Of a stretch of DNA of 64,000 nt, positions 1 through 64,000 are shown one piece after another. A model generated the notes under the pieces. The model searched no databases. It worked only from the letters and a program-made list of their open reading frames with translations, and was not told the origin of the DNA. Numbering within the stretch: position 1 is the first letter of the stretch; every line of letters begins with the position of its first letter. The stretch is from positions 1 through 64,000 of the IMG/VR virus record IMGVR_UViG_3300026097_000010; one strand, written 5' to 3'. Position numbers and translations under genes: made by a program. The stretch comes from a virus.

Positions 1-1106
1 AGATCTTTAACGTCACTACCACGAGGATCAGCAAGCAAGCTTCTATTACCCAACGCTCGGGGTCCGTATTCTGCGGCTCCATTCGCAACTCCCACAATCT
101 TATTGTATTTAAGCTCATCTATCACAGGTTTAATAGGGTAAGGTCGTTGTATGTTATAACCTAGATACGGGCCTGTCCACTCTATGTGTTTATTCCAATT
201 ACTTAGAACAGCACCCACTGCGCTTCCTGCGTCTCCTGGGTTAGGCATGATCCAAACATTATCAAAATACTTATAAGCAATTCTATTAGCAGAACAGTTG
301 AGAGCACACCCTCCCATAAGTGTCAAATTTTTGTTGGGTAAATATTCAGCTGTATATTCTAACAGGTCTTCTAATATAAATTCATATATTGCTTGAGTAG
401 CTGCCGCTATGTCGTAACGGTCTTGTTCTGTGGTTAGGTCTGGTCTCCACCACTTGCATCCGCGATGAAGATTGTGTTTGAACTCTACATAAGGTGCTTT
501 AACGAATTTGATAAAGTCTTCTAGTATATCGTTGTACAATCTTTTTGCATCACCATAAGCGGCCATGCCCATTAGAATGTATTCGTCTTCGTTGGGCTTA
601 AGACCAATACGTTGTGTCATTGCTGAGTACCACAGGCCTATGCTGTGAGGATAGCCTTGACTAAAGTGTCGGTCTAGTCTATTAGCGGATCCCTGCCATA
701 TGGATAGCGTCTCGAACTCCCCAATTGAATCAATGCACAAAACACTGGAGTCCATAAAAGGGCTAGTATAATAGCCAGCGGCAGCATGGCTACGATGATG
801 ATCGCTAAAATTAACTGGACAAGTAATACCATAGGAACTAAGATAAGAGTGTATATTGTTTTCGCTCCAGTTCCATCCTTGTCCAGCCACGAGTTGTCTA
901 ACAGTCTTTTTAAAAGGTCTTTCATACCAAACTACCTTGTCTGGCTCGCCCCATTGACGAGCATAATCGATCAGTTTAGTATTTAAGTCAGGATCGTTCT
1001 TTATGCCGCTGAAACGTTCTGCATGACTAGCAAAGACCAGCTTTTGCTCTACAAACACAGCTAGTGCGGCATCGTGGCTGTTAGCCGATATCCCCCAAGT
1101 AATCAT
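1..1106 (-). CDS. NodU/CmcH-family carbamoyltransferase (3' end runs off window start; absent from ORF track)
   Basis: Manual translation from ATG at 1106: MITWGISANSHDAALAVF..HAERFSGIKND..DHHRSHAAAGYYTSPF..IDSIGE..EYILMGMAAYG; the C-terminal-domain motif AEYGPRALGNRSLLADPR is near position 30-80. Confidence 0.92.
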   Translation of the reverse strand, partial: MITWGISANSHDAALAVFVEQKLVFASHAERFSGIKNDPDLNTKLIDYARQWGEPDKVVWYERPFKKTVRQLVAGQGWNWSENNIHSYLSSYGITCPVNFSDHHRSHAAAGYYTSPFMDSSVLCIDSIGEFETLSIWQGSANRLDRHFSQGYPHSIGLWYSAMTQRIGLKPNEDEYILMGMAAYGDAKRLYNDILEDFIKFVKAPYVEFKHNLHRGCKWWRPDLTTEQDRYDIAAATQAIYEFILEDLLEYTAEYLPNKNLTLMGGCALNCSANRIAYKYFDNVWIMPNPGDAGSAVGAVLSNWNKHIEWTGPYLGYNIQRPYPIKPVIDELKYNKIVGVANGAAEYGPRALGNRSLLADPRGSDVKD

Positions 1107-1219
1107 TTGTAGATGAACGGATCTCTTTTCTTAAGTTCTTCCATTCTTTTTTTAAACTTGCGGTGCTCTTGCCATTTACGGTATGGCCAGGTTATAAAAT
1201 TAATTATTTTCTTTTTCAT
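1103..1219 (-). CDS. 38-aa basic peptide MKKKIINFITWPYRKWQEHRKFKKRMEELKKRDPFIYK
   Basis: Manual translation. Overlaps the primase 3' end, and its TGA overlaps the carbamoyltransferase ATG (ATGA). Confidence 0.65.
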   Translation of the reverse strand: MKKKIINFITWPYRKWQEHRKFKKRMEELKKRDPFIYK

Positions 1220-2228
1220 TTTCTATCCTATCTAGTTTGTGTTCCATTGCTTTTTTTGCAACTTCAATTTTAATAGCTCCGTGTTGTGCTGTCTTAATTG
1301 CATCGACTACTACAAACAGTTTGCCATATTTCTGTACAGCATCTGCAACATCTTTTACGTCATCTTCCCAATTAGGAAACGCAACACTCCAGTTGTATTC
1401 GACAGCCTTGTTTACTAAGTTTAGTCCTGCTCGATCTTGATCAGGAATCACAATTACTTCAGCTCCTAAACTGTTAATTATCCTATGTTGTTGTTCGGCA
1501 ATGTCATTGGTGAGCAAAGCTACACCACCTATGCTCATAGCATCGAAAGGACCTTCGGTAACGAATATATATTTTTGTTCTTCTTTTTGTTTATCGGTAT
1601 TGAAAACAAATCTAGGATGTTGGTCGCTTAGATATTTAGGTTTGCCGGGCGTTACTTTTCTTGCTGTAAATCCTACAATTTTTCCTTTATATCTGAAGGG
1701 AATAATTACACGATTTTCAAAACCCCCCACCGGACTCCAGAAGAAGTCTTCGCTGGTAGGATTAAATCCTCGATTTACTACATACTCTACAACGTAAGCT
1801 AAATTTGTTTCTAGATTAATATCTAATTCTACATCGAGCCATTCTGCAATCGAAAGTGCTCCTTCCGGTAACTCTTTTTTATCGAACTCAACTTTAAAAT
1901 CTGATTCTTTAGCAACGTATTCGGGCGCCTCTGTTTTTAGTGCTTCAAATACTAGTTGTCGAATGTCAGTGTCATTGCCGCCCATCCAGACAACAAGACT
2001 TTTTAATTTATCAGAAATGGGCCTACCGGGTTGCCAACTAGCTGTAAATTTACAGTTAAAACAGTTATAAACAAAACCTGTGTCGAATCTAACACCTGCT
2101 CTCTTTCTTTTGTCACGACTGTGACCTCTATGATGACAGCAGGGAGCATTAAAACTGGTCCACCCACTAGGACTTGATTTAGCTCGAGGAGGGAGTAAAC
2201 TTTTAAATTTATCTAATACTAGAGTCAT
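1200..2228 (-). CDS. DNA primase (gp61/DnaG-like)
   Basis: N-terminal Zn-binding region (APCCHH..CFNC), RVIIPF..GFTAR, KY, TOPRIM motifs VTEGPFDA and PDQD, KDVAD. Confidence 0.88.
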   Translation of the reverse strand: MTLVLDKFKSLLPPRAKSSPSGWTSFNAPCCHHRGHSRDKRKRAGVRFDTGFVYNCFNCKFTASWQPGRPISDKLKSLVVWMGGNDTDIRQLVFEALKTEAPEYVAKESDFKVEFDKKELPEGALSIAEWLDVELDINLETNLAYVVEYVVNRGFNPTSEDFFWSPVGGFENRVIIPFRYKGKIVGFTARKVTPGKPKYLSDQHPRFVFNTDKQKEEQKYIFVTEGPFDAMSIGGVALLTNDIAEQQHRIINSLGAEVIVIPDQDRAGLNLVNKAVEYNWSVAFPNWEDDVKDVADAVQKYGKLFVVVDAIKTAQHGAIKIEVAKKAMEHKLDRIENEKENN

Positions 2229-2234
2229 ACATAG

Positions 2235-2263
2235 ATTATACTATCTATATAAGATCTTGTCAA
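2235..2263 (-). promoter_or_regulatory. Consensus sigma70 promoter TTGACA-17-TATAAT, 6 nt from the primase ATG
   Basis: tgtcaa at 2258-2263 and attata at 2235-2240 on +; 17-nt spacer. Confidence 0.85.
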
Positions 2264-3317
2264 ATGTTCCTGCATTAGGTAGTTCGCCAGATTTCACAAA
2301 AGATCGTACACCGGCATACGACACGCCGGACCAGTCTATGCTGGCTATCCTGCCTACACTATCCACTTCAAGAACTGTTATTGTTAAATCGTTTGCGGGC
2401 GTTTCGCCACCTAAAACATCTCCGGATATTGTGATTATATCTCCTACATTATAGTTGGTTCCTGCCGCATCAATACCTACTTCATAAGAACCTAAAACTG
2501 TTTGACGAATTACAAATTCAGCAATTGCGGTTGCTATATTAGGAACGTGCTTGATTCTAAACCAGTTATACTTTCCTTCGATGTTTTTGTATTCTAGATC
2601 GTCCTCTGGAACAAAACTTAACAGATCATTCCAACTGTTAGGACTGGCACCTTGATCTTCTATGCTACCTTGTATAGTAACCGTGCCACTGTAGTTCGTT
2701 GAATACAGTTGAAATGTGTGTAGGGAACTTGCGGTAGTTACATTGGGTCTAGCATCTATTATGCTCGATACATAAAATGCAGGATCTTCATCACCTGTAG
2801 CGGCTGGGTTTGTATAATCAAATTTATTTACAACTAAAGACTGATTGACATCGCCATTCGTGCCTCCTAGTAGTTCTATAATTGCCTTTGTGCCGTATTG
2901 GCTATCAATGTACATTGGAGTTCTACGTGTAACACGATACTCGTCTGAGTCAATTGTTTCTCTTAGTTCTTGCACTATGCTGTATTCGTAGAAGCCCGAT
3001 TCAATACTAAACAGCTCTGTTTCTGTTATTTCTACAAAAAATCTTCCGATCGATGCATCGACTATCACGCAATCTTTTTGTAACACTAATTTTTCAGTGT
3101 CTCTGCTAATAAGGTTAAATACCATTGATGAATTGGAAACATCGATTGCTTTTTCATCACCGTTGCGAACTTGGATATCGATGCGATTATTGACATCTTG
3201 ATAAAATTTTAGATTGCGATTATACACTTCTCTGTACCTCTCTGCGGTCCAGGGAGTTGATGCACTTGTATAGGCATCGATGCGATTTGAATATAAATAA
3301 AGATAATTAATTTGCAT
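2241..3317 (-). CDS. Hypothetical, probably virion structural (beta-rich) protein
   Basis: 358-aa ORF; GTNYNVGDIITISG..LGG..PANDLTITV resembles an element in the giant fibre protein; TAAATA upstream at about 3342-3347. Confidence 0.5.
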   Translation of the reverse strand: MQINYLYLYSNRIDAYTSASTPWTAERYREVYNRNLKFYQDVNNRIDIQVRNGDEKAIDVSNSSMVFNLISRDTEKLVLQKDCVIVDASIGRFFVEITETELFSIESGFYEYSIVQELRETIDSDEYRVTRRTPMYIDSQYGTKAIIELLGGTNGDVNQSLVVNKFDYTNPAATGDEDPAFYVSSIIDARPNVTTASSLHTFQLYSTNYSGTVTIQGSIEDQGASPNSWNDLLSFVPEDDLEYKNIEGKYNWFRIKHVPNIATAIAEFVIRQTVLGSYEVGIDAAGTNYNVGDIITISGDVLGGETPANDLTITVLEVDSVGRIASIDWSGVSYAGVRSFVKSGELPNAGTFDKILYR

Positions 3318-3350
3318 AAAACTATTGGACCTTAATATACATATTTATCT

Positions 3351-3722
3351 ATGAGAATAACAGAAAATCTACAACAAAATTTTCCATTTATCAGCGTTCT
3401 TAATCATGTCGACAAAGAATATGTCGGAATAATTATTAACCAAGATTCTATCGTAACCAGCATGTATGATTACGAAGCAATTAAAGAAGATGAAGCCAAA
3501 AAAAGATTCTTAGATTTAGGAGAAGCTTGGTGGTGGGAATCTAATAGACAAATACCTATTAATATTTTTTTAGCAAGCGAAATTCAAGAATTTAGATATG
3601 TAATTAAAAACTTTACTACTAAAGATGTTAAAATTACATTAGGACCAACCACAAGTTTAAATGATATTATAGTTAAAAGAGTAAAAAGAAAATCAATAAC
3701 TCTGGTTAGAAAAATTAACTAA
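3351..3722 (+). CDS. Hypothetical protein (WWWESNR motif)
   Basis: 123-aa ORF filling the gap between two - strand genes. Confidence 0.75.
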   Translation: MRITENLQQNFPFISVLNHVDKEYVGIIINQDSIVTSMYDYEAIKEDEAKKRFLDLGEAWWWESNRQIPINIFLASEIQEFRYVIKNFTTKDVKITLGPTTSLNDIIVKRVKRKSITLVRKIN

Positions 3723-4278
3723 TCTGTTCACAAATCAAATTCATTTGTACTATAATTGCCATCGCATATGCTAGAGAATGCGACTTCTTAAAATAATATC
3801 CACTTTCGGGCTTAATCCAAACTTCCTTTAGTATAGTCGTCCACATTTCGTCTGCTAGGTATCTTTTTGCTGGACGAATTACTGCCAGTGTGGCTGCTAG
3901 TTGTTCTACGGTGGTTGGTTTCAGTTTCTTCAATAGATCTGAGTGCCCTGAGAGGTGAAATAGTTGATCTACAAAATCTCGATGTTCTAGAAGTTCCCAT
4001 AACGGCTCCGCGTTCATTAGTTCTACAAGGTGAGTTTCGTTTCGAACACCTTTATAAATACCTACATTTAAAAAATCCAGTTTAAAATATTTATAGTCGT
4101 CTGCTTCATCATAAGGTATTGCACATAGATTAGATACAGCATCAACAGGAACTTCATGTAGATAAACGCCTGTGTTATGTTTTACAAGTTTATTTTCTTC
4201 GCGCCGACTAGCTCTAGTATGTTTAAATAACTCTAATGCTTTTTCTCTATCGACAAAATCTATATCTATGTCAGGCAT
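3715..4278 (-). CDS. Minimal DNA polymerase III alpha (family C) catalytic-core protein
   Basis: MPDIDIDF, KHNTGVY, KLDFL, IRPA and YFKKSHSLAYA correspond in order to DnaE motifs PDxDxDF, HxGG, KxDxL, RPG and FNKSHSAAY. Confidence 0.85.
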   Translation of the reverse strand: MPDIDIDFVDREKALELFKHTRASRREENKLVKHNTGVYLHEVPVDAVSNLCAIPYDEADDYKYFKLDFLNVGIYKGVRNETHLVELMNAEPLWELLEHRDFVDQLFHLSGHSDLLKKLKPTTVEQLAATLAVIRPAKRYLADEMWTTILKEVWIKPESGYYFKKSHSLAYAMAIIVQMNLICEQIS

Positions 4279-4811
4279 TTATTATATCCTAAATATTCAA
4301 AATCTTTTCTAAGTTTATTGTATACTATTTCTTGAAGCTCGTCATTATAATATTTTCTATAATTGTCAGGCGTACTACGATTTAGATGAGGAAATTTAGA
4401 TGCAATTTTAAAATATTCAGGAACATCGGTAGATAATGATTCAAACCGAAATGTCTTATCTATTAAGTTTTTATCTTCAAGATCTAGCATATAATCTGTT
4501 TGTAGTTCCCAAAGATGTTGGCCACGACCGGCTAAGTTTTCTGATTTTATAAAACACTCAAACGATAAATTGCCGTACCTTCTTTTATCGCGTTTCGTCC
4601 AATTATAAAAACTAACAGTCCTGCTATACGGATTTCTAATTATACAAAACTTCCAACTAGGCTCATTCGAATATCTAACAGCAGGGATATGTTGATTATA
4701 AACATTAAATATGTCTGTTGAATTGCCACATGCGAAATCTAAACCATTATTTCTTAAAAATTTATAAGTGCTGGTCCCTCCATTTTTTCGTATGTGAATA
4801 AATCGAATCAC
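4266..4811 (-). CDS. Sulfotransferase (Sulfotransfer_2-like)
   Basis: FIHIRKNGGTS (5'-PSB loop) and RNPYSRTVSFY (3'-PB). Confidence 0.85.
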   Translation of the reverse strand: MIRFIHIRKNGGTSTYKFLRNNGLDFACGNSTDIFNVYNQHIPAVRYSNEPSWKFCIIRNPYSRTVSFYNWTKRDKRRYGNLSFECFIKSENLAGRGQHLWELQTDYMLDLEDKNLIDKTFRFESLSTDVPEYFKIASKFPHLNRSTPDNYRKYYNDELQEIVYNKLRKDFEYLGYNKCLT

Positions 4812-5227
4812 AGTTTGCCTTCAGACCTTAACTGTGCTCTAATTTTTGTAGCACTTATTTGATGCATATCCTCACCCAAGTCATGTTGCGTAAATGTATA
4901 ACCAACACCTCTACCATAACTGATATCCACAATGTTAGGCACTTCTATAATTACATATTCTTCACCATATGTAAATCCTTCTTTTAATAGTCCCACACGA
5001 ATATTTTCTTTCACAGTGTGTACATCAAACGGATTATCGTCCTGTGATGCTGTGCGTCCACCGCTGGCATCTTCACCTACGATACCACCAACGTCGCGTA
5101 TCATTATGCATACCTGTCCTGTTTCCATCAATGCTTTTTTAAACAGTGCAGTGTGTCCGTCGTGCCACGGTTGCCATCTGCCTAACATCTGTGTGGTAGG
5201 CTTTTTCCAATCAAACTTCTTTTTCAT
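4808..5227 (-). CDS. HIGH-type nucleotidyltransferase (cytidylyltransferase-like; candidate minimal ATP sulfurylase)
   Basis: GRWQPWHDGH and ISATKIR. Start moved to MKKKFDW (5227), which has GGAG upstream. Confidence 0.75.
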   Translation of the reverse strand: MKKKFDWKKPTTQMLGRWQPWHDGHTALFKKALMETGQVCIMIRDVGGIVGEDASGGRTASQDDNPFDVHTVKENIRVGLLKEGFTYGEEYVIIEVPNIVDISYGRGVGYTFTQHDLGEDMHQISATKIRAQLRSEGKL

Positions 5228-5438
5228 TTTTAACTCCATACTTGATATGTTTATACCATAGACGCTCGTGTCCATAGTACAGTACAAATTTGATTATCAA
5301 ATCTGCGACGAATACTCCTCCTACAGCTTTCGGTGGTAACCCAAAAGCAAATGCAATTAGTGCTGTAGTAATACTTGCTATCACCCGCCATGTAATAGCT
5401 TTTGCAACATGTCGTTTCCTTTCTACTGTTTCTGTCAT
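5211..5438 (-). CDS. DUF2061-like small membrane protein
   Basis: RHVAKAITWR..T..hydrophobic..KFVLYYGHERLW pattern. Confidence 0.8.
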   Translation of the reverse strand: MTETVERKRHVAKAITWRVIASITTALIAFAFGLPPKAVGGVFVADLIIKFVLYYGHERLWYKHIKYGVKNEKEV

Positions 5439-5851
5439 ACAATAGCTTCTTGTATTTGATTTCCTAAACTTGTTATTTCATTATCGCTTAGATGCTTGAT
5501 TACACGAAAATCAACATTTTTTGGTTGCTCAAACATTTTGTTTGTGTCTTCAAATCTGCCTTCTGTGATAGTATCAACCCAGATTTTAATATCCGCGTCA
5601 AACATCTCTCTGGCTTGTTCGGTTGGACATACAAAATCGCACATTACGATCCTTCCTTCACTCTTTTCAAAGTCTGCAATATGTCGCATACGTTTAGCTT
5701 GTCGAAGTCGACCTTCCGAAGTAAAATCCCAATCGTTTGCCATTTCTCTTACAGCATCTGCATTATACCAAGCATAGCCTAGTTGTTTTTGTAAACGTTC
5801 TGCTAAGTGTGTTTTTCCGGATCCTGGTAATCCCATTATTAATATTTTCAA
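5435..5851 (-). CDS. cysC: Adenylylsulfate (APS) kinase-like P-loop kinase
   Basis: GLPGSGKT, NADAVR, DFTSEGRLRQ, DFVCP, FEQP. Confidence 0.78.
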   Translation of the reverse strand: MKILIMGLPGSGKTHLAERLQKQLGYAWYNADAVREMANDWDFTSEGRLRQAKRMRHIADFEKSEGRIVMCDFVCPTEQAREMFDADIKIWVDTITEGRFEDTNKMFEQPKNVDFRVIKHLSDNEITSLGNQIQEAIV

Positions 5852-6531
5852 AGTATTTTAGCCTCTTCAATAACTTCTTTTACTAGAACATGATCAGCTG
5901 GATGATCTTTAAAACGTTTTATCCAATATTTTGGATCGATAACAAGACCGATAATTTCAAGTTGTTCGTCGTTCATATTCTGAAGTAGTTCCTTTCCAGC
6001 TCGTGTATTTAAAAGAAGCCACGGAGATATGTGTCCTTCTTTGATATGATGTGTTGCTCGATTTAGATTAACATACTTGAAGTAGTGTTCCCAGGCAGAA
6101 TTGTTTTCGTCAGCCCAATCCATCATAGTTTGAATAGTTCGTTGTATAGCACCGTCGGCAGGTTCGATCTTAATTAGTTCTTGAACATATTGATCATACA
6201 ATGCATCACGACACCAGTGATCTAACTTTACTCCGCTTTTAATAACCCATTCTATAAATCTTTCTGGATATATAGGAGAAGTATTTACCAGGAAGCTACC
6301 GAATTTAATAAATGCATTGTAGTACGGACTGCTCACGAAATCGTTAAATGTTTTAGGTTTTGTGCTAGGTTGTGCTACCTGATAAAATTTTTGATATGCT
6401 TGCAACGCCATTTGTGTATGTTTTTCATTTCTAGCAAGGTGTCTGCGTTTCTTTTCACACACATGTACTATAAGAGTTTTTTCACGGGCAAATTTTTTAC
6501 CGCAATATTCACATTTAAAGTTTAATTCCAT
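5848..6531 (-). CDS. Phage protein with N-terminal C2HC zinc finger
   Basis: FKCEYCGKKF..LIVHVC; probable start at MELNFK (6531). Confidence 0.7.
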   Translation of the reverse strand: MELNFKCEYCGKKFAREKTLIVHVCEKKRRHLARNEKHTQMALQAYQKFYQVAQPSTKPKTFNDFVSSPYYNAFIKFGSFLVNTSPIYPERFIEWVIKSGVKLDHWCRDALYDQYVQELIKIEPADGAIQRTIQTMMDWADENNSAWEHYFKYVNLNRATHHIKEGHISPWLLLNTRAGKELLQNMNDEQLEIIGLVIDPKYWIKRFKDHPADHVLVKEVIEEAKIL

Positions 6532-6979
6532 CGATTGCTTTTTTGTCCCATCCAAGGCTTTTACAGTATTCTTTAATTTCTTTGTCTGAAGTAATGGCGG
6601 CGATTGTTTCAATGTCTGCTCTTTTCTTTTCTGGAAATAGTTCTGCTAAAAATTCGATCTTTTTATTTTTTTCTTTCTTTACTTTAAGCCAAGGATGAAA
6701 ACGAATCTGCTTGCTTTCGTGAGCACAACTACATGCTAACTGCCAGCATAGCTTAGGATGCTTACTTAAAAATAAAAATAAATTTTTGTTAAATCGTTCA
6801 TTGGCTAGTAGTGTAAAGTGTTCTTGCATTTCTCTACTTCCTTCAACATTGCTAATGTATCGATTAAGAGTAAAGAAAACAATGCTCTTGCGTTGATCGT
6901 CTGTAAGTTCATCCCATAGATATTTTGCATCCATATCTACAGCCGCTAGTATTTCTTTAAGTGTGAGTTTATCTGCCAT
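6515..6979 (-). CDS. Clamp-loader small subunit (gp62-like)
   Basis: Size, FFTLNRYIS..LANE..HP..W..FHPWLK pattern, replication context. Confidence 0.6.
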   Translation of the reverse strand: MADKLTLKEILAAVDMDAKYLWDELTDDQRKSIVFFTLNRYISNVEGSREMQEHFTLLANERFNKNLFLFLSKHPKLCWQLACSCAHESKQIRFHPWLKVKKEKNKKIEFLAELFPEKKRADIETIAAITSDKEIKEYCKSLGWDKKAIDGIKL

Positions 6980-7226
6980 CTTTAATAATATAATACAAAG
7001 CTATAGTTTTGTCAAGTTGTTTTTTTAGAGTAGGATTATTGTTAGCTAATCTTTGTAGATTCTCCCACTCTCCCCAATTCAATAGTTCGCCTTTTGCTTT
7101 TGCAACTGCATCTGGGTCGCCTCCTATTATCCAGCGTTCTATATCCGGACGGTCTCGGTACCTAGCATAAACAACCCCGCTAGCTCTTTCGTATATTAAT
7201 GGCTCACCTGGACTAAGTTTAGACAT
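6969..7226 (-). CDS. Hypothetical protein
   Basis: 85-aa ORF overlapping both neighbours. Confidence 0.7.
   Translation of the reverse strand: MSKLSPGEPLIYERASGVVYARYRDRPDIERWIIGGDPDAVAKAKGELLNWGEWENLQRLANNNPTLKKQLDKTIALYYIIKDGR
6987..7015 (-). promoter_or_regulatory. sigma70-type promoter TTGACA-17-TATATT, 7 nt from the ATG at 6979
   Basis: tgtcaa at 7010-7015 and aatata at 6987-6992 on +. Confidence 0.65.
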
Positions 7227-7779
7227 TCGATTCGCCCATCACAAAGTATTTTTTTATCAACATTTTTTTATTTGTACCTTTGGGAGTTTTTTCAAATTCT
7301 TGCCAATCGTCTTTTAAAACTTTATATCCTAATTTATTAAATTTTGAGTTCCACCAGTTGCGACTTTCTATAATCAAATGTGCATTTCTTCCATCAGGCA
7401 GTATTAATTTTGCAGGGCTACAAGCTATAAGATGATAAAAATGTTTACTTCTTTTTCTTAAATACTCTAATGTTTCTTCTATATATTCAGGTTCTACGTG
7501 TTCTAATACATCCGAAGAAATTATCATATCGAAATATTTTTTATCTATAGATTTAGAAAATTCTGGATTGGCCGGGTCATATCCATCTACAATGATGTCA
7601 GGAAATGTTTCTTTAATCTTCTCGATAAGTTTGCCTTTGCCGCAACCAAAGTCTAATATAGTCTTTGGCTGTTTTTCTAAAATATATTTTTCTAAATGCC
7701 TTGGAAACTTTCCTCGCTTACCGAACGGTGTGTTACGGTGGATATCCTGATACATTTTTTTAAGATTATCTGATATCAT
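7219..7779 (-). CDS. Class I SAM-dependent methyltransferase
   Basis: ILDFGCGKG, GYDP, SSDVLEHV. Confidence 0.88.
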   Translation of the reverse strand: MISDNLKKMYQDIHRNTPFGKRGKFPRHLEKYILEKQPKTILDFGCGKGKLIEKIKETFPDIIVDGYDPANPEFSKSIDKKYFDMIISSDVLEHVEPEYIEETLEYLRKRSKHFYHLIACSPAKLILPDGRNAHLIIESRNWWNSKFNKLGYKVLKDDWQEFEKTPKGTNKKMLIKKYFVMGESNV

Positions 7780-8410
7780 AAGTTTCTCCGTCTAGAGGAT
7801 ACAAATATCTTAATTTTGATTTATAATGAAGAATTTTTGCATGAGGTGATTTTTTCTTTGCGAAATAAAAATTATTATAAATTGCACAAGGATAGACTTT
7901 AATTAATACATCATTTCGTACTACTGTGTCCCCGATGTTTGTAGAATTCACAGCTGATAATTTATTTAACGGTGGTTGATCGCTTATCCCTTGATCGGAC
8001 AAGGTTTTCCATTCTTTGATAAATCTTAGAGCATTTTCAGTTTTCTTTGCAAACACAATACCAGCATTTATAGGTAAGGGATGTTCTTTTTGTTTAGGCT
8101 GTCTTACAGTTACTCCAATATCGAATATATCAGCTTCTATTTCGTTAATTGGTTGAACTATCAAGGCATCAGCATCAAGCCAAATTACGGTTTCGTTATC
8201 TTCAGCTGAAAGCAATGCATCTTCAATAATATGTGGTTTACAAGGTATTTTTGCATTGTTTTCGGTGCCTACTCTTCCTATAAATGATTTACCATATCCT
8301 AGCTCTCCAAGATCGTAAACCAAGGTTTCGTATCCTAATCTATTATTATATTCAACAGCTTTATCAACATATGGTTTAAAGTTTTTATCACCGGCAACAA
8401 CTATTTTCAT
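7766..8410 (-). CDS. GT-A glycosyltransferase (nucleotide-diphospho-sugar transferase-like)
   Basis: KP..I, WLDADA, INAGIVF, SDQ..LN, ILHYK. Confidence 0.8.
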   Translation of the reverse strand: MKIVVAGDKNFKPYVDKAVEYNNRLGYETLVYDLGELGYGKSFIGRVGTENNAKIPCKPHIIEDALLSAEDNETVIWLDADALIVQPINEIEADIFDIGVTVRQPKQKEHPLPINAGIVFAKKTENALRFIKEWKTLSDQGISDQPPLNKLSAVNSTNIGDTVVRNDVLIKVYPCAIYNNFYFAKKKSPHAKILHYKSKLRYLYPLDGETYDIR

Positions 8411-9738
8411 TTAACTTTACCTATTCCTTTTCCTTTTTCTGTAACATGAAAGCCTCTTTTTTCTGATGCTTCGAACGGAAAATTATTTTGTTCTAAGTAT
8501 TCTGCCAGGGCATTTTTATATTTTTTATTTTTTAATTCCGTTGATAGCCATAAAAATTCTTGAACTAGGTCTCTATCCAAAAACGGATATCGAGTTTCTA
8601 TACCAAAATGTCCAGCAACATATTCTTCTTTATTTAAATATTGCACTTGGGTTCCATCCCAAAAGCTATGCCAAGGAAAAAATCCTTCTAGTGTTTCTGG
8701 AAACAATCCTCCAAAACTACTATGTTTATAAATGCGTTTTCCTGCAAATCCATAATCGCTTAGTATTTCGTCAGCACCTTGACCACTAAAGTAAATGCGT
8801 CTTCCGTCTAAACTAGCTCTATGACAAATTGCAGATAACCCCATAGAGGCTTGATCTTTTTTGATGTCATAGTTAAAGAAATGATCTTGATACTGAAAAT
8901 TTTCACAGTTATGTCTAAGTTCACCTTTCCACTTTTGAAATTCGTTTGAAGTTAATGTAAACGGTTCTGCATCGGTAATCTTGGCAAATCGCCGAGTTAA
9001 AATTTCATTGTTTTCGTTGTTTATAATAGAATATGCTTTAAAATTAGCATGTTGATTTTCTAATTCACAAGCAATTGCTCCGCTATCATAACCCGAACTC
9101 ATACCAATAAACATACCTTTATCGGTATTTGCAATTCTTTTTGAAATACTGTTCTGGAATGCATAGATCCAATCGTCGTAAGTATTTTTGTGTTGGGTTA
9201 GATCAAAAATAATATTATCAAAACTAGAAATTAATTTTAGTGTTTTTAGATCATAAACTTCTGTTTTGTTGCCTTTAAGTTTTTTACCGTTGTTAAATCC
9301 TAATCCTTGTAGTTGACTGTTATACGATGCAATACAAAATTTTTCATTAACAAATTCATACCAAAGAGGTTTACATGCAAATACATCATTAGCAATAATT
9401 ATTTTATTTTTAGAAAAGTCAATTAGACACAACGCAAATTCTCCGTCGAGTAAAGAAACAAATTTATCTCCGTTCGCTAGATACACATCGATGATTGACT
9501 CGCCGTCACTTTGGTAATTTCCAAAAGATTTGTAATTATATATTTCGCCATTAAAAACACATGCTATGTTATTTTTTATAAAAGGTTGGGGAATCTGTTC
9601 TCCTGTAATATGTAACAGATTGTGCAAAAATTGTATACCGTTTACAACTTTGCTATTTGTTAAATCAGGGCCTCGTTTTTGACATTTTGCGTTGACCGTT
9701 TTTAAATTATTAATATTCGATACACCAAATCCGCACAT
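8407..9738 (-). CDS. Asparagine-synthetase-like glutamine amidotransferase
   Basis: N-terminal MCG (Ntn Cys), RGPD, FNGEIYNY, SSGYDS PP-loop, SGQGADE, ETRYPFLD. Confidence 0.9.
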   Translation of the reverse strand: MCGFGVSNINNLKTVNAKCQKRGPDLTNSKVVNGIQFLHNLLHITGEQIPQPFIKNNIACVFNGEIYNYKSFGNYQSDGESIIDVYLANGDKFVSLLDGEFALCLIDFSKNKIIIANDVFACKPLWYEFVNEKFCIASYNSQLQGLGFNNGKKLKGNKTEVYDLKTLKLISSFDNIIFDLTQHKNTYDDWIYAFQNSISKRIANTDKGMFIGMSSGYDSGAIACELENQHANFKAYSIINNENNEILTRRFAKITDAEPFTLTSNEFQKWKGELRHNCENFQYQDHFFNYDIKKDQASMGLSAICHRASLDGRRIYFSGQGADEILSDYGFAGKRIYKHSSFGGLFPETLEGFFPWHSFWDGTQVQYLNKEEYVAGHFGIETRYPFLDRDLVQEFLWLSTELKNKKYKNALAEYLEQNNFPFEASEKRGFHVTEKGKGIGKVK

Positions 9739-9742
9739 ATTT

Positions 9743-10528
9743 TTACCTATGATATTCTAATTTTAAATTATTTAGAATTGCTTCTGCATGCTTCTTCACA
9801 GAATTATCTCCAGGAAAATCTAAAATAATATCATCATTGCTTTTATCGTAATCGCCGTTACTGTCGACCCACTTGTAATGATCTTTATTGACTTCAAAAA
9901 TTTTAATTTTTAATCCGTCAAAGTCATAATGTTTTTTAGTTTTATTTGATTCGTAGAATTTCGATACAATATTTTTTCTAGATACTAAATGATTTAAACT
10001 TAACATATCACCCCACCATGTTCTGTATTTTTCATCAAAGTTTTTATATATAGAATATCTTTCATTAAAAAAATGAACTACTTTATCATGGTTATTGGTA
10101 TTCGAGTTTACTAAAACAACTCCGTTGCTAAGATTAAATTTCTCGTCGTCATTAGGTTGGCTTAGACAGTATAATCCTATATCAAACTCTTCATTAAAAA
10201 AATGATGCACAGAACCTAAAACAATATTATCTACTCCTGTCAAAATGCTCTTACCTACGTTATCTTTTACGTAATTTAAATTAGCAACAATTAACGATTC
10301 CATTAAATTAAGTTGAGATAGATTCGATCTGTGGCATTTATATTCGAGATCTGTACTATTATCAGTTTGCACTATAAAATTATCAGACGGATTAAACATT
10401 TTAAAACTTTCGTGCAACAGCCGTAGATTTTTTCTATAGTCTACTTTGCCCACTCGTCTTTTTAATTTTTTGTGAGTCACCTCACTTGCATTGATGTCCT
10501 TATAAAAAGGAGCAAAGTTTATCATCAT
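9743..10528 (-). CDS. Hypothetical, divergent GT-A-like protein
   Basis: GVD, NGVVLV, WWGDMLSLN and DFPG resemble GT-A motifs but lack a canonical DxD. Confidence 0.5.
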   Translation of the reverse strand: MMINFAPFYKDINASEVTHKKLKRRVGKVDYRKNLRLLHESFKMFNPSDNFIVQTDNSTDLEYKCHRSNLSQLNLMESLIVANLNYVKDNVGKSILTGVDNIVLGSVHHFFNEEFDIGLYCLSQPNDDEKFNLSNGVVLVNSNTNNHDKVVHFFNERYSIYKNFDEKYRTWWGDMLSLNHLVSRKNIVSKFYESNKTKKHYDFDGLKIKIFEVNKDHYKWVDSNGDYDKSNDDIILDFPGDNSVKKHAEAILNNLKLEYHR

Positions 10529-11570
10529 CTAATTCTCTAAATGCATCAATAACCGCGTTATAATTTGTTCCTGGGTATATTGGCAAACTTAATTGTTTTG
10601 TAGCAAGCAAGTTTGTATTATCTAAATTATCTTGATTGAAAATATAAGGCTTGGACAAACTTACAGGAGTTGGATAATAAACACGAGTTTGCACACGATC
10701 TTTAATTTTTTCTATGACTTCTTCTCTATTATTCACAAGAACAGTATAGATGTTAAATGAATGTTCGGCTCCTTGCACTGTGTTAATATTACTAAAATAC
10801 TGATTATATTTTTCTGCAACTTCCCGTTTTGCTTCTAAAATTTTAGGATAGTATTTTAATTTTATAGAAACAAATTCTGCTTGCAAGTTATCCATCCGAT
10901 AATTATACCCAACATCACCCTCTTTCCATGTTCTGAGTGCAGAAATATTTTCATGTATATTTGCATCGTTTGTAATAATACAACCCGCGTCGCCGAGTGC
11001 ACCAACATTTTTACTTGGATAAAAACTAAAGGCTCCTACGGTTCCGAATGTTCCAACATGCTTTCCGTTTATAGTTGTTCCGTGTGCCTGGGCACAATCT
11101 TCTACTACAGGAATATTATATTTGTCTGCAATTGCCATAACAGCATTCATATCCACAGCATTACCAAACAAATGAACAGGAACAATACATTTTGTTTTAT
11201 CAGTAATCTTTGATTCAATAAGACTTGGATCCATACAAAATGTATCTTTATCGATATCAACATATACGGGAGTAGCACCTACATACATAATGGCCGCAAC
11301 AGTAGCTTTGAATGTATAACCTACTGTTATTACTTCGTCACCTTCCTTAATACCAAGAGCAAGTAATGCTAGGTGCAGTGCCGCTGTTCCGCTTGCTACA
11401 CCGGAACAATGTGATGCTCCAGTATATTCAGCAAATTCTTCTTCAAGTCGCTGTGTTCCTAAAATATAGTTTCCGCTTTCTATTACCGCACATGCTTTAC
11501 TTTTTAACTCATCTAAATATTCTTGATGAAGTCCTTGTAAATTAAAAAACGGTACTACTGTTCTATCCAT
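10500..11570 (-). CDS. DegT/DnrJ/EryC1/StrS sugar aminotransferase (GnnB/WbpE-like)
   Basis: SGTAAL, PVHLFG, EDCAQAHG, SFYPSKNVGALGDAG (PLP Lys), GYNYRMD. Confidence 0.93.
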   Translation of the reverse strand: MDRTVVPFFNLQGLHQEYLDELKSKACAVIESGNYILGTQRLEEEFAEYTGASHCSGVASGTAALHLALLALGIKEGDEVITVGYTFKATVAAIMYVGATPVYVDIDKDTFCMDPSLIESKITDKTKCIVPVHLFGNAVDMNAVMAIADKYNIPVVEDCAQAHGTTINGKHVGTFGTVGAFSFYPSKNVGALGDAGCIITNDANIHENISALRTWKEGDVGYNYRMDNLQAEFVSIKLKYYPKILEAKREVAEKYNQYFSNINTVQGAEHSFNIYTVLVNNREEVIEKIKDRVQTRVYYPTPVSLSKPYIFNQDNLDNTNLLATKQLSLPIYPGTNYNAVIDAFRELDDDKLCSFL

Positions 11571-12457
11571 TCTTGTATCCTTTTTGCTTGATATATATCT
11601 GTTACTGGAGTTTCTTTTCTATCAATCATTTTCTTAAATGCATTAATTGCTGTTTCCAGTCCTGGTTGTTGTTCTACATCGATCACAGTTTCGTCGATAA
11701 ATGAATTTGCTGAGTATTTTTCATCTAATTTTTCTATAGTTTTAGAAGTAATTCTGCTTCCTTGTAAATCGATCATTTTGTCATTACAATGAATTAGTAT
11801 CTGTCTTTGTTTTACAGGAGACACCCAACTGCAAATAATAGTGGCCCGTAACTCGTTATCAAATGTGAAATTTAAAATAGCATGATCAGCAAATTTGTTT
11901 ACATGATTATTTTTTATTATTTCTTTTTTTATAAGTTTTATTCCTGGAAACAGATAATCGATAATACTTAAATCATGAGTAGCTAAATCATATATTACAT
12001 CTGTATCCGGTTGATACAATCCTTGATGTAATCGATGGCTTTCAAAATATATCGGATCAGATATATCGATCTTATTTTTTAAATGTTTTATAGTAGAATC
12101 ATGACACATTATGTGATCTACAAATATTTGAACATTCTTTTCTTCAGCTAGATCTATTAATTTGTTTGTTTCTTCTAATGTAACACATGCAGGTTTTTCT
12201 ATCCACAAATCTCTTCCTGTCGATATAACTTTTTTAGCAATTTCAAAATGTGTTGCAGCTTTTGTCGCAATTATAACTGACGTAATGTTCTCATCTGCCA
12301 ATGCATCTTCTATGTTATTGTAACATAGTGTATGAGGATATTTAATCGCAATCTCTTCAAGAACTTCTTGTGAAAAATCACACACCGCATAAAGATCTTT
12401 ATTCAAAGTCTTTGCAATGTTTTTACCCCAGTATCCGTGTCCAATTAATAATATCAT
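11555..12457 (-). CDS. Gfo/Idh/MocA oxidoreductase (GnnA/WbpB-like)
   Basis: IGHGYWG, IEKP, DLATHD. Confidence 0.9.
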   Translation of the reverse strand: MILLIGHGYWGKNIAKTLNKDLYAVCDFSQEVLEEIAIKYPHTLCYNNIEDALADENITSVIIATKAATHFEIAKKVISTGRDLWIEKPACVTLEETNKLIDLAEEKNVQIFVDHIMCHDSTIKHLKNKIDISDPIYFESHRLHQGLYQPDTDVIYDLATHDLSIIDYLFPGIKLIKKEIIKNNHVNKFADHAILNFTFDNELRATIICSWVSPVKQRQILIHCNDKMIDLQGSRITSKTIEKLDEKYSANSFIDETVIDVEQQPGLETAINAFKKMIDRKETPVTDIYQAKRIQEWIEQ

Positions 12458-13056
12458 TTATGTAAATCTCTATATATATTTTCAAATCTATCAGTTTCAT
12501 CTAATAACATGTTGTCATCGATTTTGTTTCTTTCTAGGCCTATTATGTTAGGCTTTAATACTTTTGCAGGTGTTCCGACATACACGTTTCCGGGAACAAT
12601 TCTGTTTTTAGGAGTTACAATAGTTCCCATTCCTAACATAGAATACGAACCGATAACTTGCCATTGATGTACATTACAGTTTAAACCAATAATAGCGCCT
12701 TGCATCACATGTACATGTCCAGACAACACACAATTGTTACTCATGGTTACGCCGTCTTCTATGACGCAATCGTGATGCACCATCGAATTTGTCATAAAAT
12801 AACAATCATTACCTATTACAGTTTTTTTTGAAAATTTAGTAGGCATAGTTACACATGAATGAGAATGAAATATGTTATTGTTACCGATCTCAATAATTCC
12901 AGTTGAAGGTTCTCTTATATGCTGTGCATCTGTTCCGATACACACATATGGGTGAATTACATTTCCTGTGCCGATATTAATCCTATCCCAATACACAACC
13001 GCCGAAGGATGGACAAAATTTCCATTTATATTTTCAAAATCAGATAAAATGTTCAT
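12454..13056 (-). CDS. LpxA-like hexapeptide-repeat acyltransferase
   Basis: Left-handed beta-helix repeats with IG..AQ, HHDC, LSGHV and VHQW. Confidence 0.82.
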   Translation of the reverse strand: MNILSDFENINGNFVHPSAVVYWDRINIGTGNVIHPYVCIGTDAQHIREPSTGIIEIGNNNIFHSHSCVTMPTKFSKKTVIGNDCYFMTNSMVHHDCVIEDGVTMSNNCVLSGHVHVMQGAIIGLNCNVHQWQVIGSYSMLGMGTIVTPKNRIVPGNVYVGTPAKVLKPNIIGLERNKIDDNMLLDETDRFENIYRDLHK

Positions 13057-13635
13057 TTATTGCTTAAACTTAAAATGCAGTTTTACAGCGGTGCTATTTT
13101 CTGAAATAGTATCAATAACATCAATGTATTGCATTTGTTGACCTATGGATGATTTTTGAAAATCCATAACAATTACAGTATCGTCTGTAGAATGTTTATC
13201 TATAAGATGTTTATAAGTTGTAACCGGATAATGAAACCCACAACTTAACAATGAATATATTAGATCGAACTTAATTTCGTTAGGAATCTCAACTTTGTTT
13301 GCATCAACAAAGTTGTATTGAATCTTTCGATCATCCCATGAATTTTTTAAATCTACAATTGAATTATAAAATTTAAAATCGTCGACTGCGCCATACTTGA
13401 TATCTCTGCTATTCTCTTTGGTGTCTTCGGCATCGCCGTCGAGCAGATACAAGTTTGTGTTATATTTTTTTTGAAATTTTTCAGATTCGTATGCTAGTCC
13501 GCAACCAATGTCTAATATATTTTGTGGTTTAAAATTTAAGTACGAATCTAATACTTCAAAATTTTCTTCTCTGTTTTCAGAAAAAGATTTCCAAGACCAT
13601 ACTTCTAACCATGATCTCTTAACTTTCTTCCCCAT
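13057..13635 (-). CDS. Class I SAM-dependent methyltransferase
   Basis: ILDIGCGLA, FDLIYS..SCGFHYP. Confidence 0.82.
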   Translation of the reverse strand: MGKKVKRSWLEVWSWKSFSENREENFEVLDSYLNFKPQNILDIGCGLAYESEKFQKKYNTNLYLLDGDAEDTKENSRDIKYGAVDDFKFYNSIVDLKNSWDDRKIQYNFVDANKVEIPNEIKFDLIYSLLSCGFHYPVTTYKHLIDKHSTDDTVIVMDFQKSSIGQQMQYIDVIDTISENSTAVKLHFKFKQ

Positions 13636-13636
13636 A

Positions 13637-13981
13637 TTACTTTTTAAATCCTACAGTGTCTCGTTCTATATCGTCGTGATCAAACTCCGCCCAATACAGT
13701 TCAAAAGCAACCGTGTCTTTAGTTGCTTCGAACTGGTGATATTCTCCAGGAGCAACTTTTGTGTATTGTCCTGGACCTAACACAGTTTCGTCCACTAGAT
13801 CATAATTGTTTTTCCAGACACGAATTACTAATTCTCCGCTTTCTACAAAAAACCCATTCCACTTATGCTTGTGCTTGTGTTTTGAACACACGCCGCCTTT
13901 TCTAGATTCGATACGATGAAATTCTAACACACCGTTAGCTTCTAACAATTCTGTTTTACCCCAAACTTTTCCTGCGATCAT
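13637..13981 (-). CDS. Cupin-domain protein (possible sugar isomerase)
   Basis: KVWG, CSKHKH..F.V.SG, PGEYHQF. Confidence 0.85.
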   Translation of the reverse strand: MIAGKVWGKTELLEANGVLEFHRIESRKGGVCSKHKHKHKWNGFFVESGELVIRVWKNNYDLVDETVLGPGQYTKVAPGEYHQFEATKDTVAFELYWAEFDHDDIERDTVGFKK

Positions 13982-13996
13982 ATAATACCTCTAAGC

Positions 13997-14002
13997 TATT
14001 TA
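13997..14002 (-). promoter_or_regulatory. Late-type TAAATA motif heading the 13981-7219 sugar gene run (SD GAGGT present)
   Basis: caaTAAATAgcttagaggtattatATG on -. Confidence 0.55.
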
Positions 14003-14031
14003 TTGTGTAAAAAAATGCACCAAAAGTTTTG

Positions 14032-14643
14032 TTAAAAGTCGTATCTAAAAGCATCGACGTCATCTTTCCATTTATCTGCTACTATATCAATTAGTTCTTG
14101 ACTTGTATAATAATCTTTATACGATGTCCTATTTCTGGTTTTATTAGAGTGTCCTAACGATTCGAAACAATTTAACCGTGTCTGAACTTCCTTAAAATCA
14201 TCTGATAAATTTTCTAATCTGATCCAATAGTCGCAGTTTTTGGCCCACAAAAGCTGAGATCCTCTACTAGTTCGTTTAAGCCAGCCATCGAACCCTTCTG
14301 CTTCTAATCTATCTATTTGTTGTTGTTGTGTCTCAACGTTATATTTTTCTTTATGACTATTTGCTAACGAAGGATTGTTTTTGACCATGTTAATTCTAAC
14401 CTTAGCAGCATCTATCTTAAAAGTATACCAACTAACAGCATAGTCCCAAGGATTTCTAATTACACAGAATTTCCAACCTAGATTTCCTAGAAGATTATAT
14501 GCTGTGTTAATATCGCAATGTTGTTTTCTTTTTGTAGTTTTTGTGGGGAAGTTTTGACGCATCCAGTCGCTTACACTGTTCCCTGCATTTTTCGGAATAT
14601 GGATAAAGGTACAGTGATAAGGATCGTTAATCATAACGGCCAT
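14032..14643 (-). CDS. Sulfotransferase (Sulfotransfer_2-like)
   Basis: FIHIPKNAGNS, RNPWDYAVSWY. Confidence 0.85.
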   Translation of the reverse strand: MAVMINDPYHCTFIHIPKNAGNSVSDWMRQNFPTKTTKRKQHCDINTAYNLLGNLGWKFCVIRNPWDYAVSWYTFKIDAAKVRINMVKNNPSLANSHKEKYNVETQQQQIDRLEAEGFDGWLKRTSRGSQLLWAKNCDYWIRLENLSDDFKEVQTRLNCFESLGHSNKTRNRTSYKDYYTSQELIDIVADKWKDDVDAFRYDF

Positions 14644-14709
14644 TATTTTTTCATTCCTTTTGCTGTTGTTTCGAAGCTGTCGCTTATTACTAAAACTTTT
14701 AACATATCA

Positions 14710-15216
14710 TTAAAGAAGATTGTTCAAAATCAATACTTCGCTTTGCCTACTTATTTCTTTTACAAAATAGACACAAGGCGGATTTTCGCCTTCGCCTATC
14801 GGAACTGTTAGTAATTGTCCGTTTTTCATTTTAGGAAAATACCATTTAACATCTTGAAAAATATTAACAATCTCTACAGGATAATATTCTATACGAAACC
14901 CGTTAATAGGATTAATAGAAAATGCTTCAAACCCTCTTTCATTAATGCTGGTTAACGGAAGTACTTCAGGATCTAAACCACAGTCCCTATCACCAACAAG
15001 CATACACCAATCGAGAGGCATTTGAATTTCGTATCCGCCAATGTTTAGCAAGATAGCAGGACTGTTAAAGCTTTCTAAAAATATTAAAGGCATAAAGAAA
15101 AAATCTGGATCTTGGTTATTCGAATTATCAAGTACAGAAAATCTTATGTCATCAACTTCTTCAGGAAGATCGTTTAGATCAAATGCTTTATTTTCTAGTG
15201 TTAATATCTGTGTCAT
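14710..15216 (-). CDS. Hypothetical phage protein downstream of uvsW
   Basis: 168-aa ORF with ATGA coupling to the helicase. Confidence 0.75.
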   Translation of the reverse strand: MTQILTLENKAFDLNDLPEEVDDIRFSVLDNSNNQDPDFFFMPLIFLESFNSPAILLNIGGYEIQMPLDWCMLVGDRDCGLDPEVLPLTSINERGFEAFSINPINGFRIEYYPVEIVNIFQDVKWYFPKMKNGQLLTVPIGEGENPPCVYFVKEISRQSEVLILNNLL

Positions 15217-16667
15217 ACGTCTACCTTTGTGATTTGAAATGGGTATTGTGCTTCTTTGTAATATTTCTTACGTTCTGTTAGATGACGCTTTGCATACTTA
15301 CAGGTAGAAGTAAGATCCCATATTTGAACAAAATCTTTATCTTCTGCTTTACGAATGCCTCTACCAATACTTTGAATTACTCTTACAAAACTCTTTCCAG
15401 GCTCGATAAGAACAAGATTAAAAATGCGGGGTATGTTAATTCCCACTGCGGCAACACCATAGGTTGCAATAATAATTTTATTGTCTGCGTTTTTAATTTC
15501 ATCATAATGATCCTTTCTGTCATCTAGTTTCACATCACCTTTAACAAACGATGCATCTGGAAGTCTTTCCATTAATTTGTTTCCAGTATCGATCCTGTTG
15601 ATCAATACCAGTGTATTACCTGACTGAGAAAACTCTTTGATCTTGTCTCCGATCCAGTCTAAGCGATTGCTATTGGTAACTAGCCAAGTGTATTCTTCTT
15701 GATAGTTTCTAAATTCTTCTACATCTTTGGTCTGTAAAATATTGATGTTTAGTTTGGCAAGGACATCTTTTTGTTGTAAGTCGTGTGCCGATACTTGGTT
15801 GATTACAGGCCCAATACTTGCAAGAATGCCTTGGAACTCGTGATCTTCCTTAGGCACTGTGCCCGTTAGTCCCCAGCGTATAGGAGAATTACGAAAGTTT
15901 TGTGTAAGAAGTTTTTTAAGAACATCGGCCTTTGCTTGATGTACTTCGTCAACAATGATAGCACACACATCTTCTGCGAACTCTGCCACTGTTAATGCTT
16001 CTTCGTCATATTTCTTTTTGTCAAGAACATTTAGACTCTGCCACGTGCAAATAGTATGTGTACGCCCTAGCTCTTTTCTATCGCCGAAGTATACACCAAC
16101 GTCTAGTCCTAGATTTAGATAATCTTCTTCTGTTTGTACCACAAGGCTTTTGTTAGGAACAATAACAATTGTGCGACCATACTTTTCGCATAAGTGACTC
16201 AGTGTTGCTGTGGTAAGTGTCTTGCCTGCACCTGTAGCAACTTCTTGTAGACTTTGTGGATTCTCTAGAAACTTGTTAACAACATCGTATTGATAGTCGC
16301 GAAGCACAATAGGTTGCCCGGCAGCAGGGTGTCCTTCCGGCCAAGTCTTTCCTTGTGAACTCCAGTAATCCTCACCGATCAAATCAAATTTAAATTCGCC
16401 GTGGATACGTTGATCTTCTACTTCGATATAATAACCGTCGTTCTCGATGATAGGAAGAATAACGTCTAGATGTGCCAAATATCCAGTGCCTCCGATACCA
16501 AAGAACGAAACAGTACCGTCCCAGCGACCTAGTTTAAATGCAGGCATATGACGAGCATACGGAAGCTCGTACTTTAGTTTGTTAACTATTTTTCGTCTTG
16601 TTTCTACGGAGAGTCCGTCAACTTTTATGTTAACTTCATCTTTGATTACTAGTTTACAGCTCGACAA
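15213..16667 (-). CDS. uvsW: UvsW-like SF2 helicase
   Basis: LRDYQ, ATGAGKT, DEVH, GLTGT, QSIGRGIR. Confidence 0.93.
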   Translation of the reverse strand: MSSCKLVIKDEVNIKVDGLSVETRRKIVNKLKYELPYARHMPAFKLGRWDGTVSFFGIGGTGYLAHLDVILPIIENDGYYIEVEDQRIHGEFKFDLIGEDYWSSQGKTWPEGHPAAGQPIVLRDYQYDVVNKFLENPQSLQEVATGAGKTLTTATLSHLCEKYGRTIVIVPNKSLVVQTEEDYLNLGLDVGVYFGDRKELGRTHTICTWQSLNVLDKKKYDEEALTVAEFAEDVCAIIVDEVHQAKADVLKKLLTQNFRNSPIRWGLTGTVPKEDHEFQGILASIGPVINQVSAHDLQQKDVLAKLNINILQTKDVEEFRNYQEEYTWLVTNSNRLDWIGDKIKEFSQSGNTLVLINRIDTGNKLMERLPDASFVKGDVKLDDRKDHYDEIKNADNKIIIATYGVAAVGINIPRIFNLVLIEPGKSFVRVIQSIGRGIRKAEDKDFVQIWDLTSTCKYAKRHLTERKKYYKEAQYPFQITKVDV

Positions 16668-17832
16668 AATTAGATTCCCTTAATGAAGGCTTTACATCAC
16701 CCAAATATATCACACACGGATGATTTTCAAACCAAGTTCTTGAGATATGTGTAGATGGCAAGAACAAACAATTTGTACCTATTATTTTAACAGAGTTTTC
16801 CATTTTAAACAACCATTTAGGAGGTTTATTTAAAAAAATAAGATATTTTTGATTTTCAATTTTTCCTGCAAAATTATTTTCTTTTACCCAATTATTAAAT
16901 TCTTTATTTTCTGTATTGTTAGCCCTAAAGCATATTCTAATATTATTCTTTTCAATGCCATAACTTTCTACACTCCTAGCAAAGTTTTTTAACCATTCTT
17001 CGTAGTCGTCTGATCGATCTAACAAAATTGCTATAGTTCCGGTAATAGATTCAGTGATGTCGAAAAATTGTTTAAACGATCTGACCCAAAAGTTACTTTC
17101 TTCAGAAGATGCAATTTTTTCAATAGGTGTTGTACAAATTTTGTTTAAATTAAATTGCATCTGTTTTGCTAAAAAAAGATCATCGTTTATATTATTTGTA
17201 CTATGCTTTTTAAAATACTCAATACTATCGTTTGAAGCATTATGCAAAGTTACACTATTATTATCAACAGTTGAAAATTTTAAAATGTTATCAGCTGATT
17301 CCCAAATTTCTTCAACTAATGATAACGCATCAAAAAAGCTTTCTTCTATTTCAAAGTTATAACTTTTTAAAAATTCGTAGGTTTTTATAATATTATAATC
17401 TAATAAATTTAGTAATCTTAATCTTCGATCCTTATCCCATTTATTCTCACCGTAATATTGATAACCATTCCCTAATATATCTTTTTCTACAATGTTTTTT
17501 AATTGGTAAGGAAATTTTAAACAAATCCAATAAACTCCGTCATCGTCATATTCTACAAAAGCTTTTCTACTTGTATCAATTGTTCGAAACTCTCTTTTCC
17601 AGACAGGGTTATCTAAATCGATATCTTTAATAACATAAGAGCTATCTTTGTATTTTTTTAAAATGCGAATAATAAAATTAGATTGATTTGTAGTAATCCG
17701 TTGCCCTTGCACTAAAAGATTATAAAAACTAGCCATGGGTTGTTTGTCTTGTGTTAAGATAGGGATTCTATTTACGATAACATCGTCATAGAAATTAATA
17801 AACACATCTTCGATAAAAATAGTTTCAGACAT
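16654..17832 (-). CDS. Hypothetical protein
   Basis: 392-aa AT-rich ORF with its own promoter, overlapping the uvsW start. Confidence 0.75.
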   Translation of the reverse strand: MSETIFIEDVFINFYDDVIVNRIPILTQDKQPMASFYNLLVQGQRITTNQSNFIIRILKKYKDSSYVIKDIDLDNPVWKREFRTIDTSRKAFVEYDDDGVYWICLKFPYQLKNIVEKDILGNGYQYYGENKWDKDRRLRLLNLLDYNIIKTYEFLKSYNFEIEESFFDALSLVEEIWESADNILKFSTVDNNSVTLHNASNDSIEYFKKHSTNNINDDLFLAKQMQFNLNKICTTPIEKIASSEESNFWVRSFKQFFDITESITGTIAILLDRSDDYEEWLKNFARSVESYGIEKNNIRICFRANNTENKEFNNWVKENNFAGKIENQKYLIFLNKPPKWLFKMENSVKIIGTNCLFLPSTHISRTWFENHPCVIYLGDVKPSLRESNFVEL

Positions 17833-17838
17833 GTAATT

Positions 17839-17867
17839 ATTATAATAGATTTATAACAAGAAGTCAA
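17839..17867 (-). promoter_or_regulatory. sigma70-type promoter TTGACT-17-TATAAT, 6 nt from the ATG at 17832
   Basis: agtcaa at 17862-17867 and attata at 17839-17844 on +. Confidence 0.78.
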
Positions 17868-18706
17868 TCAAGTAATAACTCCAGTCTGTTAAGCGGTATT
17901 CCTTGGGCTATTTCTTCCACCGTCCATTCGGTGTGGGCGTAGTCGTTGAGCCATTGTGTTCTGTCGGGCAGGGGAGGATTTTCCAGATTGGTAAGGCTTT
18001 TGATGCTGACGTCCCAGGCTAGGCTTGACGGTGAGGTATAACTGGGCACACCCTCTATTACCGAATGTATCCCTGGGTTGCTGGTCCAACTAACAGTGCA
18101 ATAAATATTTTGAAATTGCATATCGAAATCGTCATAGCTGCCGGGTATTTGCTTAGGTTGTTGTCTAATAACATTTTTAAATCTCTTTTCAATATTAGCA
18201 ACAGGGCACCTAGGGTGCGGACGAAACACGATAGGACGGGCTGTGTAGTTTCGAATACTTTCAACAGTTTCTACAACCCAGCGTTCCATACTAGGTAACA
18301 TATTCCACTGATGACTTCGATCATGTTGTCCACAAAGTAAAATACATTCTCCGTCTGTTCGCCAAGGCTTTAGTCTAAGATTAAGTAGATCGCAACGCCT
18401 ACTATCATTCCCAGCATCACCGAAAAAAGCATCTCTATTAATCCCATTAACACCTACCTTCCATGTTGTTCCTCGTTTGATACCGCCAACTTCTAAGACC
18501 ACCACTGGACGTTTTTGATTTCTAAATTTATCCCATATTGGTTTATTACTGGCCATTTTTCCGTGCCAGAGAACACTCCATATCACAGGAATATCTTCGC
18601 CCGAATTTACAACGGTATGTCCAAGTTTCTTTAATCCTTGTTCGAATGCATCAAACACTGGTTGAGAGTTTAATGCTCCATTTTCACGATATAATCTAAA
18701 ACGCAT
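17864..18706 (-). CDS. KpsC/KpsS-like GT-B protein (paralogue 1)
   Basis: PWR..G..ILL..Q, RPIVFRPHP, TSNPGIHSVIEGVP, W..EEI..G. Confidence 0.62.
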   Translation of the reverse strand: MRFRLYRENGALNSQPVFDAFEQGLKKLGHTVVNSGEDIPVIWSVLWHGKMASNKPIWDKFRNQKRPVVVLEVGGIKRGTTWKVGVNGINRDAFFGDAGNDSRRCDLLNLRLKPWRTDGECILLCGQHDRSHQWNMLPSMERWVVETVESIRNYTARPIVFRPHPRCPVANIEKRFKNVIRQQPKQIPGSYDDFDMQFQNIYCTVSWTSNPGIHSVIEGVPSYTSPSSLAWDVSIKSLTNLENPPLPDRTQWLNDYAHTEWTVEEIAQGIPLNRLELLLD

Positions 18707-18772
18707 AATCCTTTACTAAATATTATCAGAGTATTTAATCTAAAAAATATTTTCAAGGACAAAATTAGATAT

Positions 18773-19585
18773 ATGAGCAAAACTTTATATGTAGTAGGAG
18801 ACAGTTTTAGTTATCAGCACAACGAAGCTCGATTGCCGCCTGCAAACAGACCTTTGTGGTTTTTACAAGTTGCAGGTAAATTAAAATGTACTAAACTTTT
18901 AAATTTTAGTTTGCCCGGGGTATCGCAAGACTATTGCTGGTTTATGATAATAAAGTTTCTCGAAGAAATGAATTCAGATGATGTATTACTAATTACTCTA
19001 ACCGATTACACTCGTAAATGGTTTATTAAGGATGAACCCGAAATGAGTAATTTTGTTAATGCAGATAATGTTTCAAAAATTCACAAAGTAGGTATAGGAA
19101 TAACCGAAGTACACAAGTGGGTTAAAGATCGAAAGAAAGCTTCTGCAATCAAAGATTACTTGTTACATCTTCAAAACGAAGAAGTAGACGAAGCTAACCA
19201 ACTGTATAAGTTAGGATGGTTGCACGATGTTGTAAGACGACGAAACTTAAAAAATATATGTATAGTTCCATCTTTCGATTTAGGAATCGATTCCAATGAT
19301 TGGCCTTTATTAAATATAGCAGACGGGGATCTAAATCTTATACAGCATGGTGAATTTCCCGAAGGACACTATGCAATAAAAGGACACGGATTCCAAGATA
19401 TAAGATTTAATCACATGTGTTTACAAAACCACGGTATTTTAGCAGATAAAATTTCTTCCTCGATTATATCAAGTAGTCCTGCTAACCTAAATGATGGATT
19501 TTTAAGAAATGTGTTAACAGAAGAAAATATTAACAATCTAGAATTTATAGAAAATCAACTAGATTATAGATTGTTTGAACAATAA
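18773..19585 (+). CDS. SGNH/GDSL-like hydrolase or O-acyltransferase
   Basis: VVGDSFS block I; C-terminal NHM..NH..LA. Confidence 0.65.
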   Translation: MSKTLYVVGDSFSYQHNEARLPPANRPLWFLQVAGKLKCTKLLNFSLPGVSQDYCWFMIIKFLEEMNSDDVLLITLTDYTRKWFIKDEPEMSNFVNADNVSKIHKVGIGITEVHKWVKDRKKASAIKDYLLHLQNEEVDEANQLYKLGWLHDVVRRRNLKNICIVPSFDLGIDSNDWPLLNIADGDLNLIQHGEFPEGHYAIKGHGFQDIRFNHMCLQNHGILADKISSSIISSSPANLNDGFLRNVLTEENINNLEFIENQLDYRLFEQ

Positions 19586-19991
19586 AATTTTGAGAATGAA
19601 TAAATTTAAGAAAAGAGTAGCTAAATCGTTTTCGACACAGTTTAATGCTGTAGTTTACGGACAAGGGTTTGGACACTTAGAAGATATTTTGTATTGTTTT
19701 CCTAGTGTGTTTCTTATTAACGACCACGCACCGTTCAAGCAAAAAAATTTAATTTTTAGAGAAAAAAACAGCGACTTAAACAGTATATTAGATGTAAGTG
19801 TATTGTTTATAGATTTAGAAAAGATTAACGATATTGACTATTTAATGCCTATAATAATAAAACATAAACCCGATATTGCAATCGAAGGCAATGAATGTAT
19901 AGAAAGAAATTACTCAAAAAGTCTATGGGAATATCATTATAGACCTAGATCTCAGCACGGATTCTTTCATATTTGGAAAAAAATAAAATGA
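19575..19991 (+). CDS. Hypothetical protein
   Basis: 138-aa ORF coupled to both neighbours. Confidence 0.65.
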   Translation: MNNKILRMNKFKKRVAKSFSTQFNAVVYGQGFGHLEDILYCFPSVFLINDHAPFKQKNLIFREKNSDLNSILDVSVLFIDLEKINDIDYLMPIIIKHKPDIAIEGNECIERNYSKSLWEYHYRPRSQHGFFHIWKKIK

Positions 19992-20830
19992 CAATTTCAG
20001 TAGTAACAACGTTTCACGAAGCAGGACTAAAACAGTACGGTCAGCGTATGATTAATACATTTATTGACAATTGGCCTGAGGAAGTTAAACTGTATGTATA
20101 CCCGGAAAAATGTAATCCTCAAGTACCCGACCATTCAAGAATAGTTTTAACTGATTTAGATTCAGTACAAGAACTTACAAATTTTAAAAACAAATGGCGA
20201 GGTGTTCCTAAAGCAAATGGCGATGTAAGTAGCGATCCTATTAGAAGCAAACGCAAAGATTCTGGAAAAGGTTTTAAATGGGATGCTGTGAGATTTGCTC
20301 ATAAGGTGTATGCTATATTTGATTGTGCGAAAAAATGCAATACAGAGTGGCTGTTCTGGATGGATGCTGATACAATCTGTCACAGTACTATTACTATGAA
20401 AGACTTAAATCGTATGTTACCTGGAAAACAAGAGTTATGCTATCTAGGACGCAAAGGCAAATACAGTGAGTGCGGACTGTACGCTATGAATTTAACATCT
20501 CCTAATATACAATTATTTTTAAAAGAATTTCAGCGTGTGTACGATGATGCTGAGAATGGTATTTTTAAAATGGCTGAATGGCATGATAGTTTTGTATTCG
20601 ATGGTGTTAGAAAAACTATACCTAATCTTAAACAACATGACTGGGCCGCCAGTCTATACGATATTAGACCAAGAGCAGGGATGAGTTCAGGTGAAGGTCA
20701 TCCACTTATTAATTCAGATTGGGGAGCATGGTTAGATCATCTCAAAGGCGGTAGGAAAAATTTAGGGATGAGTAAAAGAGACGATCTTAAAGTTCCTAGA
20801 ACAGAACCTTACTGGCAAAAATTTAAGTAA
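19988..20830 (+). CDS. GT-A glycosyltransferase
   Basis: RFAHKVYA, WMDAD, SECG, WHDSFVFD, DHLKG; probable start MTISVV (ATGA overlap). Confidence 0.8.
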   Translation: MTISVVTTFHEAGLKQYGQRMINTFIDNWPEEVKLYVYPEKCNPQVPDHSRIVLTDLDSVQELTNFKNKWRGVPKANGDVSSDPIRSKRKDSGKGFKWDAVRFAHKVYAIFDCAKKCNTEWLFWMDADTICHSTITMKDLNRMLPGKQELCYLGRKGKYSECGLYAMNLTSPNIQLFLKEFQRVYDDAENGIFKMAEWHDSFVFDGVRKTIPNLKQHDWAASLYDIRPRAGMSSGEGHPLINSDWGAWLDHLKGGRKNLGMSKRDDLKVPRTEPYWQKFK

Positions 20831-21752
20831 TATATTTTCTAAAGAATTGCCATGCTTCGCCGCTTTTTAATTCTTTAAAATTCCAGTGGCACATAGATAA
20901 TCGTTCGATCCATTCTTGTCTATCTGGAAAATCTGGAGTCTCTAACTTTGACAATCCGACATTAGCAACAGGATAGGCCTGACTATGCGTTGGAAGAGGA
21001 TCTGTTAAAAACACAGGTATTCCTTCTATAGCACTAGCAACTGCAGGACTAGAATTATATACAACTGTTGCCCACGCATTTTTAAGATCATTAATTAAAT
21101 TAGGAGAGTTACTAATTGTTACATTTTTGTGATTTATTCTCAGATACTGTCTTATTTTTTTATCACCTGGATGTGCGCGAACAATAATAGGACGTTTCCG
21201 TGAATACGACCTAATTTCAGCGATTGTTTTATCTAACCATTCCATTACATGTAACCCTCGCATACTCCAGCCGCCATTTCGTTGAAGACAAATTAAAATA
21301 TGATTACCGGAGGTTCGCCAAGGTTTTAATGAAATATTTAAATCGTTACTTATTTTTTTCCACCTGGTGGGATCAACATGCTCGTTAAAATAAAATCCAG
21401 TCGTAGGAAAAACTCCATTAAAACTATATCGGAGATAATGATTAACATTTTTAGGATCTGCATATAGAAACAAATTACTATCTACTATCAATGCTTTTTT
21501 ATTGTTTTTAATTTGCGTTTCGTATGCCTTTTTTCGTAATTGAAGATGCGGAGCTGTTTTACCGTGCTCGTGAACGAATCCTTGTATCAATGCAACATCG
21601 CAGGGTATAATATCTGTTCCTTTATGAGCAATAGCCGTATCTCCGGACGCTTGTACACCGGATATGAAATTATCTAGTATTTGTGGCTTTTCGGGATTGT
21701 TATTTTTTAAAGGTATTCCTTTATAGTAAGCAACCGCTGTTAACTTAGACAT
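20823..21752 (-). CDS. KpsC/KpsS-like GT-B protein (paralogue 2)
   Basis: KPWR.SG..ILICLQ, IIVRAHPG, YNSSPAVASAIEGIP. Confidence 0.62.
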   Translation of the reverse strand: MSKLTAVAYYKGIPLKNNNPEKPQILDNFISGVQASGDTAIAHKGTDIIPCDVALIQGFVHEHGKTAPHLQLRKKAYETQIKNNKKALIVDSNLFLYADPKNVNHYLRYSFNGVFPTTGFYFNEHVDPTRWKKISNDLNISLKPWRTSGNHILICLQRNGGWSMRGLHVMEWLDKTIAEIRSYSRKRPIIVRAHPGDKKIRQYLRINHKNVTISNSPNLINDLKNAWATVVYNSSPAVASAIEGIPVFLTDPLPTHSQAYPVANVGLSKLETPDFPDRQEWIERLSMCHWNFKELKSGEAWQFFRKYIT

Positions 21753-22839
21753 TGTATTTTTTTACCAGGTTATAAGCTGTTCCATTCATTAACTCTTCTT
21801 TTGTAAACTGGCTGTAACTTAACATGCATAACCAGTTCGCAATATTTCCTTTATATAGATCATTAATATCTGATAATTTATTTCTTGTAACAGGATTTGT
21901 TATATGCCTATCGAGAGTAATTGCGGGTACTCCTGCCCATATTGCTTCTGTTGCAGCATTTGAATTAATATTCACAATACAGTAATAATCTTCATTTAGC
22001 AATTCCTTATAAAGCCGTGTTCTTTCTCTTTTAGGAGCTTTTTCTCGAAAAACAATTTTTTTATCTGTATACTTTTTCAATTCTGTTTCTACATCGTACT
22101 TCCAACTTTTAAGATCTACGTGGAAGACTTGAGCGGCAAACGGGCCAGGCTCGATAACTAAAATTTTATCTCCGGAATCTCGCCAAGGTTTAGGAAACGA
22201 TTTAAAAATACCTAATCTATCAGCAGGAGCATCGAAATATTTTCCATAATGTAAATGATTTCTAACCAAACGATGCCATTTTTTGTTCGGTTCTAAAAAA
22301 TTTGTATATCCGCTGTCGACAAACCAAAACGGAAAATTGCTATCGACTTTTGTTACTAGTAAGTCCTCATTTCCTACTGTGTTTCTTATTAAACAGTCTG
22401 CACGATAATCATTGAAATCTTTTCGGCGAATAAACTCTCCCGTCGGATCTATACTTAGTCCGGTACCCTTAACAAAGTTTTTGTAATCGCTTTGCTGATA
22501 GAGTTTAAAAATGGTTTCAAGACCAATCTTATCAATAAAATAATCTATATTTTTATGAACTAGATTATAATAATTTTCTTTTCTTACAGCTAAAGATTCT
22601 GTAAGAAGCTGTCGATATTTTCTAGAATCGTGCATTACAGCTTTGAATAATTTTTCTTTTAATTTTTTCTTAACGGTATAATTGCTTTTTATTGTCGGGA
22701 TAGGATTTTTTCTTACAAACTCCGCTAAGAACTCAGACGTTTCGTGATCAAATTCTGGAAGACTTTTTAAGAAAGTAGTATGATCAATGCAACTTAATAG
22801 AAAATGTGCAATTTCTTTATTGTTTAATAATAATTTCAT
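21745..22839 (-). CDS. KpsC/KpsS-like GT-B protein (paralogue 3)
   Basis: DSGY, WHRLVRN, KPWRDSG, FREK, NSNAATEAIWAGVP, SQFT.EEL.NG; start at 22839 by ATGA overlap. Confidence 0.6.
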   Translation of the reverse strand: MKLLLNNKEIAHFLLSCIDHTTFLKSLPEFDHETSEFLAEFVRKNPIPTIKSNYTVKKKLKEKLFKAVMHDSRKYRQLLTESLAVRKENYYNLVHKNIDYFIDKIGLETIFKLYQQSDYKNFVKGTGLSIDPTGEFIRRKDFNDYRADCLIRNTVGNEDLLVTKVDSNFPFWFVDSGYTNFLEPNKKWHRLVRNHLHYGKYFDAPADRLGIFKSFPKPWRDSGDKILVIEPGPFAAQVFHVDLKSWKYDVETELKKYTDKKIVFREKAPKRERTRLYKELLNEDYYCIVNINSNAATEAIWAGVPAITLDRHITNPVTRNKLSDINDLYKGNIANWLCMLSYSQFTKEELMNGTAYNLVKKYNV

Positions 22840-23621
22840 TTTTTGTACTTCTGTGTTATTTTCCATGCTGTTCCGTTTTGTATTTCGTCAAGTGTAAACT
22901 GTCCGTATGCTAAATTACAGGCTTGTTTATATATCAACTCTTTTGTAGGCTTAAATGGGTTCTCAAGTTCTGACAGGTCGGTAGACGCTATCGGGCTTGC
23001 GGCACATGGTACACTAACAAATGCAGGTATGCCATACAATACTGACTCAACAGCTGCAATACTGTTAAATGCAACAGTCGCATATACACCACTATCAAAT
23101 GCATCGTAAATAGAGTACTCTCTATTCCTATAAACCCTAGAACCTTTTATTCTAATTTCAACTGGTAGATCTGAATATTTCGCGATATCTTTTTTTGTCT
23201 GATCAACCCATGTATCGTAATCAAAGTTGTAATATCGACAAGCTTTTGGGTTCGGCATTACTAATAATATTTTTTTCTTATAATTTTTCCAGCCGGACCA
23301 GTTAAGACTAGGATCTTGTTTTACAAGATTTTGCCATCGATCATCGGGTACATCTCTCAGTATAGAGTGCTGATTTTCATTTCTAACGACCCTATGCCAA
23401 ATCTTTTTTCCGTTAGGGTTTCCAAGACTAGGGAAGTTTCCAAGATACCCTGTATCTATATAATAAAAATCTCTTTTATCGTTTATACATTGTTCAACAT
23501 GATCCTTTTTAATAACTCCTCTAACAACTAATGGTTTGGTTTTATTAACAGGATCAGTTGTGCAAGCATTACCAGAGCCGTCAACTAGAGATTTTTCCAA
23601 AGATGTTTTGTCTTCTTTCAT
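22836..23621 (-). CDS. KpsC/KpsS-like GT-B protein (paralogue 4)
   Basis: DTGYLGN, WHRVVRN, NSIAAVESVLYGIP, GQFT.DEI.NG; start at 23621 by TAATG overlap. Confidence 0.6.
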   Translation of the reverse strand: MKEDKTSLEKSLVDGSGNACTTDPVNKTKPLVVRGVIKKDHVEQCINDKRDFYYIDTGYLGNFPSLGNPNGKKIWHRVVRNENQHSILRDVPDDRWQNLVKQDPSLNWSGWKNYKKKILLVMPNPKACRYYNFDYDTWVDQTKKDIAKYSDLPVEIRIKGSRVYRNREYSIYDAFDSGVYATVAFNSIAAVESVLYGIPAFVSVPCAASPIASTDLSELENPFKPTKELIYKQACNLAYGQFTLDEIQNGTAWKITQKYKK

Positions 23622-24412
23622 TAAATTTGCATAAGTTCCTTTGCTTTTCCTGATCGTAACTCGTTTGAATGGAATTGTCCATATGCCAAGGAACACCCCC
23701 AACGATACACTAGATCAGAGTCTGGGTAGTAAGGTTTTTCGATAAGTGACAGATCTTGTTTACTCACCGGCTTGGCAGCACTCGAAGGTGCAAGGGGGAA
23801 AACAGGAATTCCTTCAAAAATAGATTCAACGGCTGCATTACTGTTAAATGTAACCAATGCAAATACGTCGTCGTGTATTGCTTCTAAAAAAGGTTTATGA
23901 ACTGTTCTGTTTATTCTTTCTGGATCGCGCTTTCTGACTTCGATCGGCCGATCAGTATATTTTTTAATTTCGTTAATTGTTTCATTCAGCCAAGTATCTA
24001 ATGTTAAACCATAAAACTTCATCGGTTTATCGTCTGGGGCTGCAATTAAAATTTTACGTCCGTCCTTCTTCCAGGGTTTAATTTTTTTCTTAAAATTTTG
24101 AAATCTATCATCTGGCACATCTTTAATTTTAGTATGTTGAAGATCATTCTTTACAATTCTGTGCCAAAACTTCCAACCTTGCGGATTAGATTTACTTATT
24201 TCGTTTCCGAAGTATCCAGTATCCATATAAAAAAAAGTTCGATTATTTCTCCAGCACTTATGAATAATTTTCTTTTTTAAAATACCTCTTAATACAATTG
24301 CATCGGTCGATGTATCATACTCAAATTCATCAGGATCGACCGAAACAGACCTGCATCCTTTTGCAAACATGTTAACGTATGGATCTTTTCCGCCTTTGCT
24401 TAAAAATATCAT
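23621..24412 (-). CDS. KpsC/KpsS-like GT-B protein (paralogue 5)
   Basis: DTGYFGN, WHRIVKN, KPWKKDG, NSNAAVESIFEGIP, GQF..NELRSG. Confidence 0.6.
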   Translation of the reverse strand: MIFLSKGGKDPYVNMFAKGCRSVSVDPDEFEYDTSTDAIVLRGILKKKIIHKCWRNNRTFFYMDTGYFGNEISKSNPQGWKFWHRIVKNDLQHTKIKDVPDDRFQNFKKKIKPWKKDGRKILIAAPDDKPMKFYGLTLDTWLNETINEIKKYTDRPIEVRKRDPERINRTVHKPFLEAIHDDVFALVTFNSNAAVESIFEGIPVFPLAPSSAAKPVSKQDLSLIEKPYYPDSDLVYRWGCSLAYGQFHSNELRSGKAKELMQI

Positions 24413-25086
24413 AAATCGTGTTGTTCGCAGTATTCTGTTAGGATACGTTCACGATGCCATTCGTCCCCCATCGGTGTTGTCGCAAACTCGTGAAAACTAG
24501 GAGTACCTAATGTATAATGCAAAAGTTTTGCATCTTGATTTTCGCCATACTCGTCCGGCAACCAATTCCATTCGATGGGCAATTCTCCAATACGTTCATC
24601 ATCAAGGTGTTGAAATCTATGTAGTTCTGCACCTGTAGCATTCTGTACATATTCAGGAGTCAGTCTTCGATTAGGATGATTTTGGCAGTTCCAAAGAATA
24701 ACACTCGACCAGTTCTTTCTAGGGTAGTTTTCGTTCTTACTGCCTAGATATTTTTCTGTCATTTTAGTTTGATAATCGTGCTTTACAACCATTACATCTT
24801 TGTCACTTTCTCTTAGTTCCCATAGTTTGTAGATATCATCTCGCACAATCATATCACCGTCTATAAAGATTGCCCATCCTTTATAACTCATAAGATGCGG
24901 GACTAAAAATCGACTGTATACAAAATGATTAGAAGCATCAGTGTGCTTTTCTTCGTAGTCACCTAATAGACTAAGTGCCAATGGAATAATCTGAACAGGG
25001 CCGCTAGCGTGTCTTATAATTGAATTAACACACACGTGGTATGCTATTGCTTCTCTAGGATCATATCCTATAAAAACTGGGATCAT
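24409..25086 (-). CDS. GT8-like glycosyltransferase
   Basis: FIGYDPRE, SRFLVP, FIDGDM, RKNWSS, EWNWL, LHYTLGTP. Confidence 0.85.
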   Translation of the reverse strand: MIPVFIGYDPREAIAYHVCVNSIIRHASGPVQIIPLALSLLGDYEEKHTDASNHFVYSRFLVPHLMSYKGWAIFIDGDMIVRDDIYKLWELRESDKDVMVVKHDYQTKMTEKYLGSKNENYPRKNWSSVILWNCQNHPNRRLTPEYVQNATGAELHRFQHLDDERIGELPIEWNWLPDEYGENQDAKLLHYTLGTPSFHEFATTPMGDEWHRERILTEYCEQHDL

Positions 25087-25862
25087 GTATTTCTCCTTTC
25101 TATGTCCTTTTCAACACATTCTTCACCCCACTGTATCTCTAAAATATGTGCTGGGTCTGTTCCTGGATTACTAGCTTTATGCCAAACATCCTTGCCTATA
25201 CTATAAGTAAAACTGTTTTGTGTGAGATGAACAACGTCTTTAATACCTTCATATTCAGTCTCCATTTTTACTATACCTTCTAAGATTCGCCAGTCCTCCG
25301 ATCTCTTAAAGTGTCGTTGATCGGATAAACTTTTGCCTGGAAGTATTACTAATTCTTTTACTTTGTAGCCCTTTTCGGGTTTGTTATCAAGTACACGCCA
25401 ATATCCCCAAGGCCTTTCTGTTTTTTGTGTCTTCCACTCATCAAGAATCCAACTTGAAGAATTCTTTTTATCAGTGCCGCCGACGCCGAATACAAAACTT
25501 AATCTAGGATTGTTAACAGTCATTTCAGGAATATTGTCGTCAGTCCTATCGCCGCCGTTAGCAAAAATTACTTCATGTTCTGGATAATTTTCGAGGGTGT
25601 CCTTAATAAATTTCGTTGCACTGTTATCTGTGTCGTAATCGTCAGCGAATTGAATTACAACATCTACTATTCGTAACGCTTGAACGATTCCGGCTCGTTC
25701 TTCGCTAGGCATAAACGGCTTTCCTTTTTTACGAATAAGCCAAGAATCGCTATTGACTCCTACAATTAAAACATCGCCTAGTTTTTTTGCTTCGGTGAGA
25801 TATGAAATATGTCCGGTATGAATTGGATCAAACCCGCCTGTAACTAATACAATTTTACTCAT
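25083..25862 (-). CDS. Cytidylyl/adenylyltransferase (RfaE2/TagD-like) fused to a mannose-6-P-isomerase-type cupin
   Basis: TGGFDPIHTGH, GVNSD, ANGGDR, then ERPWG..LSDQRH..RSE.W..H; probable start MSKIVL (25862). Confidence 0.85.
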   Translation of the reverse strand: MSKIVLVTGGFDPIHTGHISYLTEAKKLGDVLIVGVNSDSWLIRKKGKPFMPSEERAGIVQALRIVDVVIQFADDYDTDNSATKFIKDTLENYPEHEVIFANGGDRTDDNIPEMTVNNPRLSFVFGVGGTDKKNSSSWILDEWKTQKTERPWGYWRVLDNKPEKGYKVKELVILPGKSLSDQRHFKRSEDWRILEGIVKMETEYEGIKDVVHLTQNSFTYSIGKDVWHKASNPGTDPAHILEIQWGEECVEKDIERRNT

Positions 25863-25901
25863 GACTTTATTTATAACGGCACCTAATGCATAAATATTTT
25901 C
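25863..25901. promoter_or_regulatory. Back-to-back late-type promoters (TATAAATA on -, TAAATA on +)
   Basis: TATAAATA-6nt-ATG(25862) on -; TAAATA-5nt-ATG(25902) on +. Confidence 0.7.
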
Positions 25902-26477
25902 ATGGTTACTCCTGTAAGATTTATACACATTGAAAAATGTGGAGGCACATCGGTTGCTAAATTCCTAAATGACAATAATTTTGATTTTTTAATGGGTAAA
26001 AATTTTAAAAAGAACAAAAAGCATTCTCATGCCGCAATGTTTGAACATGAGGATAGTTTTAAATTTACTGTTGTAAGAAATCCGTATACCAGATTAATTA
26101 GTTTTTATAATTACAATAAAAACAAGATCGGAAACTGCACTTTTGAAGAATTTGTTAAAAATAAATTAACAGAAAATCTCATAACTCTTCAGGTCATGAA
26201 AATTCATAAACCAATCGAAAATGCTGTTTTTGGGCCAATGTCGATAAGAGAATTAGAAAAACAATTTCATTGGGATAAAATGTTGGTTGATAAAATTTTC
26301 AAACTAGAGAATTTACAAGAACTAAAACAATACTTAAAAATAGATGCAGAATTTCCGATCGAAAACAAATCTATAAAAGCTAATCCGGAAAGTTATTACA
26401 ATTACGAACTTAAAGAAATTGTTGCAGATCACTTTAAAAAAGATTTCGAAATATTAGGATACAATTCAGAATTATGA
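25902..26477 (+). CDS. Sulfotransferase (Sulfotransfer_2-like)
   Basis: FIHIEKCGGTS, RNPYTRLISFY. Confidence 0.85.
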   Translation: MVTPVRFIHIEKCGGTSVAKFLNDNNFDFLMGKNFKKNKKHSHAAMFEHEDSFKFTVVRNPYTRLISFYNYNKNKIGNCTFEEFVKNKLTENLITLQVMKIHKPIENAVFGPMSIRELEKQFHWDKMLVDKIFKLENLQELKQYLKIDAEFPIENKSIKANPESYYNYELKEIVADHFKKDFEILGYNSEL

Positions 26478-27046
26478 AAAGATTTATACACATCCCTAAA
26501 ACAGGTGGAACCTCTATTAAGGAATGGCTTAGAAAGTTCACTGATGAAAAAATATTAGTTGATCTCGGATCGAATATTACAGGCTATCACAATCATCGTA
26601 TGCACTGTCGATGGTATAAGTTTAAAGGCGAGCGAACTGAAAAATTTTCTACTATTAGAAATCCGTTTCATAGGACTGTAAGCGGTTATAATTATTTAAA
26701 ATTTAAATTGAATAATCCTGCTCGAAAGATAGTATCTGAATCTTTTGAAGATTTTGTAATTTCTAGTTTGTTAGATTCTGCCGACGAAGTATTTTTACCT
26801 CAAATTTATTGGCTTAAACCTAGATCTAAAAGATTTCTTAAAGTTGAACATTTTTTTAAAATCGAAACAGAAATAGAAGAACTTCAATATTACCTCGGCT
26901 ATCATGCACCGATTCCTAAAATTAACATTAGCACACAGAAAAAATATGCAGAGTTTTACAAATCTAAAGAAGTACAAGATATTGTAAGAGAAAAATATTA
27001 TCTAGATTTTAAATTATTAGGATACGATATAGATACTATAGAGTAG
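26474..27046 (+). CDS. Sulfotransferase (Sulfotransfer_2-like)
   Basis: FIHIPKTGGTS, RNPFHRTVSGY. Confidence 0.85.
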   Translation: MKRFIHIPKTGGTSIKEWLRKFTDEKILVDLGSNITGYHNHRMHCRWYKFKGERTEKFSTIRNPFHRTVSGYNYLKFKLNNPARKIVSESFEDFVISSLLDSADEVFLPQIYWLKPRSKRFLKVEHFFKIETEIEELQYYLGYHAPIPKINISTQKKYAEFYKSKEVQDIVREKYYLDFKLLGYDIDTIE

Positions 27047-27491
27047 CATCATCCAACCCGGCGGTTCTAAGTTTAACAATATTACTTAGCTGCCACTGTT
27101 TGATATCTAGTCCTTTGATCACTCCTAGCCATTTGTTGCGAAGTAATGCAAAGTCGTTGATAATTTTTTCAAAGTCTACAACATCAGATTCGCCGTCTAC
27201 AAACTTTTCACAGTCTCTACTACTCAACGCTCGTTGATAATTTTCTAGATACTTGCGAAAGTATTGGCTTCGCAGACGGCGAAGCTCAATGTTTAGATAT
27301 TCGAGGATTGCTTCCATTTCTTGAAGCTGGTTAAATCGTGTTTCTACCAGAGCTGGCATATTTGCACTGGCTCTTTCAATTCTTCCGCTGATTTGCATTT
27401 CTTGTTTTGCTTCTACAAGCTCTGACTCGAAATACTTAATTGCATCAGGGATAACACTAATGTCTCTAGAAACACGATCGTACCAGTTCAT
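27036..27491 (-). CDS. uvsY: Recombination mediator UvsY-like
   Basis: Helical 151-aa protein ending IKQWQLSNIVKLR; downstream of uvsX. Confidence 0.72.
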   Translation of the reverse strand: MNWYDRVSRDISVIPDAIKYFESELVEAKQEMQISGRIERASANMPALVETRFNQLQEMEAILEYLNIELRRLRSQYFRKYLENYQRALSSRDCEKFVDGESDVVDFEKIINDFALLRNKWLGVIKGLDIKQWQLSNIVKLRTAGLDDATL

Positions 27492-27716
27492 TTAGTCCTC
27501 ATAATACTCGTCATCGTCAATAACTTCATCGTCAATAGCATATTCTACAGCACTATCTAGATGCGGGTCAACCCCTAATAGTGACTCTATTACAGATTCC
27601 TTAATACCATAATCTAATAGGATATTAATAAACTCTGCGGCTACGTCTTCTCTCTGTTTTTCTGGGATGTGCCCTACTACAACCTGCCAGAGGTCGCCGA
27701 TTAAGTCTTCTTTCAT
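27492..27716 (-). CDS. Small acidic hypothetical protein
   Basis: 74-aa ORF coupled to uvsX by TAATG. Confidence 0.7.
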   Translation of the reverse strand: MKEDLIGDLWQVVVGHIPEKQREDVAAEFINILLDYGIKESVIESLLGVDPHLDSAVEYAIDDEVIDDDEYYED

Positions 27717-28786
27717 TATTGTTCATTCTCCGTTTGAAGCTCTTCGTCATCGACCTCAACAACATCAGCAATATCTGGCTTGTTGACAATATCTCGCATT
27801 ACCATATCGAGTTTTTCGCCAGTCCAGTTTTTACGGTATTCTAAATGTGTCTCTCCATCGAGGTCTGTGTATTTAAGTCGATTTCCATCTTTCTTTAACA
27901 AACCTTTTGCTTCAAACAGATCTACAAGTCCTGAATAAGGATCCATACCTGTTTCGTATGGAATTTTTACCTGTACACTTTCAAACGGTTTTGCATAGCG
28001 TGTTTTCATAACCTTACACGCCGCACGAATACCGTTCACAGTTGTGGTCTTGTTACCGTCTAAGTCTTCTTTTAATTTCAGTTTCTTCATTGCAATCACA
28101 ATAGAACTTGCATACACAAATCCTTGTCCGCCTGAGATTTTGTCATCTGGGTCAAACATATCTTGGCTTGCATATGTGTGGTTAGTACATACCATTCCTA
28201 CATTGTAGCTACCAAACATATTAACACAGTTACGGACAAGTGCTGTAAGTGCTTTAGGCTTACGACCCATATCACCTTTAAGGTCACCTTTGCCAAACTG
28301 ATCAACATCAGTGGGTGTTAATAGCATACCTAAACTGTCAATAACAAACAGAACTTTAGGACGATCTTCTTCCGACATATCTTTGTATTCTTTCATAAAC
28401 TCGGATACAGTTTTTGCTACGTCGTCAATCATTGCCATGTTAAGTTTCAATAACTTATCTTCGCTTGTGTCTACACCTAATGCGTGTAACCATTTTTCAT
28501 CTAGTGCGTTTTCTGAATCAACCAGCACGACGAAAATGCCTTGTTCCTGTGCGGCTTTTACAATATTACCTGAACAAAAATAACTCTTGCCTGAACCGGA
28601 TTCGCCTGCAAAAACTGTTACTTTGCCAAGCGGAACTCCTTTGTGAAAATCGCCACTAACAAGATAGTTCAGTGCGTAATTTCCTGTGCTGACCCAATCT
28701 GTAGGATCATTAAAGCCTACGCCAAGACCGTCAATGCTCTTGGTCAGACTTTTTCTAAACTTTGATAAATCGAATGCTTTTGCCAT
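27716..28786 (-). CDS. uvsX: UvsX/RecA-like recombinase
   Basis: AGESGSGKS, DSENA, VIDSLG, NHTY, SGG. Confidence 0.93.
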   Translation of the reverse strand: MAKAFDLSKFRKSLTKSIDGLGVGFNDPTDWVSTGNYALNYLVSGDFHKGVPLGKVTVFAGESGSGKSYFCSGNIVKAAQEQGIFVVLVDSENALDEKWLHALGVDTSEDKLLKLNMAMIDDVAKTVSEFMKEYKDMSEEDRPKVLFVIDSLGMLLTPTDVDQFGKGDLKGDMGRKPKALTALVRNCVNMFGSYNVGMVCTNHTYASQDMFDPDDKISGGQGFVYASSIVIAMKKLKLKEDLDGNKTTTVNGIRAACKVMKTRYAKPFESVQVKIPYETGMDPYSGLVDLFEAKGLLKKDGNRLKYTDLDGETHLEYRKNWTGEKLDMVMRDIVNKPDIADVVEVDDEELQTENEQ

Positions 28787-28863
28787 TTTATCTCCTAATC
28801 TAAAAGCAGAGTAACCCCCCGATGTGAGCAGACTATGTCCTAGGCTTGGGGGGTATTGTTATT

Positions 28864-29889
28864 TTATTCTTGACCTTTACGGGCACGGATCATTGCTAGA
28901 ATGTCCTGTGCTCGGCCGGCACCTTCTTCACCGTTGTCTGATGATTCTGCTTGTGGAGCAGGTTCTGCCTCTGGCTTAGGATCAGGGTCAAACGGAACAT
29001 CTTCCTTTGTCTCTGGAACGGGTGCTGATTGTGGAGCACTTTGACTTGTAGCTGTTGCCGCTGGGCTTGCTGATACATTAGGATCACCTGTACGTGCCTG
29101 CATACCCGCCGGACGGAAGTATTGACTCCAACGATCTGGATCATATGCTTCGCCATCAACTGATGCTTCGAACATTTCGTGCATTACTTTCATTTCTACA
29201 TCAGTAGGCTTTTTAGGAAGGAAGTCTGAAAGATTGAATAACCCGTGGGCATCAACAGCCGCGGCTTCTTCTTCAGTTAATGCTCGTTCACGACGACTCC
29301 ACTGCGAAGTAGAATAATCTGCATAGCCGCCTTTTGATGTCTTTTTAATACGGAAGTCTACACCACGCATATAATCAGTTGGCAGTTCTTCTAACTCTGG
29401 ATCCATAAGAGCACCTTTGATGATCTGGAAGATCTGAGGTCCAATGATAAATCGACGAATTGGATTTTCTGGAACAGTTTCCTCATTGAGAGGATCTTCT
29501 GCAACAAAGCCTTGGAAGATGTAACTACGCTTTTTCCAATACTTACGGCCCATGTCTTCAAGACTCTTGTCTTTGAACCAGCCACGCACTTCTGAAAGGA
29601 TTGGACAACTTTGTCCGTCGTTGTACATTTCTACACAGGGAATTTGTACCTGTACTGGGCGTGAGTCAGTTTCGCCTTTAATGCCAGCGAATGGCAATTT
29701 AATCATTGCTCGCTCAACCCAAAAGAATGTGTTGTTAGTGTCGCCATCAGGTAAGAAACGGATTACCGATTCTTTGCCTTCTTGCATGTTCCAGTGTGGA
29801 TAAATTGCGTTGTCACCGCCTGTTTGACGATTGCTGCCGGTGTTTTGTGATTCTGCTAGTTTAGCACGAATTTCTGCTAATGATGCCAT
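28864..29889 (-). CDS. Single-stranded DNA-binding protein (gp32-like)
   Basis: IRFLPD, C..CPI, YWKKRSY, G.DF.IKK..KGGYADY..S. Confidence 0.85.
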   Translation of the reverse strand: MASLAEIRAKLAESQNTGSNRQTGGDNAIYPHWNMQEGKESVIRFLPDGDTNNTFFWVERAMIKLPFAGIKGETDSRPVQVQIPCVEMYNDGQSCPILSEVRGWFKDKSLEDMGRKYWKKRSYIFQGFVAEDPLNEETVPENPIRRFIIGPQIFQIIKGALMDPELEELPTDYMRGVDFRIKKTSKGGYADYSTSQWSRRERALTEEEAAAVDAHGLFNLSDFLPKKPTDVEMKVMHEMFEASVDGEAYDPDRWSQYFRPAGMQARTGDPNVSASPAATATSQSAPQSAPVPETKEDVPFDPDPKPEAEPAPQAESSDNGEEGAGRAQDILAMIRARKGQE

Positions 29890-29948
29890 TTTGTAGCCTC
29901 CTATTTGTTTTGCCTTTTAAATGGTATATGCCTAAATGCATAACATAT

Positions 29949-29977
29949 ATTATGCACTTTTTATTTAGCCTTGTCAA
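29949..29977 (-). promoter_or_regulatory. sigma70-type promoter TTGACA-17-CATAAT with TAAATA embedded in the spacer
   Basis: tgtcaa at 29972-29977, attatg at 29949-29954 and tattta at 29962-29967 on +. Confidence 0.72.
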
Positions 29978-30003
29978 CGAAAATAGTATTTTTATGTGTC
30001 CAA

Positions 30004-30031
30004 AATAAAAGGCCCTGTTGGGCCTTTTATT
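30004..30031. terminator. Intrinsic terminator hairpin
   Basis: AATAAAAGGCCC-TGTT-GGGCCTTTTATT directly after the stop of the 858-aa gene. Confidence 0.85.
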
Positions 30032-32606
30032 ATAATCCTGACAGTTTTTGTATTCTTGCCAGTTCTTCTAGTTCTTCTGCACCTTGTTCTTGTGCCGGTG
30101 CCATACGCTCAACCATTTTGCGAGCAACTAGTTCTGCATCTTCGCCAAACTTCTTGCCTACCATAAGAGCGACTCCTTGTGGGCCTTTAGGGAAGGTACC
30201 CGAATCTCTATCATAGCAACTCATTATGAATTCAGCAATACTTTCTAGAGTATGCTCTTCACCATCCGAAGTTTTAAATTTGGTGCCTTTTGGCTTGCCC
30301 TGTGATTTAAGATCTTGAACTTTCTTAGCAAACTCATTGCCTTCAATTTCAACATCGTCCATCATATCATCCATTGGATCGTCGTCATATTCTTGTCTAA
30401 AATCAAAGTCATCATTATCATCTTGGTCAGCTGTGTAATCATCGCCGTAATCATCTGCAATATTATTCATCATTCGATCAAAAATATCTTCATAATCGTC
30501 GTCTGGATGCAACCCGTTGTCTACAGCTACATCATTATACATATCTTCTAGTTCTTTTTGCACTTTAGGACCATATTTGCCCGCCATTGCGTCTTTTATC
30601 ATATCGTAGCCGTCATCGCCACTATCAGCAACTTTTTGTTTGAACTCTTCCGGATCCATTCCTTCTGCAACAGGTTCTTCTACTCCAGCTAGGTTTAGAA
30701 TGCTATCTAATTCTTCACTCATACCTAATTCCTTGTCCAGTGCATCTTTGTAATCTTGGAATTTTCTAGGATCGTTTTTAAACATATCTGTCGTTTTTAT
30801 TATTTTAAGAGTTTCATCGTATCCTTTCTCGTTAACGGCTTTAACTAAAACTTCAACAAACTCTGGATCAGGATATGGTCTTGGTTTTATCTCAATATCG
30901 GACTCATCATCATCGGCTCCCATTCTCTGAGCAAGAGTACCTGCTTTCATTGCTCCGATGCCTGTTCCTATTCCTGCGGCAGCCGCACCTATGCCAGCCT
31001 TGGCTAACATATCTAAGAACTCGCGTCTTGTTGCTTCGTCGAGATCTACATCCAAATCTTCTTCTTGCGGCTCGACTTCGTCAGCACCAACTTTGGGTTG
31101 TGTTTCTTCGTAGTCGCCAAAGTCAAGTTCTTCAACAACTTCGCTGGCATTTTCTTCTAGCCAATCTTTGACCAAACTGCGTACATCTTGACTTGAATCT
31201 TCTTTTGCCATCGTTTTAATTTCTTGTTCTAGTCTTGGATCGTCAATGATGCCTTCTAGACTCTGTATAGCATTAGTACCGTCTACACCTGCTGGAAATT
31301 CTTGGCCTACTAGTTCTTGTAGTTCTGCGATGGCATTCTGTTTTTCTTCATCATCCGACGACTGTATTGCAGATTGCTCGCCAAGTGTCATTGCCCAATC
31401 TTCAAATTTAGCAAAAGGATCGCTTTCGCCCATTGCCTGTTTCATACCTTTTTTAGCAAGTTTCTTGGGTACATTTTTCTTTTTAATAGGATTACCAAAC
31501 TCGTCGGTGTCTGGTGTCGTTTCTTCATCTGGTTCAAATGGTGGTTCGTCTTCTTCTTTTGCTTCTGTTGTCATTGCGACTATGTCGTCGTAGCCTACTT
31601 CATTCTTCTCTTGCATTAATCTGTATAATACTGGGAACACTGAAGTAATATCTTCCTTGAAACTTTTTACAGTAAACTGGTCTTTTAGTTGTTCCATCAT
31701 TTCTTCTGGAACTTCTGGTTGTTCGATTGCCTGGAAGTTTTCAACAAACGCCTCGTAGTGCTTTTGCTTGCCTAATCTTGCTACTTGAGATTTTAACTGT
31801 TCTAATTGAGCGGTACTACGTTCGACCACAGTGTTGTTGTCGGAGTTCATTAGGTCGTTGCGTACCACATAGTTTTTAAAACTTTTTAACTGAGCAATTT
31901 CTTCACTCATTTTGATAATACTAGAACCGATATCATCGTAAGGAACACCACCGTTGGCAACGTGTCTTTGCATTGCTCTAGCACCTGCTAGATGAATAAA
32001 CGGATATTTGAATCTTTCACCTTCACAGTTTTCAACGAACAGTGCAGAAATATTTCTGGTTCTTGCTCCTGGTGTGGCATCATCCATAACAGTCTTGCTG
32101 TGCTTAATGATTAGCCTGGTATCTTCTAGCTTTTGGAAACTCTGTGTTCTAGTTCCGTACATGTTACTTTCATTCATTATTCCTTCTCCGACGGGTGTTG
32201 TAACTGAATCTGGTGTGGTTGGTTTAGGAGTTGCATACTGACTTAAAAATGCATAATCTCTTCTATCCAAATTATCTTTTGCGATGTCTCTAGTATCAAA
32301 TGCTAACAGTCTACGTTTGGCAAATTGACGCAACTCTTTTAAAAACTTATACCAATTGTTTTTTTGACCATCATCCATACCTTCGGTAATGCCAGTAGAA
32401 AAATAAACCTTCATCGAATTAGGTTCTGCAAGACTTACTGTGATATGTCCGATGGGATTTTCTCCTTCGGTATAGTTAAAATCAAAGAATCTTGCATCTT
32501 CTGGATTAATGGTAATCTGGCTGGTTTCGTCGCCAAGTTTAAGACCAGAAAATCTACTTCTGATCTTGTAAAATAAATCTGTTGCTATATTATTGGTTGC
32601 ATCCAT
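30030..32606 (-). CDS. Large acidic virion/prohead-core-like protein
   Basis: 858 aa, very D/E-rich; many (L/V/M)xE-G/S sites; repeated ELxxIxxLxG(L/V); follows terminase; late motif upstream. Confidence 0.55.
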   Translation of the reverse strand: MDATNNIATDLFYKIRSRFSGLKLGDETSQITINPEDARFFDFNYTEGENPIGHITVSLAEPNSMKVYFSTGITEGMDDGQKNNWYKFLKELRQFAKRRLLAFDTRDIAKDNLDRRDYAFLSQYATPKPTTPDSVTTPVGEGIMNESNMYGTRTQSFQKLEDTRLIIKHSKTVMDDATPGARTRNISALFVENCEGERFKYPFIHLAGARAMQRHVANGGVPYDDIGSSIIKMSEEIAQLKSFKNYVVRNDLMNSDNNTVVERSTAQLEQLKSQVARLGKQKHYEAFVENFQAIEQPEVPEEMMEQLKDQFTVKSFKEDITSVFPVLYRLMQEKNEVGYDDIVAMTTEAKEEDEPPFEPDEETTPDTDEFGNPIKKKNVPKKLAKKGMKQAMGESDPFAKFEDWAMTLGEQSAIQSSDDEEKQNAIAELQELVGQEFPAGVDGTNAIQSLEGIIDDPRLEQEIKTMAKEDSSQDVRSLVKDWLEENASEVVEELDFGDYEETQPKVGADEVEPQEEDLDVDLDEATRREFLDMLAKAGIGAAAAGIGTGIGAMKAGTLAQRMGADDDESDIEIKPRPYPDPEFVEVLVKAVNEKGYDETLKIIKTTDMFKNDPRKFQDYKDALDKELGMSEELDSILNLAGVEEPVAEGMDPEEFKQKVADSGDDGYDMIKDAMAGKYGPKVQKELEDMYNDVAVDNGLHPDDDYEDIFDRMMNNIADDYGDDYTADQDDNDDFDFRQEYDDDPMDDMMDDVEIEGNEFAKKVQDLKSQGKPKGTKFKTSDGEEHTLESIAEFIMSCYDRDSGTFPKGPQGVALMVGKKFGEDAELVARKMVERMAPAQEQGAEELEELARIQKLSGL

Positions 32607-32619
32607 AGTATTGTATTTA

Positions 32620-34206
32620 TCAGAGTATGCCGCTTACAAAGATAGGCATTGGCATCTCTTCTTCTGATACTTTTTCTGTCATCTTTTCGTAAATCTTGGG
32701 ATCCCAGTCCGCTAACACATCTGCCATTCTGATCACAATTAACAGAGATGCAACCAAGTCGTCGTGTTCTCCACTCTTGGCACCGAAGCCAGTGCCTTGG
32801 GCAACAAACGTTTTAAACTCTGATATCAAAGGCTTTGAATGCACGATCATTTTGCGAGTTTCTAATAGATTCTTAAGTTTTGAACAGGCTGTGATTTTTG
32901 CCTTGTGTGTGGTATTAAATCCTTTGCGGTAACGTCTAACGTGACCTCTGCGAATCGGTTCGCTAATAAACAGTCCGTGAAAGTTTTCTTCACCGATGTC
33001 TGCAATAACTACCAATGCCGCTTCACCTAGTGTATTGTTTTCTACTGAGTAATAGATCTGTGGGGGACTGCCTTTTTCTTCACCTTGTTCGTGAATAAAT
33101 TTAAGGATTTCTCGCATTGTTTTTACCTGTTGCTGAACAGGAGTAGTGTTCGATCTCCACTCGCCGACTTGTTCCATACTAGGCATTTCGAATACCTGAA
33201 TAGCTCCGTAGTCGCCGCCGGTACCTAGACTAGGATCTAGTGCCACCATGTATGTTGCTTTGGGATTAATATCTTTGTACCAGCGAGTCTGTCCCATTGA
33301 TAAGATAGGATCTTTACCCTCTAGTTCAGCTAACTTAACAGCATTGATGAGTGTTTCGTCAAAGATCAAAAACTCACAGTCAAATTCTCGACGGAATCGT
33401 TCTTCACCAATTTTTGCTTTTTCTGTTGCGGCCCAGGATTCATTACGATCTGGATGTCTGTCCCAATGTGCAAAAAACGGATAAAACCCATTAGTGCCTA
33501 CTTCTTGATCATTACCAAACTCGTCAAACTTTTTATTAGCTTCAGTCCAAATCATAGCAAACTGATCTTCATCCGAGTTAGGTGTTGAAGTTACAATACA
33601 CTTACCACCTGTTGACAGCGTAGGTGAAAGTGCTGTCCAGAATTCTTTGGCTTTTTCAGGAGGTTGCACAAATGCAAACTCATCACAATAAATCAATGAT
33701 AGAGATTTACCACGTCCAGTATCTTCTGTTGTTGTAGTTGCTTGTACACGACTACCGTTGTCGAATTCAATTGTATTCCTGTTATACGAATATACACCTG
33801 CTCTAATAAAATCAGGCAACGACTCGTAACCGTATCTGAAACGATTCATAATATCCTGGGCACCTGTGTATTTGTGTGCGGCAATTAAAATCTGTGCTTC
33901 GGGTGTAAACATCGAATACCAAAGCAAATAACCTGCGGCACACGTAGTCTTACCCATCTGGCGAGGTAACATTGCTACAGTATAACGATAATCATGATAT
34001 GCTTTTAACATTTCTTCCTGATATTCGTAAGGAACAAATGGCATACTACCTTTAGTGGGGTGCTGAATTTGAAGAAATGTTTTACAAAAATATAAAGGAC
34101 CGTCGACGGGATCCATACATTTTTCTAAATGTTCAACTTCTTCTAGTGTGTATTTTTGTGGCGTATGAGCCTTTTTAATCTGAACGCCGTCAAGTGATTT
34201 ACTCAT
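32620..34206 (-). CDS. terL: Terminase large subunit (gp17-like)
   Basis: YEYQ, PRQMGKT, GRGKS..YCDEFAF, TSTPN, DPSLG.GGDY, HDDLV; probable start MSKSLDG (34206). Confidence 0.95.
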   Translation of the reverse strand: MSKSLDGVQIKKAHTPQKYTLEEVEHLEKCMDPVDGPLYFCKTFLQIQHPTKGSMPFVPYEYQEEMLKAYHDYRYTVAMLPRQMGKTTCAAGYLLWYSMFTPEAQILIAAHKYTGAQDIMNRFRYGYESLPDFIRAGVYSYNRNTIEFDNGSRVQATTTTEDTGRGKSLSLIYCDEFAFVQPPEKAKEFWTALSPTLSTGGKCIVTSTPNSDEDQFAMIWTEANKKFDEFGNDQEVGTNGFYPFFAHWDRHPDRNESWAATEKAKIGEERFRREFDCEFLIFDETLINAVKLAELEGKDPILSMGQTRWYKDINPKATYMVALDPSLGTGGDYGAIQVFEMPSMEQVGEWRSNTTPVQQQVKTMREILKFIHEQGEEKGSPPQIYYSVENNTLGEAALVVIADIGEENFHGLFISEPIRRGHVRRYRKGFNTTHKAKITACSKLKNLLETRKMIVHSKPLISEFKTFVAQGTGFGAKSGEHDDLVASLLIVIRMADVLADWDPKIYEKMTEKVSEEEMPMPIFVSGIL

Positions 34207-34220
34207 ACTTTTACTTATCC

Positions 34221-34247
34221 AAAAAAATAGGGCCAAAAGGCCCTATT
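34221..34247 (-). terminator. Intrinsic terminator
   Basis: AATAGGGCC-TTTT-GGCCCTATT followed by a T-run on -. Confidence 0.82.
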
Positions 34248-34261
34248 GATTTTATTAAAAT

Positions 34262-34720
34262 TTATGCTAGATTTAAACTAGTCTTTACTGTACAAGTTAC
34301 ACCTGTATAGTCAATTTGATTCGGCGTGCCGCCGCTCTGATCGCCTAGTGCAATAATTTCATCTTCGATTTGTTCTACTAGAGTTTCTGCACCGTTACCA
34401 TCCCAATCGAGACTCTGGTTGGTTGTTTCAACAGCAAAGGTCATTACCTGGCTCGTGCTATGCAAATCGCCGCGAATAACGATTGTGGCATATTCCTGTA
34501 CTTTTTCGATACAAACATTAATTGCTTCTTCTGGATTTAACTGGGCACTAACATCCGTACCAAAATCTAATTCAAAGAAGACCAATGGCTTATTACCGTT
34601 GTAAAGAGGTATTTCTAAATCCAAAGATGCAGGACCTGTTCCGCCAACGTGGTATTGTGGATTTCTTTTTACTAGTTCTGAGCTACCACCGCCAATTGTT
34701 GCAGTTGTTAAATCTGCCAT
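34262..34720 (-). CDS. Hypothetical virion protein
   Basis: 152-aa acidic ORF within the head gene run. Confidence 0.6.
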   Translation of the reverse strand: MADLTTATIGGGSSELVKRNPQYHVGGTGPASLDLEIPLYNGNKPLVFFELDFGTDVSAQLNPEEAINVCIEKVQEYATIVIRGDLHSTSQVMTFAVETTNQSLDWDGNGAETLVEQIEDEIIALGDQSGGTPNQIDYTGVTCTVKTSLNLA

Positions 34721-34722
34721 TC

Positions 34723-35553
34723 TTATTCCCCTTTGTACTGTGCTAGTCTCTGTGCTAGCTCTTCTTTAATTTGTGAGCGGAGATCCTTTTCTTCGCTCTC
34801 GTGATGTGCTACCTTTTGCATAGGATTGTCACCTTTAGAAACATTTGAATGTGTTCCTTTAGGACGGTTCATACCACCTGCTAGTGTGTTAAGAATATAA
34901 TCTACATCATCATATTCTTCGTTTGGTTCGTTTTCGTATGCTTCGTCTTGCTTGTTTAACTGAGCACGAATCTTACGGAACATTTCTTCTTCTCGACCTA
35001 TTTCCATACTGCTTCCGCCAAAATCAACTGCCATCTTATTCAATTCTGCATCACTGGCATTTTTGATTTGATCTAACATTTCTTTGCTAAACTTGCTGAG
35101 ATCGATGTCAGCCTCGTCTTGCTTGCCTTGCAGTGATGCATTTTCTTTTTTATGATCGTCCATATCGTGATCTAGATCACCGTCTTTGTCTAGAGTCTTA
35201 ACAATCATGTGATCTTTATCGTGTTTTGGAGGAAGATCATCGCCATCGTCATCACCTAGATCGGGAAGCATTTTTAAAGGAGCAATCATTGGCTTATCCA
35301 TTGGGCCGTCCATTTCAGGCTTTAAAGACATAGGCACAGTGTCTTTCTGATTGATCATATCAGGGTTGACCTTGGTCATTAATTTTAATACATCTTCAAT
35401 AGCATCACCTTCGGCACTAATGTTAACACTCATTCTCGCTTTATCTTCAGGTTGCGGAGCAGGCGGTGCCGGAGGCATATCACCAAAACCTTCTTCTACA
35501 GGCTGATTGTTAATAGCCTCTAACTTGTTAATTAAATCTTGTAAACCGTGCAT
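34723..35553 (-). CDS. Acidic internal-head/core-like protein
   Basis: N-terminal MHGLQDLINKLEAI..VEEG; low complexity; C-terminal amphipathic helix. Confidence 0.5.
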   Translation of the reverse strand: MHGLQDLINKLEAINNQPVEEGFGDMPPAPPAPQPEDKARMSVNISAEGDAIEDVLKLMTKVNPDMINQKDTVPMSLKPEMDGPMDKPMIAPLKMLPDLGDDDGDDLPPKHDKDHMIVKTLDKDGDLDHDMDDHKKENASLQGKQDEADIDLSKFSKEMLDQIKNASDAELNKMAVDFGGSSMEIGREEEMFRKIRAQLNKQDEAYENEPNEEYDDVDYILNTLAGGMNRPKGTHSNVSKGDNPMQKVAHHESEEKDLRSQIKEELAQRLAQYKGE

Positions 35554-35555
35554 TG

Positions 35556-36128
35556 TTAACTCCCGACAGGGCTGTCTTTCCCTGTCTTTCCTTCTTTTGC
35601 TGTTGTTTCTAAAACATCTAAGTCAGTGTTGTCCTGGCCTAGTTCTTTTTTACGTTCTTGTGCTGCCTTTGCTAGGTCTGCTAAAAATCCTTTGTTAAAT
35701 TCGTCACCAAAATAATCTTTGTGTTCTACATCCGGCGACTCTGCATAAGTTTCGTCTGTTAACAATGAACCTTCACGCTGATCGTCCATAAGTTCTTGAT
35801 CGATTTCGCTAGGCTCTAAGCTGCCTCTGACTTTGAATTTAGAAGGTGCAACACCCATTTCTAGAATTTCTTGATGAATTTCAGGGCTAGTAATAGGATA
35901 TTCACACACTAAATCAAACACTGTTACTTCAGCGTTTCTGGCTTCTGGAAAATCTAAAGGAGCTTCTTGAATAGGAGTTGTTTTGATTTTATCAAACGTT
36001 ACAATTCCACAACGATCAACGCGAGTTTTTAGATCTTCTTGAAAGTTTTCTGGGACTTCGCCAGCAACTTTGATCTTGAAACCATAAACTTTTGTGCTTT
36101 CTGTTAAGTATTCTTTAAAGGTTTTCAT
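35556..36128 (-). CDS. Putative internal head protein with T4-type capsid-targeting sequence
   Basis: N-terminus MKTFKEYLTE resembles the T4 internal-protein CTS MKTYQEFIAE. Confidence 0.6.
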   Translation of the reverse strand: MKTFKEYLTESTKVYGFKIKVAGEVPENFQEDLKTRVDRCGIVTFDKIKTTPIQEAPLDFPEARNAEVTVFDLVCEYPITSPEIHQEILEMGVAPSKFKVRGSLEPSEIDQELMDDQREGSLLTDETYAESPDVEHKDYFGDEFNKGFLADLAKAAQERKKELGQDNTDLDVLETTAKEGKTGKDSPVGS

Positions 36129-36136
36129 ATGTGTAT

Positions 36137-36619
36137 TTATTCCTTTTTGCCCAATTTCTTCAATAACTCGTTGCGGTCAGAAATAATATATCCTGAACCG
36201 TTTACAACTTCGCCTTCTGCTTCGGGCATATCCTTGTCAATTTTATATTTTTTCATTTGTAAATCTACGGCCTTTAGCTTTTTATCAATTTTTGCTGTTT
36301 TAGCATCTATGGCATTTTTCATCATAGAGCTAGCAACTTCAAAAATTCTGCCGCTGTATCTTACTTCTACATTCATTCCGAGATCCATCAAATCGTCGTA
36401 GGCTTGTTCTGCTTTTGATGCTAGCGAGTCTAGTTCATTGTCAGATGCATCGTCTAGTTCGGGGATTTCTGGAAGAGATTTTGTGATATCTTTAACCGCT
36501 TCGAAGCTGTCATCAAGACTTTTAACCTGTTCGTGTGCGGGAACTTCAGGTTCAACCACTTCGGGCTCAACCTTGTTTTGTTCTTCTAAATTAAACAGTT
36601 CTTCTAGTTTTTTGGTCAT
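36137..36619 (-). CDS. Terminase small subunit (gp16-like)
   Basis: Helical core ..GRIFEVASSMMK.., C-terminal DRNELLKKL; size and position. Confidence 0.6.
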   Translation of the reverse strand: MTKKLEELFNLEEQNKVEPEVVEPEVPAHEQVKSLDDSFEAVKDITKSLPEIPELDDASDNELDSLASKAEQAYDDLMDLGMNVEVRYSGRIFEVASSMMKNAIDAKTAKIDKKLKAVDLQMKKYKIDKDMPEAEGEVVNGSGYIISDRNELLKKLGKKE

Positions 36620-36627
36620 ACTATTAC

Positions 36628-37068
36628 TTATCTACGTTTTTTACCGTTATGGAAAATATCTTCTTCGGTTACAACTCTAAATTTAATTCGTTTTTGTTTA
36701 CACCAGGCAGTTGCTGCCTCCCATTTCGCAAGATTTTTCACATACTGTTCTTGATTATATCCGCTTTTGCCAACACGCTCTCTCAACGTGTGATTGGTAG
36801 GCTTTACTTCTATCAGTTCTGCGTTTTTCTTTCCGTTTTTGTCTTGATATACGATAAAAAAATCTGGTACATATATCGTGGATTTACCTGTTAACGGATC
36901 TCTATATGGTATCTGTATACTTTCACTGGCCCAAGATTCCACACCGGGATGCTCGTCTAGCATTTTCATAAACACAAACTCCCAACTGCTTCTAGCGTGT
37001 GGAGATTTTTTACCCACGTATTTACTGGGGTTTTTTGGTTCAAATCTTCCTTGGGCAAATCTTGGCAT
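36628..37068 (-). CDS. Head completion nuclease (gp4-like, TnsA-like PD-(D/E)xK fold)
   Basis: GRFEPKNPSKY.G, RSSWE, WASE..IPY, YVPDF, IEVKP, KWEAA..F.VVTE. Confidence 0.88.
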   Translation of the reverse strand: MPRFAQGRFEPKNPSKYVGKKSPHARSSWEFVFMKMLDEHPGVESWASESIQIPYRDPLTGKSTIYVPDFFIVYQDKNGKKNAELIEVKPTNHTLRERVGKSGYNQEQYVKNLAKWEAATAWCKQKRIKFRVVTEEDIFHNGKKRR

Positions 37069-37433
37069 TAGGCTAAAATATTCCTTAACTTAGAAGTTTG
37101 AGGGACATCTACTTTAAATCCTAATGTCGATGTAGGCACTCTGTTATTATTTAAAATTTCACCGACTAGTGTACTAATCTGTAATGTTTGTAGATTTTTT
37201 AAGCCGTCGAGAACTTCAAAAATAGAAATTCCTTCTAATTTGGCTTGCTTTAGAAGAGTTATGGCGGTCACTTGACTTGCGTCTTCGTCAAACCCTGCTT
37301 TTTTGAAAAAGTTTACAGCAGCATTTACATCTGCAGCTGGAAACTGTAAAGGTTCTTTTCCGTAGCTGTCGAAAAATAATTTTGTTCCGGCGGCGCTGTC
37401 ATCTAGTTGTTTGGGTGGTAAATTTGTTGACAT
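37068..37433 (-). CDS. Hypothetical protein
   Basis: 121-aa ORF coupled by TAATG on both sides. Confidence 0.7.
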   Translation of the reverse strand: MSTNLPPKQLDDSAAGTKLFFDSYGKEPLQFPAADVNAAVNFFKKAGFDEDASQVTAITLLKQAKLEGISIFEVLDGLKNLQTLQISTLVGEILNNNRVPTSTLGFKVDVPQTSKLRNILA

Positions 37434-38536
37434 TATGAAGATCCTTCTGTACTAGTTAGATTTTTCTGCGTAGCTATTGTTGCTTGATCTGAATTATCAT
37501 TTTTAGGAAATACAGCTCCAGCAATCCCCGCAATTGTTGATACTCCTGCTGGACTTGATATAATATTTACTGCTTCTTGTTTAATGTCATCGACAGAAAG
37601 ATCCTTAAAATTCTTATATGTGTTTGCGGCTCGAATTGCTGTGCCTAAAAAATTCTGCGGAGAATCAAATGCCTGGCCGCTACCGACTGCTCCGAATATT
37701 GATTCTAGGCCATCTAGTAATCCGCCTTCTCCTACAATCGATCCGACTCCTCCGCCGGCAACAGTTAAAGGACTAGGAGTAACATCGTAGTGTAGGTCTG
37801 CAAAGCCTTTAATACCTTCGCTTACTCTTCCGCCGCCATAAATTACCGCTTCGTATTCTACGTCCATAGAATTTTCAGCTGGATCGGCACTTTGTGAATA
37901 ATCCATTTCGCTGTGTTTCCAAGTGGTAATTTTAGGATTTACTAGTGTATAACTTAAAAATCGTTGTCTACTCATCGTGTAGATAGTAATACTTTTAAAT
38001 AAGTCAACGGATTTGTCGTTGTCTAGCCCATACCTAAAATCATCATATTTTGTACCTGCTTGACGATACTTTGTGTCTCCGTAAGCGGAAATGATACTAG
38101 ATCCGATATCTCGTACACTTGCTGTGTTTCTGTCTGCTATGTAATAACCATAATATATAGCCCACAATGCATTCACAACTCCGGCACTGTCGTCGTGAAA
38201 ACTAAACGATATAGGATCATAGTTGATCATTTTATATATTATTCGTTTACGATTATACTGATTCTTGGTTTCTGTGTCGAATTTAAAGCTAGGTAAATCT
38301 GTACGTTTAACCAACATACCGAACTCTTCGATTTCTTTGTTTCCAAATTTAGGTGCTTTAAATGCTGTTCTGTCAATTTCGAATCTAACAAAATAATTAA
38401 ACTTGGTTCTCGGAGCCAGTCTAAAAGTGTCATCGATAAACAGTCTCGAAGCGTGTCTATAGTCAGACGAAATGCCTTTAGGATTTGTTAAACCCGATGT
38501 AAATCCTGTAAGGAATCTTGTGAATTTATTTGCCAT
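37433..38536 (-). CDS. Tail-tube-fold baseplate/tube initiator protein (gp54/gp48-like)
   Basis: DLPSF.F.TETKNQYNRKR..YDPI..FHDD, Y.LVNP.I; adjacent to the tube gene. Confidence 0.65.
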   Translation of the reverse strand: MANKFTRFLTGFTSGLTNPKGISSDYRHASRLFIDDTFRLAPRTKFNYFVRFEIDRTAFKAPKFGNKEIEEFGMLVKRTDLPSFKFDTETKNQYNRKRIIYKMINYDPISFSFHDDSAGVVNALWAIYYGYYIADRNTASVRDIGSSIISAYGDTKYRQAGTKYDDFRYGLDNDKSVDLFKSITIYTMSRQRFLSYTLVNPKITTWKHSEMDYSQSADPAENSMDVEYEAVIYGGGRVSEGIKGFADLHYDVTPSPLTVAGGGVGSIVGEGGLLDGLESIFGAVGSGQAFDSPQNFLGTAIRAANTYKNFKDLSVDDIKQEAVNIISSPAGVSTIAGIAGAVFPKNDNSDQATIATQKNLTSTEGSS

Positions 38537-38552
38537 ACTATTATTTAGCCGT

Positions 38553-38585
38553 AAAAAAAGCCCAGTTTTTATACTGAGCTTTTTG
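38553..38585. terminator. Intrinsic terminator after the tail tube gene
   Basis: AAAAAAAGCCCAGT-TTTTAT-ACTGAGCTTTTTT. Confidence 0.8.
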
Positions 38586-38598
38586 AGTAAGGTAGTTA

Positions 38599-39231
38599 TT
38601 AACCGCCTGTGGTTAAGTTACCTAGAGTTGAGTTAAAGGCTGCGCCGATATTCTGACCAATACCTTCAATAACTGTATCACTACCTGCTTTGAGCTGTGT
38701 CATATTATCAAATCTAATCGATAACGCAACAGTTGCCGCTTCGTTTGTGCCGTAGTTTAAATCGTTGTAGTTAACGTTCTGCAAGAAGCAACCCCATAGG
38801 TTAGTAGTTTCTAAAACTCCAACTTCTTGGGCACCATTACCACCGTCTAAAACTTCAATCCTAGTGGTAAACTTGTAATCAATACCACTTCTAGCACCAG
38901 CTTGTTCAACAAAGTCGTATTGCTTCTGAACCTGCTGTCCTACTAGACGCTGTACAAATCCACTTGCATCATCACGTAAATTAAGTGTAATGGCTTCAAA
39001 GCTGTGCTTACCAGCTAGGTATACTTTTGAGTTATACACGTCGAGTGTCATTTCTTCAAAAGTCACACTCGGACGAGCAACATCAATTACCTGCTTGGTT
39101 AGCTCAGTTGCTGCCTCAGCACCAAAACCGAGTAGTGTTACTCGGAAACGATACTTTAACTTAGGCATTAATAGTACTTGGTTGCCACCGTCTGTTGGTA
39201 CTCCAAAGTTGTTAAGTGAAGTAATTGGCAT
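38599..39231 (-). CDS. Tail tube protein (gp19-like)
   Basis: PKLKYRFRV, RP.V.F.., YLAGK..F..ITL..RDD; immediately follows the sheath gene. Confidence 0.85.
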   Translation of the reverse strand: MPITSLNNFGVPTDGGNQVLLMPKLKYRFRVTLLGFGAEAATELTKQVIDVARPSVTFEEMTLDVYNSKVYLAGKHSFEAITLNLRDDASGFVQRLVGQQVQKQYDFVEQAGARSGIDYKFTTRIEVLDGGNGAQEVGVLETTNLWGCFLQNVNYNDLNYGTNEAATVALSIRFDNMTQLKAGSDTVIEGIGQNIGAAFNSTLGNLTTGG

Positions 39232-39233
39232 AA

Positions 39234-42200
39234 TTAAATTTCTCCTGTGTTTCTAACACGCAACGGAATGTAAATGAATTCAACTGCTTTCACAGGTTCT
39301 ATCGCAACATCTACATAAAGTTCATTACGATCGATTCTTGCTGGCGTGTTATTTGTTTCATCGCATACTACAGCAAAATCGAAAATTGCTCTTAAACCTA
39401 CTAGTTCAAGTAATAGACTTTCTACTGCTTGCTTAATCTCGTCTCTTGTAATCTTATCATTTGGTTCAAAGATGTAAGGACGAGCAAGTTTGTCTAATTG
39501 ACTACGCAAATAAACAACTAATCGAGCAACGTTGATTCTGTCTAAAGCACTAGCATTTCTTGCACGAGTCTTTTGACCGTATGCTACTAGTCCAACACCA
39601 TTAAAGAATGGAATTGGATTGATCTTTAGATCATATAGTGTATCGCGCTGTCCTTCATTAAGTGCAACAGTTTGGAACTCTCCTGTTAAGCTGTCGATAT
39701 AACCAACCGCTGTAGCATTTGTGATTCCGCCTCTTCTTGTGCCTGCCGGTGCAAACCAAGGGAAGCTAACCTGATCACTTAATGCAATCGTTCTCATCAT
39801 CATATGAGAAGCCGGAACAACAGCACTTGCGCCGGTTAAATCGGTTGTGATACCGTTTGGATAGAATGTAGCCAAATACTCATCGAATGTAACAATGCCG
39901 TCGTCACCGTTATCAGTTACTAAATTAGCATTAGATCCCCAGTTAGACAAAGAAGTTGCGTCTGATTCTAATCTTAGCGGTGTGTCGCCAATTACAAACG
40001 CTGTTACGCCACGATCAATGTTTAGATTAACTAGATTGCTCATTAACTCAGGATATCCTGGACAAGCAATTAAGTTAAAGTTTCTACGCTCTTCGTCACG
40101 GATTTGATCGTTTGTATCTACGAAGCTCTTAAGTGCTGCTACAGTAACCGATCTTTGTGCTTTACGTCCGAAACTGCCTGAACCGTCTTCTTGATTAGGT
40201 GATGCTGTTACCCAACGATCTTCTGCATATCCGCTCATTGCTTCGCTGTTATTAAATCGAGGATTGTCAGCAGTTAAGTCAATATAATTATTTACATAAC
40301 GCTTAACATTGCCTCCGCTTCTGCGTAAATTCCATAACAGCATATTTTGCGGATATAATGCTGGATCTGGTGCATCTGGATCTAGATAATTATTTGTTAA
40401 CAAATCTTCAATATCTGCAGCAGGGTATAACTGTCCAGTTGTACCGCCTGATGTGCTCCAACGAGCGTCGGCAAATAATACACCTTCCTCTGTAACCTGG
40501 TCTGTCTTATCTATAAGAACCCATTCTACTAACAGATCGCTCCAACGGTACATTGTTGGGAAGTTTTCTAGATCAGCGGTAGAAATCCAAATATGATTAT
40601 TAATTTGTTTTTGGGCTGTGGTTAATTCAGGCTCGCTTGCAGAAACAATAATTTCTGCACTTGTATAATCTGGATGATTATTGAATCCAACCCAAGTAGT
40701 GCCGTTGTGAACCATTAAATCAACTTCTGAAAACTCTGGGTTATACCAAAGAGTGCCGTCTGCCGGCTCTTCAGTTGGATCATCATCACTAGCGTAAAAA
40801 TCATCTACTGCCAACGGTCTCCAGTTTGAAGCAAGATAGTTTTCGTCTGCTCCTGGAACTAAAGGCCCGCTTCCGTCTGTTGCTGAACCAACAGTTAAAT
40901 TATAGAAGTTTGCTGTTCCTGTTTCGTCGTCAATATTAAATGGGGTAAAGATTTTCGAAATAGGTGTACCGTCGCCGTCTGTTAATCTAAAGTCGCCGCC
41001 TCTTCTGTGTATAATTTGTACTCTATCATCATCTGTTACAGAAGCTTCTACATTATTAAGTCCAGCCGCATTAATCGCCGAAGCAATAGTTTCGGCATCA
41101 GTAACATCGCCAGATGCTGTGAAAGATACTGTCACTGGTGTAGCGACACCTGTAAAGTTTCCATTATTGTCTAGTGTATCACTTAGCACTTCTGATCCTA
41201 ATAATGATTCGGAAACAGTAAATGAATGTTCTACTCCAGTCGTAAACTGATCAGAAATAACATTAGAAGTTATGATAGTATTACCAATCGCAACACGTTT
41301 CCAAGCTCGGAATTTTGCAACCATTGGGTCGGTATCGTAACCGGTATGCTCTTCTGCGTTTGATTGAACAAATAATGTTTCAACTGGGATTAGTGAACCA
41401 CCGTTTGCACGGTCTAAATTAAAAAGTGCAGATTGCGGTGTTGCATAAATCGGTGCACTAACTTCAACCCACGATGTAGTAGCTTCGTTCCACTGTTTGA
41501 TTCTCCAGCGGGCGCCATTTCCTGGTTCTGTAGTTTTAATCCAAACCGAACCTGTTGGACGATTGGTTTGTCCGGATCCACTTGACTTCCATTGAGGAAC
41601 CTGTGTATGCGGTGCCATTTGAACAATAGGACCGTAGTATGCTTCTCCAGCTTCGATACCTAAATCTGATAAGATATCTGATGCTTGTCCAGTTCCTTCT
41701 TCGATAATAATAGCATTTGAAAGTGTACTATCACCAACTTGATCATTTGCGGCATTTGTATATAGATATAGTCTGTTTCTTGAAGTAGTTGCAAATACTC
41801 CTCTTGAAGTATCCTGATCTACTACTGTTACGGTATTAATCGCAGAAACAATATCTGTTAGTGTATCAGCAGAATCTATACTTACACTATTTCCGTTTAT
41901 AATAATTGTACCGGTCCATCCAATAGCACCACTTACAGCATTTGATGTAACAGCTGGATGAGATAATGCCCACTCTTGACTGCCTACTAGCACCCAGTCG
42001 CCGGCGCTGTTACCGCCTACTGTTACACCAGTCTTGTACCACATGCTGATAAGTTCTTTTGATGCTGTAAAGCTTGTTCCGCCGTTTACTGTCTGAGCAA
42101 CAACAGCATAATCGCCAATTGCACCTACCGAACCTACAGGAGCGCCATTACTTACTTTTCCTGTGTCTGTATCAGTTAATACAATCGGAGTTTTAGTTGC

Positions 42201-42686
42201 AAATTTTTGACCGCCTGTTGTGCTTACATCAGCATTATTCCACTCTTGAATACCCCAAGTAGTTGCACGAGTGTCAACCCACCAAGTGCCGTCTGCCGGT
42301 GCCGCTCCCGGGGCTTCTGCTGATCCTGCTAATTCTGTTAGGTCTACGTTTGCTCTAGCAACAAATGCTGAGTTAGAAACTCCTAGCAAACTGTATGCTG
42401 ATAATAAACCATATTCGTTCAACTCCGAACCGTGAATTGGGGTTGAACTTGCTGTCTTCTCGAAGAAAGGTGATCCGAAAAGATCTACTAATTCTCTTTG
42501 ACTTGTTACCCTATATACATTTCCGACGTTAGCCGCAAGTGTACCTTGTGCTGTGCCAGTGCCAGCTCCATTTACTTTGTCTTGGCCAGTAGCTACTACA
42601 ATTAATGGAGTCGTACCCGGTTCTGCCGGAGTGTAAAAACTTTCATCAATTACTGTAACTTCTACGCCTGGTGATGTTAGTGCCAT
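39234..42686 (-). CDS. Contractile tail sheath protein (gp18-like) with large insertions
   Basis: LTSPGVEV..IDES, PWFAPAG..RG, GQKT, LDRINVARL, VVCDETNNTP..IDRNEL, EFIYIP. Confidence 0.95.
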   Translation of the reverse strand: MALTSPGVEVTVIDESFYTPAEPGTTPLIVVATGQDKVNGAGTGTAQGTLAANVGNVYRVTSQRELVDLFGSPFFEKTASSTPIHGSELNEYGLLSAYSLLGVSNSAFVARANVDLTELAGSAEAPGAAPADGTWWVDTRATTWGIQEWNNADVSTTGGQKFATKTPIVLTDTDTGKVSNGAPVGSVGAIGDYAVVAQTVNGGTSFTASKELISMWYKTGVTVGGNSAGDWVLVGSQEWALSHPAVTSNAVSGAIGWTGTIIINGNSVSIDSADTLTDIVSAINTVTVVDQDTSRGVFATTSRNRLYLYTNAANDQVGDSTLSNAIIIEEGTGQASDILSDLGIEAGEAYYGPIVQMAPHTQVPQWKSSGSGQTNRPTGSVWIKTTEPGNGARWRIKQWNEATTSWVEVSAPIYATPQSALFNLDRANGGSLIPVETLFVQSNAEEHTGYDTDPMVAKFRAWKRVAIGNTIITSNVISDQFTTGVEHSFTVSESLLGSEVLSDTLDNNGNFTGVATPVTVSFTASGDVTDAETIASAINAAGLNNVEASVTDDDRVQIIHRRGGDFRLTDGDGTPISKIFTPFNIDDETGTANFYNLTVGSATDGSGPLVPGADENYLASNWRPLAVDDFYASDDDPTEEPADGTLWYNPEFSEVDLMVHNGTTWVGFNNHPDYTSAEIIVSASEPELTTAQKQINNHIWISTADLENFPTMYRWSDLLVEWVLIDKTDQVTEEGVLFADARWSTSGGTTGQLYPAADIEDLLTNNYLDPDAPDPALYPQNMLLWNLRRSGGNVKRYVNNYIDLTADNPRFNNSEAMSGYAEDRWVTASPNQEDGSGSFGRKAQRSVTVAALKSFVDTNDQIRDEERRNFNLIACPGYPELMSNLVNLNIDRGVTAFVIGDTPLRLESDATSLSNWGSNANLVTDNGDDGIVTFDEYLATFYPNGITTDLTGASAVVPASHMMMRTIALSDQVSFPWFAPAGTRRGGITNATAVGYIDSLTGEFQTVALNEGQRDTLYDLKINPIPFFNGVGLVAYGQKTRARNASALDRINVARLVVYLRSQLDKLARPYIFEPNDKITRDEIKQAVESLLLELVGLRAIFDFAVVCDETNNTPARIDRNELYVDVAIEPVKAVEFIYIPLRVRNTGEI

Positions 42687-42793
42687 TCCCATATCTCCTG
42701 GTAATAGTAATTTGTAGTAGTATTTAGTGTACTCTGATAAAAAATACCGTTTAACACCGTGAAAAAAGGGGAAGGAAAGGTGTAAATATTGCT

Positions 42794-43129
42794 ATGAGAC
42801 CATTATGCAAGTGCGGTATACGCCCTAAAGCCGTAAATTACAAAAAGAACGGAAAGACCTACTACAGAAGTCTCTGTGAGGTGTGTATGAACAATGGTGT
42901 TTATCACGGTGTGCCTAGGTGGTATAGAGCAGGTTATCGAATCAAAGATCACTGTGACAAGTGCGGATATAAATCACAGTACAAAGATGTATATAGGGTG
43001 TATCACGTTGACGGGAATCTTGATAACTGTCGTCGCAGTAATCTCAAAACTGTGTGTGCAAATTGCAGAATTGTGCTTGCCAAAGAAGGAACTGCCTGGA
43101 AGCAAGGAGATTTAATCGCCGACTTCTAG
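42794..43129 (+). CDS. Small Zn-finger/HNH-like protein
   Basis: CKC, CEVC, CDKC, HVDGNLDN..NL..VCANC. Confidence 0.72.
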   Translation: MRPLCKCGIRPKAVNYKKNGKTYYRSLCEVCMNNGVYHGVPRWYRAGYRIKDHCDKCGYKSQYKDVYRVYHVDGNLDNCRRSNLKTVCANCRIVLAKEGTAWKQGDLIADF

Positions 43130-43735
43130 AATCTGCTCTACGCGGTTGTACAATTCGTCAATACTGCCATTGTTATATATTTCTAGATCAAAATCAGTAT
43201 TCAACCAAGCCCATTCTGAACTGTGAATGTTCAGTTCAGTCATAGCGTTAATTGCGTTCATATCACCGTGGTTTGCCAGTTTGGCTGTTTCGTACCAGCT
43301 CGGAAGCTCGCCTCGAACTACCCAGACTATTTTGCCGCCTGCGGCTTTGATCGATTCGACTTCATTGGGAAAGCGACAGTCTGATATTACCACACTGTCT
43401 CGACTCTGTCGAAGTTTGTTTTCTAAACTGGCGATCCAAATATCGCCGTGAAAACTTTTTCTTCCTACTTCAGTACCCCAATACTGTAATACCCATCTAG
43501 GAGTTAATGTGGGCATATTAAGACGTTGTGCCCACCATTCATCAACTTCTTCTCGCCATTCTCTAGCTTCTGCAGATTTACCTTCAAGCTGTTCTCTGTC
43601 CCAGCCAAACACAGCCGACACAGCATCTTTAAGTGTGCCAGCAAAACTTTCTCTGCGAAACTGGTGTTGATTTACAAGATAATCTGCCACGGTGTCTTTA
43701 CCGCTGCCAATGAAACCGCAAACGCCAATAATCAT
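43112..43735 (-). CDS. Deoxynucleoside monophosphate kinase (T4 gp1-like)
   Basis: GFIGSGKDT, SFA..LK, TPRWVLQYWGTE, ISDCRFPNE, HSSE. Confidence 0.92.
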   Translation of the reverse strand: MIIGVCGFIGSGKDTVADYLVNQHQFRRESFAGTLKDAVSAVFGWDREQLEGKSAEAREWREEVDEWWAQRLNMPTLTPRWVLQYWGTEVGRKSFHGDIWIASLENKLRQSRDSVVISDCRFPNEVESIKAAGGKIVWVVRGELPSWYETAKLANHGDMNAINAMTELNIHSSEWAWLNTDFDLEIYNNGSIDELYNRVEQILEVGD

Positions 43736-43760
43736 TTATAACTCCTTTGGAAGAAGTTAT

Positions 43761-43789
43761 ATTATAACAAGTTATTGTGTGAGTGTCAA
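43761..43789 (-). promoter_or_regulatory. Consensus sigma70 promoter TTGACA-17-TATAAT for the dNMP kinase (leader with GGAG SD)
   Basis: tgtcaa at 43784-43789 and attata at 43761-43766 on +. Confidence 0.85.
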
Positions 43790-44088
43790 CGGAATTTGTT
43801 GAGTTGTCTAAGCATCTTAGACACGGGATTTAACTTTTTAGTACGCTTGGCTCTTCTGGCTTGCATAACTTTGGTTTTGGCACGAGTCTTTTTCATTCGC
43901 TGACTCTGTGCTACATTGAAATGTTTAAAACACTGGCTTGGATGAGAAACCAATCGGCTTTTTCTTGGGCCGTTTGGGGGACAACGAAATTTCATCTTTG
44001 GGGCTTTGCCGCCTTTGCTACGTCCAAATGCCGCTCCAAATTCGTATAGTTCGTCCGTTTCTTCGTTGTAAAACTCGTCTATCTTCAT
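43786..44088 (-). CDS. Small protein with acidic N-terminus and very basic body (possible DNA-binding head protein)
   Basis: MKIDEFYNEETDELYE then K/R-rich sequence; ATGA overlap with the gp13-like stop. Confidence 0.6.
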   Translation of the reverse strand: MKIDEFYNEETDELYEFGAAFGRSKGGKAPKMKFRCPPNGPRKSRLVSHPSQCFKHFNVAQSQRMKKTRAKTKVMQARRAKRTKKLNPVSKMLRQLNKFR

Positions 44089-44843
44089 CCTATAATCCAA
44101 CTGTAGCCTTGTCCACCCGGTACTAATGTAACCAGTTCAACAGTGAGTCTGTCTAGATCCGACTGTGCTTCTGCTTTCATTGCCGCACCGTTTAATGCTG
44201 TTCCGCCTGCAGGGCCAGCAATAGTAGCAAACTTTTCTCTGGCTTGGCCTAGCATATACTTACAGTTAGCAAGCGTGTAATCTTTAATCCACTGTCCTGC
44301 ATATGTGTCGCTGATTATCACACTGTCTGGCTTGGTGTTATAAACCCAAAGAAGAACCTGCTCGTCACCTCTTGGTCTTTGTTGTATAATTAGTTTACGG
44401 CTCTGTGGATGCCAGGTAAAGTTGATAAAAGATCCAAACATCTTGCCGACCAGCTCTTGATACTGTGCAAATAGTTCGTAAGTGGCTAGTCCGCCCATAT
44501 TAGTTGAGCTTAATAGATACGTATTTGTGTAAGCCAAATTAAAAGGCTCAAACACTGTTCCTCCGCCACCGCCGCCGGTGCGTGATCCAACACTGCGACG
44601 GAATATCTGTCTAACCTGTTGGATTTCTTGCGGAAGAATATATTCGTTTTGATCTTCGAGTAGATTCAAAGAACAGTAGCTTTCTTCGACAGCATTGTCT
44701 GATCTCTGTCTAAACACTGACAGTGATTTTTTCAATGCTGTTTCGTAATGAATAGGATCAAGTTCAACGTCTATCATTCCGTCGCCAAGCATTGTGCGAC
44801 AGTATTCGAATACTTCTTGTTTTTGTTCTTCAATCTGACTCAT
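44085..44843 (-). CDS. Neck protein (gp13-like)
   Basis: LG.GMIDVEL, WIKDY.LA..K..LGQAR.KF..GP.GG..LNG; probable start MSQIEEQ (44843). Confidence 0.85.
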   Translation of the reverse strand: MSQIEEQKQEVFEYCRTMLGDGMIDVELDPIHYETALKKSLSVFRQRSDNAVEESYCSLNLLEDQNEYILPQEIQQVRQIFRRSVGSRTGGGGGGTVFEPFNLAYTNTYLLSSTNMGGLATYELFAQYQELVGKMFGSFINFTWHPQSRKLIIQQRPRGDEQVLLWVYNTKPDSVIISDTYAGQWIKDYTLANCKYMLGQAREKFATIAGPAGGTALNGAAMKAEAQSDLDRLTVELVTLVPGGQGYSWIIG

Positions 44844-44871
44844 AGTTATATTTATCATAAATACTAGTACT
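44844..44871. promoter_or_regulatory. Back-to-back TAAATA late promoters in a 28-bp gap
   Basis: TAAATA-5nt-ATG(44843) on -; TAAATA-8nt-ATG(44872) on +. Confidence 0.72.
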
Positions 44872-46248
44872 ATGCCAAGACTCAGTTTATATCGCCCCGA
44901 AAAAGGCAATGATTACAAATTTTTTGACAAAACTATTTGGGAACAATTCCAAATAGGTGGTACCGATGTGCTGGTTCATAGATATCTAGGACCAGGTAGC
45001 TCTGGGGAAGAAACTGCGTCGACTCCTACATACGAAGGAGACAGCGTAAACAACATTCAAGATTTGCTGTTTTTAGAAAACAGAGACAGAAAATATGATC
45101 CTGATATCTATCAACTTAGATGCCATTACAGCATAACTGATATAGATTTTAATCTAAGCCAGTTTGGGTTGTTCTTACAGAACGACACACTGTTTATGAC
45201 ATTTCACATCAACGACACTGTTGAAAAATTAGGCAGAAAAATCATAGCGGGCGATGTTCTCGAGCTACCACATCTAAAAGATGAGTATGCCCTTAACGAT
45301 CTTCAATATGCACTCAAAAGATTTTATGTTGTAGAAGAAGTTAATCGAGCGGCTGAAGGATTTTCGCCGTTATGGTATCCTCATCTATACAGAGCTAAAT
45401 GTGTACCAATGGTAGACAGCCAAGAATTCAAAGAGATTTTAGACGATATTGCAAATACTGATGCTTATTCTGGTACATACAATCCCGATATTACATACTT
45501 CCCTGGTGAAATTGTGCTGGGCGAAGACGGTGTCAAATACGAAGTAGTCAGAGAAGTCTCAGGCATTGCTCCGCCGGATTTAACATACTATCAGGTAGCA
45601 GACACTCTCAGAGATATAGTGAGCACATATGAAAAAGAAATGCAGATTACGCAGGCTGTTCTTGATCAAGCCGAAGAGGACGCTCCACAGAGTGGATACG
45701 ATGTTACCAAGTTTTTCCATATCCAAAAAGACGACGAAGGAAAAGCATCACTAGTAAGAGCAGACAGCGACGAACTGTTAATTCCTAGCACCGACGAAGA
45801 CGGCAATACCATCTATGACGAGACAGGCGAGCCGGTATATATGGCTGTTACCGCTGATACTGTGTTACAGACTTCTGAATACAACAAGTATCCCGGGTAT
45901 CTTACAGGCGACGGTGTCCCCCAAAATGGTGCTCCGTTTACACAGGGCATAGCATTTCCTATTAATCCCGGCGAAGGACAATATGCACTCAGAACTGACT
46001 ATCTGCCTAATCGACTGTTCCGATATAACGGAGTAAGATGGCAACGAATCGAAGACGATGTGAGAACGACTATGAGCAATCTCGGTAACAGCGATACACA
46101 AACAGGTGCCGAGTTTGAAGGTAAAGATCAAAGACAAACACAACTAAGTGGGTTTGTAAACAACGACAATCAAACAACCGTTGATGGCAAGACTGTACAA
46201 GAAAAGCAAAGTCTGTCAAAGGCACTTAGACCAGAGGCAGACGAATAA
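44872..46248 (+). CDS. Neck/head-closure protein (gp14-like) with extensions
   Basis: LSQFGLF..D..FH, GDVLELPHL; lies between the gp13-like and gp15-like genes. Confidence 0.65.
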   Translation: MPRLSLYRPEKGNDYKFFDKTIWEQFQIGGTDVLVHRYLGPGSSGEETASTPTYEGDSVNNIQDLLFLENRDRKYDPDIYQLRCHYSITDIDFNLSQFGLFLQNDTLFMTFHINDTVEKLGRKIIAGDVLELPHLKDEYALNDLQYALKRFYVVEEVNRAAEGFSPLWYPHLYRAKCVPMVDSQEFKEILDDIANTDAYSGTYNPDITYFPGEIVLGEDGVKYEVVREVSGIAPPDLTYYQVADTLRDIVSTYEKEMQITQAVLDQAEEDAPQSGYDVTKFFHIQKDDEGKASLVRADSDELLIPSTDEDGNTIYDETGEPVYMAVTADTVLQTSEYNKYPGYLTGDGVPQNGAPFTQGIAFPINPGEGQYALRTDYLPNRLFRYNGVRWQRIEDDVRTTMSNLGNSDTQTGAEFEGKDQRQTQLSGFVNNDNQTTVDGKTVQEKQSLSKALRPEADE

Positions 46249-47693
46249 TGAGTGACTTCTTTTACGACGGACAGATAAGACGTTTCGTTACACAGTTTAT
46301 GCGAGCATTTATTGGATTCAAATACGAGTCCGGTGACGGTGAACAAAAGACTGTTCCGGTTATGTACGGCGATATGACCAGACAGGTTGCCAGCATTATC
46401 AAAGAAAATTCTGAAAACAAAATGCCAACTGTGCCTAGGATTGCCTGTTATATCACAGGTTTAGAAATGGATCAGGCAAGACTTGGAGATCCCAGCTTTG
46501 TTAGTAAAATAAATGTTCGTGAAAGACGTTACGAATACGACAGTTCAGGAGCAGGTAACGAGCCTGTATATACCGGAGAGCAGGGTGCCAACTATACTGT
46601 CGAGAGGTTAATGCCTGTACCGTATAAGCTAACAATGAAGGCGGATATTTGGAGTTCTAACACAGATCAAAAGCTTCAGTTACTAGAGCAGATACTGGTT
46701 TTATTCCGTCCCAGTTTGGAAATTCAAAGCACGGACAACTACATAGATTGGACCAGTCTATCCACAATGTATCTCAACAGTACCAGTTTTAGTAGCAGAA
46801 CCATTCCGGTAGGTACAGATTCAGATATTGATATTTGTAGTTTAGAATTCGAAATGCCTATATATATTTCGCCGCCAGCAAAGGTTAAAAAACTAGGAGT
46901 GATACAGAAAATTATCACAAATATTTTCACAGAAGAAGGCGAAGTACAGAGTTTAGAAAACCTAGTTTACAGTGAAAGAATTGGCAACTCGCAAGTAGTT
47001 ACATCTTATCTTTATAACGTGTTACTGTTTAAAGCAGAAAACGGAGAGCCTTATGATTATGAAGTCACCGTTGTAGATAAAAATCAAGCGGTGCAAAGTC
47101 TAGGCCTGGATGAAAAAGAATTTGCCAACAAGAACGTAGACTGGAATGCTGTGCTAAATGTGTACGGCGGTGCGTGGGCCGACAGCAGGATTTATTTCCT
47201 ACAGCCCAACGGATTTGAAATGTCAGGAACATTTGCGGTCAATCCTGTAAATCCAGAAGTGTTATTGGTTACATTTGATCAGGACACAATTCCCACAAAC
47301 ACATTGATTAGCGGCAAGGGCACTATAGATGCTATTGTTAATCCGTTAACTTTCAATCCTGTAGAACGTTGGAGTGGTGTTGCAAATATACCTACAGGTA
47401 CCAGGTATCTACTGTTAGAAACAATAGGCGATCCTGATAACACAGACGGTGCCGAAGGTTGGAAAGGCACCGACGGTAGCACACAAACATCGTACATCCT
47501 CAGACAAAACGATATCGTAGAGTGGAACGGAACACAGTGGGAAACTGTTTTTGCATCTTCTTCTGTAACTGATACTACATATGTTACCAACATAAGAACC
47601 GGAATCCAATATAAGTGGGACGGAGAGCAATGGCTCAAATCATTCGAAGGTGAATATTCTCCAGGTTACTGGCGGCTTGATATGAATCCTTGA
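46248..47693 (+). CDS. Tail sheath stabiliser/terminator (gp15-like) with C-terminal extension
   Basis: FFYD.QIRR, VPV.YG, PVPY.L, QLLEQIL..F.P. Confidence 0.8.
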   Translation: MSDFFYDGQIRRFVTQFMRAFIGFKYESGDGEQKTVPVMYGDMTRQVASIIKENSENKMPTVPRIACYITGLEMDQARLGDPSFVSKINVRERRYEYDSSGAGNEPVYTGEQGANYTVERLMPVPYKLTMKADIWSSNTDQKLQLLEQILVLFRPSLEIQSTDNYIDWTSLSTMYLNSTSFSSRTIPVGTDSDIDICSLEFEMPIYISPPAKVKKLGVIQKIITNIFTEEGEVQSLENLVYSERIGNSQVVTSYLYNVLLFKAENGEPYDYEVTVVDKNQAVQSLGLDEKEFANKNVDWNAVLNVYGGAWADSRIYFLQPNGFEMSGTFAVNPVNPEVLLVTFDQDTIPTNTLISGKGTIDAIVNPLTFNPVERWSGVANIPTGTRYLLLETIGDPDNTDGAEGWKGTDGSTQTSYILRQNDIVEWNGTQWETVFASSSVTDTTYVTNIRTGIQYKWDGEQWLKSFEGEYSPGYWRLDMNP

Positions 47694-47704
47694 TACATAC
47701 TAGT

Positions 47705-48079
47705 ATGAATCAAAGAGCCGGATTACTCTTTTTAGCTAAAAACACAGGTCGTATACTTCTTATACTAGAAGAACAAAAATGGACCGTACCCACTTTTTCT
47801 AGAAAACAATCGTTACTAAACGATGCAGAATTTCTTATAAAAGAATATTCTCCTGGAAAAATTTTACCCATAGAATTGTATACATCTAAAGATAAAGGAT
47901 TTGAATTCGGTACCTATGTGTGTTTAGTAGAAGAAGAGTTTTTAACAACTGTGCCTAAAACACTATCCTGGTGCGATTTAAATTTTCTTCCTAACAATTT
48001 GCACTTAGGTATCAAAAGCACATTAAATAATGCAATAATTAAAACTAAAATCGAAACAGTACTGGAGTTGAATTTATAA
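47705..48079 (+). CDS. Degenerate Nudix-fold-like protein
   Basis: AGLLFLAKNTGRILL..W..P and W..LP..LH.G framework; Nudix box eroded; start moved to ATG 47705. Confidence 0.5.
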   Translation: MNQRAGLLFLAKNTGRILLILEEQKWTVPTFSRKQSLLNDAEFLIKEYSPGKILPIELYTSKDKGFEFGTYVCLVEEEFLTTVPKTLSWCDLNFLPNNLHLGIKSTLNNAIIKTKIETVLELNL

Positions 48080-48327
48080 TGAACTTAGAAAAAAGTCAAA
48101 GATTTCAAAAAGAATATCAAAAATATAAAGAAAAAATTGATATCATAGAAAATCCTAAAATAAAAAGTGAAGCTGAACTATTACTTAAATCACTAGTGGC
48201 TGAGGTAAAAAGAATAAACGATCATCACAGTAGATTGTTAACTAGTGGTTCTTTGTCCGATATGGTCCAAGATAGCAGACACAGAATCGTAGAAATTCGA
48301 AAGAAGATAGAAAAAATAATTAAATAG
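48079..48327 (+). CDS. Small coiled-coil hypothetical protein
   Basis: 82-aa ORF coupled by TAATG. Confidence 0.65.
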   Translation: MNLEKSQRFQKEYQKYKEKIDIIENPKIKSEAELLLKSLVAEVKRINDHHSRLLTSGSLSDMVQDSRHRIVEIRKKIEKIIK

Positions 48328-49207
48328 CACTTATGCTTTTAATAGTAATAGCACCGACCATTGATGCATGAATAGAACATTGGTATCTAAAATTAGGCGG
48401 CGATGATAATCCGGTAGGAACTTTCCAGTATAGCGTTCCGCTATCTTTACCTTGTGCATTTACTCCGGTGCTGACTGTTCCGTTTGTTGCAACATGTACT
48501 AATCCTGTATCGTAATTACTTCCGGTGCCATCTTGGATTAAAAAAGGATGTCCTTGCGCGGTAAGTTTGAATGCGATGGTTGTTCCTGTTATTACATATA
48601 ATGCTGGATTATCTGTAGATCCGTATTGGTCAAATCTATAAGAACTTGCTCCGTTGTTTGATACAATTAATTTTGTAATAGCCGGCAAATATATTTCGTC
48701 AATAGTTAATCCAGTAGTCTGTGCATCAGTTAATTCTGTGAAACTAGATGCTCCGCCACCGCCGTCTTGTGTCCCAGTATATGATATAGTTACAACTCCG
48801 TCTGCAACAGAAGTACTAATGTCAGTACCTCCAGCAAACGTTATACTATCAGTTGGCGAAGATGCAACTTGCGATCCGGTGTCTCCCGCAATTGATGAAA
48901 ATAAATTTTGTTGTACACCTTCTCCGCCGCCTTCGTCAACTGTTGCTGACGAAATGGTAATCGAATCTGTATTCGGATTGGTTGTTATAGTTATATTTTC
49001 GCCGGCTATAAGTGTTAACACATCTTCTTTTTGATCGGCGACAATGTCTTCTTGATCCTGAACTGTTATAGTCTTAAAGGTATCAGGAATACTAGCAGGA
49101 CCAGCAGATGTTACTATATTCCATGCAAATCCGTTATACTCCCAAGTAGTTCCGTCTAAAATATATGTTTCAGATATTTCTGGATTTTCTGGAAAATTTA
49201 TTGCCAT
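48320..49207 (-). CDS. Virion fibre-like protein with C-terminal cupredoxin-like motif
   Basis: MAINFP..W.YNG.AW N-terminus, T/G-rich repeats, GHPF..YQCSIHASMVG. Confidence 0.65.
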   Translation of the reverse strand: MAINFPENPEISETYILDGTTWEYNGFAWNIVTSAGPASIPDTFKTITVQDQEDIVADQKEDVLTLIAGENITITTNPNTDSITISSATVDEGGGEGVQQNLFSSIAGDTGSQVASSPTDSITFAGGTDISTSVADGVVTISYTGTQDGGGGASSFTELTDAQTTGLTIDEIYLPAITKLIVSNNGASSYRFDQYGSTDNPALYVITGTTIAFKLTAQGHPFLIQDGTGSNYDTGLVHVATNGTVSTGVNAQGKDSGTLYWKVPTGLSSPPNFRYQCSIHASMVGAITIKSISAI

Positions 49208-49216
49208 GTTATTTCC

Positions 49217-50755
49217 TTATGATGAATATGTTGTTATAGATCCTAACACTTCCCAAGTAGACCCTGTGTTAATTAGTGTAAAAGAAATTACATCTGTCGA
49301 CTCGTTATTAGGTGATGGCTCGATTCCGTCTTGCCATTGAATTGTCTGTGTGGCTCCATCAATTTGAACTTGATTTGGTAAGTAAGCAGTTGCTCCCTGA
49401 TTTAAAAGTAACACAATTGTAATAGCACTGTCAATGCTGCTAGGAACATTTGTAAAATTGACAGTAAAATCGGTTGTCATACCATATAAGAACCAAACTG
49501 ATCCCTGTTCAAAATCAATATTTGATGTAGCACTCGGGTCTGCTAAGGTAGCCATTTTTTCTACTGTTTGCTGTAAAATAGTTGTTCCCGAAATTGTAAT
49601 ATCACCCGAGACTGTGAGATTATTTACAGCATTTATCAGTCCTGGTTGCCACCGGCTATTTCCGTCGTTCCATACCAATGCTTGAGAATCGGATGCTGAA
49701 ACTTGTGATAACGTATGTGTGTTAATTAATCCTTGGTCGGCATCGACTAGTAATGTCGAATCTGTGGAGAATACCGATGATGAAATTGATTCTGGAACTT
49801 CAGTTAAAAACGCTCGATCATTGTCAAGCTCACTTACTTTTTCAGGTATAGATGGCGTGTTTAGTATATCTTCATAACTACCTGTTTCACTAACTTTTGA
49901 TAATACAGGAAGATCAGTTAAGTCGTTATAGCTACCACTAAATGTCGGAAATGCTGGCTGGATCCATTGTTCTGTGTCTCCGTCGTTTATATAAACATAA
50001 AGATAACCAGTAGTCATGTCAAGCCATAAATTACCATTTTCTGGGTCTTCTGGGTTTTCCTCGCTAACTGTTACTCTGCTTCCGCCTTCGCCGATTCCAG
50101 GATCTGCAACAGCAATAGAATTTCCCATGTTTTGATGATTACTACACCAATAATAAAGAATTGCAGGAGTCGAATTAGTAACTAGTATTCGAACTTGTCT
50201 AGAAGTAGCTGTATTAAAAGCTTCGCTGTTGTATACGGCTTGAGTAACTTCGTTCGAATCTAAGAAATATTTTACATTTGTAGTGTAGCTAGTGCCGCCA
50301 TCGAGCTCACCGTTGATGTTATCTGCAGAAAAATTCAACGGATGAGGATTAGGAGTAGTGTTATTCCCGTTTGGAAAATATACATTGGTTAAATCATCTT
50401 GAACAAATATATATGTATAACCTACCACAAAATTCGGTTCGGGGTTATAAATTGCATTTAGATTATATTTGTTTGATAATGTAGAATCGTCCGGATCTGG
50501 ACCTGTAACAGTTACATTATATACCACAGTTGATACATTAGATTCAACGATTTTATCTCTAAATGTATCAACTGCTATATTAGAAAAATCTGCTCTGGCT
50601 AAGCTTAAACCGCCTTTTACAGTTGAATCAAAAAGTCGTAGTGTGTCAAACTCTCGATCATAAAAAATTTCTCCTAGATTTCCAACACGACGATTAAGAA
50701 AATCTGATTCTCTAGGAATAATTCTTACAGCGGTAAATGTTTCAATTTTAGACAT
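49217..50755 (-). CDS. Virion fibre-like protein with internal cupredoxin-like motif
   Basis: HPLNFS..LYYWCSNHQNMG, P.NG.LW.D, SGSYNDLTDLP repeats. Confidence 0.65.
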   Translation of the reverse strand: MSKIETFTAVRIIPRESDFLNRRVGNLGEIFYDREFDTLRLFDSTVKGGLSLARADFSNIAVDTFRDKIVESNVSTVVYNVTVTGPDPDDSTLSNKYNLNAIYNPEPNFVVGYTYIFVQDDLTNVYFPNGNNTTPNPHPLNFSADNINGELDGGTSYTTNVKYFLDSNEVTQAVYNSEAFNTATSRQVRILVTNSTPAILYYWCSNHQNMGNSIAVADPGIGEGGSRVTVSEENPEDPENGNLWLDMTTGYLYVYINDGDTEQWIQPAFPTFSGSYNDLTDLPVLSKVSETGSYEDILNTPSIPEKVSELDNDRAFLTEVPESISSSVFSTDSTLLVDADQGLINTHTLSQVSASDSQALVWNDGNSRWQPGLINAVNNLTVSGDITISGTTILQQTVEKMATLADPSATSNIDFEQGSVWFLYGMTTDFTVNFTNVPSSIDSAITIVLLLNQGATAYLPNQVQIDGATQTIQWQDGIEPSPNNESTDVISFTLINTGSTWEVLGSITTYSS

Positions 50756-50794
50756 ACTGTATTTATTACTTTTTACAGTTATCGAACACCACTA

Positions 50795-50820
50795 TTAAGA
50801 TACATTAGGATGCATCTTAA
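50795..50820 (-). terminator. 11-bp RNA hairpin at the 3' end of carbamoyltransferase 2
   Basis: TTAAGATGCAT-CCTA-ATGTATCTTAA on -; the single mismatch is a G-U pair; no strong U tail. Confidence 0.45.
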
Positions 50821-52601
50821 TTTTTAACCGTAAACAACTTTTGATATTCTGGCAAATACAGATACTCAATTTCGCTTTCTTGCAAGGTCCAAAGCGCATC
50901 CTCTAAGGTTTCGACCAGAGGTTCTCCTCCTAAATTAAAACTGGTATTAAACACAATCGGAACTCCAGTTCTATCTTTAAAATCTTTAATTAGATCATAG
51001 TATAATGGGTTTTGCTCTTTATTGACTGTTTGTATTCTGCATGTACCATCTACATGAATAATACCTGGAATTTTTTCTTCAATTCCTTTATGGCAGTTTA
51101 CAGCATACATCATACTAGGTGATGAATCCATCCCTCTTAGATCAAACCACTCGTGAGCATCTTCTTCTAAAATAGATCCTGCAAACGGACGGAAATATTC
51201 TCTGCGTTTTACTGCATTCACATAATCTTTTGCATCGGTATAAGAGGGATCAAAAATTAAACTTCTATTACCAAGCGCACGTGGACCGTTTTCTGATCTT
51301 CCTTGGAACACAGCAACAATATTTTTACTGGTTAATAGATCTATAACATCACTGTTTGATGCTGATTCTAATGTTGCATTATATTTTTTAGATACTTTTT
51401 CAAAGGCATCGTCGGTAAAATCATAAGCAGGTCCTAAGTATAAATCTTCTTTCCTTCCTTGATTTTTAAACATTCCAGTATATCGATAATACTGTAACAT
51501 CGCAGCACCGATTGCTGTTCCTGCATCACTAGACACTGGCTCAACATAAAGATTAATTCCTTTATCTTTTAGTGCATCTAAATAATAATAGTTAGCAACA
51601 CAGTTTAATGCATAACCTCCGCTTAAAACTACATTTGTTTCTCCTGTAATTTCAACTGCACGTTCTATTAATTTTAAAACTTGTTCTTGTGTTTCTTTTT
51701 GACAAGCATATGCTAAATCTCTACGATTTTTAAGTTTTGATAAGTCTTCGTAATTTTCATCAGGATCAAATGCAAGTTCTTTAAAAATTTCAGAATTTAC
51801 TACAGCTGCGTTCGGATACGTCGGAATTATAATATTTCTATTTGCGAGAGGCATAACAGCACTGTCATCAAATAATTGGGGTATATTGTCATTGGATTCG
51901 CCATACGGAAAAAGTCCCATAGTTTTTCCTGCCTCGATTGGCGAAAATCCGCAATATTGAGTTACAGCTTCGTAAACTTTTACAATGCCAGCTCTATCTG
52001 TAACGATCGCTTCGTACACGTGATTGTCATCGTCGGTAGTTTCTGAAATTGAACCCCAATGCGGGCCTCTAGTTCCGATGTGTTTATACACTGTTTTAAA
52101 TTCATGCGGTGGAGAACATTGGAACACTGTTTCTGTTTCCCAGCCTACAGTTGTTTCGTCCATAACTTTTAATGGAATAAAAGTTCCGGCGCCGTCCACG
52201 ATTACAGCGGCAGCTGTTTCGAACCCAGACCTGTAAAAAGCACAAGCTGCATGAAGCTTATGATGTTGTGTGCTAAGATCGATAACCTGAGGATGATTGT
52301 GAATATCGCATTTTCTTTCAATCAGCCCTAGTTTTCTGGCTAGTCCGGTATATACATCGTCTCCTGTATAATCAACATGTCCAGCTGAATCTTTTAATGT
52401 CTGTGTATGAGCCACGACCAAATAGTCTAAACGATCAGTATACTCTAATATTTTCATCATAGAAGCATAAGGGCCTCCATCGTATTTTTGCCTTGAAAAT
52501 CTTTCTTCTTCAATACTAAACACAATTTCGTCATTTTTTAAAAGACAAACTCCTGCGTTGTGTCCTCTAGCAATGCCAGCAATCCATATATCTTTTTTCA
52601 T
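50817..52601 (-). CDS. NodU/CmcH-family carbamoyltransferase (second copy)
   Basis: GHNAG, EEERFSRQK, HHKLHA, VDGAG, GKTMGL, SGGYALNC, DAGTAIG, ENGPRALGNRS, FRPFAG, HVDGTCRIQT, NTSFN. Confidence 0.95.
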   Translation of the reverse strand: MKKDIWIAGIARGHNAGVCLLKNDEIVFSIEEERFSRQKYDGGPYASMMKILEYTDRLDYLVVAHTQTLKDSAGHVDYTGDDVYTGLARKLGLIERKCDIHNHPQVIDLSTQHHKLHAACAFYRSGFETAAAVIVDGAGTFIPLKVMDETTVGWETETVFQCSPPHEFKTVYKHIGTRGPHWGSISETTDDDNHVYEAIVTDRAGIVKVYEAVTQYCGFSPIEAGKTMGLFPYGESNDNIPQLFDDSAVMPLANRNIIIPTYPNAAVVNSEIFKELAFDPDENYEDLSKLKNRRDLAYACQKETQEQVLKLIERAVEITGETNVVLSGGYALNCVANYYYLDALKDKGINLYVEPVSSDAGTAIGAAMLQYYRYTGMFKNQGRKEDLYLGPAYDFTDDAFEKVSKKYNATLESASNSDVIDLLTSKNIVAVFQGRSENGPRALGNRSLIFDPSYTDAKDYVNAVKRREYFRPFAGSILEEDAHEWFDLRGMDSSPSMMYAVNCHKGIEEKIPGIIHVDGTCRIQTVNKEQNPLYYDLIKDFKDRTGVPIVFNTSFNLGGEPLVETLEDALWTLQESEIEYLYLPEYQKLFTVKN

Positions 52602-52611
52602 ATTTTTCCTA

Positions 52612-53547
52612 TTAGCCCTTTTTACCGCTTACGTGGTCGACCACTAAATCTATAATTTCGTCAGTCATTGACATTATATTTTCATTTTTCCTATCTGTTG
52701 CTTCGTCGTGTGTTATACGGATAGGACTGTATTCACGATCATATTCTCCCATATCCAAAATTTCAACATTGTCTGTATTCGGATATGAAACATTTACAGG
52801 GTATGTTGAGCCTGTAACTACTATAGTTTCCTTTTCTAATGCATATGATATATGTTGACCTACACTATCACAACCTAAAAACTTATCAGCATATTTTATG
52901 ACGCCTGCCCAGTGTCTTAACGATATCTGCTCTGGCATTGCTACTTCGTCAACTAAATTAGCATCAGAAAAATCAACTTTAAATTCTGCCATAAGAATCA
53001 CAGCATATCCTTTCTTTTGTAGTCCTTTAATTATTTTTTTGATGTCTTTAAGTTCAAAGCTTCTACCAGTTTTATCAACCAATGTTTCGTCGATGTATTC
53101 TATACTTCGTCCGAACGGCTGAAATACTACTACTTTGTCTTTTTTTACTTGTTTTTTAACTTCGCTTATTACATGTCGCCCGGTAAGCATTTCATCTTTT
53201 GACAGAATTAATTTAGGTTTTGGTAGTTCGCGAACACCTTTTTCGTTTATTTGAATATCAAAAGCTTGAGAAAGGCTACATTCTTGATTATAGTATTCCC
53301 AAATTCTGTAAGGTTCGAGAGACACAATATCTCTATTTAATAGATGAGTTTTAAATAAATTTTTATGCCAAATGTCGTAAGTTTTTCCATCTAAATCAGG
53401 ATGCCCTTTGAACATATCGCTTCCGCCTTCGCTTACGATAATAAAATCTTCATCTCCTGATTCTTCAATGTATTTTTCAAATGCGGGGATTGAACAAATT
53501 ATTCTTCCGGCGCCGCCATTGATAAAAAATGCTTTAGATCTTTGCAT
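52612..53547 (-). CDS. GT9/heptosyltransferase-like GT-B glycosyltransferase
   Basis: NGGAGR, FQPFG, LR.WA.VI..AD.FLGCDSVGQH..AL.K..V..GST. Confidence 0.7.
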   Translation of the reverse strand: MQRSKAFFINGGAGRIICSIPAFEKYIEESGDEDFIIVSEGGSDMFKGHPDLDGKTYDIWHKNLFKTHLLNRDIVSLEPYRIWEYYNQECSLSQAFDIQINEKGVRELPKPKLILSKDEMLTGRHVISEVKKQVKKDKVVVFQPFGRSIEYIDETLVDKTGRSFELKDIKKIIKGLQKKGYAVILMAEFKVDFSDANLVDEVAMPEQISLRHWAGVIKYADKFLGCDSVGQHISYALEKETIVVTGSTYPVNVSYPNTDNVEILDMGEYDREYSPIRITHDEATDRKNENIMSMTDEIIDLVVDHVSGKKG

Positions 53548-53619
53548 TAACCATTCCTTTTAGATATCTACATTATATATCGTTTTTAAGGTTAGTAATT
53601 ATATTTTCTGGTTGTGCAA

Positions 53620-53648
53620 TAAAAAAGCCGATACTTAATATCGGCTTT
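53620..53648 (-). terminator. Intrinsic terminator
   Basis: AAAGCCGATA-TTAAG-TATCGGCTTTTTT on -. Confidence 0.82.
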
Positions 53649-53654
53649 GGTAGA

Positions 53655-54326
53655 TTAATCCTCGGGAGAGTCTGGAGGTGTAGGTGGGGTTTCTTCATCC
53701 ATGAAAGGATCATTGATAGGAAATGGAATTTTCCAATGATCTATTCCTTCATAATTTGTTTTTAGACTTTTAAGAGTTGTTATATAGTCTTTACACTCTT
53801 GAGATTCTGATTCTTCGTCCTCGTAAGATTTTATTAGATTTTCTAATCCATCCCAAAACTCTTCAGCGGTCATTCCATGATCTACAAACGGAGGATTTCT
53901 AAATGTTTCAGATGAAAAATCATAGACCATTTGATTAGGAACAAATACATCGTCAATTATTCCGTTTTCTGGATAATCATAAGTCCATGTAACTTCTCCG
54001 TTGTGTGTGAAAACGTAGTTTTCAATTTCATCAGGGACCCTATATCGATGGGTAATATATGCTGCAGGAAAAGGATTAACTTCAGCGTCAATTAAGATAA
54101 TTTTGCACTCGTCGCCTCGGTAAAACTTATTTAGGTTTATATTTTCCGATTTGCGATAGTATCCCACAGCACTTTCGCATCTGCCAGTGTACGGATCGAC
54201 TTCGATAACTACATATCTAGGACCTTGATAAACGCATGTAACTGTTTTTCCTAGATCGGTCGAATCTTTAAATGGTTCGTCCGGAATTGTAATTGTGAAT
54301 TCTTTTTCAAAATTTGTATCATTCAT
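53655..54326 (-). CDS. Hypothetical acidic protein, possibly a fibre assembly chaperone
   Basis: Follows the Cys-rich array; C-terminal Y...L..L..W.IPFP..P resembles Tfa-type endings. Confidence 0.5.
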   Translation of the reverse strand: MNDTNFEKEFTITIPDEPFKDSTDLGKTVTCVYQGPRYVVIEVDPYTGRCESAVGYYRKSENINLNKFYRGDECKIILIDAEVNPFPAAYITHRYRVPDEIENYVFTHNGEVTWTYDYPENGIIDDVFVPNQMVYDFSSETFRNPPFVDHGMTAEEFWDGLENLIKSYEDEESESQECKDYITTLKSLKTNYEGIDHWKIPFPINDPFMDEETPPTPPDSPED

Positions 54327-55326
54327 CTCTTATAAACCTTATTCTAACGGCTCCGTGGCCGCCTCTCATACCGTGATCGCAAATACCGCTACACGGTAAT
54401 GCACCTAACCCAGGAACTCCAGCTCCCAAATACGGAGTACACCCAGTTGCTTGATAACAGCTGCACCATCTGCCGCCTGCATCATAGCATGCGGAATAGC
54501 TCATTCCAACTGTCGGGCTTTTGGTTGCAGCACCCAAAGCTAAGAAATAAGGCATAACATGTTGGGCGCCGCCACGAGCTGTATCGAAGTTTTCTCCGAT
54601 TTGTACGGTAAGTTCTACACCTTCTTCGGAAAACATGTTGTTTGATGTTACCGGGTAAGCTATCATACAGCATTGCTCACCAGAATCACAACTAAAAATT
54701 CCAATTCTTGAGATGCCGCCGTCAACATTAACGTCGCCGCCGTACGCTTTTGCTATCCAGTCAACTTCTGCACAATGATTGCAAACATACCCGCATCCGT
54801 CAATGGTTTCTGTAACACTAAATCCTTCATCTGAAAAACATGTTAACAAACTCGCACTTCCTGCATTACAGTATGATTGTCCGCCTCGGCCGCCCATTAC
54901 GCACATGCATACATCCGAAATGTCCGTGGCGTTTTCGATACAAAGTTCAGTTGGACAACTACATCCTCTAAAGTTAGTTGCATCTGCATTTCCGCAACTC
55001 ATACCAACTAATCCTGTAACTACAGTATCGCAATCTGCACGAAAAGTTCTTTTAGAGTATGCTGGTGGATTTCCCGGAGTTCCGAATCCGCAACACCGTA
55101 GAGCAGCTCCTGAACCAGCAGCACCCCAGGCTTCTATAATTACTGTACCAGTGGGCGGTTCTTCTCCAGGTTCGGCTCGAGGCGTGAACCAACAAATTCC
55201 TTGAAAGAACTCTGTCTGTTGTGTTCCAGGTGTATATGTCCAAATTTTTCCTTTTTCGATATTGATATCGTTAGCAATTGGATCAAACGCACTTTTTGTT
55301 TTTATTAATTGACTTAGATTTGCCAT
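54319..55326 (-). CDS. Cys/Gly-rich virion-type protein, paralogue 4
   Basis: IEAWGAAGSG..CC..PGN..YS; C-terminal GGHGAVRIRF. Confidence 0.75.
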   Translation of the reverse strand: MANLSQLIKTKSAFDPIANDINIEKGKIWTYTPGTQQTEFFQGICWFTPRAEPGEEPPTGTVIIEAWGAAGSGAALRCCGFGTPGNPPAYSKRTFRADCDTVVTGLVGMSCGNADATNFRGCSCPTELCIENATDISDVCMCVMGGRGGQSYCNAGSASLLTCFSDEGFSVTETIDGCGYVCNHCAEVDWIAKAYGGDVNVDGGISRIGIFSCDSGEQCCMIAYPVTSNNMFSEEGVELTVQIGENFDTARGGAQHVMPYFLALGAATKSPTVGMSYSACYDAGGRWCSCYQATGCTPYLGAGVPGLGALPCSGICDHGMRGGHGAVRIRFIRDE

Positions 55327-56330
55327 TAGTTCGTTCCTATAAATTTAATTCTGACAGCTCCGTGACCGCCTCGTGATGGATGATCTCTGATACTATGCCT
55401 TACTTGTGCTGGCATCCCGCCGATACCGTATGGTATAAAAGGCAAACAACCCATATCTTCGTAGCAACCACACAGTCTGTTTGCACCACTCCAGCATCCA
55501 TTTACGTATAATCCGCCACGCACTGGATTTTTTCCGGCGACAGCTAATCCGTGCATAAATGCAAACGTTTGATTACCTGAGTGATCGCCGTGGGCTACAC
55601 TTTGTTCACCTTGGAAGGTTATAGTTGCACCGTCTTCTGAAAAAATTCCTGGAGGTACAGCAACATGATATTGAGCACAGCAATAACAGTTAGGGTTAGT
55701 ATGCATAATAGATGTGCAGGAAACCCCGCCAAATTTATTAATGTCGCCACCGTATGCAAATCCTCTGCATGAAGGTGTAACTGTAGTAGCATCATATACC
55801 CAGTTGCAGATCAATCCGCAGTTACTGCCGTAAGATACATGTTCGTAGCCTCGTTGAACTAAACAGCAATAAGGTGCTGTGCTGGTAGAACACCTTGAAC
55901 AACCTCCCATGCCGCCTTCTGCACACATGCATCCATTTAGATCTCTTCCTACCCAGCATATGCATGTACTTTCGCTGCATCCCCTATAATCTCTGGCAGA
56001 GGCGTTTCCGCAACTCATGCCAACTGTGCCGCAGATATAAGAACCGGTTTGAACACAAAAAGTTTTTTTAGAATACGCTCCTGCATTTCCAGGTAACGAT
56101 CCGCCACCGCAACAACATTGTCTGCCGGTAGATCCGCCTGCTCCCCATATTTCTAGAACTACTTTACCCGTTCTCGGTGCTTGCCAACAAATTTGACCAT
56201 CTTCATAAAGGTCAGTAGCGTTAGTAGCAGGCGTAAAAACAAAGATTTGCCCTTGCTCGAGGCCTGTATCTCCTATATCGCCATCAGCGATGTCAACTCG
56301 TTTACCTAGTATTTCTGACAAATTTGCCAT
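55326..56330 (-). CDS. Cys/Gly-rich virion-type protein, paralogue 3
   Basis: LEIWGAGGS..CCC..PGN.GAYS; GGHGAVRIKF. Confidence 0.75.
   Translation of the reverse strand: MANLSEILGKRVDIADGDIGDTGLEQGQIFVFTPATNATDLYEDGQICWQAPRTGKVVLEIWGAGGSTGRQCCCGGGSLPGNAGAYSKKTFCVQTGSYICGTVGMSCGNASARDYRGCSESTCICWVGRDLNGCMCAEGGMGGCSRCSTSTAPYCCLVQRGYEHVSYGSNCGLICNWVYDATTVTPSCRGFAYGGDINKFGGVSCTSIMHTNPNCYCCAQYHVAVPPGIFSEDGATITFQGEQSVAHGDHSGNQTFAFMHGLAVAGKNPVRGGLYVNGCWSGANRLCGCYEDMGCLPFIPYGIGGMPAQVRHSIRDHPSRGGHGAVRIKFIGTN
55461..55553. repeat. 93-bp direct repeat, copy 1
   Basis: Identical to 56465-56557 except 55539 G vs 56543 A. Confidence 0.9.
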
Positions 56331-57334
56331 CAGTTTGTTCCTATAAACTTAATTCTCAATGCGCCGTGACCGCCTCGGCCGCCTTTATCTTGTACGTTAG
56401 GCATAGGCTGTTGACCTATACCTCCCATGCCAGTGGGCATCCAGTTTAGACAACCGTGATCGTTGTAGCAACCACACAGTCTGTTTGCACCACTCCAGCA
56501 TCCATTTACGTATAATCCGCCACGCACTGGATTTTTTCCGGCAACAGCTAATCCGTGTAAAACCGAATGTATACCGTTACCTGTATAACATCCGTGGGCT
56601 ACGTTACCTTCACCTTGATATGCAAGTACAGCACCTTCGTCTGCCATGATTCCAGGTGCAACAGCAACATGATATTGAGAACAACAATGACAGTTTGCGC
56701 GGCAATTCATAAAAGTCGCACAAGATATAGTTCCGCATCTGTTAACGTCGCCGCCGTATGCAAATCCTCGAGCATGACACTGTGTCCAATTGCAAATAAG
56801 TCCGCAACAATTATCGTAGCTTGTAAAACAATATCCTGCATTTAGATAACTGCCGTCGCATCTTCCTACAAAACAACAATAAGGCGATGTGCCGGTAGAA
56901 CACTGTGCGATACCGCCTACTCCGCCTTCTGCACACATGCATCCGTCTAGATTTTTCCCTACCCAGCATATGCAGGTACTCTCGCTACAACCTCTAAAAC
57001 AGCTTGTGCTAGCATTGTCGCAGCTTGCACCTACAGTTCCGCAAATATATGAACCTTGTTCTACTGTTATTCTTTTTCTAGAGTATGCTCCGGAATTACC
57101 CGGAATTCCCATTCCGCAGCATCGTCCTCGTGCGCCTGAGCCGCCTGCTCCCCATATTTCAATTGTTACTTCACCGTTTCCGGGAGCCTGCCAACAAATG
57201 TCGCCGTCGTAAAAACTTTCAATGCCGGCAGGCGTAAACACGTAAATTTGGCCTTGTTCTAATCCGCTATCACCTACAGCGCGATCTGCGGTGTCTGCAG
57301 TTCTAGCTCCTAGTAAGGTTGAAAGCAATGCCAT
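56330..57334 (-). CDS. Cys/Gly-rich virion-type protein, paralogue 2
   Basis: IEIWGAGGSG..CC; 31 Cys in 334 aa by manual count; GGHGALRIKF. Confidence 0.75.
   Translation of the reverse strand: MALLSTLLGARTADTADRAVGDSGLEQGQIYVFTPAGIESFYDGDICWQAPGNGEVTIEIWGAGGSGARGRCCGMGIPGNSGAYSRKRITVEQGSYICGTVGASCDNASTSCFRGCSESTCICWVGKNLDGCMCAEGGVGGIAQCSTGTSPYCCFVGRCDGSYLNAGYCFTSYDNCCGLICNWTQCHARGFAYGGDVNRCGTISCATFMNCRANCHCCSQYHVAVAPGIMADEGAVLAYQGEGNVAHGCYTGNGIHSVLHGLAVAGKNPVRGGLYVNGCWSGANRLCGCYNDHGCLNWMPTGMGGIGQQPMPNVQDKGGRGGHGALRIKFIGTN
56465..56557. repeat. 93-bp direct repeat, copy 2
   Basis: Matches 55461-55553 at an offset of 1004 bp. Confidence 0.9.
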
Positions 57335-57335
57335 A

Positions 57336-58328
57336 TTAACTAGATCCTATAAACTTAATTCTAACGGCTCCGTGGCCTCCCATTGCCGCGTGATCTCTCA
57401 TGCCTGAACACGGCGAAGGAGGAGTTCCTGGTATACCGTACGGTACATATGGAGTTCTACCATGAAAATCATAACAGCCGCAGGCGCTTGTTACAGCCCA
57501 ACATGAATAAAAATGTGTTCCTTGGTTTGGACGACGGCTTATAGCATTTACAGCGTACTGTAATTGTGGTAAGAATCCGCCTGACCAATCATGCATTCCG
57601 TTATCCTGATCTGCTGAGAAAGAAACAACAGCGCCATCTAACGAATAAATTCCTGGCGATGTGGCAATATGCTGAGTGTATGCACAAGGTCTAGTACCAC
57701 ATTGGCAATAAAACGAAGTACAACTAAATCCGCCTTTGCAATTAATGTCGCCGCCGTATGCATATGCAATCCAATCTTCGCTTTCGTCATAATTGCATAT
57801 CAAACCGCATTTGCTATTATCGAATACAGTATGACTGTATCCGCACTCAACAAAACAACAGTAAGGCGAACTAGTGCCGTTATCAGTGGTACATAAAGAA
57901 AAGCCGCCACGGCCTCCCATAGCACATATACATCCGGTTTCAGTTGCAGAATAACAGATTTCGGTTGGTTGGCTGCATCCTCTAAAACAGAGATCTGCTT
58001 CACCGTTACCTAGATCACAACAACTTAATCCTATTGATCCGCAAACAAACGATCCTTCGGATACAGTTAATGTTTTTTTAGAATAAGCACCAGGGTTACC
58101 TGGTATTCCAGCGCCGCAACAACACATTCTAGCACCTGATCCAGAAGCTCCCCAAGCTTCTACAACAACAGTACCAGCGCCCGGAGCTTGCCAACAAAAC
58201 GCATCGTCCGATGCTAGGTTTTGATTTCCTGGAGTGAAAACAAAAATTTTCCCTTTTTCAATTCCAGTTCCGCGTTCGGCGACTAATTGTTGCCCTTTTG
58301 TTTTTAAAATATTTGATAAATTTGCCAT
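57336..58328 (-). CDS. Cys/Gly-rich virion-type protein, paralogue 1
   Basis: VEAWGASGSG..CCC..PGNPGAYS; GGHGAVRIKF. Confidence 0.75.
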   Translation of the reverse strand: MANLSNILKTKGQQLVAERGTGIEKGKIFVFTPGNQNLASDDAFCWQAPGAGTVVVEAWGASGSGARMCCCGAGIPGNPGAYSKKTLTVSEGSFVCGSIGLSCCDLGNGEADLCFRGCSQPTEICYSATETGCICAMGGRGGFSLCTTDNGTSSPYCCFVECGYSHTVFDNSKCGLICNYDESEDWIAYAYGGDINCKGGFSCTSFYCQCGTRPCAYTQHIATSPGIYSLDGAVVSFSADQDNGMHDWSGGFLPQLQYAVNAISRRPNQGTHFYSCWAVTSACGCYDFHGRTPYVPYGIPGTPPSPCSGMRDHAAMGGHGAVRIKFIGSS

Positions 58329-58349
58329 TTAGCAGCTCCGGTTAACACA

Positions 58350-58682
58350 TTAAGTTCCTGTAAATATCCAGCCATATGTAGTGCCAGTATATAGTAATGT
58401 AACAACTGCACCGTTAACGTCTAACACAACATCCTCAGCGTCTCCGAGGATTAAAGAGCCGTTTCTTGCTAGTGTTACGTTATTGGTTCCAAACGTAGAT
58501 GTTGCATCAATAACTTGCAATGTGTCATTTTCGATAAGAGTTGCGTTTGCAGGGAGAGTAATTTGAAATGAGCCGCCTGATGAATCTGCTAAAATTCTAT
58601 CATTAACTGTTGCATTAAAATTAGCATCCACCTCACGCAATACTGTCGAAGCTGTACCTGTTGTAGTGATATATCTTCCCAT
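58350..58682 (-). CDS. Small virion/fibre-associated protein
   Basis: DSSGG.F.ITLP..D..F..NNVT..RNG..I.G..L.Y..YGW, a phage fibre-type module. Confidence 0.68.
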   Translation of the reverse strand: MGRYITTTGTASTVLREVDANFNATVNDRILADSSGGSFQITLPANATLIENDTLQVIDATSTFGTNNVTLARNGSLILGDAEDVVLDVNGAVVTLLYTGTTYGWIFTGT

Positions 58683-58696
58683 TTTTATTCCTTAGT

Positions 58697-59017
58697 TTAA
58701 CTTGTAGATGTTTCAATGCCGAAGGCAACGGCACTAACATTAGAATTACTTGCTCTAACGACTAGTTTTTGGCCGGCACCTACAATTATACCGGTCCTTT
58801 CTAAAACACCCTTGCCTAAAATTTCTGTATCGTATTCGATATATTCTGCATCGGTGGGTGTGTCGCTATCTGCTACAGCTAGTCTTACAGCAACAGCACT
58901 GTTGCCTCGATTGCAAAATGATACACTTGCAACACCAAATGTTGATGCCGGACAAGTGTAAATAGTTGTATTAGTAGCGGCTGTTAAGTCCCCTGTTCCT
59001 AATCTTCCTGTTGCCAT
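58697..59017 (-). CDS. Small virion protein
   Basis: 106-aa beta-rich ORF with GGAG SD; TATAAATA upstream at 59037-59044. Confidence 0.65.
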   Translation of the reverse strand: MATGRLGTGDLTAATNTTIYTCPASTFGVASVSFCNRGNSAVAVRLAVADSDTPTDAEYIEYDTEILGKGVLERTGIIVGAGQKLVVRASNSNVSAVAFGIETSTS

Positions 59018-59063
59018 GTAAATTATTCTCCTAATGTATTTATATCAAAAAACCAAAAAGCAA

Positions 59064-62000
59064 TTAATCTAAAAAGTAATTAACTGCTAACGGTATTCCA
59101 GTGACGCCGCCTCTAAATTCAAATGTGGCATTCATCTGTATAGCTACTCCAGTAACAGTTGTAATAGTATTTCCAGCAATATTAATAGATCCTGCTGTTA
59201 CACTGTTAACATTAAGTGATGCACCACCACCACCAATTTGCGATGCAATAAATGCCTTAACCGCTCGTTGAGTGGGGACTACGTTATCCGAATCTTCAGT
59301 AAAGAACGGATCTGTACTGAACTCTGTTACGGTTGCCGAACCACCACCTAGTGTTACTTCTCCTAGATTCAACTCCTGCAGACCTGCAATGTTGAATGCA
59401 TCTGCGTTCAATGTTGCAACACCTGTACTTTGTTCAATATTAAACAGATCACCAACTCGGAAATTACCATCCTGGTCAGTCGAAGTATAGAAGACCCTGC
59501 CGCCGTTGTTTTCAACTGTTTCGTTAGCAGGTATAGGATCCTGTGTAGGTTCTCCTGGATAGTTTGTTTCTACAAAATTACCTGTGCCGATATCTAAGAA
59601 GTCGTGTCCTGTAAGTCTAACCTGACTGTATAACGCTCTGGTAGTAACACCTGTTAAATGATCCGGTGCTTCTGCAACCGTAAGTGCAGGACTTACTTGT
59701 AAAAATGCTGTGTAAGTTCCATCAGTTTCACCTAAGAAGGTAATTACATTAACCAGTTTAAAGGTTCTGTTAGGCAAATGATCGAACACTACATTAGATC
59801 CGTCTGACGGTCTTTGTGTTAATCGTCTAATAGCCACAAACGATCCGCTTTGGAAGAAGTCGGCGAATCCGTCGCCAGTGTCAACTTCGGCTGAACCAGT
59901 TTGATATCCAGTTCCTCTATCAACAAATGATGGATTAGCCAATGCACCATTACTCAATCTTACACTAAACGGAGCTTCGAATATATTGTTCGGATCCGTA
60001 ATTGTCATTGTTGGTGGTGTGGTATACCCTGATCCTGGTTCTGTAATCAAAATCTGGAATATCTTGTTTTCAGCTACAGAAGCTCTTGCTCTAGGCTTAG
60101 CACCAGTTTTAACACGTACGGCATGAGTATTTGTTTCTTTGTTTAACGCTACCCAATAACCTACTTGAGAAGGATTTCCAAATGCAAGTGCAGAGAAACC
60201 AGTGGTTTGTGACGAATCTTCTTGATCGGTTACTCCTTCAAATGTCCAGTAGAGGCCGTTTTCTGACTTTGCAATGTTATGATAACCGCTCAACTCGGTA
60301 CTTGCCATTGTTGCAACAAACACTCCTTGGCCATAACGAACTTTTTCGTAACCTGCAGGATCAGTAGAATCGGGAGATCCCATAGTCATTGAAGTCCAGT
60401 CGGCTGTGCCAGACAAACTGTATGCTCCTGTATTGCTGTCAGTAGCAACAGCAATAAACATATTTAGACCATAAGTTATGCTATTCCAGTTAGACGAAGC
60501 TGGCATGTTAGCAGCTGTCCAAGTTCCTGTAGGATCAGTTGCATATGCAATTGCTCCTGTGTTTCCTGGTTTTACAGCTACCCACACTCCTTTTCCGTAA
60601 ACAACATCTACAAATCCAGTGCTAGGTAATGTTCCTGTTTGATCCCAATCAACCCCATCGCCTGATATAGCAACAGTTGTAGAATCAGTTGCTATCGCAA
60701 CAAACTTACTATCACCATATGCAACTGCATTCCAATCATCTGATGTTGGTAAAACTGAACCTAACCAGTTTATTCCGTCATCCGAATAAGCTGCTGTTGT
60801 ACTTCCGGTCGCAAGTGCGACAAATCTGCCTGATTTTCCGTAAGACGAACCATCATCTATCAATCCGTATCCAATTGCAGACCAAGTAGCTGTTGCCGGC
60901 AAGCTCATAGCAGACCAAGTTAATCCATCATTGCTATATGCGCCAGCATTTGATGATACAGAATTTACAGCAACAAATCTGCCGCCGGCGCCTGATCCTG
61001 CGGTATCAATATTTGTAATTGCACCGTTAGCATCAACCGCAGTAATTGTAATGGTAATGTCATTAGTACTATCTTCTCCTCCTAAATTTGAACCGTTAAT
61101 TGTTATGGTTTCAAGTCTAGAATAGTCTGTACCGCTGTTTTGAATCTCTATCAACGAATATTTGGTTCCGTTTCTGATCACTATGAATGATGCACCAGTG
61201 CCTTCACCGCTATACACATCCGGTGTTAGACTAACATAACTGGTCGCTGTATCACCGTACACAGCGTCTTTCCAAGATCCAGAAACAGGAAGGCTAGCAG
61301 TTTCTATTTCTGTTACCGGAGGAGTAAACGATAACGCAGGTTCTATAATATACGTAGTACTAGCATCAGGTGCTACTATAGTAGTTCCTGGAATAACGTG
61401 ATCCCACCCGGCTTGACCATCGCTTTCTCTTGTAACTGTAGCTACCTTGGTTCCGGAATTATAAGTGTTAATGATACCGACTTGTCCGACACCCGATCCG
61501 CCTGTTAATTGAATCCTCATACCTGGATAATCAGTACTGGTTTGTGGATCTGTGGCAGCAATTGTAATTTCGCTAAGAGTTCCTGCCTGCGCGGTATTAG
61601 AATTGGTAATATATCCGTCGCCGCCGAACTGTCCTGACGAGTCATCGCCAAAATCTAATAATCTAATATTATGAACAGCACCGTCGCGGAATTCATCTTG
61701 CTCAACAACCGCGCCAGCTCCGCCGCCCGTGATTGTATATGCCACTTCTGTGTAGTCTTGTCCTGCATTTTCAAATTCAAAATTAAATAATTCCGAACCA
61801 TCAGTGAAGATGTTTCCGATAGTTGCTTCAAATTGGAAAACATTATCAACAACAGCGGTATTAGGAACTTCTGTTTCGTCAAATCCTTCAGCAACTGATC
61901 CAAAATCTCCGTACGAGTTGTTACCATTAGTGCCTCGAATACGGCCACCATCTGTTGCAAGATAACCAATGTGTGCATAATAACTAAATACCGAAACAAG

Positions 62001-64000
62001 TTCTGCTCTACCGTTATTTGCTATCCAGGCACCGATGCCGTCGGAAATTACCTGTGTAAAATCATTGGATACTATTGAGTCGTTTCCACCGTTGTGCAAT
62101 GCACCGTCAATTTTTTGGCCAATTGCTCCACTTCCAAATGTTGATACTCCTTGAACGTATGGCGATCTAGTAATAATCCAGGTACGGAAGTCATCTGGAC
62201 CCCAACCTGGGTCTAGTGAACAATAAGCACCTGCACTAACGCGACTTGTACCATATTCATTTTCTGGGAGTAAGTCTCCTTGTAATCCATCTACAGAACA
62301 ATTACGTAATCCGGTTGCATCTCTAAGATAGAACATGTCTTCTTCATGGCTTCCTATAACAGCATTTGCATAATAGCGAGAAACATAACGAGATTCGTAA
62401 TTCGAAGTGTATCTTAAATCAAATTTTAGAGCATCAATATATGTATTAACATCTCTTAAACATAATTCTCTATTATAGGCCAACTCTAATCCCATAGATC
62501 CTGATGCAGTAGTTAAAGTTACTGGTGTATTCGAATTTCTGGCGGTAGCAATTGTAAAAGTAGTAGAACTAACAACATTTTGCACATAATATGTTGTATC
62601 TGCTTCGATGCCACCAAATGTTGTACCTGTAAATTTGATTGCGGCATTTCTAACTAAATTACTAGTATCGCCGATTGTAATAACATTTGTTGAAGCTGTA
62701 GTATTTGTTGCGGTATTACCGTATGTTTCTGTAATATAAGCTGACACTTCTGCAACGATAAAATCTCTGTTTTCTTCTAATTTTAGTATAGCATAATCTC
62801 TATTTCTAATATCAGTTTGACAAACTTCTCCTTCGTTCGAAGCACCGTAAATTATATTATCAATGATGCCTGCTAGATTATTAATTCTTGCAATAGCATC
62901 TGCATTGCCTCCTACATTAGCAACAGCGCCGTCATTGGTATTGGTTAATGCATATTCAATTGCTTCTCTTATAACCTGTTTTTGGTTAAGATTATAATCT
63001 GCTTTTCTTAGGTAAGCATAGGCTTCTTTATTAGTTTGATATGTTGAATTAAACATAAAATCAAAGCCAGCTGATTTTATTACCGATTCTACATCGTCTG
63101 CAAAGTCGCTACTATTGTATGTTAATGAAGGATAATTAGCATTTATCCAGCTAACGGTGTCAGAACTAATTGTTGAAGCTGCAGAGTTTAATGTACTATA
63201 TGCGTTAATTAAAGCTGTGGTACTATTCACTCCATCTGCAGGTGTAGGATCGGTTAAAGTAACCGACGTTCCGACAGCACTCGGGCCAGTATCAATTATT
63301 TCAATAATATCATCTAGATTATTTCCGACCAATGTAGCAGATGCTGCAGATCCTGCTGTATCTGTAAAATTAACAATTTCGTCGTTAAGAGGAGTGATAG
63401 AGTTTCCAAGAATTACATCGTTAACTCTTGTCTTTAAAAATCCAAGAGCGAGCAAGGTAAACGGTTTAATGCTTGCGCTAATGTTTAAACTGCCTCCGGT
63501 GCCTTCATAATAAGATAGACCGGTTTTCACAGATAACGCATTACCGTCATACGTTAAATCGTAAACCAATGCATCTATAATGTTGCTAATATTTTTCTTA
63601 AATTCTGTCTTGCCGTATTTCAAATTAGGGTAATTAGCTGTAAACCATGCAATAACTTCTTCTTGGAAAAATCTTTTATTTTCCTTAACTAGCTTTCTAG
63701 CATTACCGTATCCGATAAGATAACTGGCGTTATACCCAGTAGGATCTGGCAAATTATATGAGTTGGTAGTTTCAGTTTTAAGCTCAGACTGGAGCTTCAT
63801 TACCTGAATTAATTGCTCTACCACATCTTGTTCTACAGTATCGGCTACAGGAAATGATTGGTCTTGTGCTTCGTTATTTCCAGTTGTAGCTGATACCGTT
63901 GTTCCGGTAACAATTTTTCCGATAACATCTGTCAAATGATCAAATGTTTCTGTTGTATAGTAAGCATCTGAATAATCAATTGATGCAGGTTTTGGTTTAA
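59064..64000 (-). CDS. Giant fibre/baseplate protein (5' end beyond the window); pectin-lyase-like beta-helix plus BNR/propeller-like repeats
   Basis: Frame stays open upstream of 63935 (KPKPASIDYSDAYYTTETFDHL); RSPYVQ..G.KIDG..NDFTQ..AELVSVF; repeated AYS.DG..W and W..V.YG..FVA. Confidence 0.8.
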   Translation of the reverse strand, partial: KPKPASIDYSDAYYTTETFDHLTDVIGKIVTGTTVSATTGNNEAQDQSFPVADTVEQDVVEQLIQVMKLQSELKTETTNSYNLPDPTGYNASYLIGYGNARKLVKENKRFFQEEVIAWFTANYPNLKYGKTEFKKNISNIIDALVYDLTYDGNALSVKTGLSYYEGTGGSLNISASIKPFTLLALGFLKTRVNDVILGNSITPLNDEIVNFTDTAGSAASATLVGNNLDDIIEIIDTGPSAVGTSVTLTDPTPADGVNSTTALINAYSTLNSAASTISSDTVSWINANYPSLTYNSSDFADDVESVIKSAGFDFMFNSTYQTNKEAYAYLRKADYNLNQKQVIREAIEYALTNTNDGAVANVGGNADAIARINNLAGIIDNIIYGASNEGEVCQTDIRNRDYAILKLEENRDFIVAEVSAYITETYGNTATNTTASTNVITIGDTSNLVRNAAIKFTGTTFGGIEADTTYYVQNVVSSTTFTIATARNSNTPVTLTTASGSMGLELAYNRELCLRDVNTYIDALKFDLRYTSNYESRYVSRYYANAVIGSHEEDMFYLRDATGLRNCSVDGLQGDLLPENEYGTSRVSAGAYCSLDPGWGPDDFRTWIITRSPYVQGVSTFGSGAIGQKIDGALHNGGNDSIVSNDFTQVISDGIGAWIANNGRAELVSVFSYYAHIGYLATDGGRIRGTNGNNSYGDFGSVAEGFDETEVPNTAVVDNVFQFEATIGNIFTDGSELFNFEFENAGQDYTEVAYTITGGGAGAVVEQDEFRDGAVHNIRLLDFGDDSSGQFGGDGYITNSNTAQAGTLSEITIAATDPQTSTDYPGMRIQLTGGSGVGQVGIINTYNSGTKVATVTRESDGQAGWDHVIPGTTIVAPDASTTYIIEPALSFTPPVTEIETASLPVSGSWKDAVYGDTATSYVSLTPDVYSGEGTGASFIVIRNGTKYSLIEIQNSGTDYSRLETITINGSNLGGEDSTNDITITITAVDANGAITNIDTAGSGAGGRFVAVNSVSSNAGAYSNDGLTWSAMSLPATATWSAIGYGLIDDGSSYGKSGRFVALATGSTTAAYSDDGINWLGSVLPTSDDWNAVAYGDSKFVAIATDSTTVAISGDGVDWDQTGTLPSTGFVDVVYGKGVWVAVKPGNTGAIAYATDPTGTWTAANMPASSNWNSITYGLNMFIAVATDSNTGAYSLSGTADWTSMTMGSPDSTDPAGYEKVRYGQGVFVATMASTELSGYHNIAKSENGLYWTFEGVTDQEDSSQTTGFSALAFGNPSQVGYWVALNKETNTHAVRVKTGAKPRARASVAENKIFQILITEPGSGYTTPPTMTITDPNNIFEAPFSVRLSNGALANPSFVDRGTGYQTGSAEVDTGDGFADFFQSGSFVAIRRLTQRPSDGSNVVFDHLPNRTFKLVNVITFLGETDGTYTAFLQVSPALTVAEAPDHLTGVTTRALYSQVRLTGHDFLDIGTGNFVETNYPGEPTQDPIPANETVENNGGRVFYTSTDQDGNFRVGDLFNIEQSTGVATLNADAFNIAGLQELNLGEVTLGGGSATVTEFSTDPFFTEDSDNVVPTQRAVKAFIASQIGGGGASLNVNSVTAGSINIAGNTITTVTGVAIQMNATFEFRGGVTGIPLAVNYFLD

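Follow-up and report, generated by a model that had tools for sequence, protein, structure and literature searches.

The homo-oligomeric ATP sulfurylases of the Sat family (1v47 of Thermus thermophilus, yeast Met3) measure 350–570 aa in total, with about 200 aa for the catalytic domain and a PUA-like N-domain in addition, and they can occur in fusion with APS kinase or alongside it, PAPS synthases being an example. In the Allochromatium-type clusters of purple sulfur bacteria, sat adjoins aprM-aprB-aprA. A dedicated PAPS supply can also be encoded beside a sulfotransferase, as with NodPQ next to NodH, and the cassette described here would follow the same logic. Marine phages carry host-derived sulfur metabolism genes, such as cysC and cysH, as auxiliary metabolic genes. 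SAR11 bacteria have aprBA, cysC, and cysQ but neither sat nor cysDN (PMC5069961), and most of them lack an ATP sulfurylase (PMC10356861).

The analyzed window comprised the first 64,000 nucleotides of IMG/VR record IMGVR_UViG_3300026097_000010, a 152-kb fragment of a marine giant phage. It encodes a small nucleotidyltransferase (NTase) in which comparative genomics suggests a new ATP sulfurylase of minimal size, perhaps the enzyme that SAR11 is said to lack. Literature searches returned no description of a small ATP sulfurylase and no interpretation of the kinase/NTase pair; as far as we found, the NTase half has apparently not yet been interpreted as a sulfurylase.

Architecture of the cassette

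The initial annotation had described four overlapping genes, and the window translations recovered all four ORFs on the minus strand at those positions. Together with three further sulfotransferase genes, they are as follows:

5435..5851, minus strand: APS-kinase-like P-loop kinase, 138 aa, without the lid segment (PF01583, PDB profile, fold)
5211..5438, minus strand: DUF2061 small hydrophobic protein, 75 aa (PF09834)
4808..5227, minus strand: HIGH-superfamily NTase, 139 aa, candidate minimal sulfate adenylyltransferase (fold, motifs, context)
4266..4811, minus strand: sulfotransferase (Sulfotransfer_2-like), 181 aa, translationally coupled to the NTase (phrog_3347, paralogue identity)
14032..14643, minus strand: sulfotransferase paralogue, likely a further PAPS consumer (PF03567, 25.9 bits, cut-off 22)
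25902..26477, plus strand: sulfotransferase paralogue (PF03567, 39.8 bits)
26474..27046, plus strand: sulfotransferase paralogue (PF03567, 33.8 bits)

The ORF coordinates and junction sequences confirm the overlaps. The TTG start of the kinase gene overlaps the stop codon of the upstream gene (TTGA, 5851/5848), the ATG of the DUF2061 gene overlaps the kinase stop (ATGA, 5438/5435), and the GTG of the sulfotransferase gene overlaps the NTase stop (GTGA, 4811/4808). For the NTase, a GGAG stands just before the ATG at 5227; the gene overlaps the end of the DUF2061 gene (5211) by 17 nt, and this start yields the 139-aa protein. The ATG of the next gene (4278) in turn overlaps the end of the sulfotransferase gene (4266) by 13 nt. 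The four genes are translationally coupled and, since overlapping junctions occur throughout, form part of a longer, tightly coupled operon. The surrounding glycan-synthesis region encodes an aminotransferase, a glycosyltransferase-like protein, and an amidotransferase. Cassette DNA had no match among 50,697 phage records, and the protein search returned only 12 distant fused homologues, found in Xylella, Xanthomonas, Stenotrophomonas, and Clavibacter phages, where they are located among replication genes.

The APS kinase homologue

The kinase matched the PF01583 (APS_kinase) profile at 39.1 bits (cut-off 21.1) over profile positions 5–94 of 152, and its top sequence match in PDB was the APS kinase 2yvu (E 1.6e-9). 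The profile of its family matched about 25 APS kinases in PDB (E 6e-14 to 3e-8), and APS kinases were also the top Foldseek matches of the AF2 model (pLDDT 97.2; TMq 0.76–0.85). Scores against the NCBIfam equivalog models (TIGR00455 and PRK CysC models) were 24–34 bits, below their cut-offs of 127–244 bits. By profile and predicted fold, the protein is a lid-less homologue of APS kinase, and the APS kinase named in the initial annotation is retained as a homologue with a putative activity. A weak match to AAA_28 was also observed.

The P-loop GLPGSGKT is present, and the aligned segments read NADxVR (for DGDxxR), DWDFTxEGRxRQ (for LGFSxxDRxEN), FVCP (for FISP), and F-x7-F-E-x-P (for FTGIDxxYExP). 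We considered the Arg of DGDxxR, the Phe and Arg of GFSxxDR, and the second Phe before YExP, which we take, from the 1M7G structure, to bind APS in APS kinase. In HMMER alignments with 2yvu and the enzymes of M. tuberculosis (CysC) and P. chrysogenum, R35, F43, R48, and the F-x7-F-E-x-P segment fall opposite these positions. R35 and R48 are invariant in the kinase family, and F43 and F107 are nearly so. The positions that form the adenine sandwich and bind phosphosulfate in APS kinase are kept. The protein differs from CysC in its size (138 aa vs a domain of about 175–200 aa), in the replacement of the first Asp of DGD by Asn (NAD), and in the deletion of the mobile lid (KGLYKKAR region), where the alignment stops at profile position 94 and picks up at the FTGID-like segment. 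The kinase half is thus homologous to CysC, as it occurs alone, in PAPSS1/2, and in Aquifex Sat-APSK (2gks), whereas the partner adenylyltransferase comes from a different family than in the known PAPS synthases.

The small nucleotidyltransferase

The translation bore out an NTase of about 139 aa with HxGH and ISATKIR, the former within GRWQPWHDGH. The protein had no Pfam match at E ≤ 0.01, hence none to PF01747, while its SAR11 orthologue just reached PF01467 (21.3 bits, cut-off 21). Its nearest relatives by sequence are NMNAT/NadM and PPAT (E 1e-10), not Sat, and the NCBIfam models for archaeal and NadM NMNATs were not reached (16–21 bits, cut-offs 127–449). The AF2 model (pLDDT 87.7) is a single domain, and its structural neighbours are NadM (Z 10.8), PPAT (9.9), and NMNAT (9.7), all scoring above the ATP sulfurylase 1v47 (Z 8.5, rank 5); cytidylyltransferases follow at Z 7–8. 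The structural comparison therefore does not single out Sat, and it does not separate substrates either, with NMNAT, PPAT, and Sat lying within about 2 Z units. Taken together, the motifs and the modelled Rossmann-like fold (Z 8–11), with HxGH following strand 1 and ISxTxxR at the N-terminal end of a helix, place the NTase in the HIGH nucleotidyltransferase superfamily (PF01467 clan).

Across the NTase family, GRxQPxHxGH and ISATxIR show little or no variation, and VRD and YGR(D)VGY are invariant motifs specific to it; the window NTase has YGRGVGY in place of the consensus YGRDVGY. The initial annotation had read HxGH and ISATKIR as signs of a Sat-type enzyme. The motifs are indeed there, but HxGH and IS(A/G)TxxR are weak evidence for Sat because they are common to the whole HIGH superfamily and the nearest relatives are NMNAT/NadM and PPAT. 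What the NTase and Sat have in common is the HIGH fold (119 residues aligned with 1v47), IS(G/A)TxxR, fusion or pairing with an APS kinase and, apparently, an HxxH-type motif and a loop with GR(D) that follows the fourth strand. At the level of sequence, GRWQPWHDGH, with its different spacing, and YGRGVGY resemble QxRNPxHxxH and GRDHAG of Sat without being identical to them, and the sequence as a whole is closer to NMNAT. Membership in the Sat family itself (PF01747) was rejected: there is no profile match and no PUA-like N-domain, and the protein consists of a single domain of 139 aa (125–139 aa in the family).

Genomic context in SAR11, SAR86, and other bacteria

More than 5,700 proteins unite kinase and NTase in a single polypeptide, as does phrog_10255, in the order known from animal PAPSS, with the kinase N-terminal and the adenylyltransferase C-terminal. 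Cluster representatives of the NTase family number more than 8,000 for the stand-alone form and more than 5,700 for the fused form; their present labels are "kinase", "NMNAT", or hypothetical.

The window NTase is 52% identical to a SAR11 NTase encoded in an aprMBA cluster. Three loci have the order NTase-aprM-aprB-aprA on one strand, without the kinase, and their AprB and AprA exceed the NCBIfam equivalog cut-offs. Another locus reads MFS-kinase-NTase-CADD-aprM-aprB-aprA, and in three more the module adjoins the apr cluster convergently. In SAR11, the NTase gene can thus hold the slot by aprM-aprB-aprA that sat holds in the Allochromatium-type clusters. It lay within 1.5 kb of the apr cluster in at least 22 of the 151 sampled Pelagibacterales genomes; most SAR11 copies are found away from aprBA, with genes for an enoyl-CoA hydratase and a CoA-binding protein downstream. 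The module and aprA occurred together in 119 of these genomes and were both missing in 23; four had only the module and five only aprA (9/151 discordant; Fisher p = 2e-18, ignoring phylogeny). Neither PF01747 nor CysD was found in the SAR11 and SAR86 genomes checked. Their absence from these genomes makes the NTase a candidate for filling the gap.

In several Alphaproteobacteria, the gene following the module encodes a sulfotransferase. A Bradyrhizobium MAG has a TPR+Sulfotransfer_3 neighbour (E 2.7e-32) with a homologue in a second locus, and a SAR11 locus has a Sulfotransfer_1 neighbour scoring at the cut-off, also with a homologue elsewhere. ASST-family neighbours were found in two Inquilinus loci, with weak matches in two other loci.

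Sulfotransferases and DUF2061

The cassette sulfotransferase scored 18 bits against PF03567 (Sulfotransfer_2), under the cut-off of 22, and matched phrog_3347 (E 4e-10). With the paralogue at 25902–26477 it shares 39% identity (E 6e-41), and its translation contains HIRKNGGTS and RNPYSRTVS (5'-PSB and 3'-PB motifs). Through this paralogue and these motifs it is assigned to Sulfotransfer_2, so that the window holds four predicted members of the family. A six-frame search of the whole 152-kb record with PF01747 gave nothing at E ≤ 1, and neither Sat nor CysD/CysH was found in the record, which is about 42% complete (CheckV), so that a canonical sulfurylase could lie in its unseen part.

The DUF2061 protein, a small membrane protein, matched PF09834 (E 1.2e-13, 51.7 bits, cut-off 23.1), and its invariant residues include W..R and Y.HER.W. 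Its link to the NTase consists in gene adjacency and a single DUF2061–NTase fusion (P0292) from the representative search; the search for longer DUF2061 fusions gave only tandem DUF2061 proteins. In the literature, DUF2061 appears only in Fur/iron-regulon listings, without a function.

Proposed role and alternatives

We consider it likely that a minimal sulfate adenylyltransferase and an APS kinase together supply PAPS for glycan sulfation by the phage. The NTase would be a minimal HIGH-superfamily member derived from NMNAT-like ancestors that adenylylates sulfate (ATP + sulfate <-> APS + PPi), and the lid-less APS kinase homologue would phosphorylate the 3'-OH of APS to give PAPS, the two forming a two-enzyme PAPS synthase. 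The coupled sulfotransferase and its three paralogues in the neighbouring glycan-synthesis island could then use PAPS to produce a sulfated carbohydrate as the presumed target, with DUF2061 as an accessory protein linked to the NTase. The small ATP sulfurylase and APS kinase feeding a sulfotransferase, as put forward in the initial annotation, thus remain the best reading, in terms of predicted activities, because of the kinase–NTase fusions, the aprMBA clusters, the co-occurrence with aprA, the sulfotransferase neighbours, and the four sulfotransferases of the window. The NTase is closest to NMNAT/NadM by sequence and fold; the fusions, the apr linkage, and the tracking of aprA nevertheless support a sulfurylase.

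The pair would be the phage version of one that is near-core in SAR11 and SAR86 bacteria, where the NTase probably also runs in reverse beside AprBA (APS + PPi -> ATP + sulfate). With clearly less assurance, we lean towards a broader reading, in which the NTase (125–139 aa) adds a third, minimal type to the ATP sulfurylases and is the enzyme long deemed missing from SAR11. Encoded within or beside aprM-aprB-aprA, it would convert APS, formed from organosulfonate-derived sulfite, to sulfate and ATP, and with its APS kinase partner it would produce PAPS; thousands of marine phages would carry the pair as an auxiliary metabolic gene, some of them to serve their own sulfotransferases.

The linkage with aprMBA and APS kinase connects the NTase with APS but does not specify a reaction, and some SAR11 genomes carry a separate canonical CysC. 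The kinase could accordingly be a true APS kinase while the NTase has another APS-related function (APS:phosphate adenylyltransferase, that is, ADP sulfurylase; one-way pyrophosphorolysis; or a regulatory or scaffolding role), host AprBA or CysDN supplying APS and the phage only making PAPS. This is unlikely: the catalytic motifs are conserved throughout the family, known HIGH-superfamily NTases transfer nucleotidyl groups with release or uptake of PPi, and the sat-like position by aprM-aprB-aprA fits ATP sulfurylase best.

A role in NAD salvage similar to that of NadR, with a riboside kinase and an NMN/NaMN adenylyltransferase maintaining or rebuilding NAD for the phage, is very unlikely. NadM and archaeal NMNATs (1f9a, 1ej2, 2qjt) are the top sequence and fold matches of the NTase, sharing GRxQPxHxGH, NPF, and ISxTxxR with it, JGI labels some family members NMNAT, and the weak AAA_28 similarity of the kinase points the same way. 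However, it is with APS kinases, not NadR kinases, that the kinase aligns across its substrate-binding region, and the NTase ends about 10 residues past ISATxIR and lacks the C-terminal subdomain of NMNATs. Canonical NadD scored above the cut-off in all four SAR11 genomes checked (it was not found in SAR86 genome G003), and no module turned up in about 19% of the sampled SAR11 genomes, its absence tracking that of aprA. The genomic links of the NTase are to APS kinase, AprMBA, and sulfotransferases, not to NAD genes, and NAD salvage would leave them unexplained.

Synthesis of CoA or a CoA-like 3'-phospho-ADP compound, by a PPAT and an analogue of dephospho-CoA kinase, appears highly improbable, since canonical CoaD was above the cut-off in five of five genomes checked (four SAR11 and SAR86 G003), the kinase matches the APS_kinase profile and has no CoaE among its Pfam and NCBIfam matches, and the aprMBA and sulfotransferase linkage would again be unexplained. 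The 3'-OH of adenosine is the phosphorylation site for APS kinase and dephospho-CoA kinase alike, and PPAT is the second-best structural match; the enoyl-CoA hydratase and CoA-binding protein genes of the SAR11 core context, as well as GNAT and Mom-like neighbours at one phage locus, would also suit CoA synthesis. A TagD-like cytidylyltransferase activating a polyol or sugar phosphate supplied by the kinase for the adjacent glycan island, as the size of TagD (about 130 aa), the cytidylyltransferase matches, and the location of the cassette might suggest, is likewise highly improbable, given that most family members lie outside glycan islands (in the SAR11 core, beside aprMBA, among phage replication genes) and that the kinase retains the substrate-binding positions of APS kinase.

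If the NTase adenylylates sulfate, it would be by far the smallest ATP sulfurylase and a non-orthologous replacement inside one enzyme superfamily. A recognized gap in SAR11 metabolism, the disposal of sulfite from taurine or DMSP breakdown with a possible gain of ATP, would be closed, and a very abundant marine gene family would be re-annotated. Giant marine phages would come with a PAPS source of their own for glycan sulfation, a point relevant to modification of the host surface or the virion.

Distribution among phages

Similar to the known sulfur auxiliary metabolic genes of phages, the pair appears to be host-derived, and database entries for family members already bear the label "adenylylsulfate kinase" or "kinase"; it differs in being coupled here to a sulfotransferase and DUF2061. 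No homologues of aprA, aprB, or aprM were found in the phage record or in 87 related viral loci. The co-occurrence with sulfotransferases across phages envisaged in the initial annotation was seen rarely: a sulfotransferase lay within 10 kb in only one of the 87 loci, and among 35 longer records, all of them module-bearing, only 6 had a PF03567 match. The four-gene unit is therefore rare among related phages, not conserved. DUF2061 was found between or beside the kinase and NTase genes in 31 of the 87 loci. Replication genes surround the fused gene of the cultured Xylella and Stenotrophomonas phages.

The four-gene unit and its sulfotransferases

The virus record is a single IMG/VR contig of 152,482 bp, and no Sat (PF01747-type ATP sulfurylase), CysD or CysH was found in these 152 kb, which represent 42% of the genome by the CheckV estimate. 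Contigs related to this record encode neck, tail and terminase proteins of T4 type. The four overlapping genes described in the initial annotation were all recovered at 5851-4266 on the reverse strand, with an overlap at every junction:

5435-5851 (-), APS-kinase-like protein (kinase), 138 aa
5211-5438 (-), DUF2061 protein, 75 aa
4808-5227 (-), HIGH-superfamily nucleotidyltransferase (NTase), 139 aa
4266-4811 (-), sulfotransferase, 181 aa

As read from the sequence, the kinase begins at a TTG that shares bases with the upstream gene's stop (TTGA), the kinase stop is overlapped by the ATG of DUF2061 (ATGA) and the NTase stop by the GTG of the sulfotransferase (GTGA), and the next gene starts 13 nt ahead of the sulfotransferase stop. 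The NTase ATG at 5227, with GGAG ahead of it, creates a 17-nt overlap with the end of DUF2061 and yields the 139-aa product. Since junctions overlap on both flanks, the four genes are part of a longer coupled operon. The gene whose start overlaps the sulfotransferase end, at 3715-4278 (-), encodes a 187-aa protein whose match to phrog_11778 "DNA polymerase" has an E-value of 1.8e-65; its matches to DnaE-type PHROGs are weak.

Three further Sulfotransfer_2 paralogues, all over the Pfam cut-off and two of them in tandem (25902-27046), are spread over a glycan-biosynthesis region of roughly 25 kb that also holds DegT aminotransferase, methyltransferase-like, glycosyltransferase-like and amidotransferase genes:

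14032-14643, sulfotransferase paralogue
25902-26477, sulfotransferase paralogue
26474-27046, sulfotransferase paralogue

The kinase and the nucleotidyltransferase

Judged by sequence and predicted structure, the kinase is a divergent, lid-less homologue of APS kinase. It matched Pfam APS_kinase with 39.1 bits (cut-off 21.1), only over profile positions 5-94 of 152, and the NCBIfam CysC models scored far under their cut-offs. The closest solved structure by sequence was the Aeropyrum APS kinase 2yvu (E 1.6e-9). A profile of 24 family members retrieved about 25 different APS kinases (E 6e-14 to 3e-8), which outranked all other kinases except for one adenylate kinase 9 match in the P-loop region (E 8.8e-11). 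Foldseek with the AF2 model (pLDDT 97.2) placed APS kinases on top (TMq 0.76-0.85), with gluconate and shikimate kinases at 0.6-0.7. In alignments, NADxVR corresponds to DGDxxR of APS kinase, DWDFTSEGRLRQ to LGFSxxDRxEN, FVCP to FISP, and F-x7-F-E-Q-P to FTGIDxxYExP; among family members the Arg residues of these motifs do not vary and the Phe residues hardly do. Unlike APS kinase, the phage protein has lost the lid segment between the motifs and carries Asn at the first Asp of DGD.

The NTase had no Pfam match; the only families it matched, weakly and via GRWQPWHDGH, were NMNAT and PPAT of NCBIfam. Its family is large (>8,000 near-length cluster representatives; 1,006 clusters at 50% identity), with GRxQPxHxGH, VRD, NPF, VPN, YGR(D)VGY and ISATxIR invariant or nearly invariant. 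The family profile matched NadM and archaeal NMNAT (E 1e-10 to 1e-6), while Sat appeared only as sub-threshold fragments. The model (pLDDT 87.7) has a HIGH-type fold, for which Foldseek returned NMNAT/NadM first and PPAT next (top E 6e-4). Exhaustive structural alignment ranked as follows.

Structural alignment of the NTase model
NadM: Z 10.8
PPAT: Z 9.9
NMNAT: Z 9.7
ATP sulfurylase 1v47: Z 8.5 (rank 5)
other Sat structures: Z about 6

The nearest characterised relatives are NMNATs, and membership in the Sat family is ruled out. The HxGH and ISATKIR motifs, initially said to recall those of Sat, proved to be superfamily-wide, and structural comparison put NadM and PPAT ahead of Sat. The predicted fold does not by itself specify the substrate. 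Residues 47-61 of the phage NTase include a 13-residue Gly/Asp-rich insertion (GIVGEDASGGRTASQ region) relative to the SAR11 (Pelagibacterales) orthologue; it is shared by close relatives and is the sole low-confidence loop of the model. In one cluster representative (P0244) the central segment is internally duplicated.

Conservation of the unit in viruses

The kinase and NTase are matched by positions 2-107 and 117-228, respectively, of PHROG 10255 ("kinase", 230 positions), and >5,700 proteins of 250-275 aa are fusions of the two, kinase first. Other clusters have DUF2061 fused to the NTase (P0292) or a membrane domain ahead of kinase-NTase (P0341). Among 87 related viral loci, 50 had kinase-NTase, 21 the kinase-DUF2061-NTase arrangement of this window, 6 a fused kinase/NTase with DUF2061, and 10 other arrangements; the order NTase-kinase-NTase was seen in L168. 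Only one other of the 87 loci (L127) had a sulfotransferase gene within 10 kb of the kinase-NTase module, directly 3' of the NTase. Over whole related viral records, PF03567 matches occurred in 6 of 35, and both complete genomes had a sulfotransferase-family match, one of them weak. The conserved unit therefore consists of kinase and NTase, optionally with DUF2061; the sulfotransferase is a variable neighbour. DUF2061 is linked to the NTase by adjacency and fusion only; its listing in Fur/iron regulons of free-living Proteobacteria in the literature does not explain its role in the phage unit.

Linkage to apr genes in SAR11

The module is also present in Pelagibacteraceae, there mostly as a pair of overlapping genes, and in SAR86 and soil Alphaproteobacteria. 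The phage pair is 50-66% identical to the SAR11 and SAR86 copies and appears to be an auxiliary pair of host origin.

Module-profile matches were found in 132 of 151 Pelagibacterales genomes (about 123 with strong NTase matches), and aprA, called by TIGR02061, in 124. The two were associated (odds ratio 137, Fisher p 2e-18, in a test that ignores shared ancestry), and the result did not change when G121, an unpublished genome with both present, was dropped.

Co-occurrence of module and aprA (151 Pelagibacterales genomes)
module found, aprA found: 119
module found, aprA not found: 4
module not found, aprA found: 5
module not found, aprA not found: 23

Coordinate comparison across these 151 genomes put no more than 1.5 kb between the NTase and the apr cluster in at least 22 of them. 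Six such regions were fetched (L174-L179). L174, L177 (2596-6550) and L178 encode, on one strand, an MFS transporter, a CADD-family protein (TIGR04305), a 126-aa NTase without kinase, an AprM-like membrane protein, AprB (188.6 bits, cut-off 135.65), AprA (994.6, cut-off 641.75) and a 116-aa ORF. L067 has the genes MFS, kinase, NTase, CADD, aprM, aprB and aprA; in L175, L176 and L179 the kinase-NTase pair abuts the apr cluster convergently. The phage NTase and its apr-linked counterpart share 52% identity (E 1e-44) and all motifs. In purple sulfur bacteria, sat occupies this place in sat-aprMBA clusters, whereas in SAR11 the NTase holds it. The 116-aa ORF (L177:6200-6550), with no Pfam or NCBIfam match, is directly 3' of aprA in all six fetched regions.

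The genomes checked first (three SAR11, one SAR86) yielded neither a PF01747 Sat nor a convincing CysD. Canonical CoaD exceeded the cut-off in 5/5 genomes checked and canonical NadD in the four from SAR11; no canonical NadD turned up in the one from SAR86. Therefore, the NMNAT and PPAT functions are taken in the SAR11 genomes checked, and that of a sulfurylase is vacant. SAR11 are reported to have aprBA, cysC and cysQ without sat or cysDN (PMC5069961), and "most SAR11 lack ATP sulfurylase" (PMC10356861).

The pair is probably a minimal ATP sulfurylase and APS kinase supplying sulfation, as initially proposed, and we regard the bacterial context as the decisive part of the evidence. The NTase would catalyze ATP + sulfate <-> APS + PPi, the kinase would convert APS and ATP into PAPS, and sulfotransferases could then move sulfate onto glycan. 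For the NTase of SAR11, encoded next to AprMBA, the reaction would proceed in the direction of ATP and sulfate. The question of the "missing sat of SAR11" thus becomes directly testable.

Other neighbours of the module

Most phage and most SAR11 copies do not adjoin sulfur genes. A TPR+Sulfotransfer_3 protein adjoins the fused gene in a Bradyrhizobium MAG (L027, E 2.7e-32; homologue in L044), with weak Sulfotransfer_3 matches in L021 and L038 and ASST-family proteins in Inquilinus (L022) and L029. In SAR11 variable regions, L075 has a Sulfotransfer_1-type neighbour (22.4 bits, cut-off 22; homologue in L014). In SAR86 (L043:7055-7954 and L040), the module is preceded by a gene of PF03601/TIGR00698, the YeiH family ("putative sulfate export transporter"), and followed by one for a DoxX protein.

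On one cyanophage-like contig (L001:6819-8502), genes for a P-loop+GNAT protein and a Mom-like protein (PF25680) come after the fused kinase-NTase gene, which hints at DNA modification genes nearby. 2OG-Fe(II)-type oxygenases (2OG-FeII_Oxy_3-like, HalD-like, PhyH) are recurrent immediate neighbours in phages and SAR11 (L002:5166-6011; L076:8780-9631; L014:8779-9501; L013 (DLP_6) 3072-3623), and a HalD-like gene is directly 3' of the NTase in 18 SAR11 loci.

Follow-up and report, generated by a model that had tools for sequence, protein, structure and literature searches.

The window, the whole 64,000-nt stretch of DNA analyzed here, belongs to a 152-kb contig (42% complete) of an uncultured jumbo phage and carries ~25 soluble sugar-building and sugar-decorating genes, four of which encode sulfotransferases. 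These genes form three islands (positions 4266-5851; ~6969-14643, island B; and 17864-27046, island C) that together span ~18 kb, and the backbone around them consists of Rak2/Kaldavass-like jumbo myovirus replication genes. About 4.3 kb of this backbone (phrog_11058, phrog_11758, phrog_11279, a helicase, and a helicase-like 392-aa protein) lies between the islands; thus, the contiguous 23-kb system of the initial annotation was an overstatement. Its gene content is real, but it left out an APS-kinase-like gene (5435-5851) and a small nucleotidyltransferase gene (4808-5287). Its view that the genes act as a single system for making, tailoring, and sulfating a glycan holds, since the islands, contiguous or reshuffled, stay together in relatives. 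The gene set almost certainly makes an acidic, sulfated sugar chain.

Sulfation and amino-sugar genes

The sulfotransferases and the candidate genes for PAPS supply are:

4266-4811, minus strand: sulfotransferase paralogue 1 (Sulfotransfer_2, 18 bits, under gathering score; PAPS motifs intact)
14032-14643, minus strand: sulfotransferase paralogue 2 (26.1 bits; motifs intact)
25902-26477, plus strand: sulfotransferase paralogue 3 (40.1 bits; motifs intact)
26474-27046, plus strand: sulfotransferase paralogue 4 (33.5 bits; motifs intact)
4808-5287, minus strand: small HxGH/ISxTxxR nucleotidyltransferase (phrog_10255 C-terminal half, E 1.4e-19)
5211-5438, minus strand: DUF2061 small hydrophobic protein, 75 aa, within the kinase-nucleotidyltransferase cassette (PF09834, E 2.2e-14, above cut-off)
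5435-5851, minus strand: short APS-kinase-like P-loop kinase, candidate for PAPS supply (APS_kinase, 39.1 bits; cut-off 21.1)

All four genes first annotated as Sulfotransfer_2-type match this Pfam family, three of them passing its gathering cut-off of 22 bits. They are paralogues with pairwise identities of 25-39% (39% between 4266-4811 and 25902-26477), and each contains a 5'-PSB motif (FIHIxKxGGTS) and a 3'-PB motif (KFxxIRNPxxRxxS). The APS-kinase-like protein has a P-loop and an FVCP motif (resembling FISP), and its best PDB match is the APS kinase 2yvu (E 1.6e-9). The small nucleotidyltransferase, whose true start probably lies near 5230, past the DUF2061 ORF, contains the motifs WHDGH and ISATKIR, is weakly matched by CTP_transf_like (0.018) and ATP-sulfurylase (0.048), and accompanies the APS-kinase-like gene in six viral loci. 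Together, these two enzymes may top up PAPS.

Sugar modification would involve the following genes:

7219-7779, minus strand: SAM methyltransferase (Methyltransf_23, 40.6 bits)
8407-9738, minus strand: AsnB-type glutamine amidotransferase, candidate for sugar-acid amidation (GATase_7 and Asn_synthase matches)
9743-10528, minus strand: 261-aa protein that accompanies the amino-sugar genes (72% orthologue at the same place in relative L014)
10500-11570, minus strand: DegT/GnnB-type sugar aminotransferase (DegT_DnrJ_EryC1, 323.6 bits)
11555-12457, minus strand: GFO/IDH/MocA oxidoreductase, UDP-GlcNAc 3-dehydrogenase-like (Pfam matches)
12454-13056, minus strand: short LpxA-like left-handed beta-helix N-acyl/acetyltransferase (Hexapep match)
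13057-13635, minus strand: methyltransferase-like, weak (Methyltransf_23, 19.7 bits, under cut-off)
13637-13981, minus strand: WbuC-like cupin, heading the island B operon (Cupin_2, 31.6 bits; WbuC cupin, 27 bits)

The previously noted amino-sugar trio is borne out by DegT, GFO/IDH/MocA, and hexapeptide transferase matches. The oxidoreductase scores 94 bits against the NCBIfam UDP-GlcNAc 3-dehydrogenase, under the equivalog cut-off, with 7bvj as its best PDB match, and the beta-helix transferase scores 118-124 bits against LpxA models, also under cut-offs, with 8e62 (189 aa, E 5e-30) as its best PDB match. The same three enzyme families make up the GnnA/GnnB/LpxA and WbpB/WbpE/WbpD routes to 3-amino sugars, and here they are encoded in one operon. 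However, in comparison with those routes, the present trio falls far under the NCBIfam equivalog cut-offs, and UDP-GlcNAc 6-dehydrogenase is absent here. The amidotransferase is AsnB-like, as annotated, and its N-terminal MCG indicates that the glutaminase cysteine is retained. Two methyltransferases had been proposed; that at 7219-7779 is solid, whereas that at 13057-13635 is under the Pfam cut-off. Profile searches gave no family match for the 261-aa protein, and relatives contain 84-86% orthologues of the cupin.

The KpsC/WbbB-like array and other transferases

Island C, together with one gene of island B, contains the glycosyltransferases and their neighbors:

7766-8410, minus strand: GT-A-like transferase, weak (Nucleotid_trans, 16.7 bits, under cut-off; DAD motif; 47% orthologue in L014)
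17864-18706, minus strand: KpsC/WbbB-like GT-B paralogue 1 (paralogy; R-x-H-P present; orthologues in relatives)
18773-19585, plus strand: SGNH-like esterase or acyltransferase (N-terminal VVGDSFS motif only)
19575-19991, plus strand: 138-aa protein beside the array (26-39% orthologues in relatives)
19973-20830, plus strand: GT-A-like transferase, a lead (Nucleotid_trans/GT8 in 18-31% of Atlas neighbors' members; DAD motif)
20823-21752, minus strand: KpsC/WbbB-like GT-B paralogue 2, the most conserved member (R-x-H-P present; structure model)
21745-22866, minus strand: KpsC/WbbB-like GT-B paralogue 3 (paralogy; HP motif absent)
22836-23702, minus strand: KpsC/WbbB-like GT-B paralogue 4 (paralogy; HP motif absent)
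23621-24412, minus strand: KpsC/WbbB-like GT-B paralogue 5 (paralogy; HP motif absent)
24409-25086, minus strand: GT8 retaining glycosyltransferase (Glyco_transf_8, 33.3 bits; cut-off 24.3)
25083-25862, minus strand: nucleotidyltransferase (RfaE domain II/TagD-like) fused to a mannose-6-phosphate-isomerase-type cupin (CTP_transf_like 52.2, MannoseP_isomer 71.6, rfaE_dom_II 82 bits)

The five GT-B paralogues were rightly recognized as such: they are one family by paralogy, and the AF2 model of 20823-21752 (pLDDT 95.4, pTM 0.92) has the GT-B fold. The best Foldseek matches to this model are the beta-Kdo transferases KpsC, WbbB, and KrkA (E ~1e-8), with VIA Z scores of 13-14.8 over ~250 aligned residues, versus 10.8 or less for generic GT-B proteins. 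Thus, the window protein has its GT-B architecture in common with KpsC/KpsS (GT107), the N-terminal module of WbbB (GT99), and KrkA. However, its identity to the solved structures is 10-15%, Pfam Capsule_synth matches none of the five paralogues, and the family is almost wholly viral. The R-x-H-P motif of retaining beta-Kdo transferases is kept in two of the five and missing in three, which counts against a Kdo-transferase reading, and the catalytic Asp could not be located in the paralogues. More than 4000 relatives of 20823-21752 were found, and the family comprises 4601 representative clusters; its nearest Atlas clusters are ~100% viral, indicating a phage-specific family. Capsule_synth occurs in 18% of the members of one Atlas neighbor cluster, and other proteins of the family fuse GT8 and KpsC-like domains. 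In G001, a relative that has this array too, KdsA and KdsB genes adjoin the helicase gene, along with a SAM synthetase and an APS-kinase-like gene. The 152-kb contig (42% complete) yielded neither kdsA nor kdsB, so the case for a Kdo donor draws on the fold and this one relative. As modeled, the chain probably contains a Kdo-type acid sugar derived from CMP-Kdo.

Three to four GT-A enzymes had also been counted; of these, only the GT8 protein passes Pfam, and 7766-8410 and 19973-20830 are weak. Orthologues of 19973-20830 (47-93% identity) always occur alongside the GT-B array. The cupins and the nucleotidyltransferase are backed by Pfam matches, and the NTase-cupin gene probably starts at the ATG at 25862. 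For the SGNH protein, the GDS motif is present at the N-terminus and other support is lacking: profile searches gave no family match, and there is no orthologue in L006-L013. A second sugar locus, with a GT9-like gene and a carbamoyltransferase gene, is present among the tail genes of the same phage.

No enzyme of the region has a transmembrane-like segment, the only membrane-like ORF being the DUF2061 gene (5211-5438), and the 152-kb contig (42% complete) as a whole lacks multi-pass membrane proteins; a membrane transporter, a polymerase, and an initiating transferase were likewise not found in it. This check of region and contig agrees with the initial description of soluble enzymes lacking an exporter or initiating transferase. 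Unlike KpsC/KpsS systems, this one has no KpsMTED export partners that we could find.

Late-type promoter motifs and modularity

TAAATA occurs within 40 nt upstream of gene starts at 24 sites for 137 starts, about ten-fold more than the 2.4 expected. It precedes glycan units and, among the structural genes, that for the sheath and other large ones, and it heads none of the primase, helicase, UvsX, UvsY, or gp32 genes. The copies initially reported at 13997, 18717/18732, and 25869/25891 are all present and far exceed chance:

13997-14002, minus strand: TAAATA 15 nt upstream of the cupin gene (conserved in 0 of 5 relatives)
18717-18737, both strands: TAAATA in the divergent gap 18707-18772, the minus copy 25 nt upstream of gene 17864-18706
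25868-25896, both strands: divergent late-promoter-like pair, with TATAAATA on the minus strand (25875-25868), 5 nt before the ATG at 25862, and TAAATA on the plus strand (25891-25896), 5 nt before the ATG at 25902

The minus-strand site ahead of the NTase-cupin gene is kept in 15 of 16 relatives, and TAAATA precedes the first KpsC-like gene (17864-18706) in 12 of 15; upstream of UvsX, helicase, and gp32 it is found in 1 of 14, 0 of 6, and 0 of 13, respectively. The contig also encodes a homologue of the T4 late sigma factor gp55. Given the TAAATA enrichment, its distribution among genes, its conservation, and the gp55 homologue, the late expression first suggested for these genes is well supported, and the motifs indicate that the glycan islands would be expressed together with the particle genes.

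In relatives, the same genes are adjacent in other orders, consistent with one modular system. Islands B and C are contiguous in L014; the kinase, nucleotidyltransferase, and sulfotransferase genes directly follow the NTase-cupin gene in L020; and a sulfotransferase gene lies within the array in L028, L030, and L045. Each GT-B paralogue has its own orthologue in L006 (43-73% identity), and the situation is similar in L007-L013. Sulfotransferases come and go among relatives while the GT-B array stays.

Candidate acceptors of the glycan

In the pathway that the gene content strongly indicates, the GnnA-like dehydrogenase, the DegT aminotransferase, and the short LpxA-like transferase would convert UDP-GlcNAc to a 3-amino/3-acylamido sugar, and the AsnB-type enzyme, methyltransferases, and cupins would tailor sugars further. 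The five GT-B enzymes, the GT8 enzyme, two probable GT-A enzymes, and the NTase-cupin would build a defined oligosaccharide, which the four sulfotransferases would decorate. Synthesis would take place in the cytoplasm, from units headed by T4-late-like (TA)TAAATA motifs. If a particle protein is the acceptor, the virion would be coated with an acidic, sulfated glycan whose conserved inner part is made by the five GT-B enzymes and whose sulfate, amino-sugar, and methyl decorations on the outside vary between close relatives.

The initial annotation argued from soluble enzymes and late timing to virion proteins. The sequence alone does not carry this step, since soluble or peripheral transferases acting on lipid acceptors, and DNA glycosylation, fit too; the transferases for O-antigen, core, and KpsC/KpsS products are soluble or peripheral, act on lipid acceptors, and use host exporters. 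Nevertheless, the leading candidate for the acceptor is a protein of the phage particle, a tentative reading to which we give somewhat less than an even chance. Cytoplasmic O-linked Kdo on flagellin is a precedent (bioRxiv 10.1101/2020.06.03.131540), as is mycobacteriophage virion glycosylation (Freeman et al. 2023, cited in PMC12619734), in which capsid and tail-tube glycans are likewise made in the cytoplasm by soluble, virus-encoded transferases and sugar pathways that need no exporters and are expressed with structural genes. The same holds for the fibril or capsid glycans of giant viruses (PMC9614988). However, the mycobacteriophage and giant-virus systems adjoin the structural genes that they target, and chemical work has demonstrated their glycans, whereas here the target is read from genes. 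The islands of this clade lie in a replication/recombination module rather than by capsid or tail genes, and those of Pelagibacter phage Mosig lie near primase and RNR genes; both count against a virion acceptor. We found no description of sulfation and a Kdo-transferase-like array for any phage particle in the literature searched.

Alternatively, the enzymes could remodel the host envelope, working at the inner membrane face on lipid-linked acceptors (lipid A-core, lyso-phosphatidylglycerol, or undecaprenyl-linked glycans) so that host exporters display a sulfated glycan that would mask receptors, block superinfection, or keep progeny off cell debris. The nearest structural relatives, KpsC and WbbB, do work on lipid-anchored acceptors; GT8, GT9, RfaE-domain-II-like, LpxA-like, and GnnA-like proteins are classic LPS-pathway families; the basic pI (8.6-9.6) shared by the five GT-B paralogues is what peripheral membrane enzymes should have; and the "cell wall synthesis and modification" genes of large cyanomyoviruses, kdsA and kdsB included, have been read in this way (PMC12801897). 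Yet such a route would be wholly host-dependent, because the 152 kb contain no exporter or flippase and neither a polymerase nor an initiating transferase, and late-type promoters, acting shortly before lysis, leave little time for surface display. In addition, the family spans phages with widely differing hosts (those of Caulobacter and SAR11 and the Rak2-like clade), nearly all of its closest relatives are viral, and the inner array is a conserved core set of the clade rather than a host-specific add-on, making envelope remodelling rather unlikely. Still less probable is some other cytoplasmic product, either a soluble sulfated oligosaccharide or glycolipid or a glycosylated non-structural phage or host protein, which might, for example, inhibit a defense system or alter host physiology. 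All enzymes are soluble, the sequence points to no acceptor, and the SAM synthetase and KdsA/KdsB of relatives suggest high flux over stoichiometric decoration; however, co-regulation with structural genes and five conserved, non-redundant transferases argue for a defined structure on a macromolecular acceptor, and we know of no precedent for a phage product of this type.

We regard DNA hypermodification as unlikely too; here, sugars of the Kdo, heptose, or HexNAc type, perhaps with sulfate, would be placed on a modified base against restriction. The islands do lie amid primase, helicase, UvsY, UvsX, and gp32 genes, the transferases are basic, and decorations differ among close relatives, as in a restriction arms race. 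Known phage DNA glycan clusters likewise combine GT-B, cytidylyltransferase, and kinase genes, often near replication genes, and place heptose or Kdo from the corresponding donors on 5hmC (Pyle et al., bioRxiv 10.1101/2023.12.21.572611). In contrast to those clusters, the present system has far more enzymes, sulfotransferases among them, and its structural match is of another type than T4 beta-glucosyltransferase; that enzyme is not among the best 50 structural matches, a result that leaves room for such a relation. No 5hmC-forming enzyme was found: a thymidylate-synthase-like hydroxymethylase is missing from the contig and five related contigs (weak evidence, as these records are at most 57% complete), and a TET/JBP enzyme from the 152-kb contig (likewise weak at 42% completeness). 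About nine transferases, four sulfotransferases, and a full amino-sugar route go far beyond known DNA modifications, which to our knowledge reach trisaccharides at most and never include sulfation. Furthermore, in Caulobacter phage CcrColossus, a homologue sits in a glycosyltransferase cluster (GT9, GT-A, sialyltransferase-like) between the tail proteins and the lysis cassette.

Among big aquatic myoviruses, large T4-like cyanophages (P-SSM2, S-SCSM1, S-SCSM2R) likewise have clusters, labeled "LPS" or "cell wall synthesis and modification", that are rich in glycosyltransferase and nucleotide-sugar genes and in one case include kdsA and kdsB (PMC12801897). The present system differs from these in its five-paralogue KpsC-like array, four sulfotransferases, candidate PAPS supply, late-type promoters, and Rak2-like backbone.

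Backbone and islands of the phage

The window makes up the first 64 kb of an IMG/VR viral contig (152 kb, 42% complete according to CheckV). Its UvsX and gp32 genes resemble those of 340-370-kb jumbo myoviruses (types Rak2, Kaldavass, BF and XaC1), with a nucleotide identity of 66-70%, and the backbone match is limited to these; when the whole region was searched by megablast, isolated phages gave no match. Because the backbone is T4/Rak2-like, assignment to the 'moraphage' lineage (PMC12619734) was set aside. Erwinia phage Kaldavass covers primase through UvsY in ~9 kb, with no sugar genes. In the window, the equivalent backbone genes are spread over ~26 kb, and the surplus DNA consists of three sugar-gene islands, which have a G+C content of 31-35% versus ~40% in the flanks.

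Backbone genes and sugar-gene islands of the window
1200-2228: primase (backbone)
3715-4278: small DNA polymerase piece (backbone)
phrog_11058, phrog_11758 and phrog_11279: backbone genes
15213-16667: helicase (backbone)
27036-27491: UvsY (backbone, as are UvsX and gp32)
4266-5851: island A, with a sulfotransferase, a small nucleotidyltransferase, a DUF2061 mini-ORF and a short APS-kinase-like gene
~6969-14643: island B, with a methyltransferase, a weak GT-A candidate, an AsnB-type amidotransferase (N-terminal MCG), one family-less protein, a DegT aminotransferase, a GnnA-like oxidoreductase, a short LpxA-like transferase, a weak methyltransferase, a cupin and a sulfotransferase
17864-27046: island C, with five KpsC/WbbB-like paralogues (17864, 20823, 21745, 22836 and 23621, all minus strand), an SGNH-like gene (motif only), a probable GT-A enzyme, a GT8 enzyme, a nucleotidyltransferase-cupin fusion (NTase-cupin) and two sulfotransferases

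The initial annotation had described a single glycan system of ~23 kb. Here the genes are split into three islands, and it is the gene orders of relatives (see below) that speak for one modular system. Family matches bear out the amino-sugar trio, amidotransferase, cupins and nucleotidyltransferase in that description. Among its GT-A enzymes the GT8 stands while the others are weak or probable, one of its two methyltransferases is weak, and its SGNH protein has a GDS-type motif as sole basis.

The 392-aa protein encoded at 16654-17832, between the helicase and the five paralogues, is clade-specific and evolves fast, with 33-43% identity in relatives versus 65-83% for the helicase. Its model (pLDDT 81, pTM 0.40) gave weak matches to SF2-helicase domains alone, and no homology was found to the exonuclease subunit that Kaldavass carries at the same position. 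It was rejected as an acceptor or glycan gene and is treated as backbone. At the very start of the contig, directly downstream of the primase, a minus-strand carbamoyltransferase gene (3-1106) runs off the end.

A putative viral transferase family with exchangeable decoration modules

Sequence and profile searches of Pfam, PHROGs and the PDB gave no match for the five paralogues. The Capsule_synth HMM (PF05159) found nothing on the contig even at E 10, and only one of 82 family members matches it, at 0.0038. However, an AlphaFold model of 20823-21752, built on 82 sequences, is highly confident (pLDDT 95.4, pTM 0.92), and structurally it comes closest to KpsC, WbbB and KrkA, all of them retaining beta-Kdo transferases (Foldseek E ~1e-8), with VIA Z scores of 13-14.8 over ~250 residues versus at most 10.8 for generic GT-B enzymes. 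The five genes, previously listed as GT-B paralogues, do form one family, with a predicted GT-B fold nearest to KpsC/WbbB, as modelled for 20823-21752. In beta-Kdo transferases an HP motif binds the CMP phosphate; the corresponding R-x-H-P is kept in 17864 and 20823 and missing from the other three paralogues. The catalytic nucleophile is an Asp (D160 in KpsC, D232 in WbbB), and the strand expected to carry QxxxD is variable here. In certain proteins of the family a GT8 domain is fused on.

The gene at 20823-21752 has more than 4000 relatives, many of them 70-78% identical, and a profile of the five paralogues collects 4601 representative clusters; the nearest Atlas clusters are ~100% viral. 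With no Pfam model, ~4600 clusters and almost exclusively viral members, the family therefore ranks with the larger of the enzyme families in aquatic phages that still await an explanation. The genes kdsA and kdsB are absent from the contig (152 kb, 42% complete). In a related 200-kb viral genome (G001), KdsB and KdsA are encoded beside the helicase together with a SAM synthetase and an APS-kinase-like gene, and this gives independent support to a Kdo reading. From this and the modelled fold, CMP-Kdo is a candidate donor. At the place of islands A and B, G001 (L098:7190-13244) also carries a 2OG-Fe(II) oxygenase and a gene of the Vut_1 (YhhQ-like) transporter family.

Between helicase and UvsY, eight close relatives keep a separate orthologue of every one of the five paralogues, together with the GT8, the NTase-cupin and the two plus-strand genes, and the same eight are without sulfotransferases. 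In three other loci (L028, L030 and L045) a sulfotransferase lies within the array of paralogues, and in L020 the kinase, the small nucleotidyltransferase and a sulfotransferase immediately follow the NTase-cupin. In L014, islands B and C are fused to a single block adjoining UvsY. These gene orders describe what is predicted to be an inner assembly line that is conserved, served by modules for decoration and cofactor supply that can be exchanged. KpsC-like homologues of cultured phages also sit within transferase clusters: in Pelagibacter phage Mosig (L094:8949-13450) the homologue has two methyltransferases and a 'putative sulfotransfer' gene as neighbours, and in Caulobacter phage CcrColossus (L095:7318-11871) it belongs to a cluster with GT9, GT-A and sialyltransferase-like genes, which is flanked by tail proteins and the lysis cassette.

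The initial annotation counted four sulfotransferases, and all four are genuine paralogues with intact PAPS-binding motifs. Three exceed the gathering score of Sulfotransfer_2 (PF03567; 40.1, 33.5 and 26.1 bits, cut-off 22); the fourth, 4266-4811, falls below it (18 bits) but shares 39% identity with one of the three paralogues above it. PAPS sulfotransferases are recognized by a 5'-phosphosulfate loop, PKxGxT/S, and a 3'-phosphate motif, RxPxxRxxS. All four proteins contain FIHIxKxGGTS and KFxxIRNPxxRxxS, with the variant KNAGNS in 14032-14643, and are predicted to be PAPS-dependent sulfotransferases.

A candidate cassette for PAPS supply lies in island A. The kinase gene (5435-5851) scores 39.1 bits against APS_kinase (PF01583; cut-off 21.1) over residues 3-86 only of its 138 aa, and its top PDB match is an APS kinase; the P-loop is kept, with FVCP in place of FISP and NAD in place of DGD. 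The small nucleotidyltransferase has HxGH and ISxTxxR motifs and may be a minimal new ATP-sulfurylase-like enzyme; the DUF2061 mini-ORF lies in the same island. Kinase and small nucleotidyltransferase turn up again in the unrelated large contigs L036, L067 and L071, accompanied there by three or four sulfotransferases. A NadR-like or CoaD/CoaE-like pair was weighed, but APS kinase scores better and the pair recurs beside multiple sulfotransferases.

The present system is a member of no characterised system. In its working it is most like capsule or LPS-core-type assembly lines, although the membrane parts are missing here: the hallmark exporter, flippase, polymerase or initiating transferase of Group 2 (Kps) capsule, Wzx/Wzy and ABC O-antigen systems were not found in the contig, which is 42% complete. 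The closest enzymes, the GT99/GT107 Kdo transferases, are close by fold only, without a PF05159 match here. DNA glycan hypermodification clusters include a hydroxymethyl-pyrimidine enzyme (ThyA-like, or a methyltransferase with TET); no ThyA-like gene was found in the contig and five related ones, and no TET gene in the contig, all these records being at most 57% complete. In virion glycosylation of the mycobacteriophage type, the glycan has been shown on virion proteins and transferases adjoin their capsid or tail targets; in contrast, the islands of the present system lie in the replication module, and the tail genes have among them only a separate pair of GT9 and carbamoyltransferase. Compared with known phage sugar clusters, it adds four sulfotransferases, the candidate PAPS cassette, an amino-sugar route and comparative evidence for late promoters.

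Candidate late-type promoters

The hexamer TAAATA is under-represented overall in the window (63 copies versus ~115 expected), but within 40 nt upstream of the 137 starts it is ~ten-fold enriched (24 copies versus 2.4 expected). Two spacings are seen. Before the sheath gene and other large structural genes, for example, a gap of 15-33 nt that contains a Shine-Dalgarno sequence separates it from the start. At ten genes it lies 4-8 nt before the ATG (sites include 25868-25896, 32614-32619, 36134-36139, 38542-38547, 42783-42788 and 50760-50765), leaving no room for a Shine-Dalgarno sequence, which suggests leaderless or near-leaderless late mRNAs.

As the initial annotation had noticed, and as counts and placement confirm, the motif heads glycan units as well as structural genes: among the glycan genes it stands before the sulfotransferase at 25902, the cupin operon, the first KpsC-like gene and the NTase-cupin, where it takes the form TATAAATA and lies 5 nt ahead of the ATG at 25862. 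No TAAATA stands ahead of the primase, helicase, UvsY, UvsX or gp32 starts. In relatives, the NTase-cupin motif is kept just upstream (2-5 nt by our coordinates) in 15 of 16, and that of the first KpsC-like gene in 12 of 15, versus 1/14 for UvsX, 0/6 for the helicase and 0/13 for gp32; the cupin motif is not conserved (0/5 relatives). A homologue of gp55, the T4 late sigma factor, is encoded on the minus strand elsewhere in the contig (L102:1501-1713, equal to G000:C1:95936-96148, in ORF 95816-96658; 39% identity over residues 43-115, E 5e-6) and is also found in two related genomes, G001 and G002. The contig contains both parts of a T4-type late unit, a TATAAATA-like core before presumed late genes and a gp55 homologue. 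From the enrichment, placement and conservation of the motif together with gp55, we infer, with good support, that the glycan genes are co-expressed late with the particle genes; the late timing originally proposed stands in this form.

A σ70 reading of the cupin promoter was rejected, since its -10 hexamer abuts the ATG and counts of σ70-like sites equal those in shuffled sequence. Against that same background, two minus-strand sites match at 11 of 12 positions, 17839-17867 (TTGACT-17-TATAAT) and 6987-7015 (TTGACA-17-TATATT). Both stop 6-7 nt short of the ATG, in the first case that of backbone gene 16654-17832 and in the second that of 6515-6979, for which they would produce leaderless early transcripts. 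Upstream of gp32 (29890-29950; same place in L006-L077), GGCATA / TAGGCATA words are repeated and conserved in 13 relatives; they are absent from the glycan genes and could be a middle-promoter or operator element.

Acceptor of the glycan

Phages were seen to encode sugar gene clusters as early as the first large cyanophage genomes, and to our knowledge their target has never been tested. The enzymes here appear soluble, as was first thought: a search for transmembrane-like segments found none in any island enzyme, and in the contig (42% complete) there are no multi-pass membrane proteins among its 137 ORFs and no exporter, flippase, polymerase or initiating phosphoglycosyl transferase was found. 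Virion proteins, the acceptor originally proposed, have somewhat less than an even chance of being the substrate. The late promoters, the independence from an exporter, the almost wholly viral distribution of the family across phages of unrelated hosts, the location of the CcrColossus cluster between tail proteins and lysis cassette, and the second pair of GT9 and carbamoyltransferase genes amid the tail genes of the present phage all point this way, and cytoplasmic O-linked Kdo on flagellin provides a precedent (bioRxiv 10.1101/2020.06.03.131540). However, the islands sit in the replication module rather than beside capsid or tail genes.

That location would suit DNA as the acceptor, and phage GT-B enzymes do glycosylate 5hmC with Kdo and heptose (bioRxiv 10.1101/2023.12.21.572611). 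Nevertheless, modification of DNA is considered unlikely: neither a hydroxymethylase-like PF00303 gene (contig and five related contigs, all at most 57% complete) nor a TET-like PF12851 gene (contig, 42% complete) was found, and the system far exceeds any known DNA modification in size. Transfer to the host envelope, the published reading for large cyanophages (PMC12801897), is consistent with basic transferases and with the membership of every recognisable family in LPS or capsule families; we consider it rather unlikely, and some other product or acceptor unlikely. Returning to virion proteins, it is possible, and proposed here tentatively, that phages of the aquatic jumbo clade and others with the KpsC-like family make their own sulfated Kdo glycan coat for the particle, its inner part conserved, its outer decorations diversifying among close relatives and its PAPS supplied by phage-encoded enzymes.

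We found no report of sulfated phage virions in the literature, and with such a coat a sulfated glycan would for the first time be known from phage particles. The clade is one of very abundant aquatic jumbo phages; if virions are coated, phage particles of seas and lakes would bear charged glycans, with effects on host recognition and adsorption as well as on aggregation, grazing and decay, and there would be an additional viral sink for sulfate and Kdo. A product placed instead on the host envelope or on DNA would represent a new receptor-masking or anti-restriction chemistry. Since the family has cultured carriers, namely Pelagibacter phage Mosig and the Caulobacter jumbo phages, among them CcrColossus, CcrBL9 and CcrPW with C. 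vibrioides CB15 as host, the question of the target is open to direct test.

At the second sugar locus, amid the tail genes, a carbamoyltransferase of the NodU/CmcH type, full-length (50817-52601), is paired with a GT9-like gene of the heptosyltransferase family (52612-53547), and four paralogues of ~330 aa adjoin the pair. Genes at this locus may be acceptors or partners of the glycan system.

Follow-up and report, generated by a model that had tools for sequence, protein, structure and literature searches.

The locus described here raises the question of whether phage late promoters may adjoin the start codons of their genes so closely that the mRNAs would be leaderless. Late transcription of phage T4 is a textbook system, and T4 late genes have leaders and ribosome-binding sites. 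The DNA comes from an uncultured aquatic giant phage (IMG/VR record IMGVR_UViG_3300026097_000010, 152 kb, 42% complete; GC content of the genome, 37%), and the window is the whole stretch of positions 1–64,000 of that record. An earlier note had listed 12 pairs of a TAAATA-like motif and an ATG in this window and read them as a leaderless late regulon. All 12 pairs were present, and 11 of the 12 spacers had been given correctly; that before ATG 25862 is 5 nt (aagtc), not 6.

Enrichment of TAAATA at gene starts

Gene starts in the record and in a 353-kb relative (G001, 98% complete) were called by simple ORF rules. TAAATA was the top hexamer at positions -14 to -4 of ATG gene starts in both genomes, being found there in 11 of 113 genes of the 152-kb record (0.29 expected from genome frequency; mean 1.5 and maximum 7 when the upstream 40-mers were shuffled 2000 times) and in 26 of 368 genes of G001 (shuffle mean 3.2, maximum 10). 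The positional enrichment over the AT-rich background that the earlier reading called for was thus found, at about 37 times the genome frequency in both genomes and above all 2000 shuffles.

The signal was specific. When all TAAATA copies on both strands of the record and G001 were counted, 45 of 361 (12.5%) were placed 4–6 nt before a gene-start ATG, whereas each single-base variant reached at most 0.8%, except TAAGTA (3.8%); A/T-rich variants such as AAAATA, TAAAAA and TATATA showed no enrichment at gene starts. Within genes, TAAATA was the rarest of the 15 A4T2 hexamers on both strands, a depletion suggesting that the signal acts at the DNA level. The base directly 5′ of the box was A in 11 of 14 sites of the record and 21 of 42 sites of G001, the TAAATA core itself having been used to choose these sites. 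As for a -35 element, no column between 12 and 3 nt before the box was conserved in either the short- or the long-spacer class. These data establish the sequence, spacing and specificity of the TAAATA motif.

Two modes of spacing

Box-to-ATG spacers were bimodal, being either 3–8 nt without a Shine-Dalgarno sequence (SD) or about 14–35 nt with AGGAG; the histogram peaked at 4–6 nt, passed through a valley at 7–17 nt and rose again to a second mode with SDs. In G001, the spacer was 4–6 nt in 34 of 42 box-proximal genes, with a mode of 5 nt. That the short spacers leave no room for an SD, as noted earlier, was borne out by the median anti-SD duplex energy, which was about 0 for short-spacer genes, compared with -5.4 to -5.8 kcal/mol where the box lay at a greater distance; values of -6 kcal/mol or lower were found in 2–7% and 38–47% of these two groups, respectively. 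The start codon was ATG in 56 of 58 box-proximal genes, the 5′-coding regions of which were only slightly less structured than those of SD genes, a result that weighs against the leaderless reading. A pyrimidine preceded the ATG (position -1) in 13 of 14 cases in the record and 37 of 42 in G001, in agreement with the remark that many spacers end in AGT or ACT.

Box-proximal sites in the window

On the minus strand, TAAATA at 25873–25868 lies 5 nt before ATG 25862 (site 25860–25873) of a gene for a 259-aa heptose-phosphate adenylyltransferase-like protein (phrog_7878), and on the plus strand TAAATA at 25891–25896 lies 5 nt before ATG 25902 (25891–25904) of a sulfotransferase-like gene (phrog_3347). 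This divergent pair is separated by a 39-nt intergenic region with two back-to-back boxes, and in 20 of 26 relatives the gene at 25862 has kept a box 4–5 nt before its ATG. A similar arrangement was seen at 44841–44874, where the 28-nt region between an adaptor-like gene (minus strand; TAAATA 44854–44849, 5 nt, ATG 44843) and the gene of a 458-aa virion protein (plus strand; TAAATA 44858–44863, 8 nt, ATG 44872) consists of two back-to-back boxes, both conserved in relatives and in G001.

The terminase region is encoded on the minus strand. The small terminase gene has TAAGTA 5 nt before ATG 36619 (36617–36630), the TAA being the stop codon of the upstream gene, and in the TAAATA located 5 nt before ATG 36128 (36126–36139) of a 190-aa virion protein gene, the TAA in turn terminates the small terminase gene; the latter box was conserved in 63 relatives. 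For the large terminase, a terminator hairpin (34247–34226) and a T-run are followed by TAAGTA (34217–34212), 5 nt and ATG 34206 (34204–34247), and the order terminator, TAAATA, 4–5 nt and ATG was found in 78 of 80 relatives. The earlier observation that both terminase subunits use TAAGTA therefore stands for this genome, and the small-terminase TAAGTA was conserved in nearly all of 60 relatives, whereas at the large terminase the variant is specific to the present phage, its relatives having TAAATA. The box of an 858-aa head protein (TAAATA, 7 nt, ATG 32606; 32604–32619) directly follows the TGA stop of the large terminase and was conserved 5–7 nt before the ATG in 80 relatives. Where genes are tightly clustered, long transcripts begun further upstream might cover them as well.

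Upstream of the gene of a 367-aa tube-like protein (minus strand, 38534–38579), a terminator hairpin (38579–38560), a T-run (38559–38553), 5 nt, TAAATA (38547–38542) and 5 nt precede ATG 38536. The order terminator, box, 4–5 nt and ATG was found in all 51 distinct upstream sequences (79 loci), with a spacer of 5 nt in 45 and 4 nt in 6, and the hairpin stems varied. TAAATA also lies 5 nt before ATG 42794 (plus strand, 42783–42796) of a 111-aa HNH-like gene, where it was conserved in 46 relatives, and 4 nt before ATG 50755 (minus strand, 50753–50765) of a gene for a 512-aa baseplate or fibre protein. The TACATA located 5 nt before ATG 47705 (plus strand, 47694–47707; 124 aa) is a doubtful box, since this supposed variant was a singleton at background level with no enrichment at starts; in the orthologue of G001, TAAGTA stands 4 nt before the ATG. 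Overall, box and spacing were kept in 50–80 relatives at nine orthologous genes, and the flanks varied. With 470 large-terminase relatives in IMG/VR, the phage belongs to a very abundant, uncultured, aquatic clade.

Probable leadered late promoters and host-type promoters

The genes at 42692, 59017 and 13981, all on the minus strand, have the box 15–28 nt upstream together with an SD, as described earlier. In the tail sheath gene, TAAATA (42726–42721) is followed by 28 nt including CAGGAGA and ATG 42692 (42690–42726), and both box and SD were conserved in relatives; the other leadered late promoters have TATAAATA and 19 nt including AGGAG before ATG 59017 (59015–59044), and TAAATA and 15 nt including GAGG before ATG 13981 (13979–14002). 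SDs were kept by capsid, sheath and tube genes. In the few genes checked, the idea that leader type tiers expression would fit, with SDs at capsid, sheath and tube genes and none at terminases and adaptors.

Host-type promoters were also found next to start codons on the minus strand: TTGACA-N17-TATAAT ends 6 nt before ATG 2228 (2226–2263), an early-type leaderless layout, and TTGACT-N17-TATAAT ends 6 nt before ATG 17832 (17830–17867). At least 8 full TTGACA-N17-TATAAT promoters end 6 nt before ATGs in G001, and TATAAT-N6-ATG is consistent with sigma-70 spacing. The promoter-abutting-ATG layout is not late-specific, being shared by sigma-70-type promoters, and the suggestion that late genes thereby evade a shut-off of host translation is therefore not indicated.

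Late sigma factor

The gp55-like sigma factor, the identification of which had been proposed as a check, is encoded in the same record at 95816–96658, outside the window. Its 280-aa product matched phrog_12791 (E 9e-81) and phrog_234 (E 6e-24) and was 39% identical to T4 gp55 over 69 aa. The gp45 clamp (phrog_223) had no match in the 42%-complete record and a weak one (E 0.0055) in the 98%-complete G001. Genes bearing the box include those of the terminases, head proteins, tube-like protein, adaptor, baseplate or fibre protein and sheath, and fibre genes. The reading of the motif as a T4-type late box is supported by its sharpness, the lack of a conserved upstream element, its depletion in genes, the virion genes downstream and the encoded sigma factor.

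T4 late promoters have TATAAATA at -13 to -6 and are served by the gp55 sigma factor, the gp33 co-activator and the gp45 clamp (PMC2988020). A spacing of 4–6 nt matches T4 positions -5 to -1 and by T4 numbering would put +1 at the A of the ATG or beside it, whereas spacers of 3 and 7–8 nt would place it not exactly on the A; the box-to-start distance is borrowed from T4, the sigma factor of which is only distantly related.

Proposed mechanism and alternatives

We consider it probable that TAAATA is a gp55-type late promoter box and that about half of the boxes are fused to the ATG, giving leaderless or SD-less mRNA. TAAATA, in its fuller form A-TAAATA, would serve as a -10-like element at late promoters and would be recognised by host RNA polymerase with the phage gp55-like sigma factor, no -35 element being needed. 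In about half of the promoters the box ends 4–6 nt (range 3–8) before the ATG, and by T4 numbering transcription would start at the A of the AUG or a few bases from it. The mRNA would then be leaderless or have a leader too short for an SD, with ribosomes loading directly at a 5′-terminal AUG. The other half, with the box about 14–35 nt upstream, would give short leaders with AGGAG. Judged from the spacing, the transcription start point most likely lies at the ATG, and translation would be leaderless. Among metagenome contigs, none began at the ATG of these genes.

It is rather unlikely that the boxes are real late promoters whose genes are mostly translated from read-through or polycistronic RNA, by SD-independent initiation or termination-reinitiation, with the AUG-proximal start being minor. 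Such a scheme would suit the boxes that share their TAA with the stop codon of the preceding gene (2 of 14 in the record, 8 of 42 in G001) and several others within 25 nt of a same-strand upstream gene, but 36–40% of box-proximal genes come first after a strand switch, where no transcript arrives from upstream, others lie directly behind conserved intrinsic terminators, and the valley at spacers of 7–17 nt is hard to explain if leader length is irrelevant. We give little credence to start codons having been mis-called, with a real promoter starting transcription inside the annotated 5′ end and translation beginning downstream. The simple ORF rules leave room for such errors, yet protein similarity extended from residue 1 in nearly all matches of each short-spacer gene, the Phosso large terminase also aligned from residue 1, and annotated CDS starts of phage HTVC008M coincide with box-N5-ATG.

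A highly improbable reading is that TAAATA is an A/U-rich translation-initiation signal in the mRNA at a fixed distance from the AUG and no promoter. The fixed distance and the absence of an SD would agree with it, as would the hexamers that precede genes in the candidate host lineages SAR86 and SAR11, which are A/T-rich and not of the SD type. Against it, other A/T-rich hexamers were not enriched, and the depletion of TAAATA within genes extends to their antisense strand. Further points against it are that the box stands at varying distances before genes that have an SD, that it lies 16–20 nt upstream of an orthologous gene in cultured relatives, and that the motif is a predicted late promoter in related phages (PMC5259590). 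Chance co-occurrence in AT-rich DNA has a negligible probability: with a GC content of 37%, TAAATA-N4–6-ATG occurred anywhere in the record 19 times versus 12 in the reversed control, but the roughly 37-fold enrichment at gene starts exceeded all 2000 shuffles and the arrangement was conserved across relatives with varying flanks. The shuffle test and the conservation of box and spacing in the 51 distinct upstream sequences refute it.

With the gp55-type promoter reading preferred, dozens of genes would have a late promoter of the T4 kind joined to their start codon, both in an uncultured clade and in a SAR11 phage that has been cultured. Confirmation would allow gene starts and operons to be called better in these phages, imply that their hosts, major and hard-to-study ocean bacteria, translate leaderless mRNAs, and provide a simple sequence rule setting protein ratios. 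A hint of host lineage is plausible: the layout is found in a cultured phage of SAR11 but not in those infecting Pseudomonas, Rhizobiales and enterobacteria. More tentatively, and with considerable doubt, promoter-ATG fusion may be a lineage-wide mode of phages of streamlined aquatic bacteria (SAR11, SAR86), used by early and late promoters, whose hosts would translate 5′-AUG mRNAs efficiently and in which leaderless versus SD initiation would set stoichiometry (low-copy terminase, adaptor and enzyme versus high-copy capsid, sheath and tube).

Comparison with known systems

As in T4, there is a lone A/T box at -10 with no -35 element, virion genes on either strand and an encoded gp55 homologue. 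Unlike in T4, the core is TAAATA, mostly after A and with the first T little conserved, the late sigma factor has 280 aa versus 185 aa, and about half of the boxes lie right before the ATG, whereas T4 late genes have SD leaders; TAAATA-N4–6-ATG was not enriched in T4 (12 matches versus 15 in the reversed control).

The large terminase was 44–53% identical to those of the Rak2-like/PA5oct group, and synteny was seen with PA5oct, the closest cultured relative. For the Rak2-like jumbo phages CBB and GAP32, ATAAATA is a predicted late promoter, and in CBB it was described together with a gp55-like sigma factor, neither gp33 nor gp45 being found (PMC5259590). The present phage resembles CBB, GAP32 and PA5oct in having the same motif before structural genes and a gp55-like sigma factor. 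However, PA5oct, GAP32, Atu_ph07 and Phosso have the box about 15–30 nt upstream with an SD and showed no enrichment of box-N4–6-ATG; in Phosso, GAP32 and Atu_ph07, orthologues of the head protein at 32606 carry the box and a 16–20-nt leader with an SD.

Most transcripts of Thermus phages phiYS40 and Lalka27a are leaderless (bioRxiv 10.64898/2026.04.20.719267), and in Deinococcus-Thermus a -10 box adjoins ORFs (PMC12340547). The likeness lies in a -10 element placed, at many genes, for the mRNA to start at the initiator codon; those cases have mapped 5′ ends and other promoter sequences, and their hosts normally make leaderless mRNAs, whereas the starts here are predicted from sequence, and the present phage also uses strong AGGAG sites. 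The layout is shared by HTVC008M, a cultured phage of Pelagibacter (SAR11) that is T4-like and belongs to a different family (Kyanoviridae, 147 kb). Of the 62 CDS starts annotated within its first 50 kb, 10 have TAAATA-N5-ATG, and the TAAATA-ATG pattern was counted 21 times versus 10 in the control. Late-promoter prediction was unsuccessful in a study of pelagimyophages (PMC7029224), a failure that fusion of promoter and start codon would, if confirmed, explain.

The late box at gene starts

Simple ORF rules served for gene calling across the whole record and G001, a 353-kb IMG/VR relative of the same phage clade, and hexamers were tallied at positions -14 to -4 of ATG starts. TAAATA, the core of the T4-type late promoter, was the most frequent hexamer in both genomes, preceding 11 of 113 genes in the record and 26 of 368 in G001, about 37 times its own genome frequency; the remaining top hexamers were either Shine-Dalgarno (SD) words (AGGAGA, GGAGAA etc.) or words overlapping the TAAATA box. 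The earlier note had proposed positional enrichment over the AT-rich background as a check, and the observed counts (11 and 26) exceeded the maxima of 2000 shuffles of the upstream 40-mers (7 and 10; means, 1.5 and 3.2, respectively). All twelve motif-ATG pairs that it listed (12/12) were present in the sequence, the sole slip being at 25862, where the spacer between box and ATG is 5 nt and not 6 nt. When alternative in-frame ATGs were admitted, the near class (box 3-8 nt before the ATG) comprised 14 genes in the record and 42 in G001.

Box-to-ATG distances were bimodal, one mode being sharp (4-6 nt, range 3-8) and the other broad (about 14-35 nt), with a valley at about 7-17 nt. As claimed for the short spacers, near-class genes lacked an SD (median anti-SD duplex energy about 0), and those of the far class carried AGGAG-type sites (median -5.4 to -5.8 kcal/mol). 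ATG was the initiator in 56 of 58 near-class starts, with a pyrimidine directly before it in 13 of 14 (record) and 37 of 42 (G001) genes. On the 5′ side of the box an adjacent A was preferred and a G before that A weakly so, and no -35-like element was seen among the upstream positions examined. The 5′-coding structure was slightly weaker in the leaderless-type genes, with p 0.005 in G001 and no significance in the record. Near-class members included both terminase subunits, the 858-aa head protein (32606), small virion proteins, the 367-aa tube-like protein (38536), adaptor-region proteins, a baseplate or fibre protein, an HNH-like gene and sugar-modifying enzymes, whereas the SD users included the major capsid protein (TAGGAGAA), sheath, tube, protease, gp32 and UvsX; for these few genes, the division is consistent with separate modes for low-copy and high-copy proteins.

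The phage and its relatives

The parent IMG/VR record, whose initial 64 kb make up the window, is 152,482 bp long with 37% GC and a completeness of 42% (CheckV). It belongs to a myophage of the T4 superfamily, with genes for UvsX, gp32, the large and small terminase, tube, sheath, a gp15-like protein, adaptor and dNMP kinase in the window, and for portal, prohead protease, major capsid protein and fibres beyond it. By large terminase, the closest cultured phage was the Pseudomonas jumbo phage PA5oct (53%, syntenic), other near ones being Sinorhizobium phage Phosso, Agrobacterium phage Atu_ph07 and the Rak2-like GAP32 and CBB (44%); a near-identity DNA search against cultured phages gave no match. 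There were 470 large-terminase relatives in IMG/VR, and the best 80 of these 470 had 77-82% terminase identity, one of them being the G001 contig (353,123 bp, 98% complete).

Late sigma factor and predicted transcription start

A gp55-like sigma factor, the search for which had also been suggested as a check, was present outside the window at 95816-96658 of the record. The 280-aa protein matched phrog_12791 (E 9e-81) and phrog_234, the T4 gp55 family (E 6e-24), with 39% identity to T4 gp55 over 69 aa, and a sigma of this family was found in all four relatives searched. In T4, the first base of the late box is at -13 (PMC2988020), so that the box spans -13 to -6 and leaves five bases to +1; by this numbering, a 5-nt spacer would place the +1 of near-class promoters on the A of the ATG. 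The pyrimidine before the ATG suits a transcription start on that A.

Promoter or translation signal

The earlier note had allowed that the motif could instead be an A-rich translation-initiation signal. Five results point to the box being a promoter acting at the DNA level. The position is specific to the exact hexamer, since 12.5% of all TAAATA copies in the record and G001 sit 4-6 nt before a start ATG, compared with at most 0.8% for AAAATA, TAAAAA, TATATA and TAAATT, and TAAGTA was the only variant with some enrichment left (3.8%). Within genes, TAAATA was the rarest of the 15 A4T2 hexamers, with sense and antisense copies about equal (48/44 and 65/49); avoidance of stop codons cannot account for the antisense part of this depletion. 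The box also occurs at variable distance ahead of SD-bearing virion genes, e.g. sheath and fibres. First genes after a strand switch made up 36-40% of the near class, a higher share than among all genes (p 0.012 and 0.0025). The 28-nt divergent intergenic region at 44844-44871, as well as a second one of 39 nt, contains little beyond two back-to-back boxes, and intrinsic terminators lie directly upstream of other near-class genes.

The TAA of the box doubles as the stop codon of the upstream gene in just 2 of 14 (record) and 8 of 42 (G001) near-class genes, so translational coupling was rejected as a general explanation. Of 80 metagenome loci retrieved with the tube-like protein, none began at the ATG, and they were of use solely for the comparison across relatives.

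Host-type promoters with the same layout

Two promoters on the minus strand of the window, TTGACA-N17-TATAAT at 2226-2263 and one of the same type at 17830-17867, end 6 nt before the ATGs at 2228 and 17832, respectively, without an SD. In G001, at least 8 genes (e.g. 153483, 128500, 33598 and 327233) have a full TTGACA-N17-TATAAT just before the ATG, and the spacing of complete host-type promoters to the ATG in the window and G001 was 5-7 nt, again without an SD. For sigma-70 promoters, a 6-nt gap likewise places +1 on the A of the ATG. Since a full -35/-10 pair cannot be a translation signal, these promoters lend independent support to the leaderless reading, i.e. that the mRNA would start on or near the A of the ATG. 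An early, host-type version of the layout thus exists beside the late one and the layout is not late-specific, which weakens the suggestion that it serves a late-only escape from translation shut-off.

It was also noticed that the only perfect sigma-70 consensus in 32-51 kb (12/12, with an upstream TG; 43761-43789, minus strand) drives the dNMP kinase gene, an early-type gene amid late genes, whose TATAAT and SD are conserved in relatives.

Conservation across relatives

Across the 80 terminase-centred loci, the box stays at 4-7 nt from the ATG, with differing flanks and spacers, in the orthologues of nine near-class genes, namely those for the head protein, large terminase, a 190-aa virion protein, small terminase, tube-like protein, an HNH-like protein, two divergent adaptor-region proteins (44843 and 44872) and a nucleotidyltransferase-like protein. 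SDs were retained in relatives for gp32, tube, sheath, dNMP kinase and other SD genes. Comparison of the tube-like gene was extended to 79 loci that are more distant (55-63% protein identity) and yielded 51 distinct upstream sequences. Each of them (51/51) has a hairpin with stems varying by paired changes, followed by a T-run and TAAATA, with the ATG 5 nt (45 sequences) or 4 nt (6 sequences) beyond the box. In the window, this terminator hairpin lies at 38553-38579, between the tube and tube-like genes, and its pairing is kept across relatives through changes in both arms of the stem (e.g. ccggg/cccgg, ctggg/cccag and ccaag/cttgg).

The box also precedes the orthologous head gene (32606 in the window) in Phosso, GAP32 and Atu_ph07, where an SD-bearing leader of 16-20 nt separates it from the ATG; the leader therefore appears, from this sequence comparison, to have been lost in the present clade. 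Of the two TAAGTA boxes that the earlier note placed before the terminase genes, that of the small subunit is conserved in nearly all relatives, and that of the large one is peculiar to this genome, relatives having TAAATA. The small-terminase TAAGTA (36625-36630) may mark a promoter that is weak by design or differs in timing; it is kept in about 60 relatives, and its G lies past the upstream stop codon, free of coding constraint. TACATA, taken as a variant box at 47705, occurred at background frequency only, and the G001 orthologue of this gene carries TAAGTA at the corresponding site.

Host range and translation factors

For a 138-aa nucleotidyltransferase-like auxiliary gene (5435-5851, minus strand), the closest cellular homologues, at 61-74% identity, come from many SAR86 and SAR11-like single-cell genomes, a hint at the host range of the clade. 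Of one SAR86 and one SAR11-like genome, each sampled over 400 kb, the former had a small peak of TATAAT-N6-ATG (6 genes) and the latter none, and SD hexamers were not among the top words at -14 to -4 of gene starts in either. A strict full-promoter pattern before the ATG showed no enrichment in five SAR86/SAR11-like genomes. Genes for bS21 were found in G001 (33352-33510), the cultured Pelagibacter phage HTVC008M (91237-91392), PA5oct (170985-171143), Atu_ph07 and Phosso; as PA5oct, Atu_ph07 and Phosso are without the layout, phage bS21 does not track it. No IF3 was found.

Comparison with known systems

Counts of TAAATA-N4-6-ATG against a reversed-pattern control were 19 and 12 in this record, 46 and 15 in G001, and 23 and 11 and 21 and 11 in two further genomes, G002 and G003, respectively. 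HTVC008M (21 and 10) shares the box-adjacent starts with this clade, 10 of 62 annotated CDS in its first 50 kb beginning 5-6 nt past a box, whereas T4 (12 and 15), PA5oct (33 and 47), Phosso (6 and 5), GAP32 (13 and 30) and Atu_ph07 (25 and 47) are without the layout. Late-promoter prediction reportedly failed in a study of pelagimyophages (PMC7029224). Our literature search found no paper joining "leaderless" with TATAAATA, and the layout was described in none of the papers found on leaderless and gp55 or on leaderless and SAR11. Leaderless phage programmes are known from Thermus phages (bioRxiv 10.64898/2026.04.20.719267), and -10 boxes adjoining ORFs from Deinococcus-Thermus (PMC12340547). 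For CBB, an ATAAATA motif together with a gp55-like sigma has already been proposed as the late system (PMC5259590); the late promoter itself is therefore known, and the new feature is its fusion to start codons.
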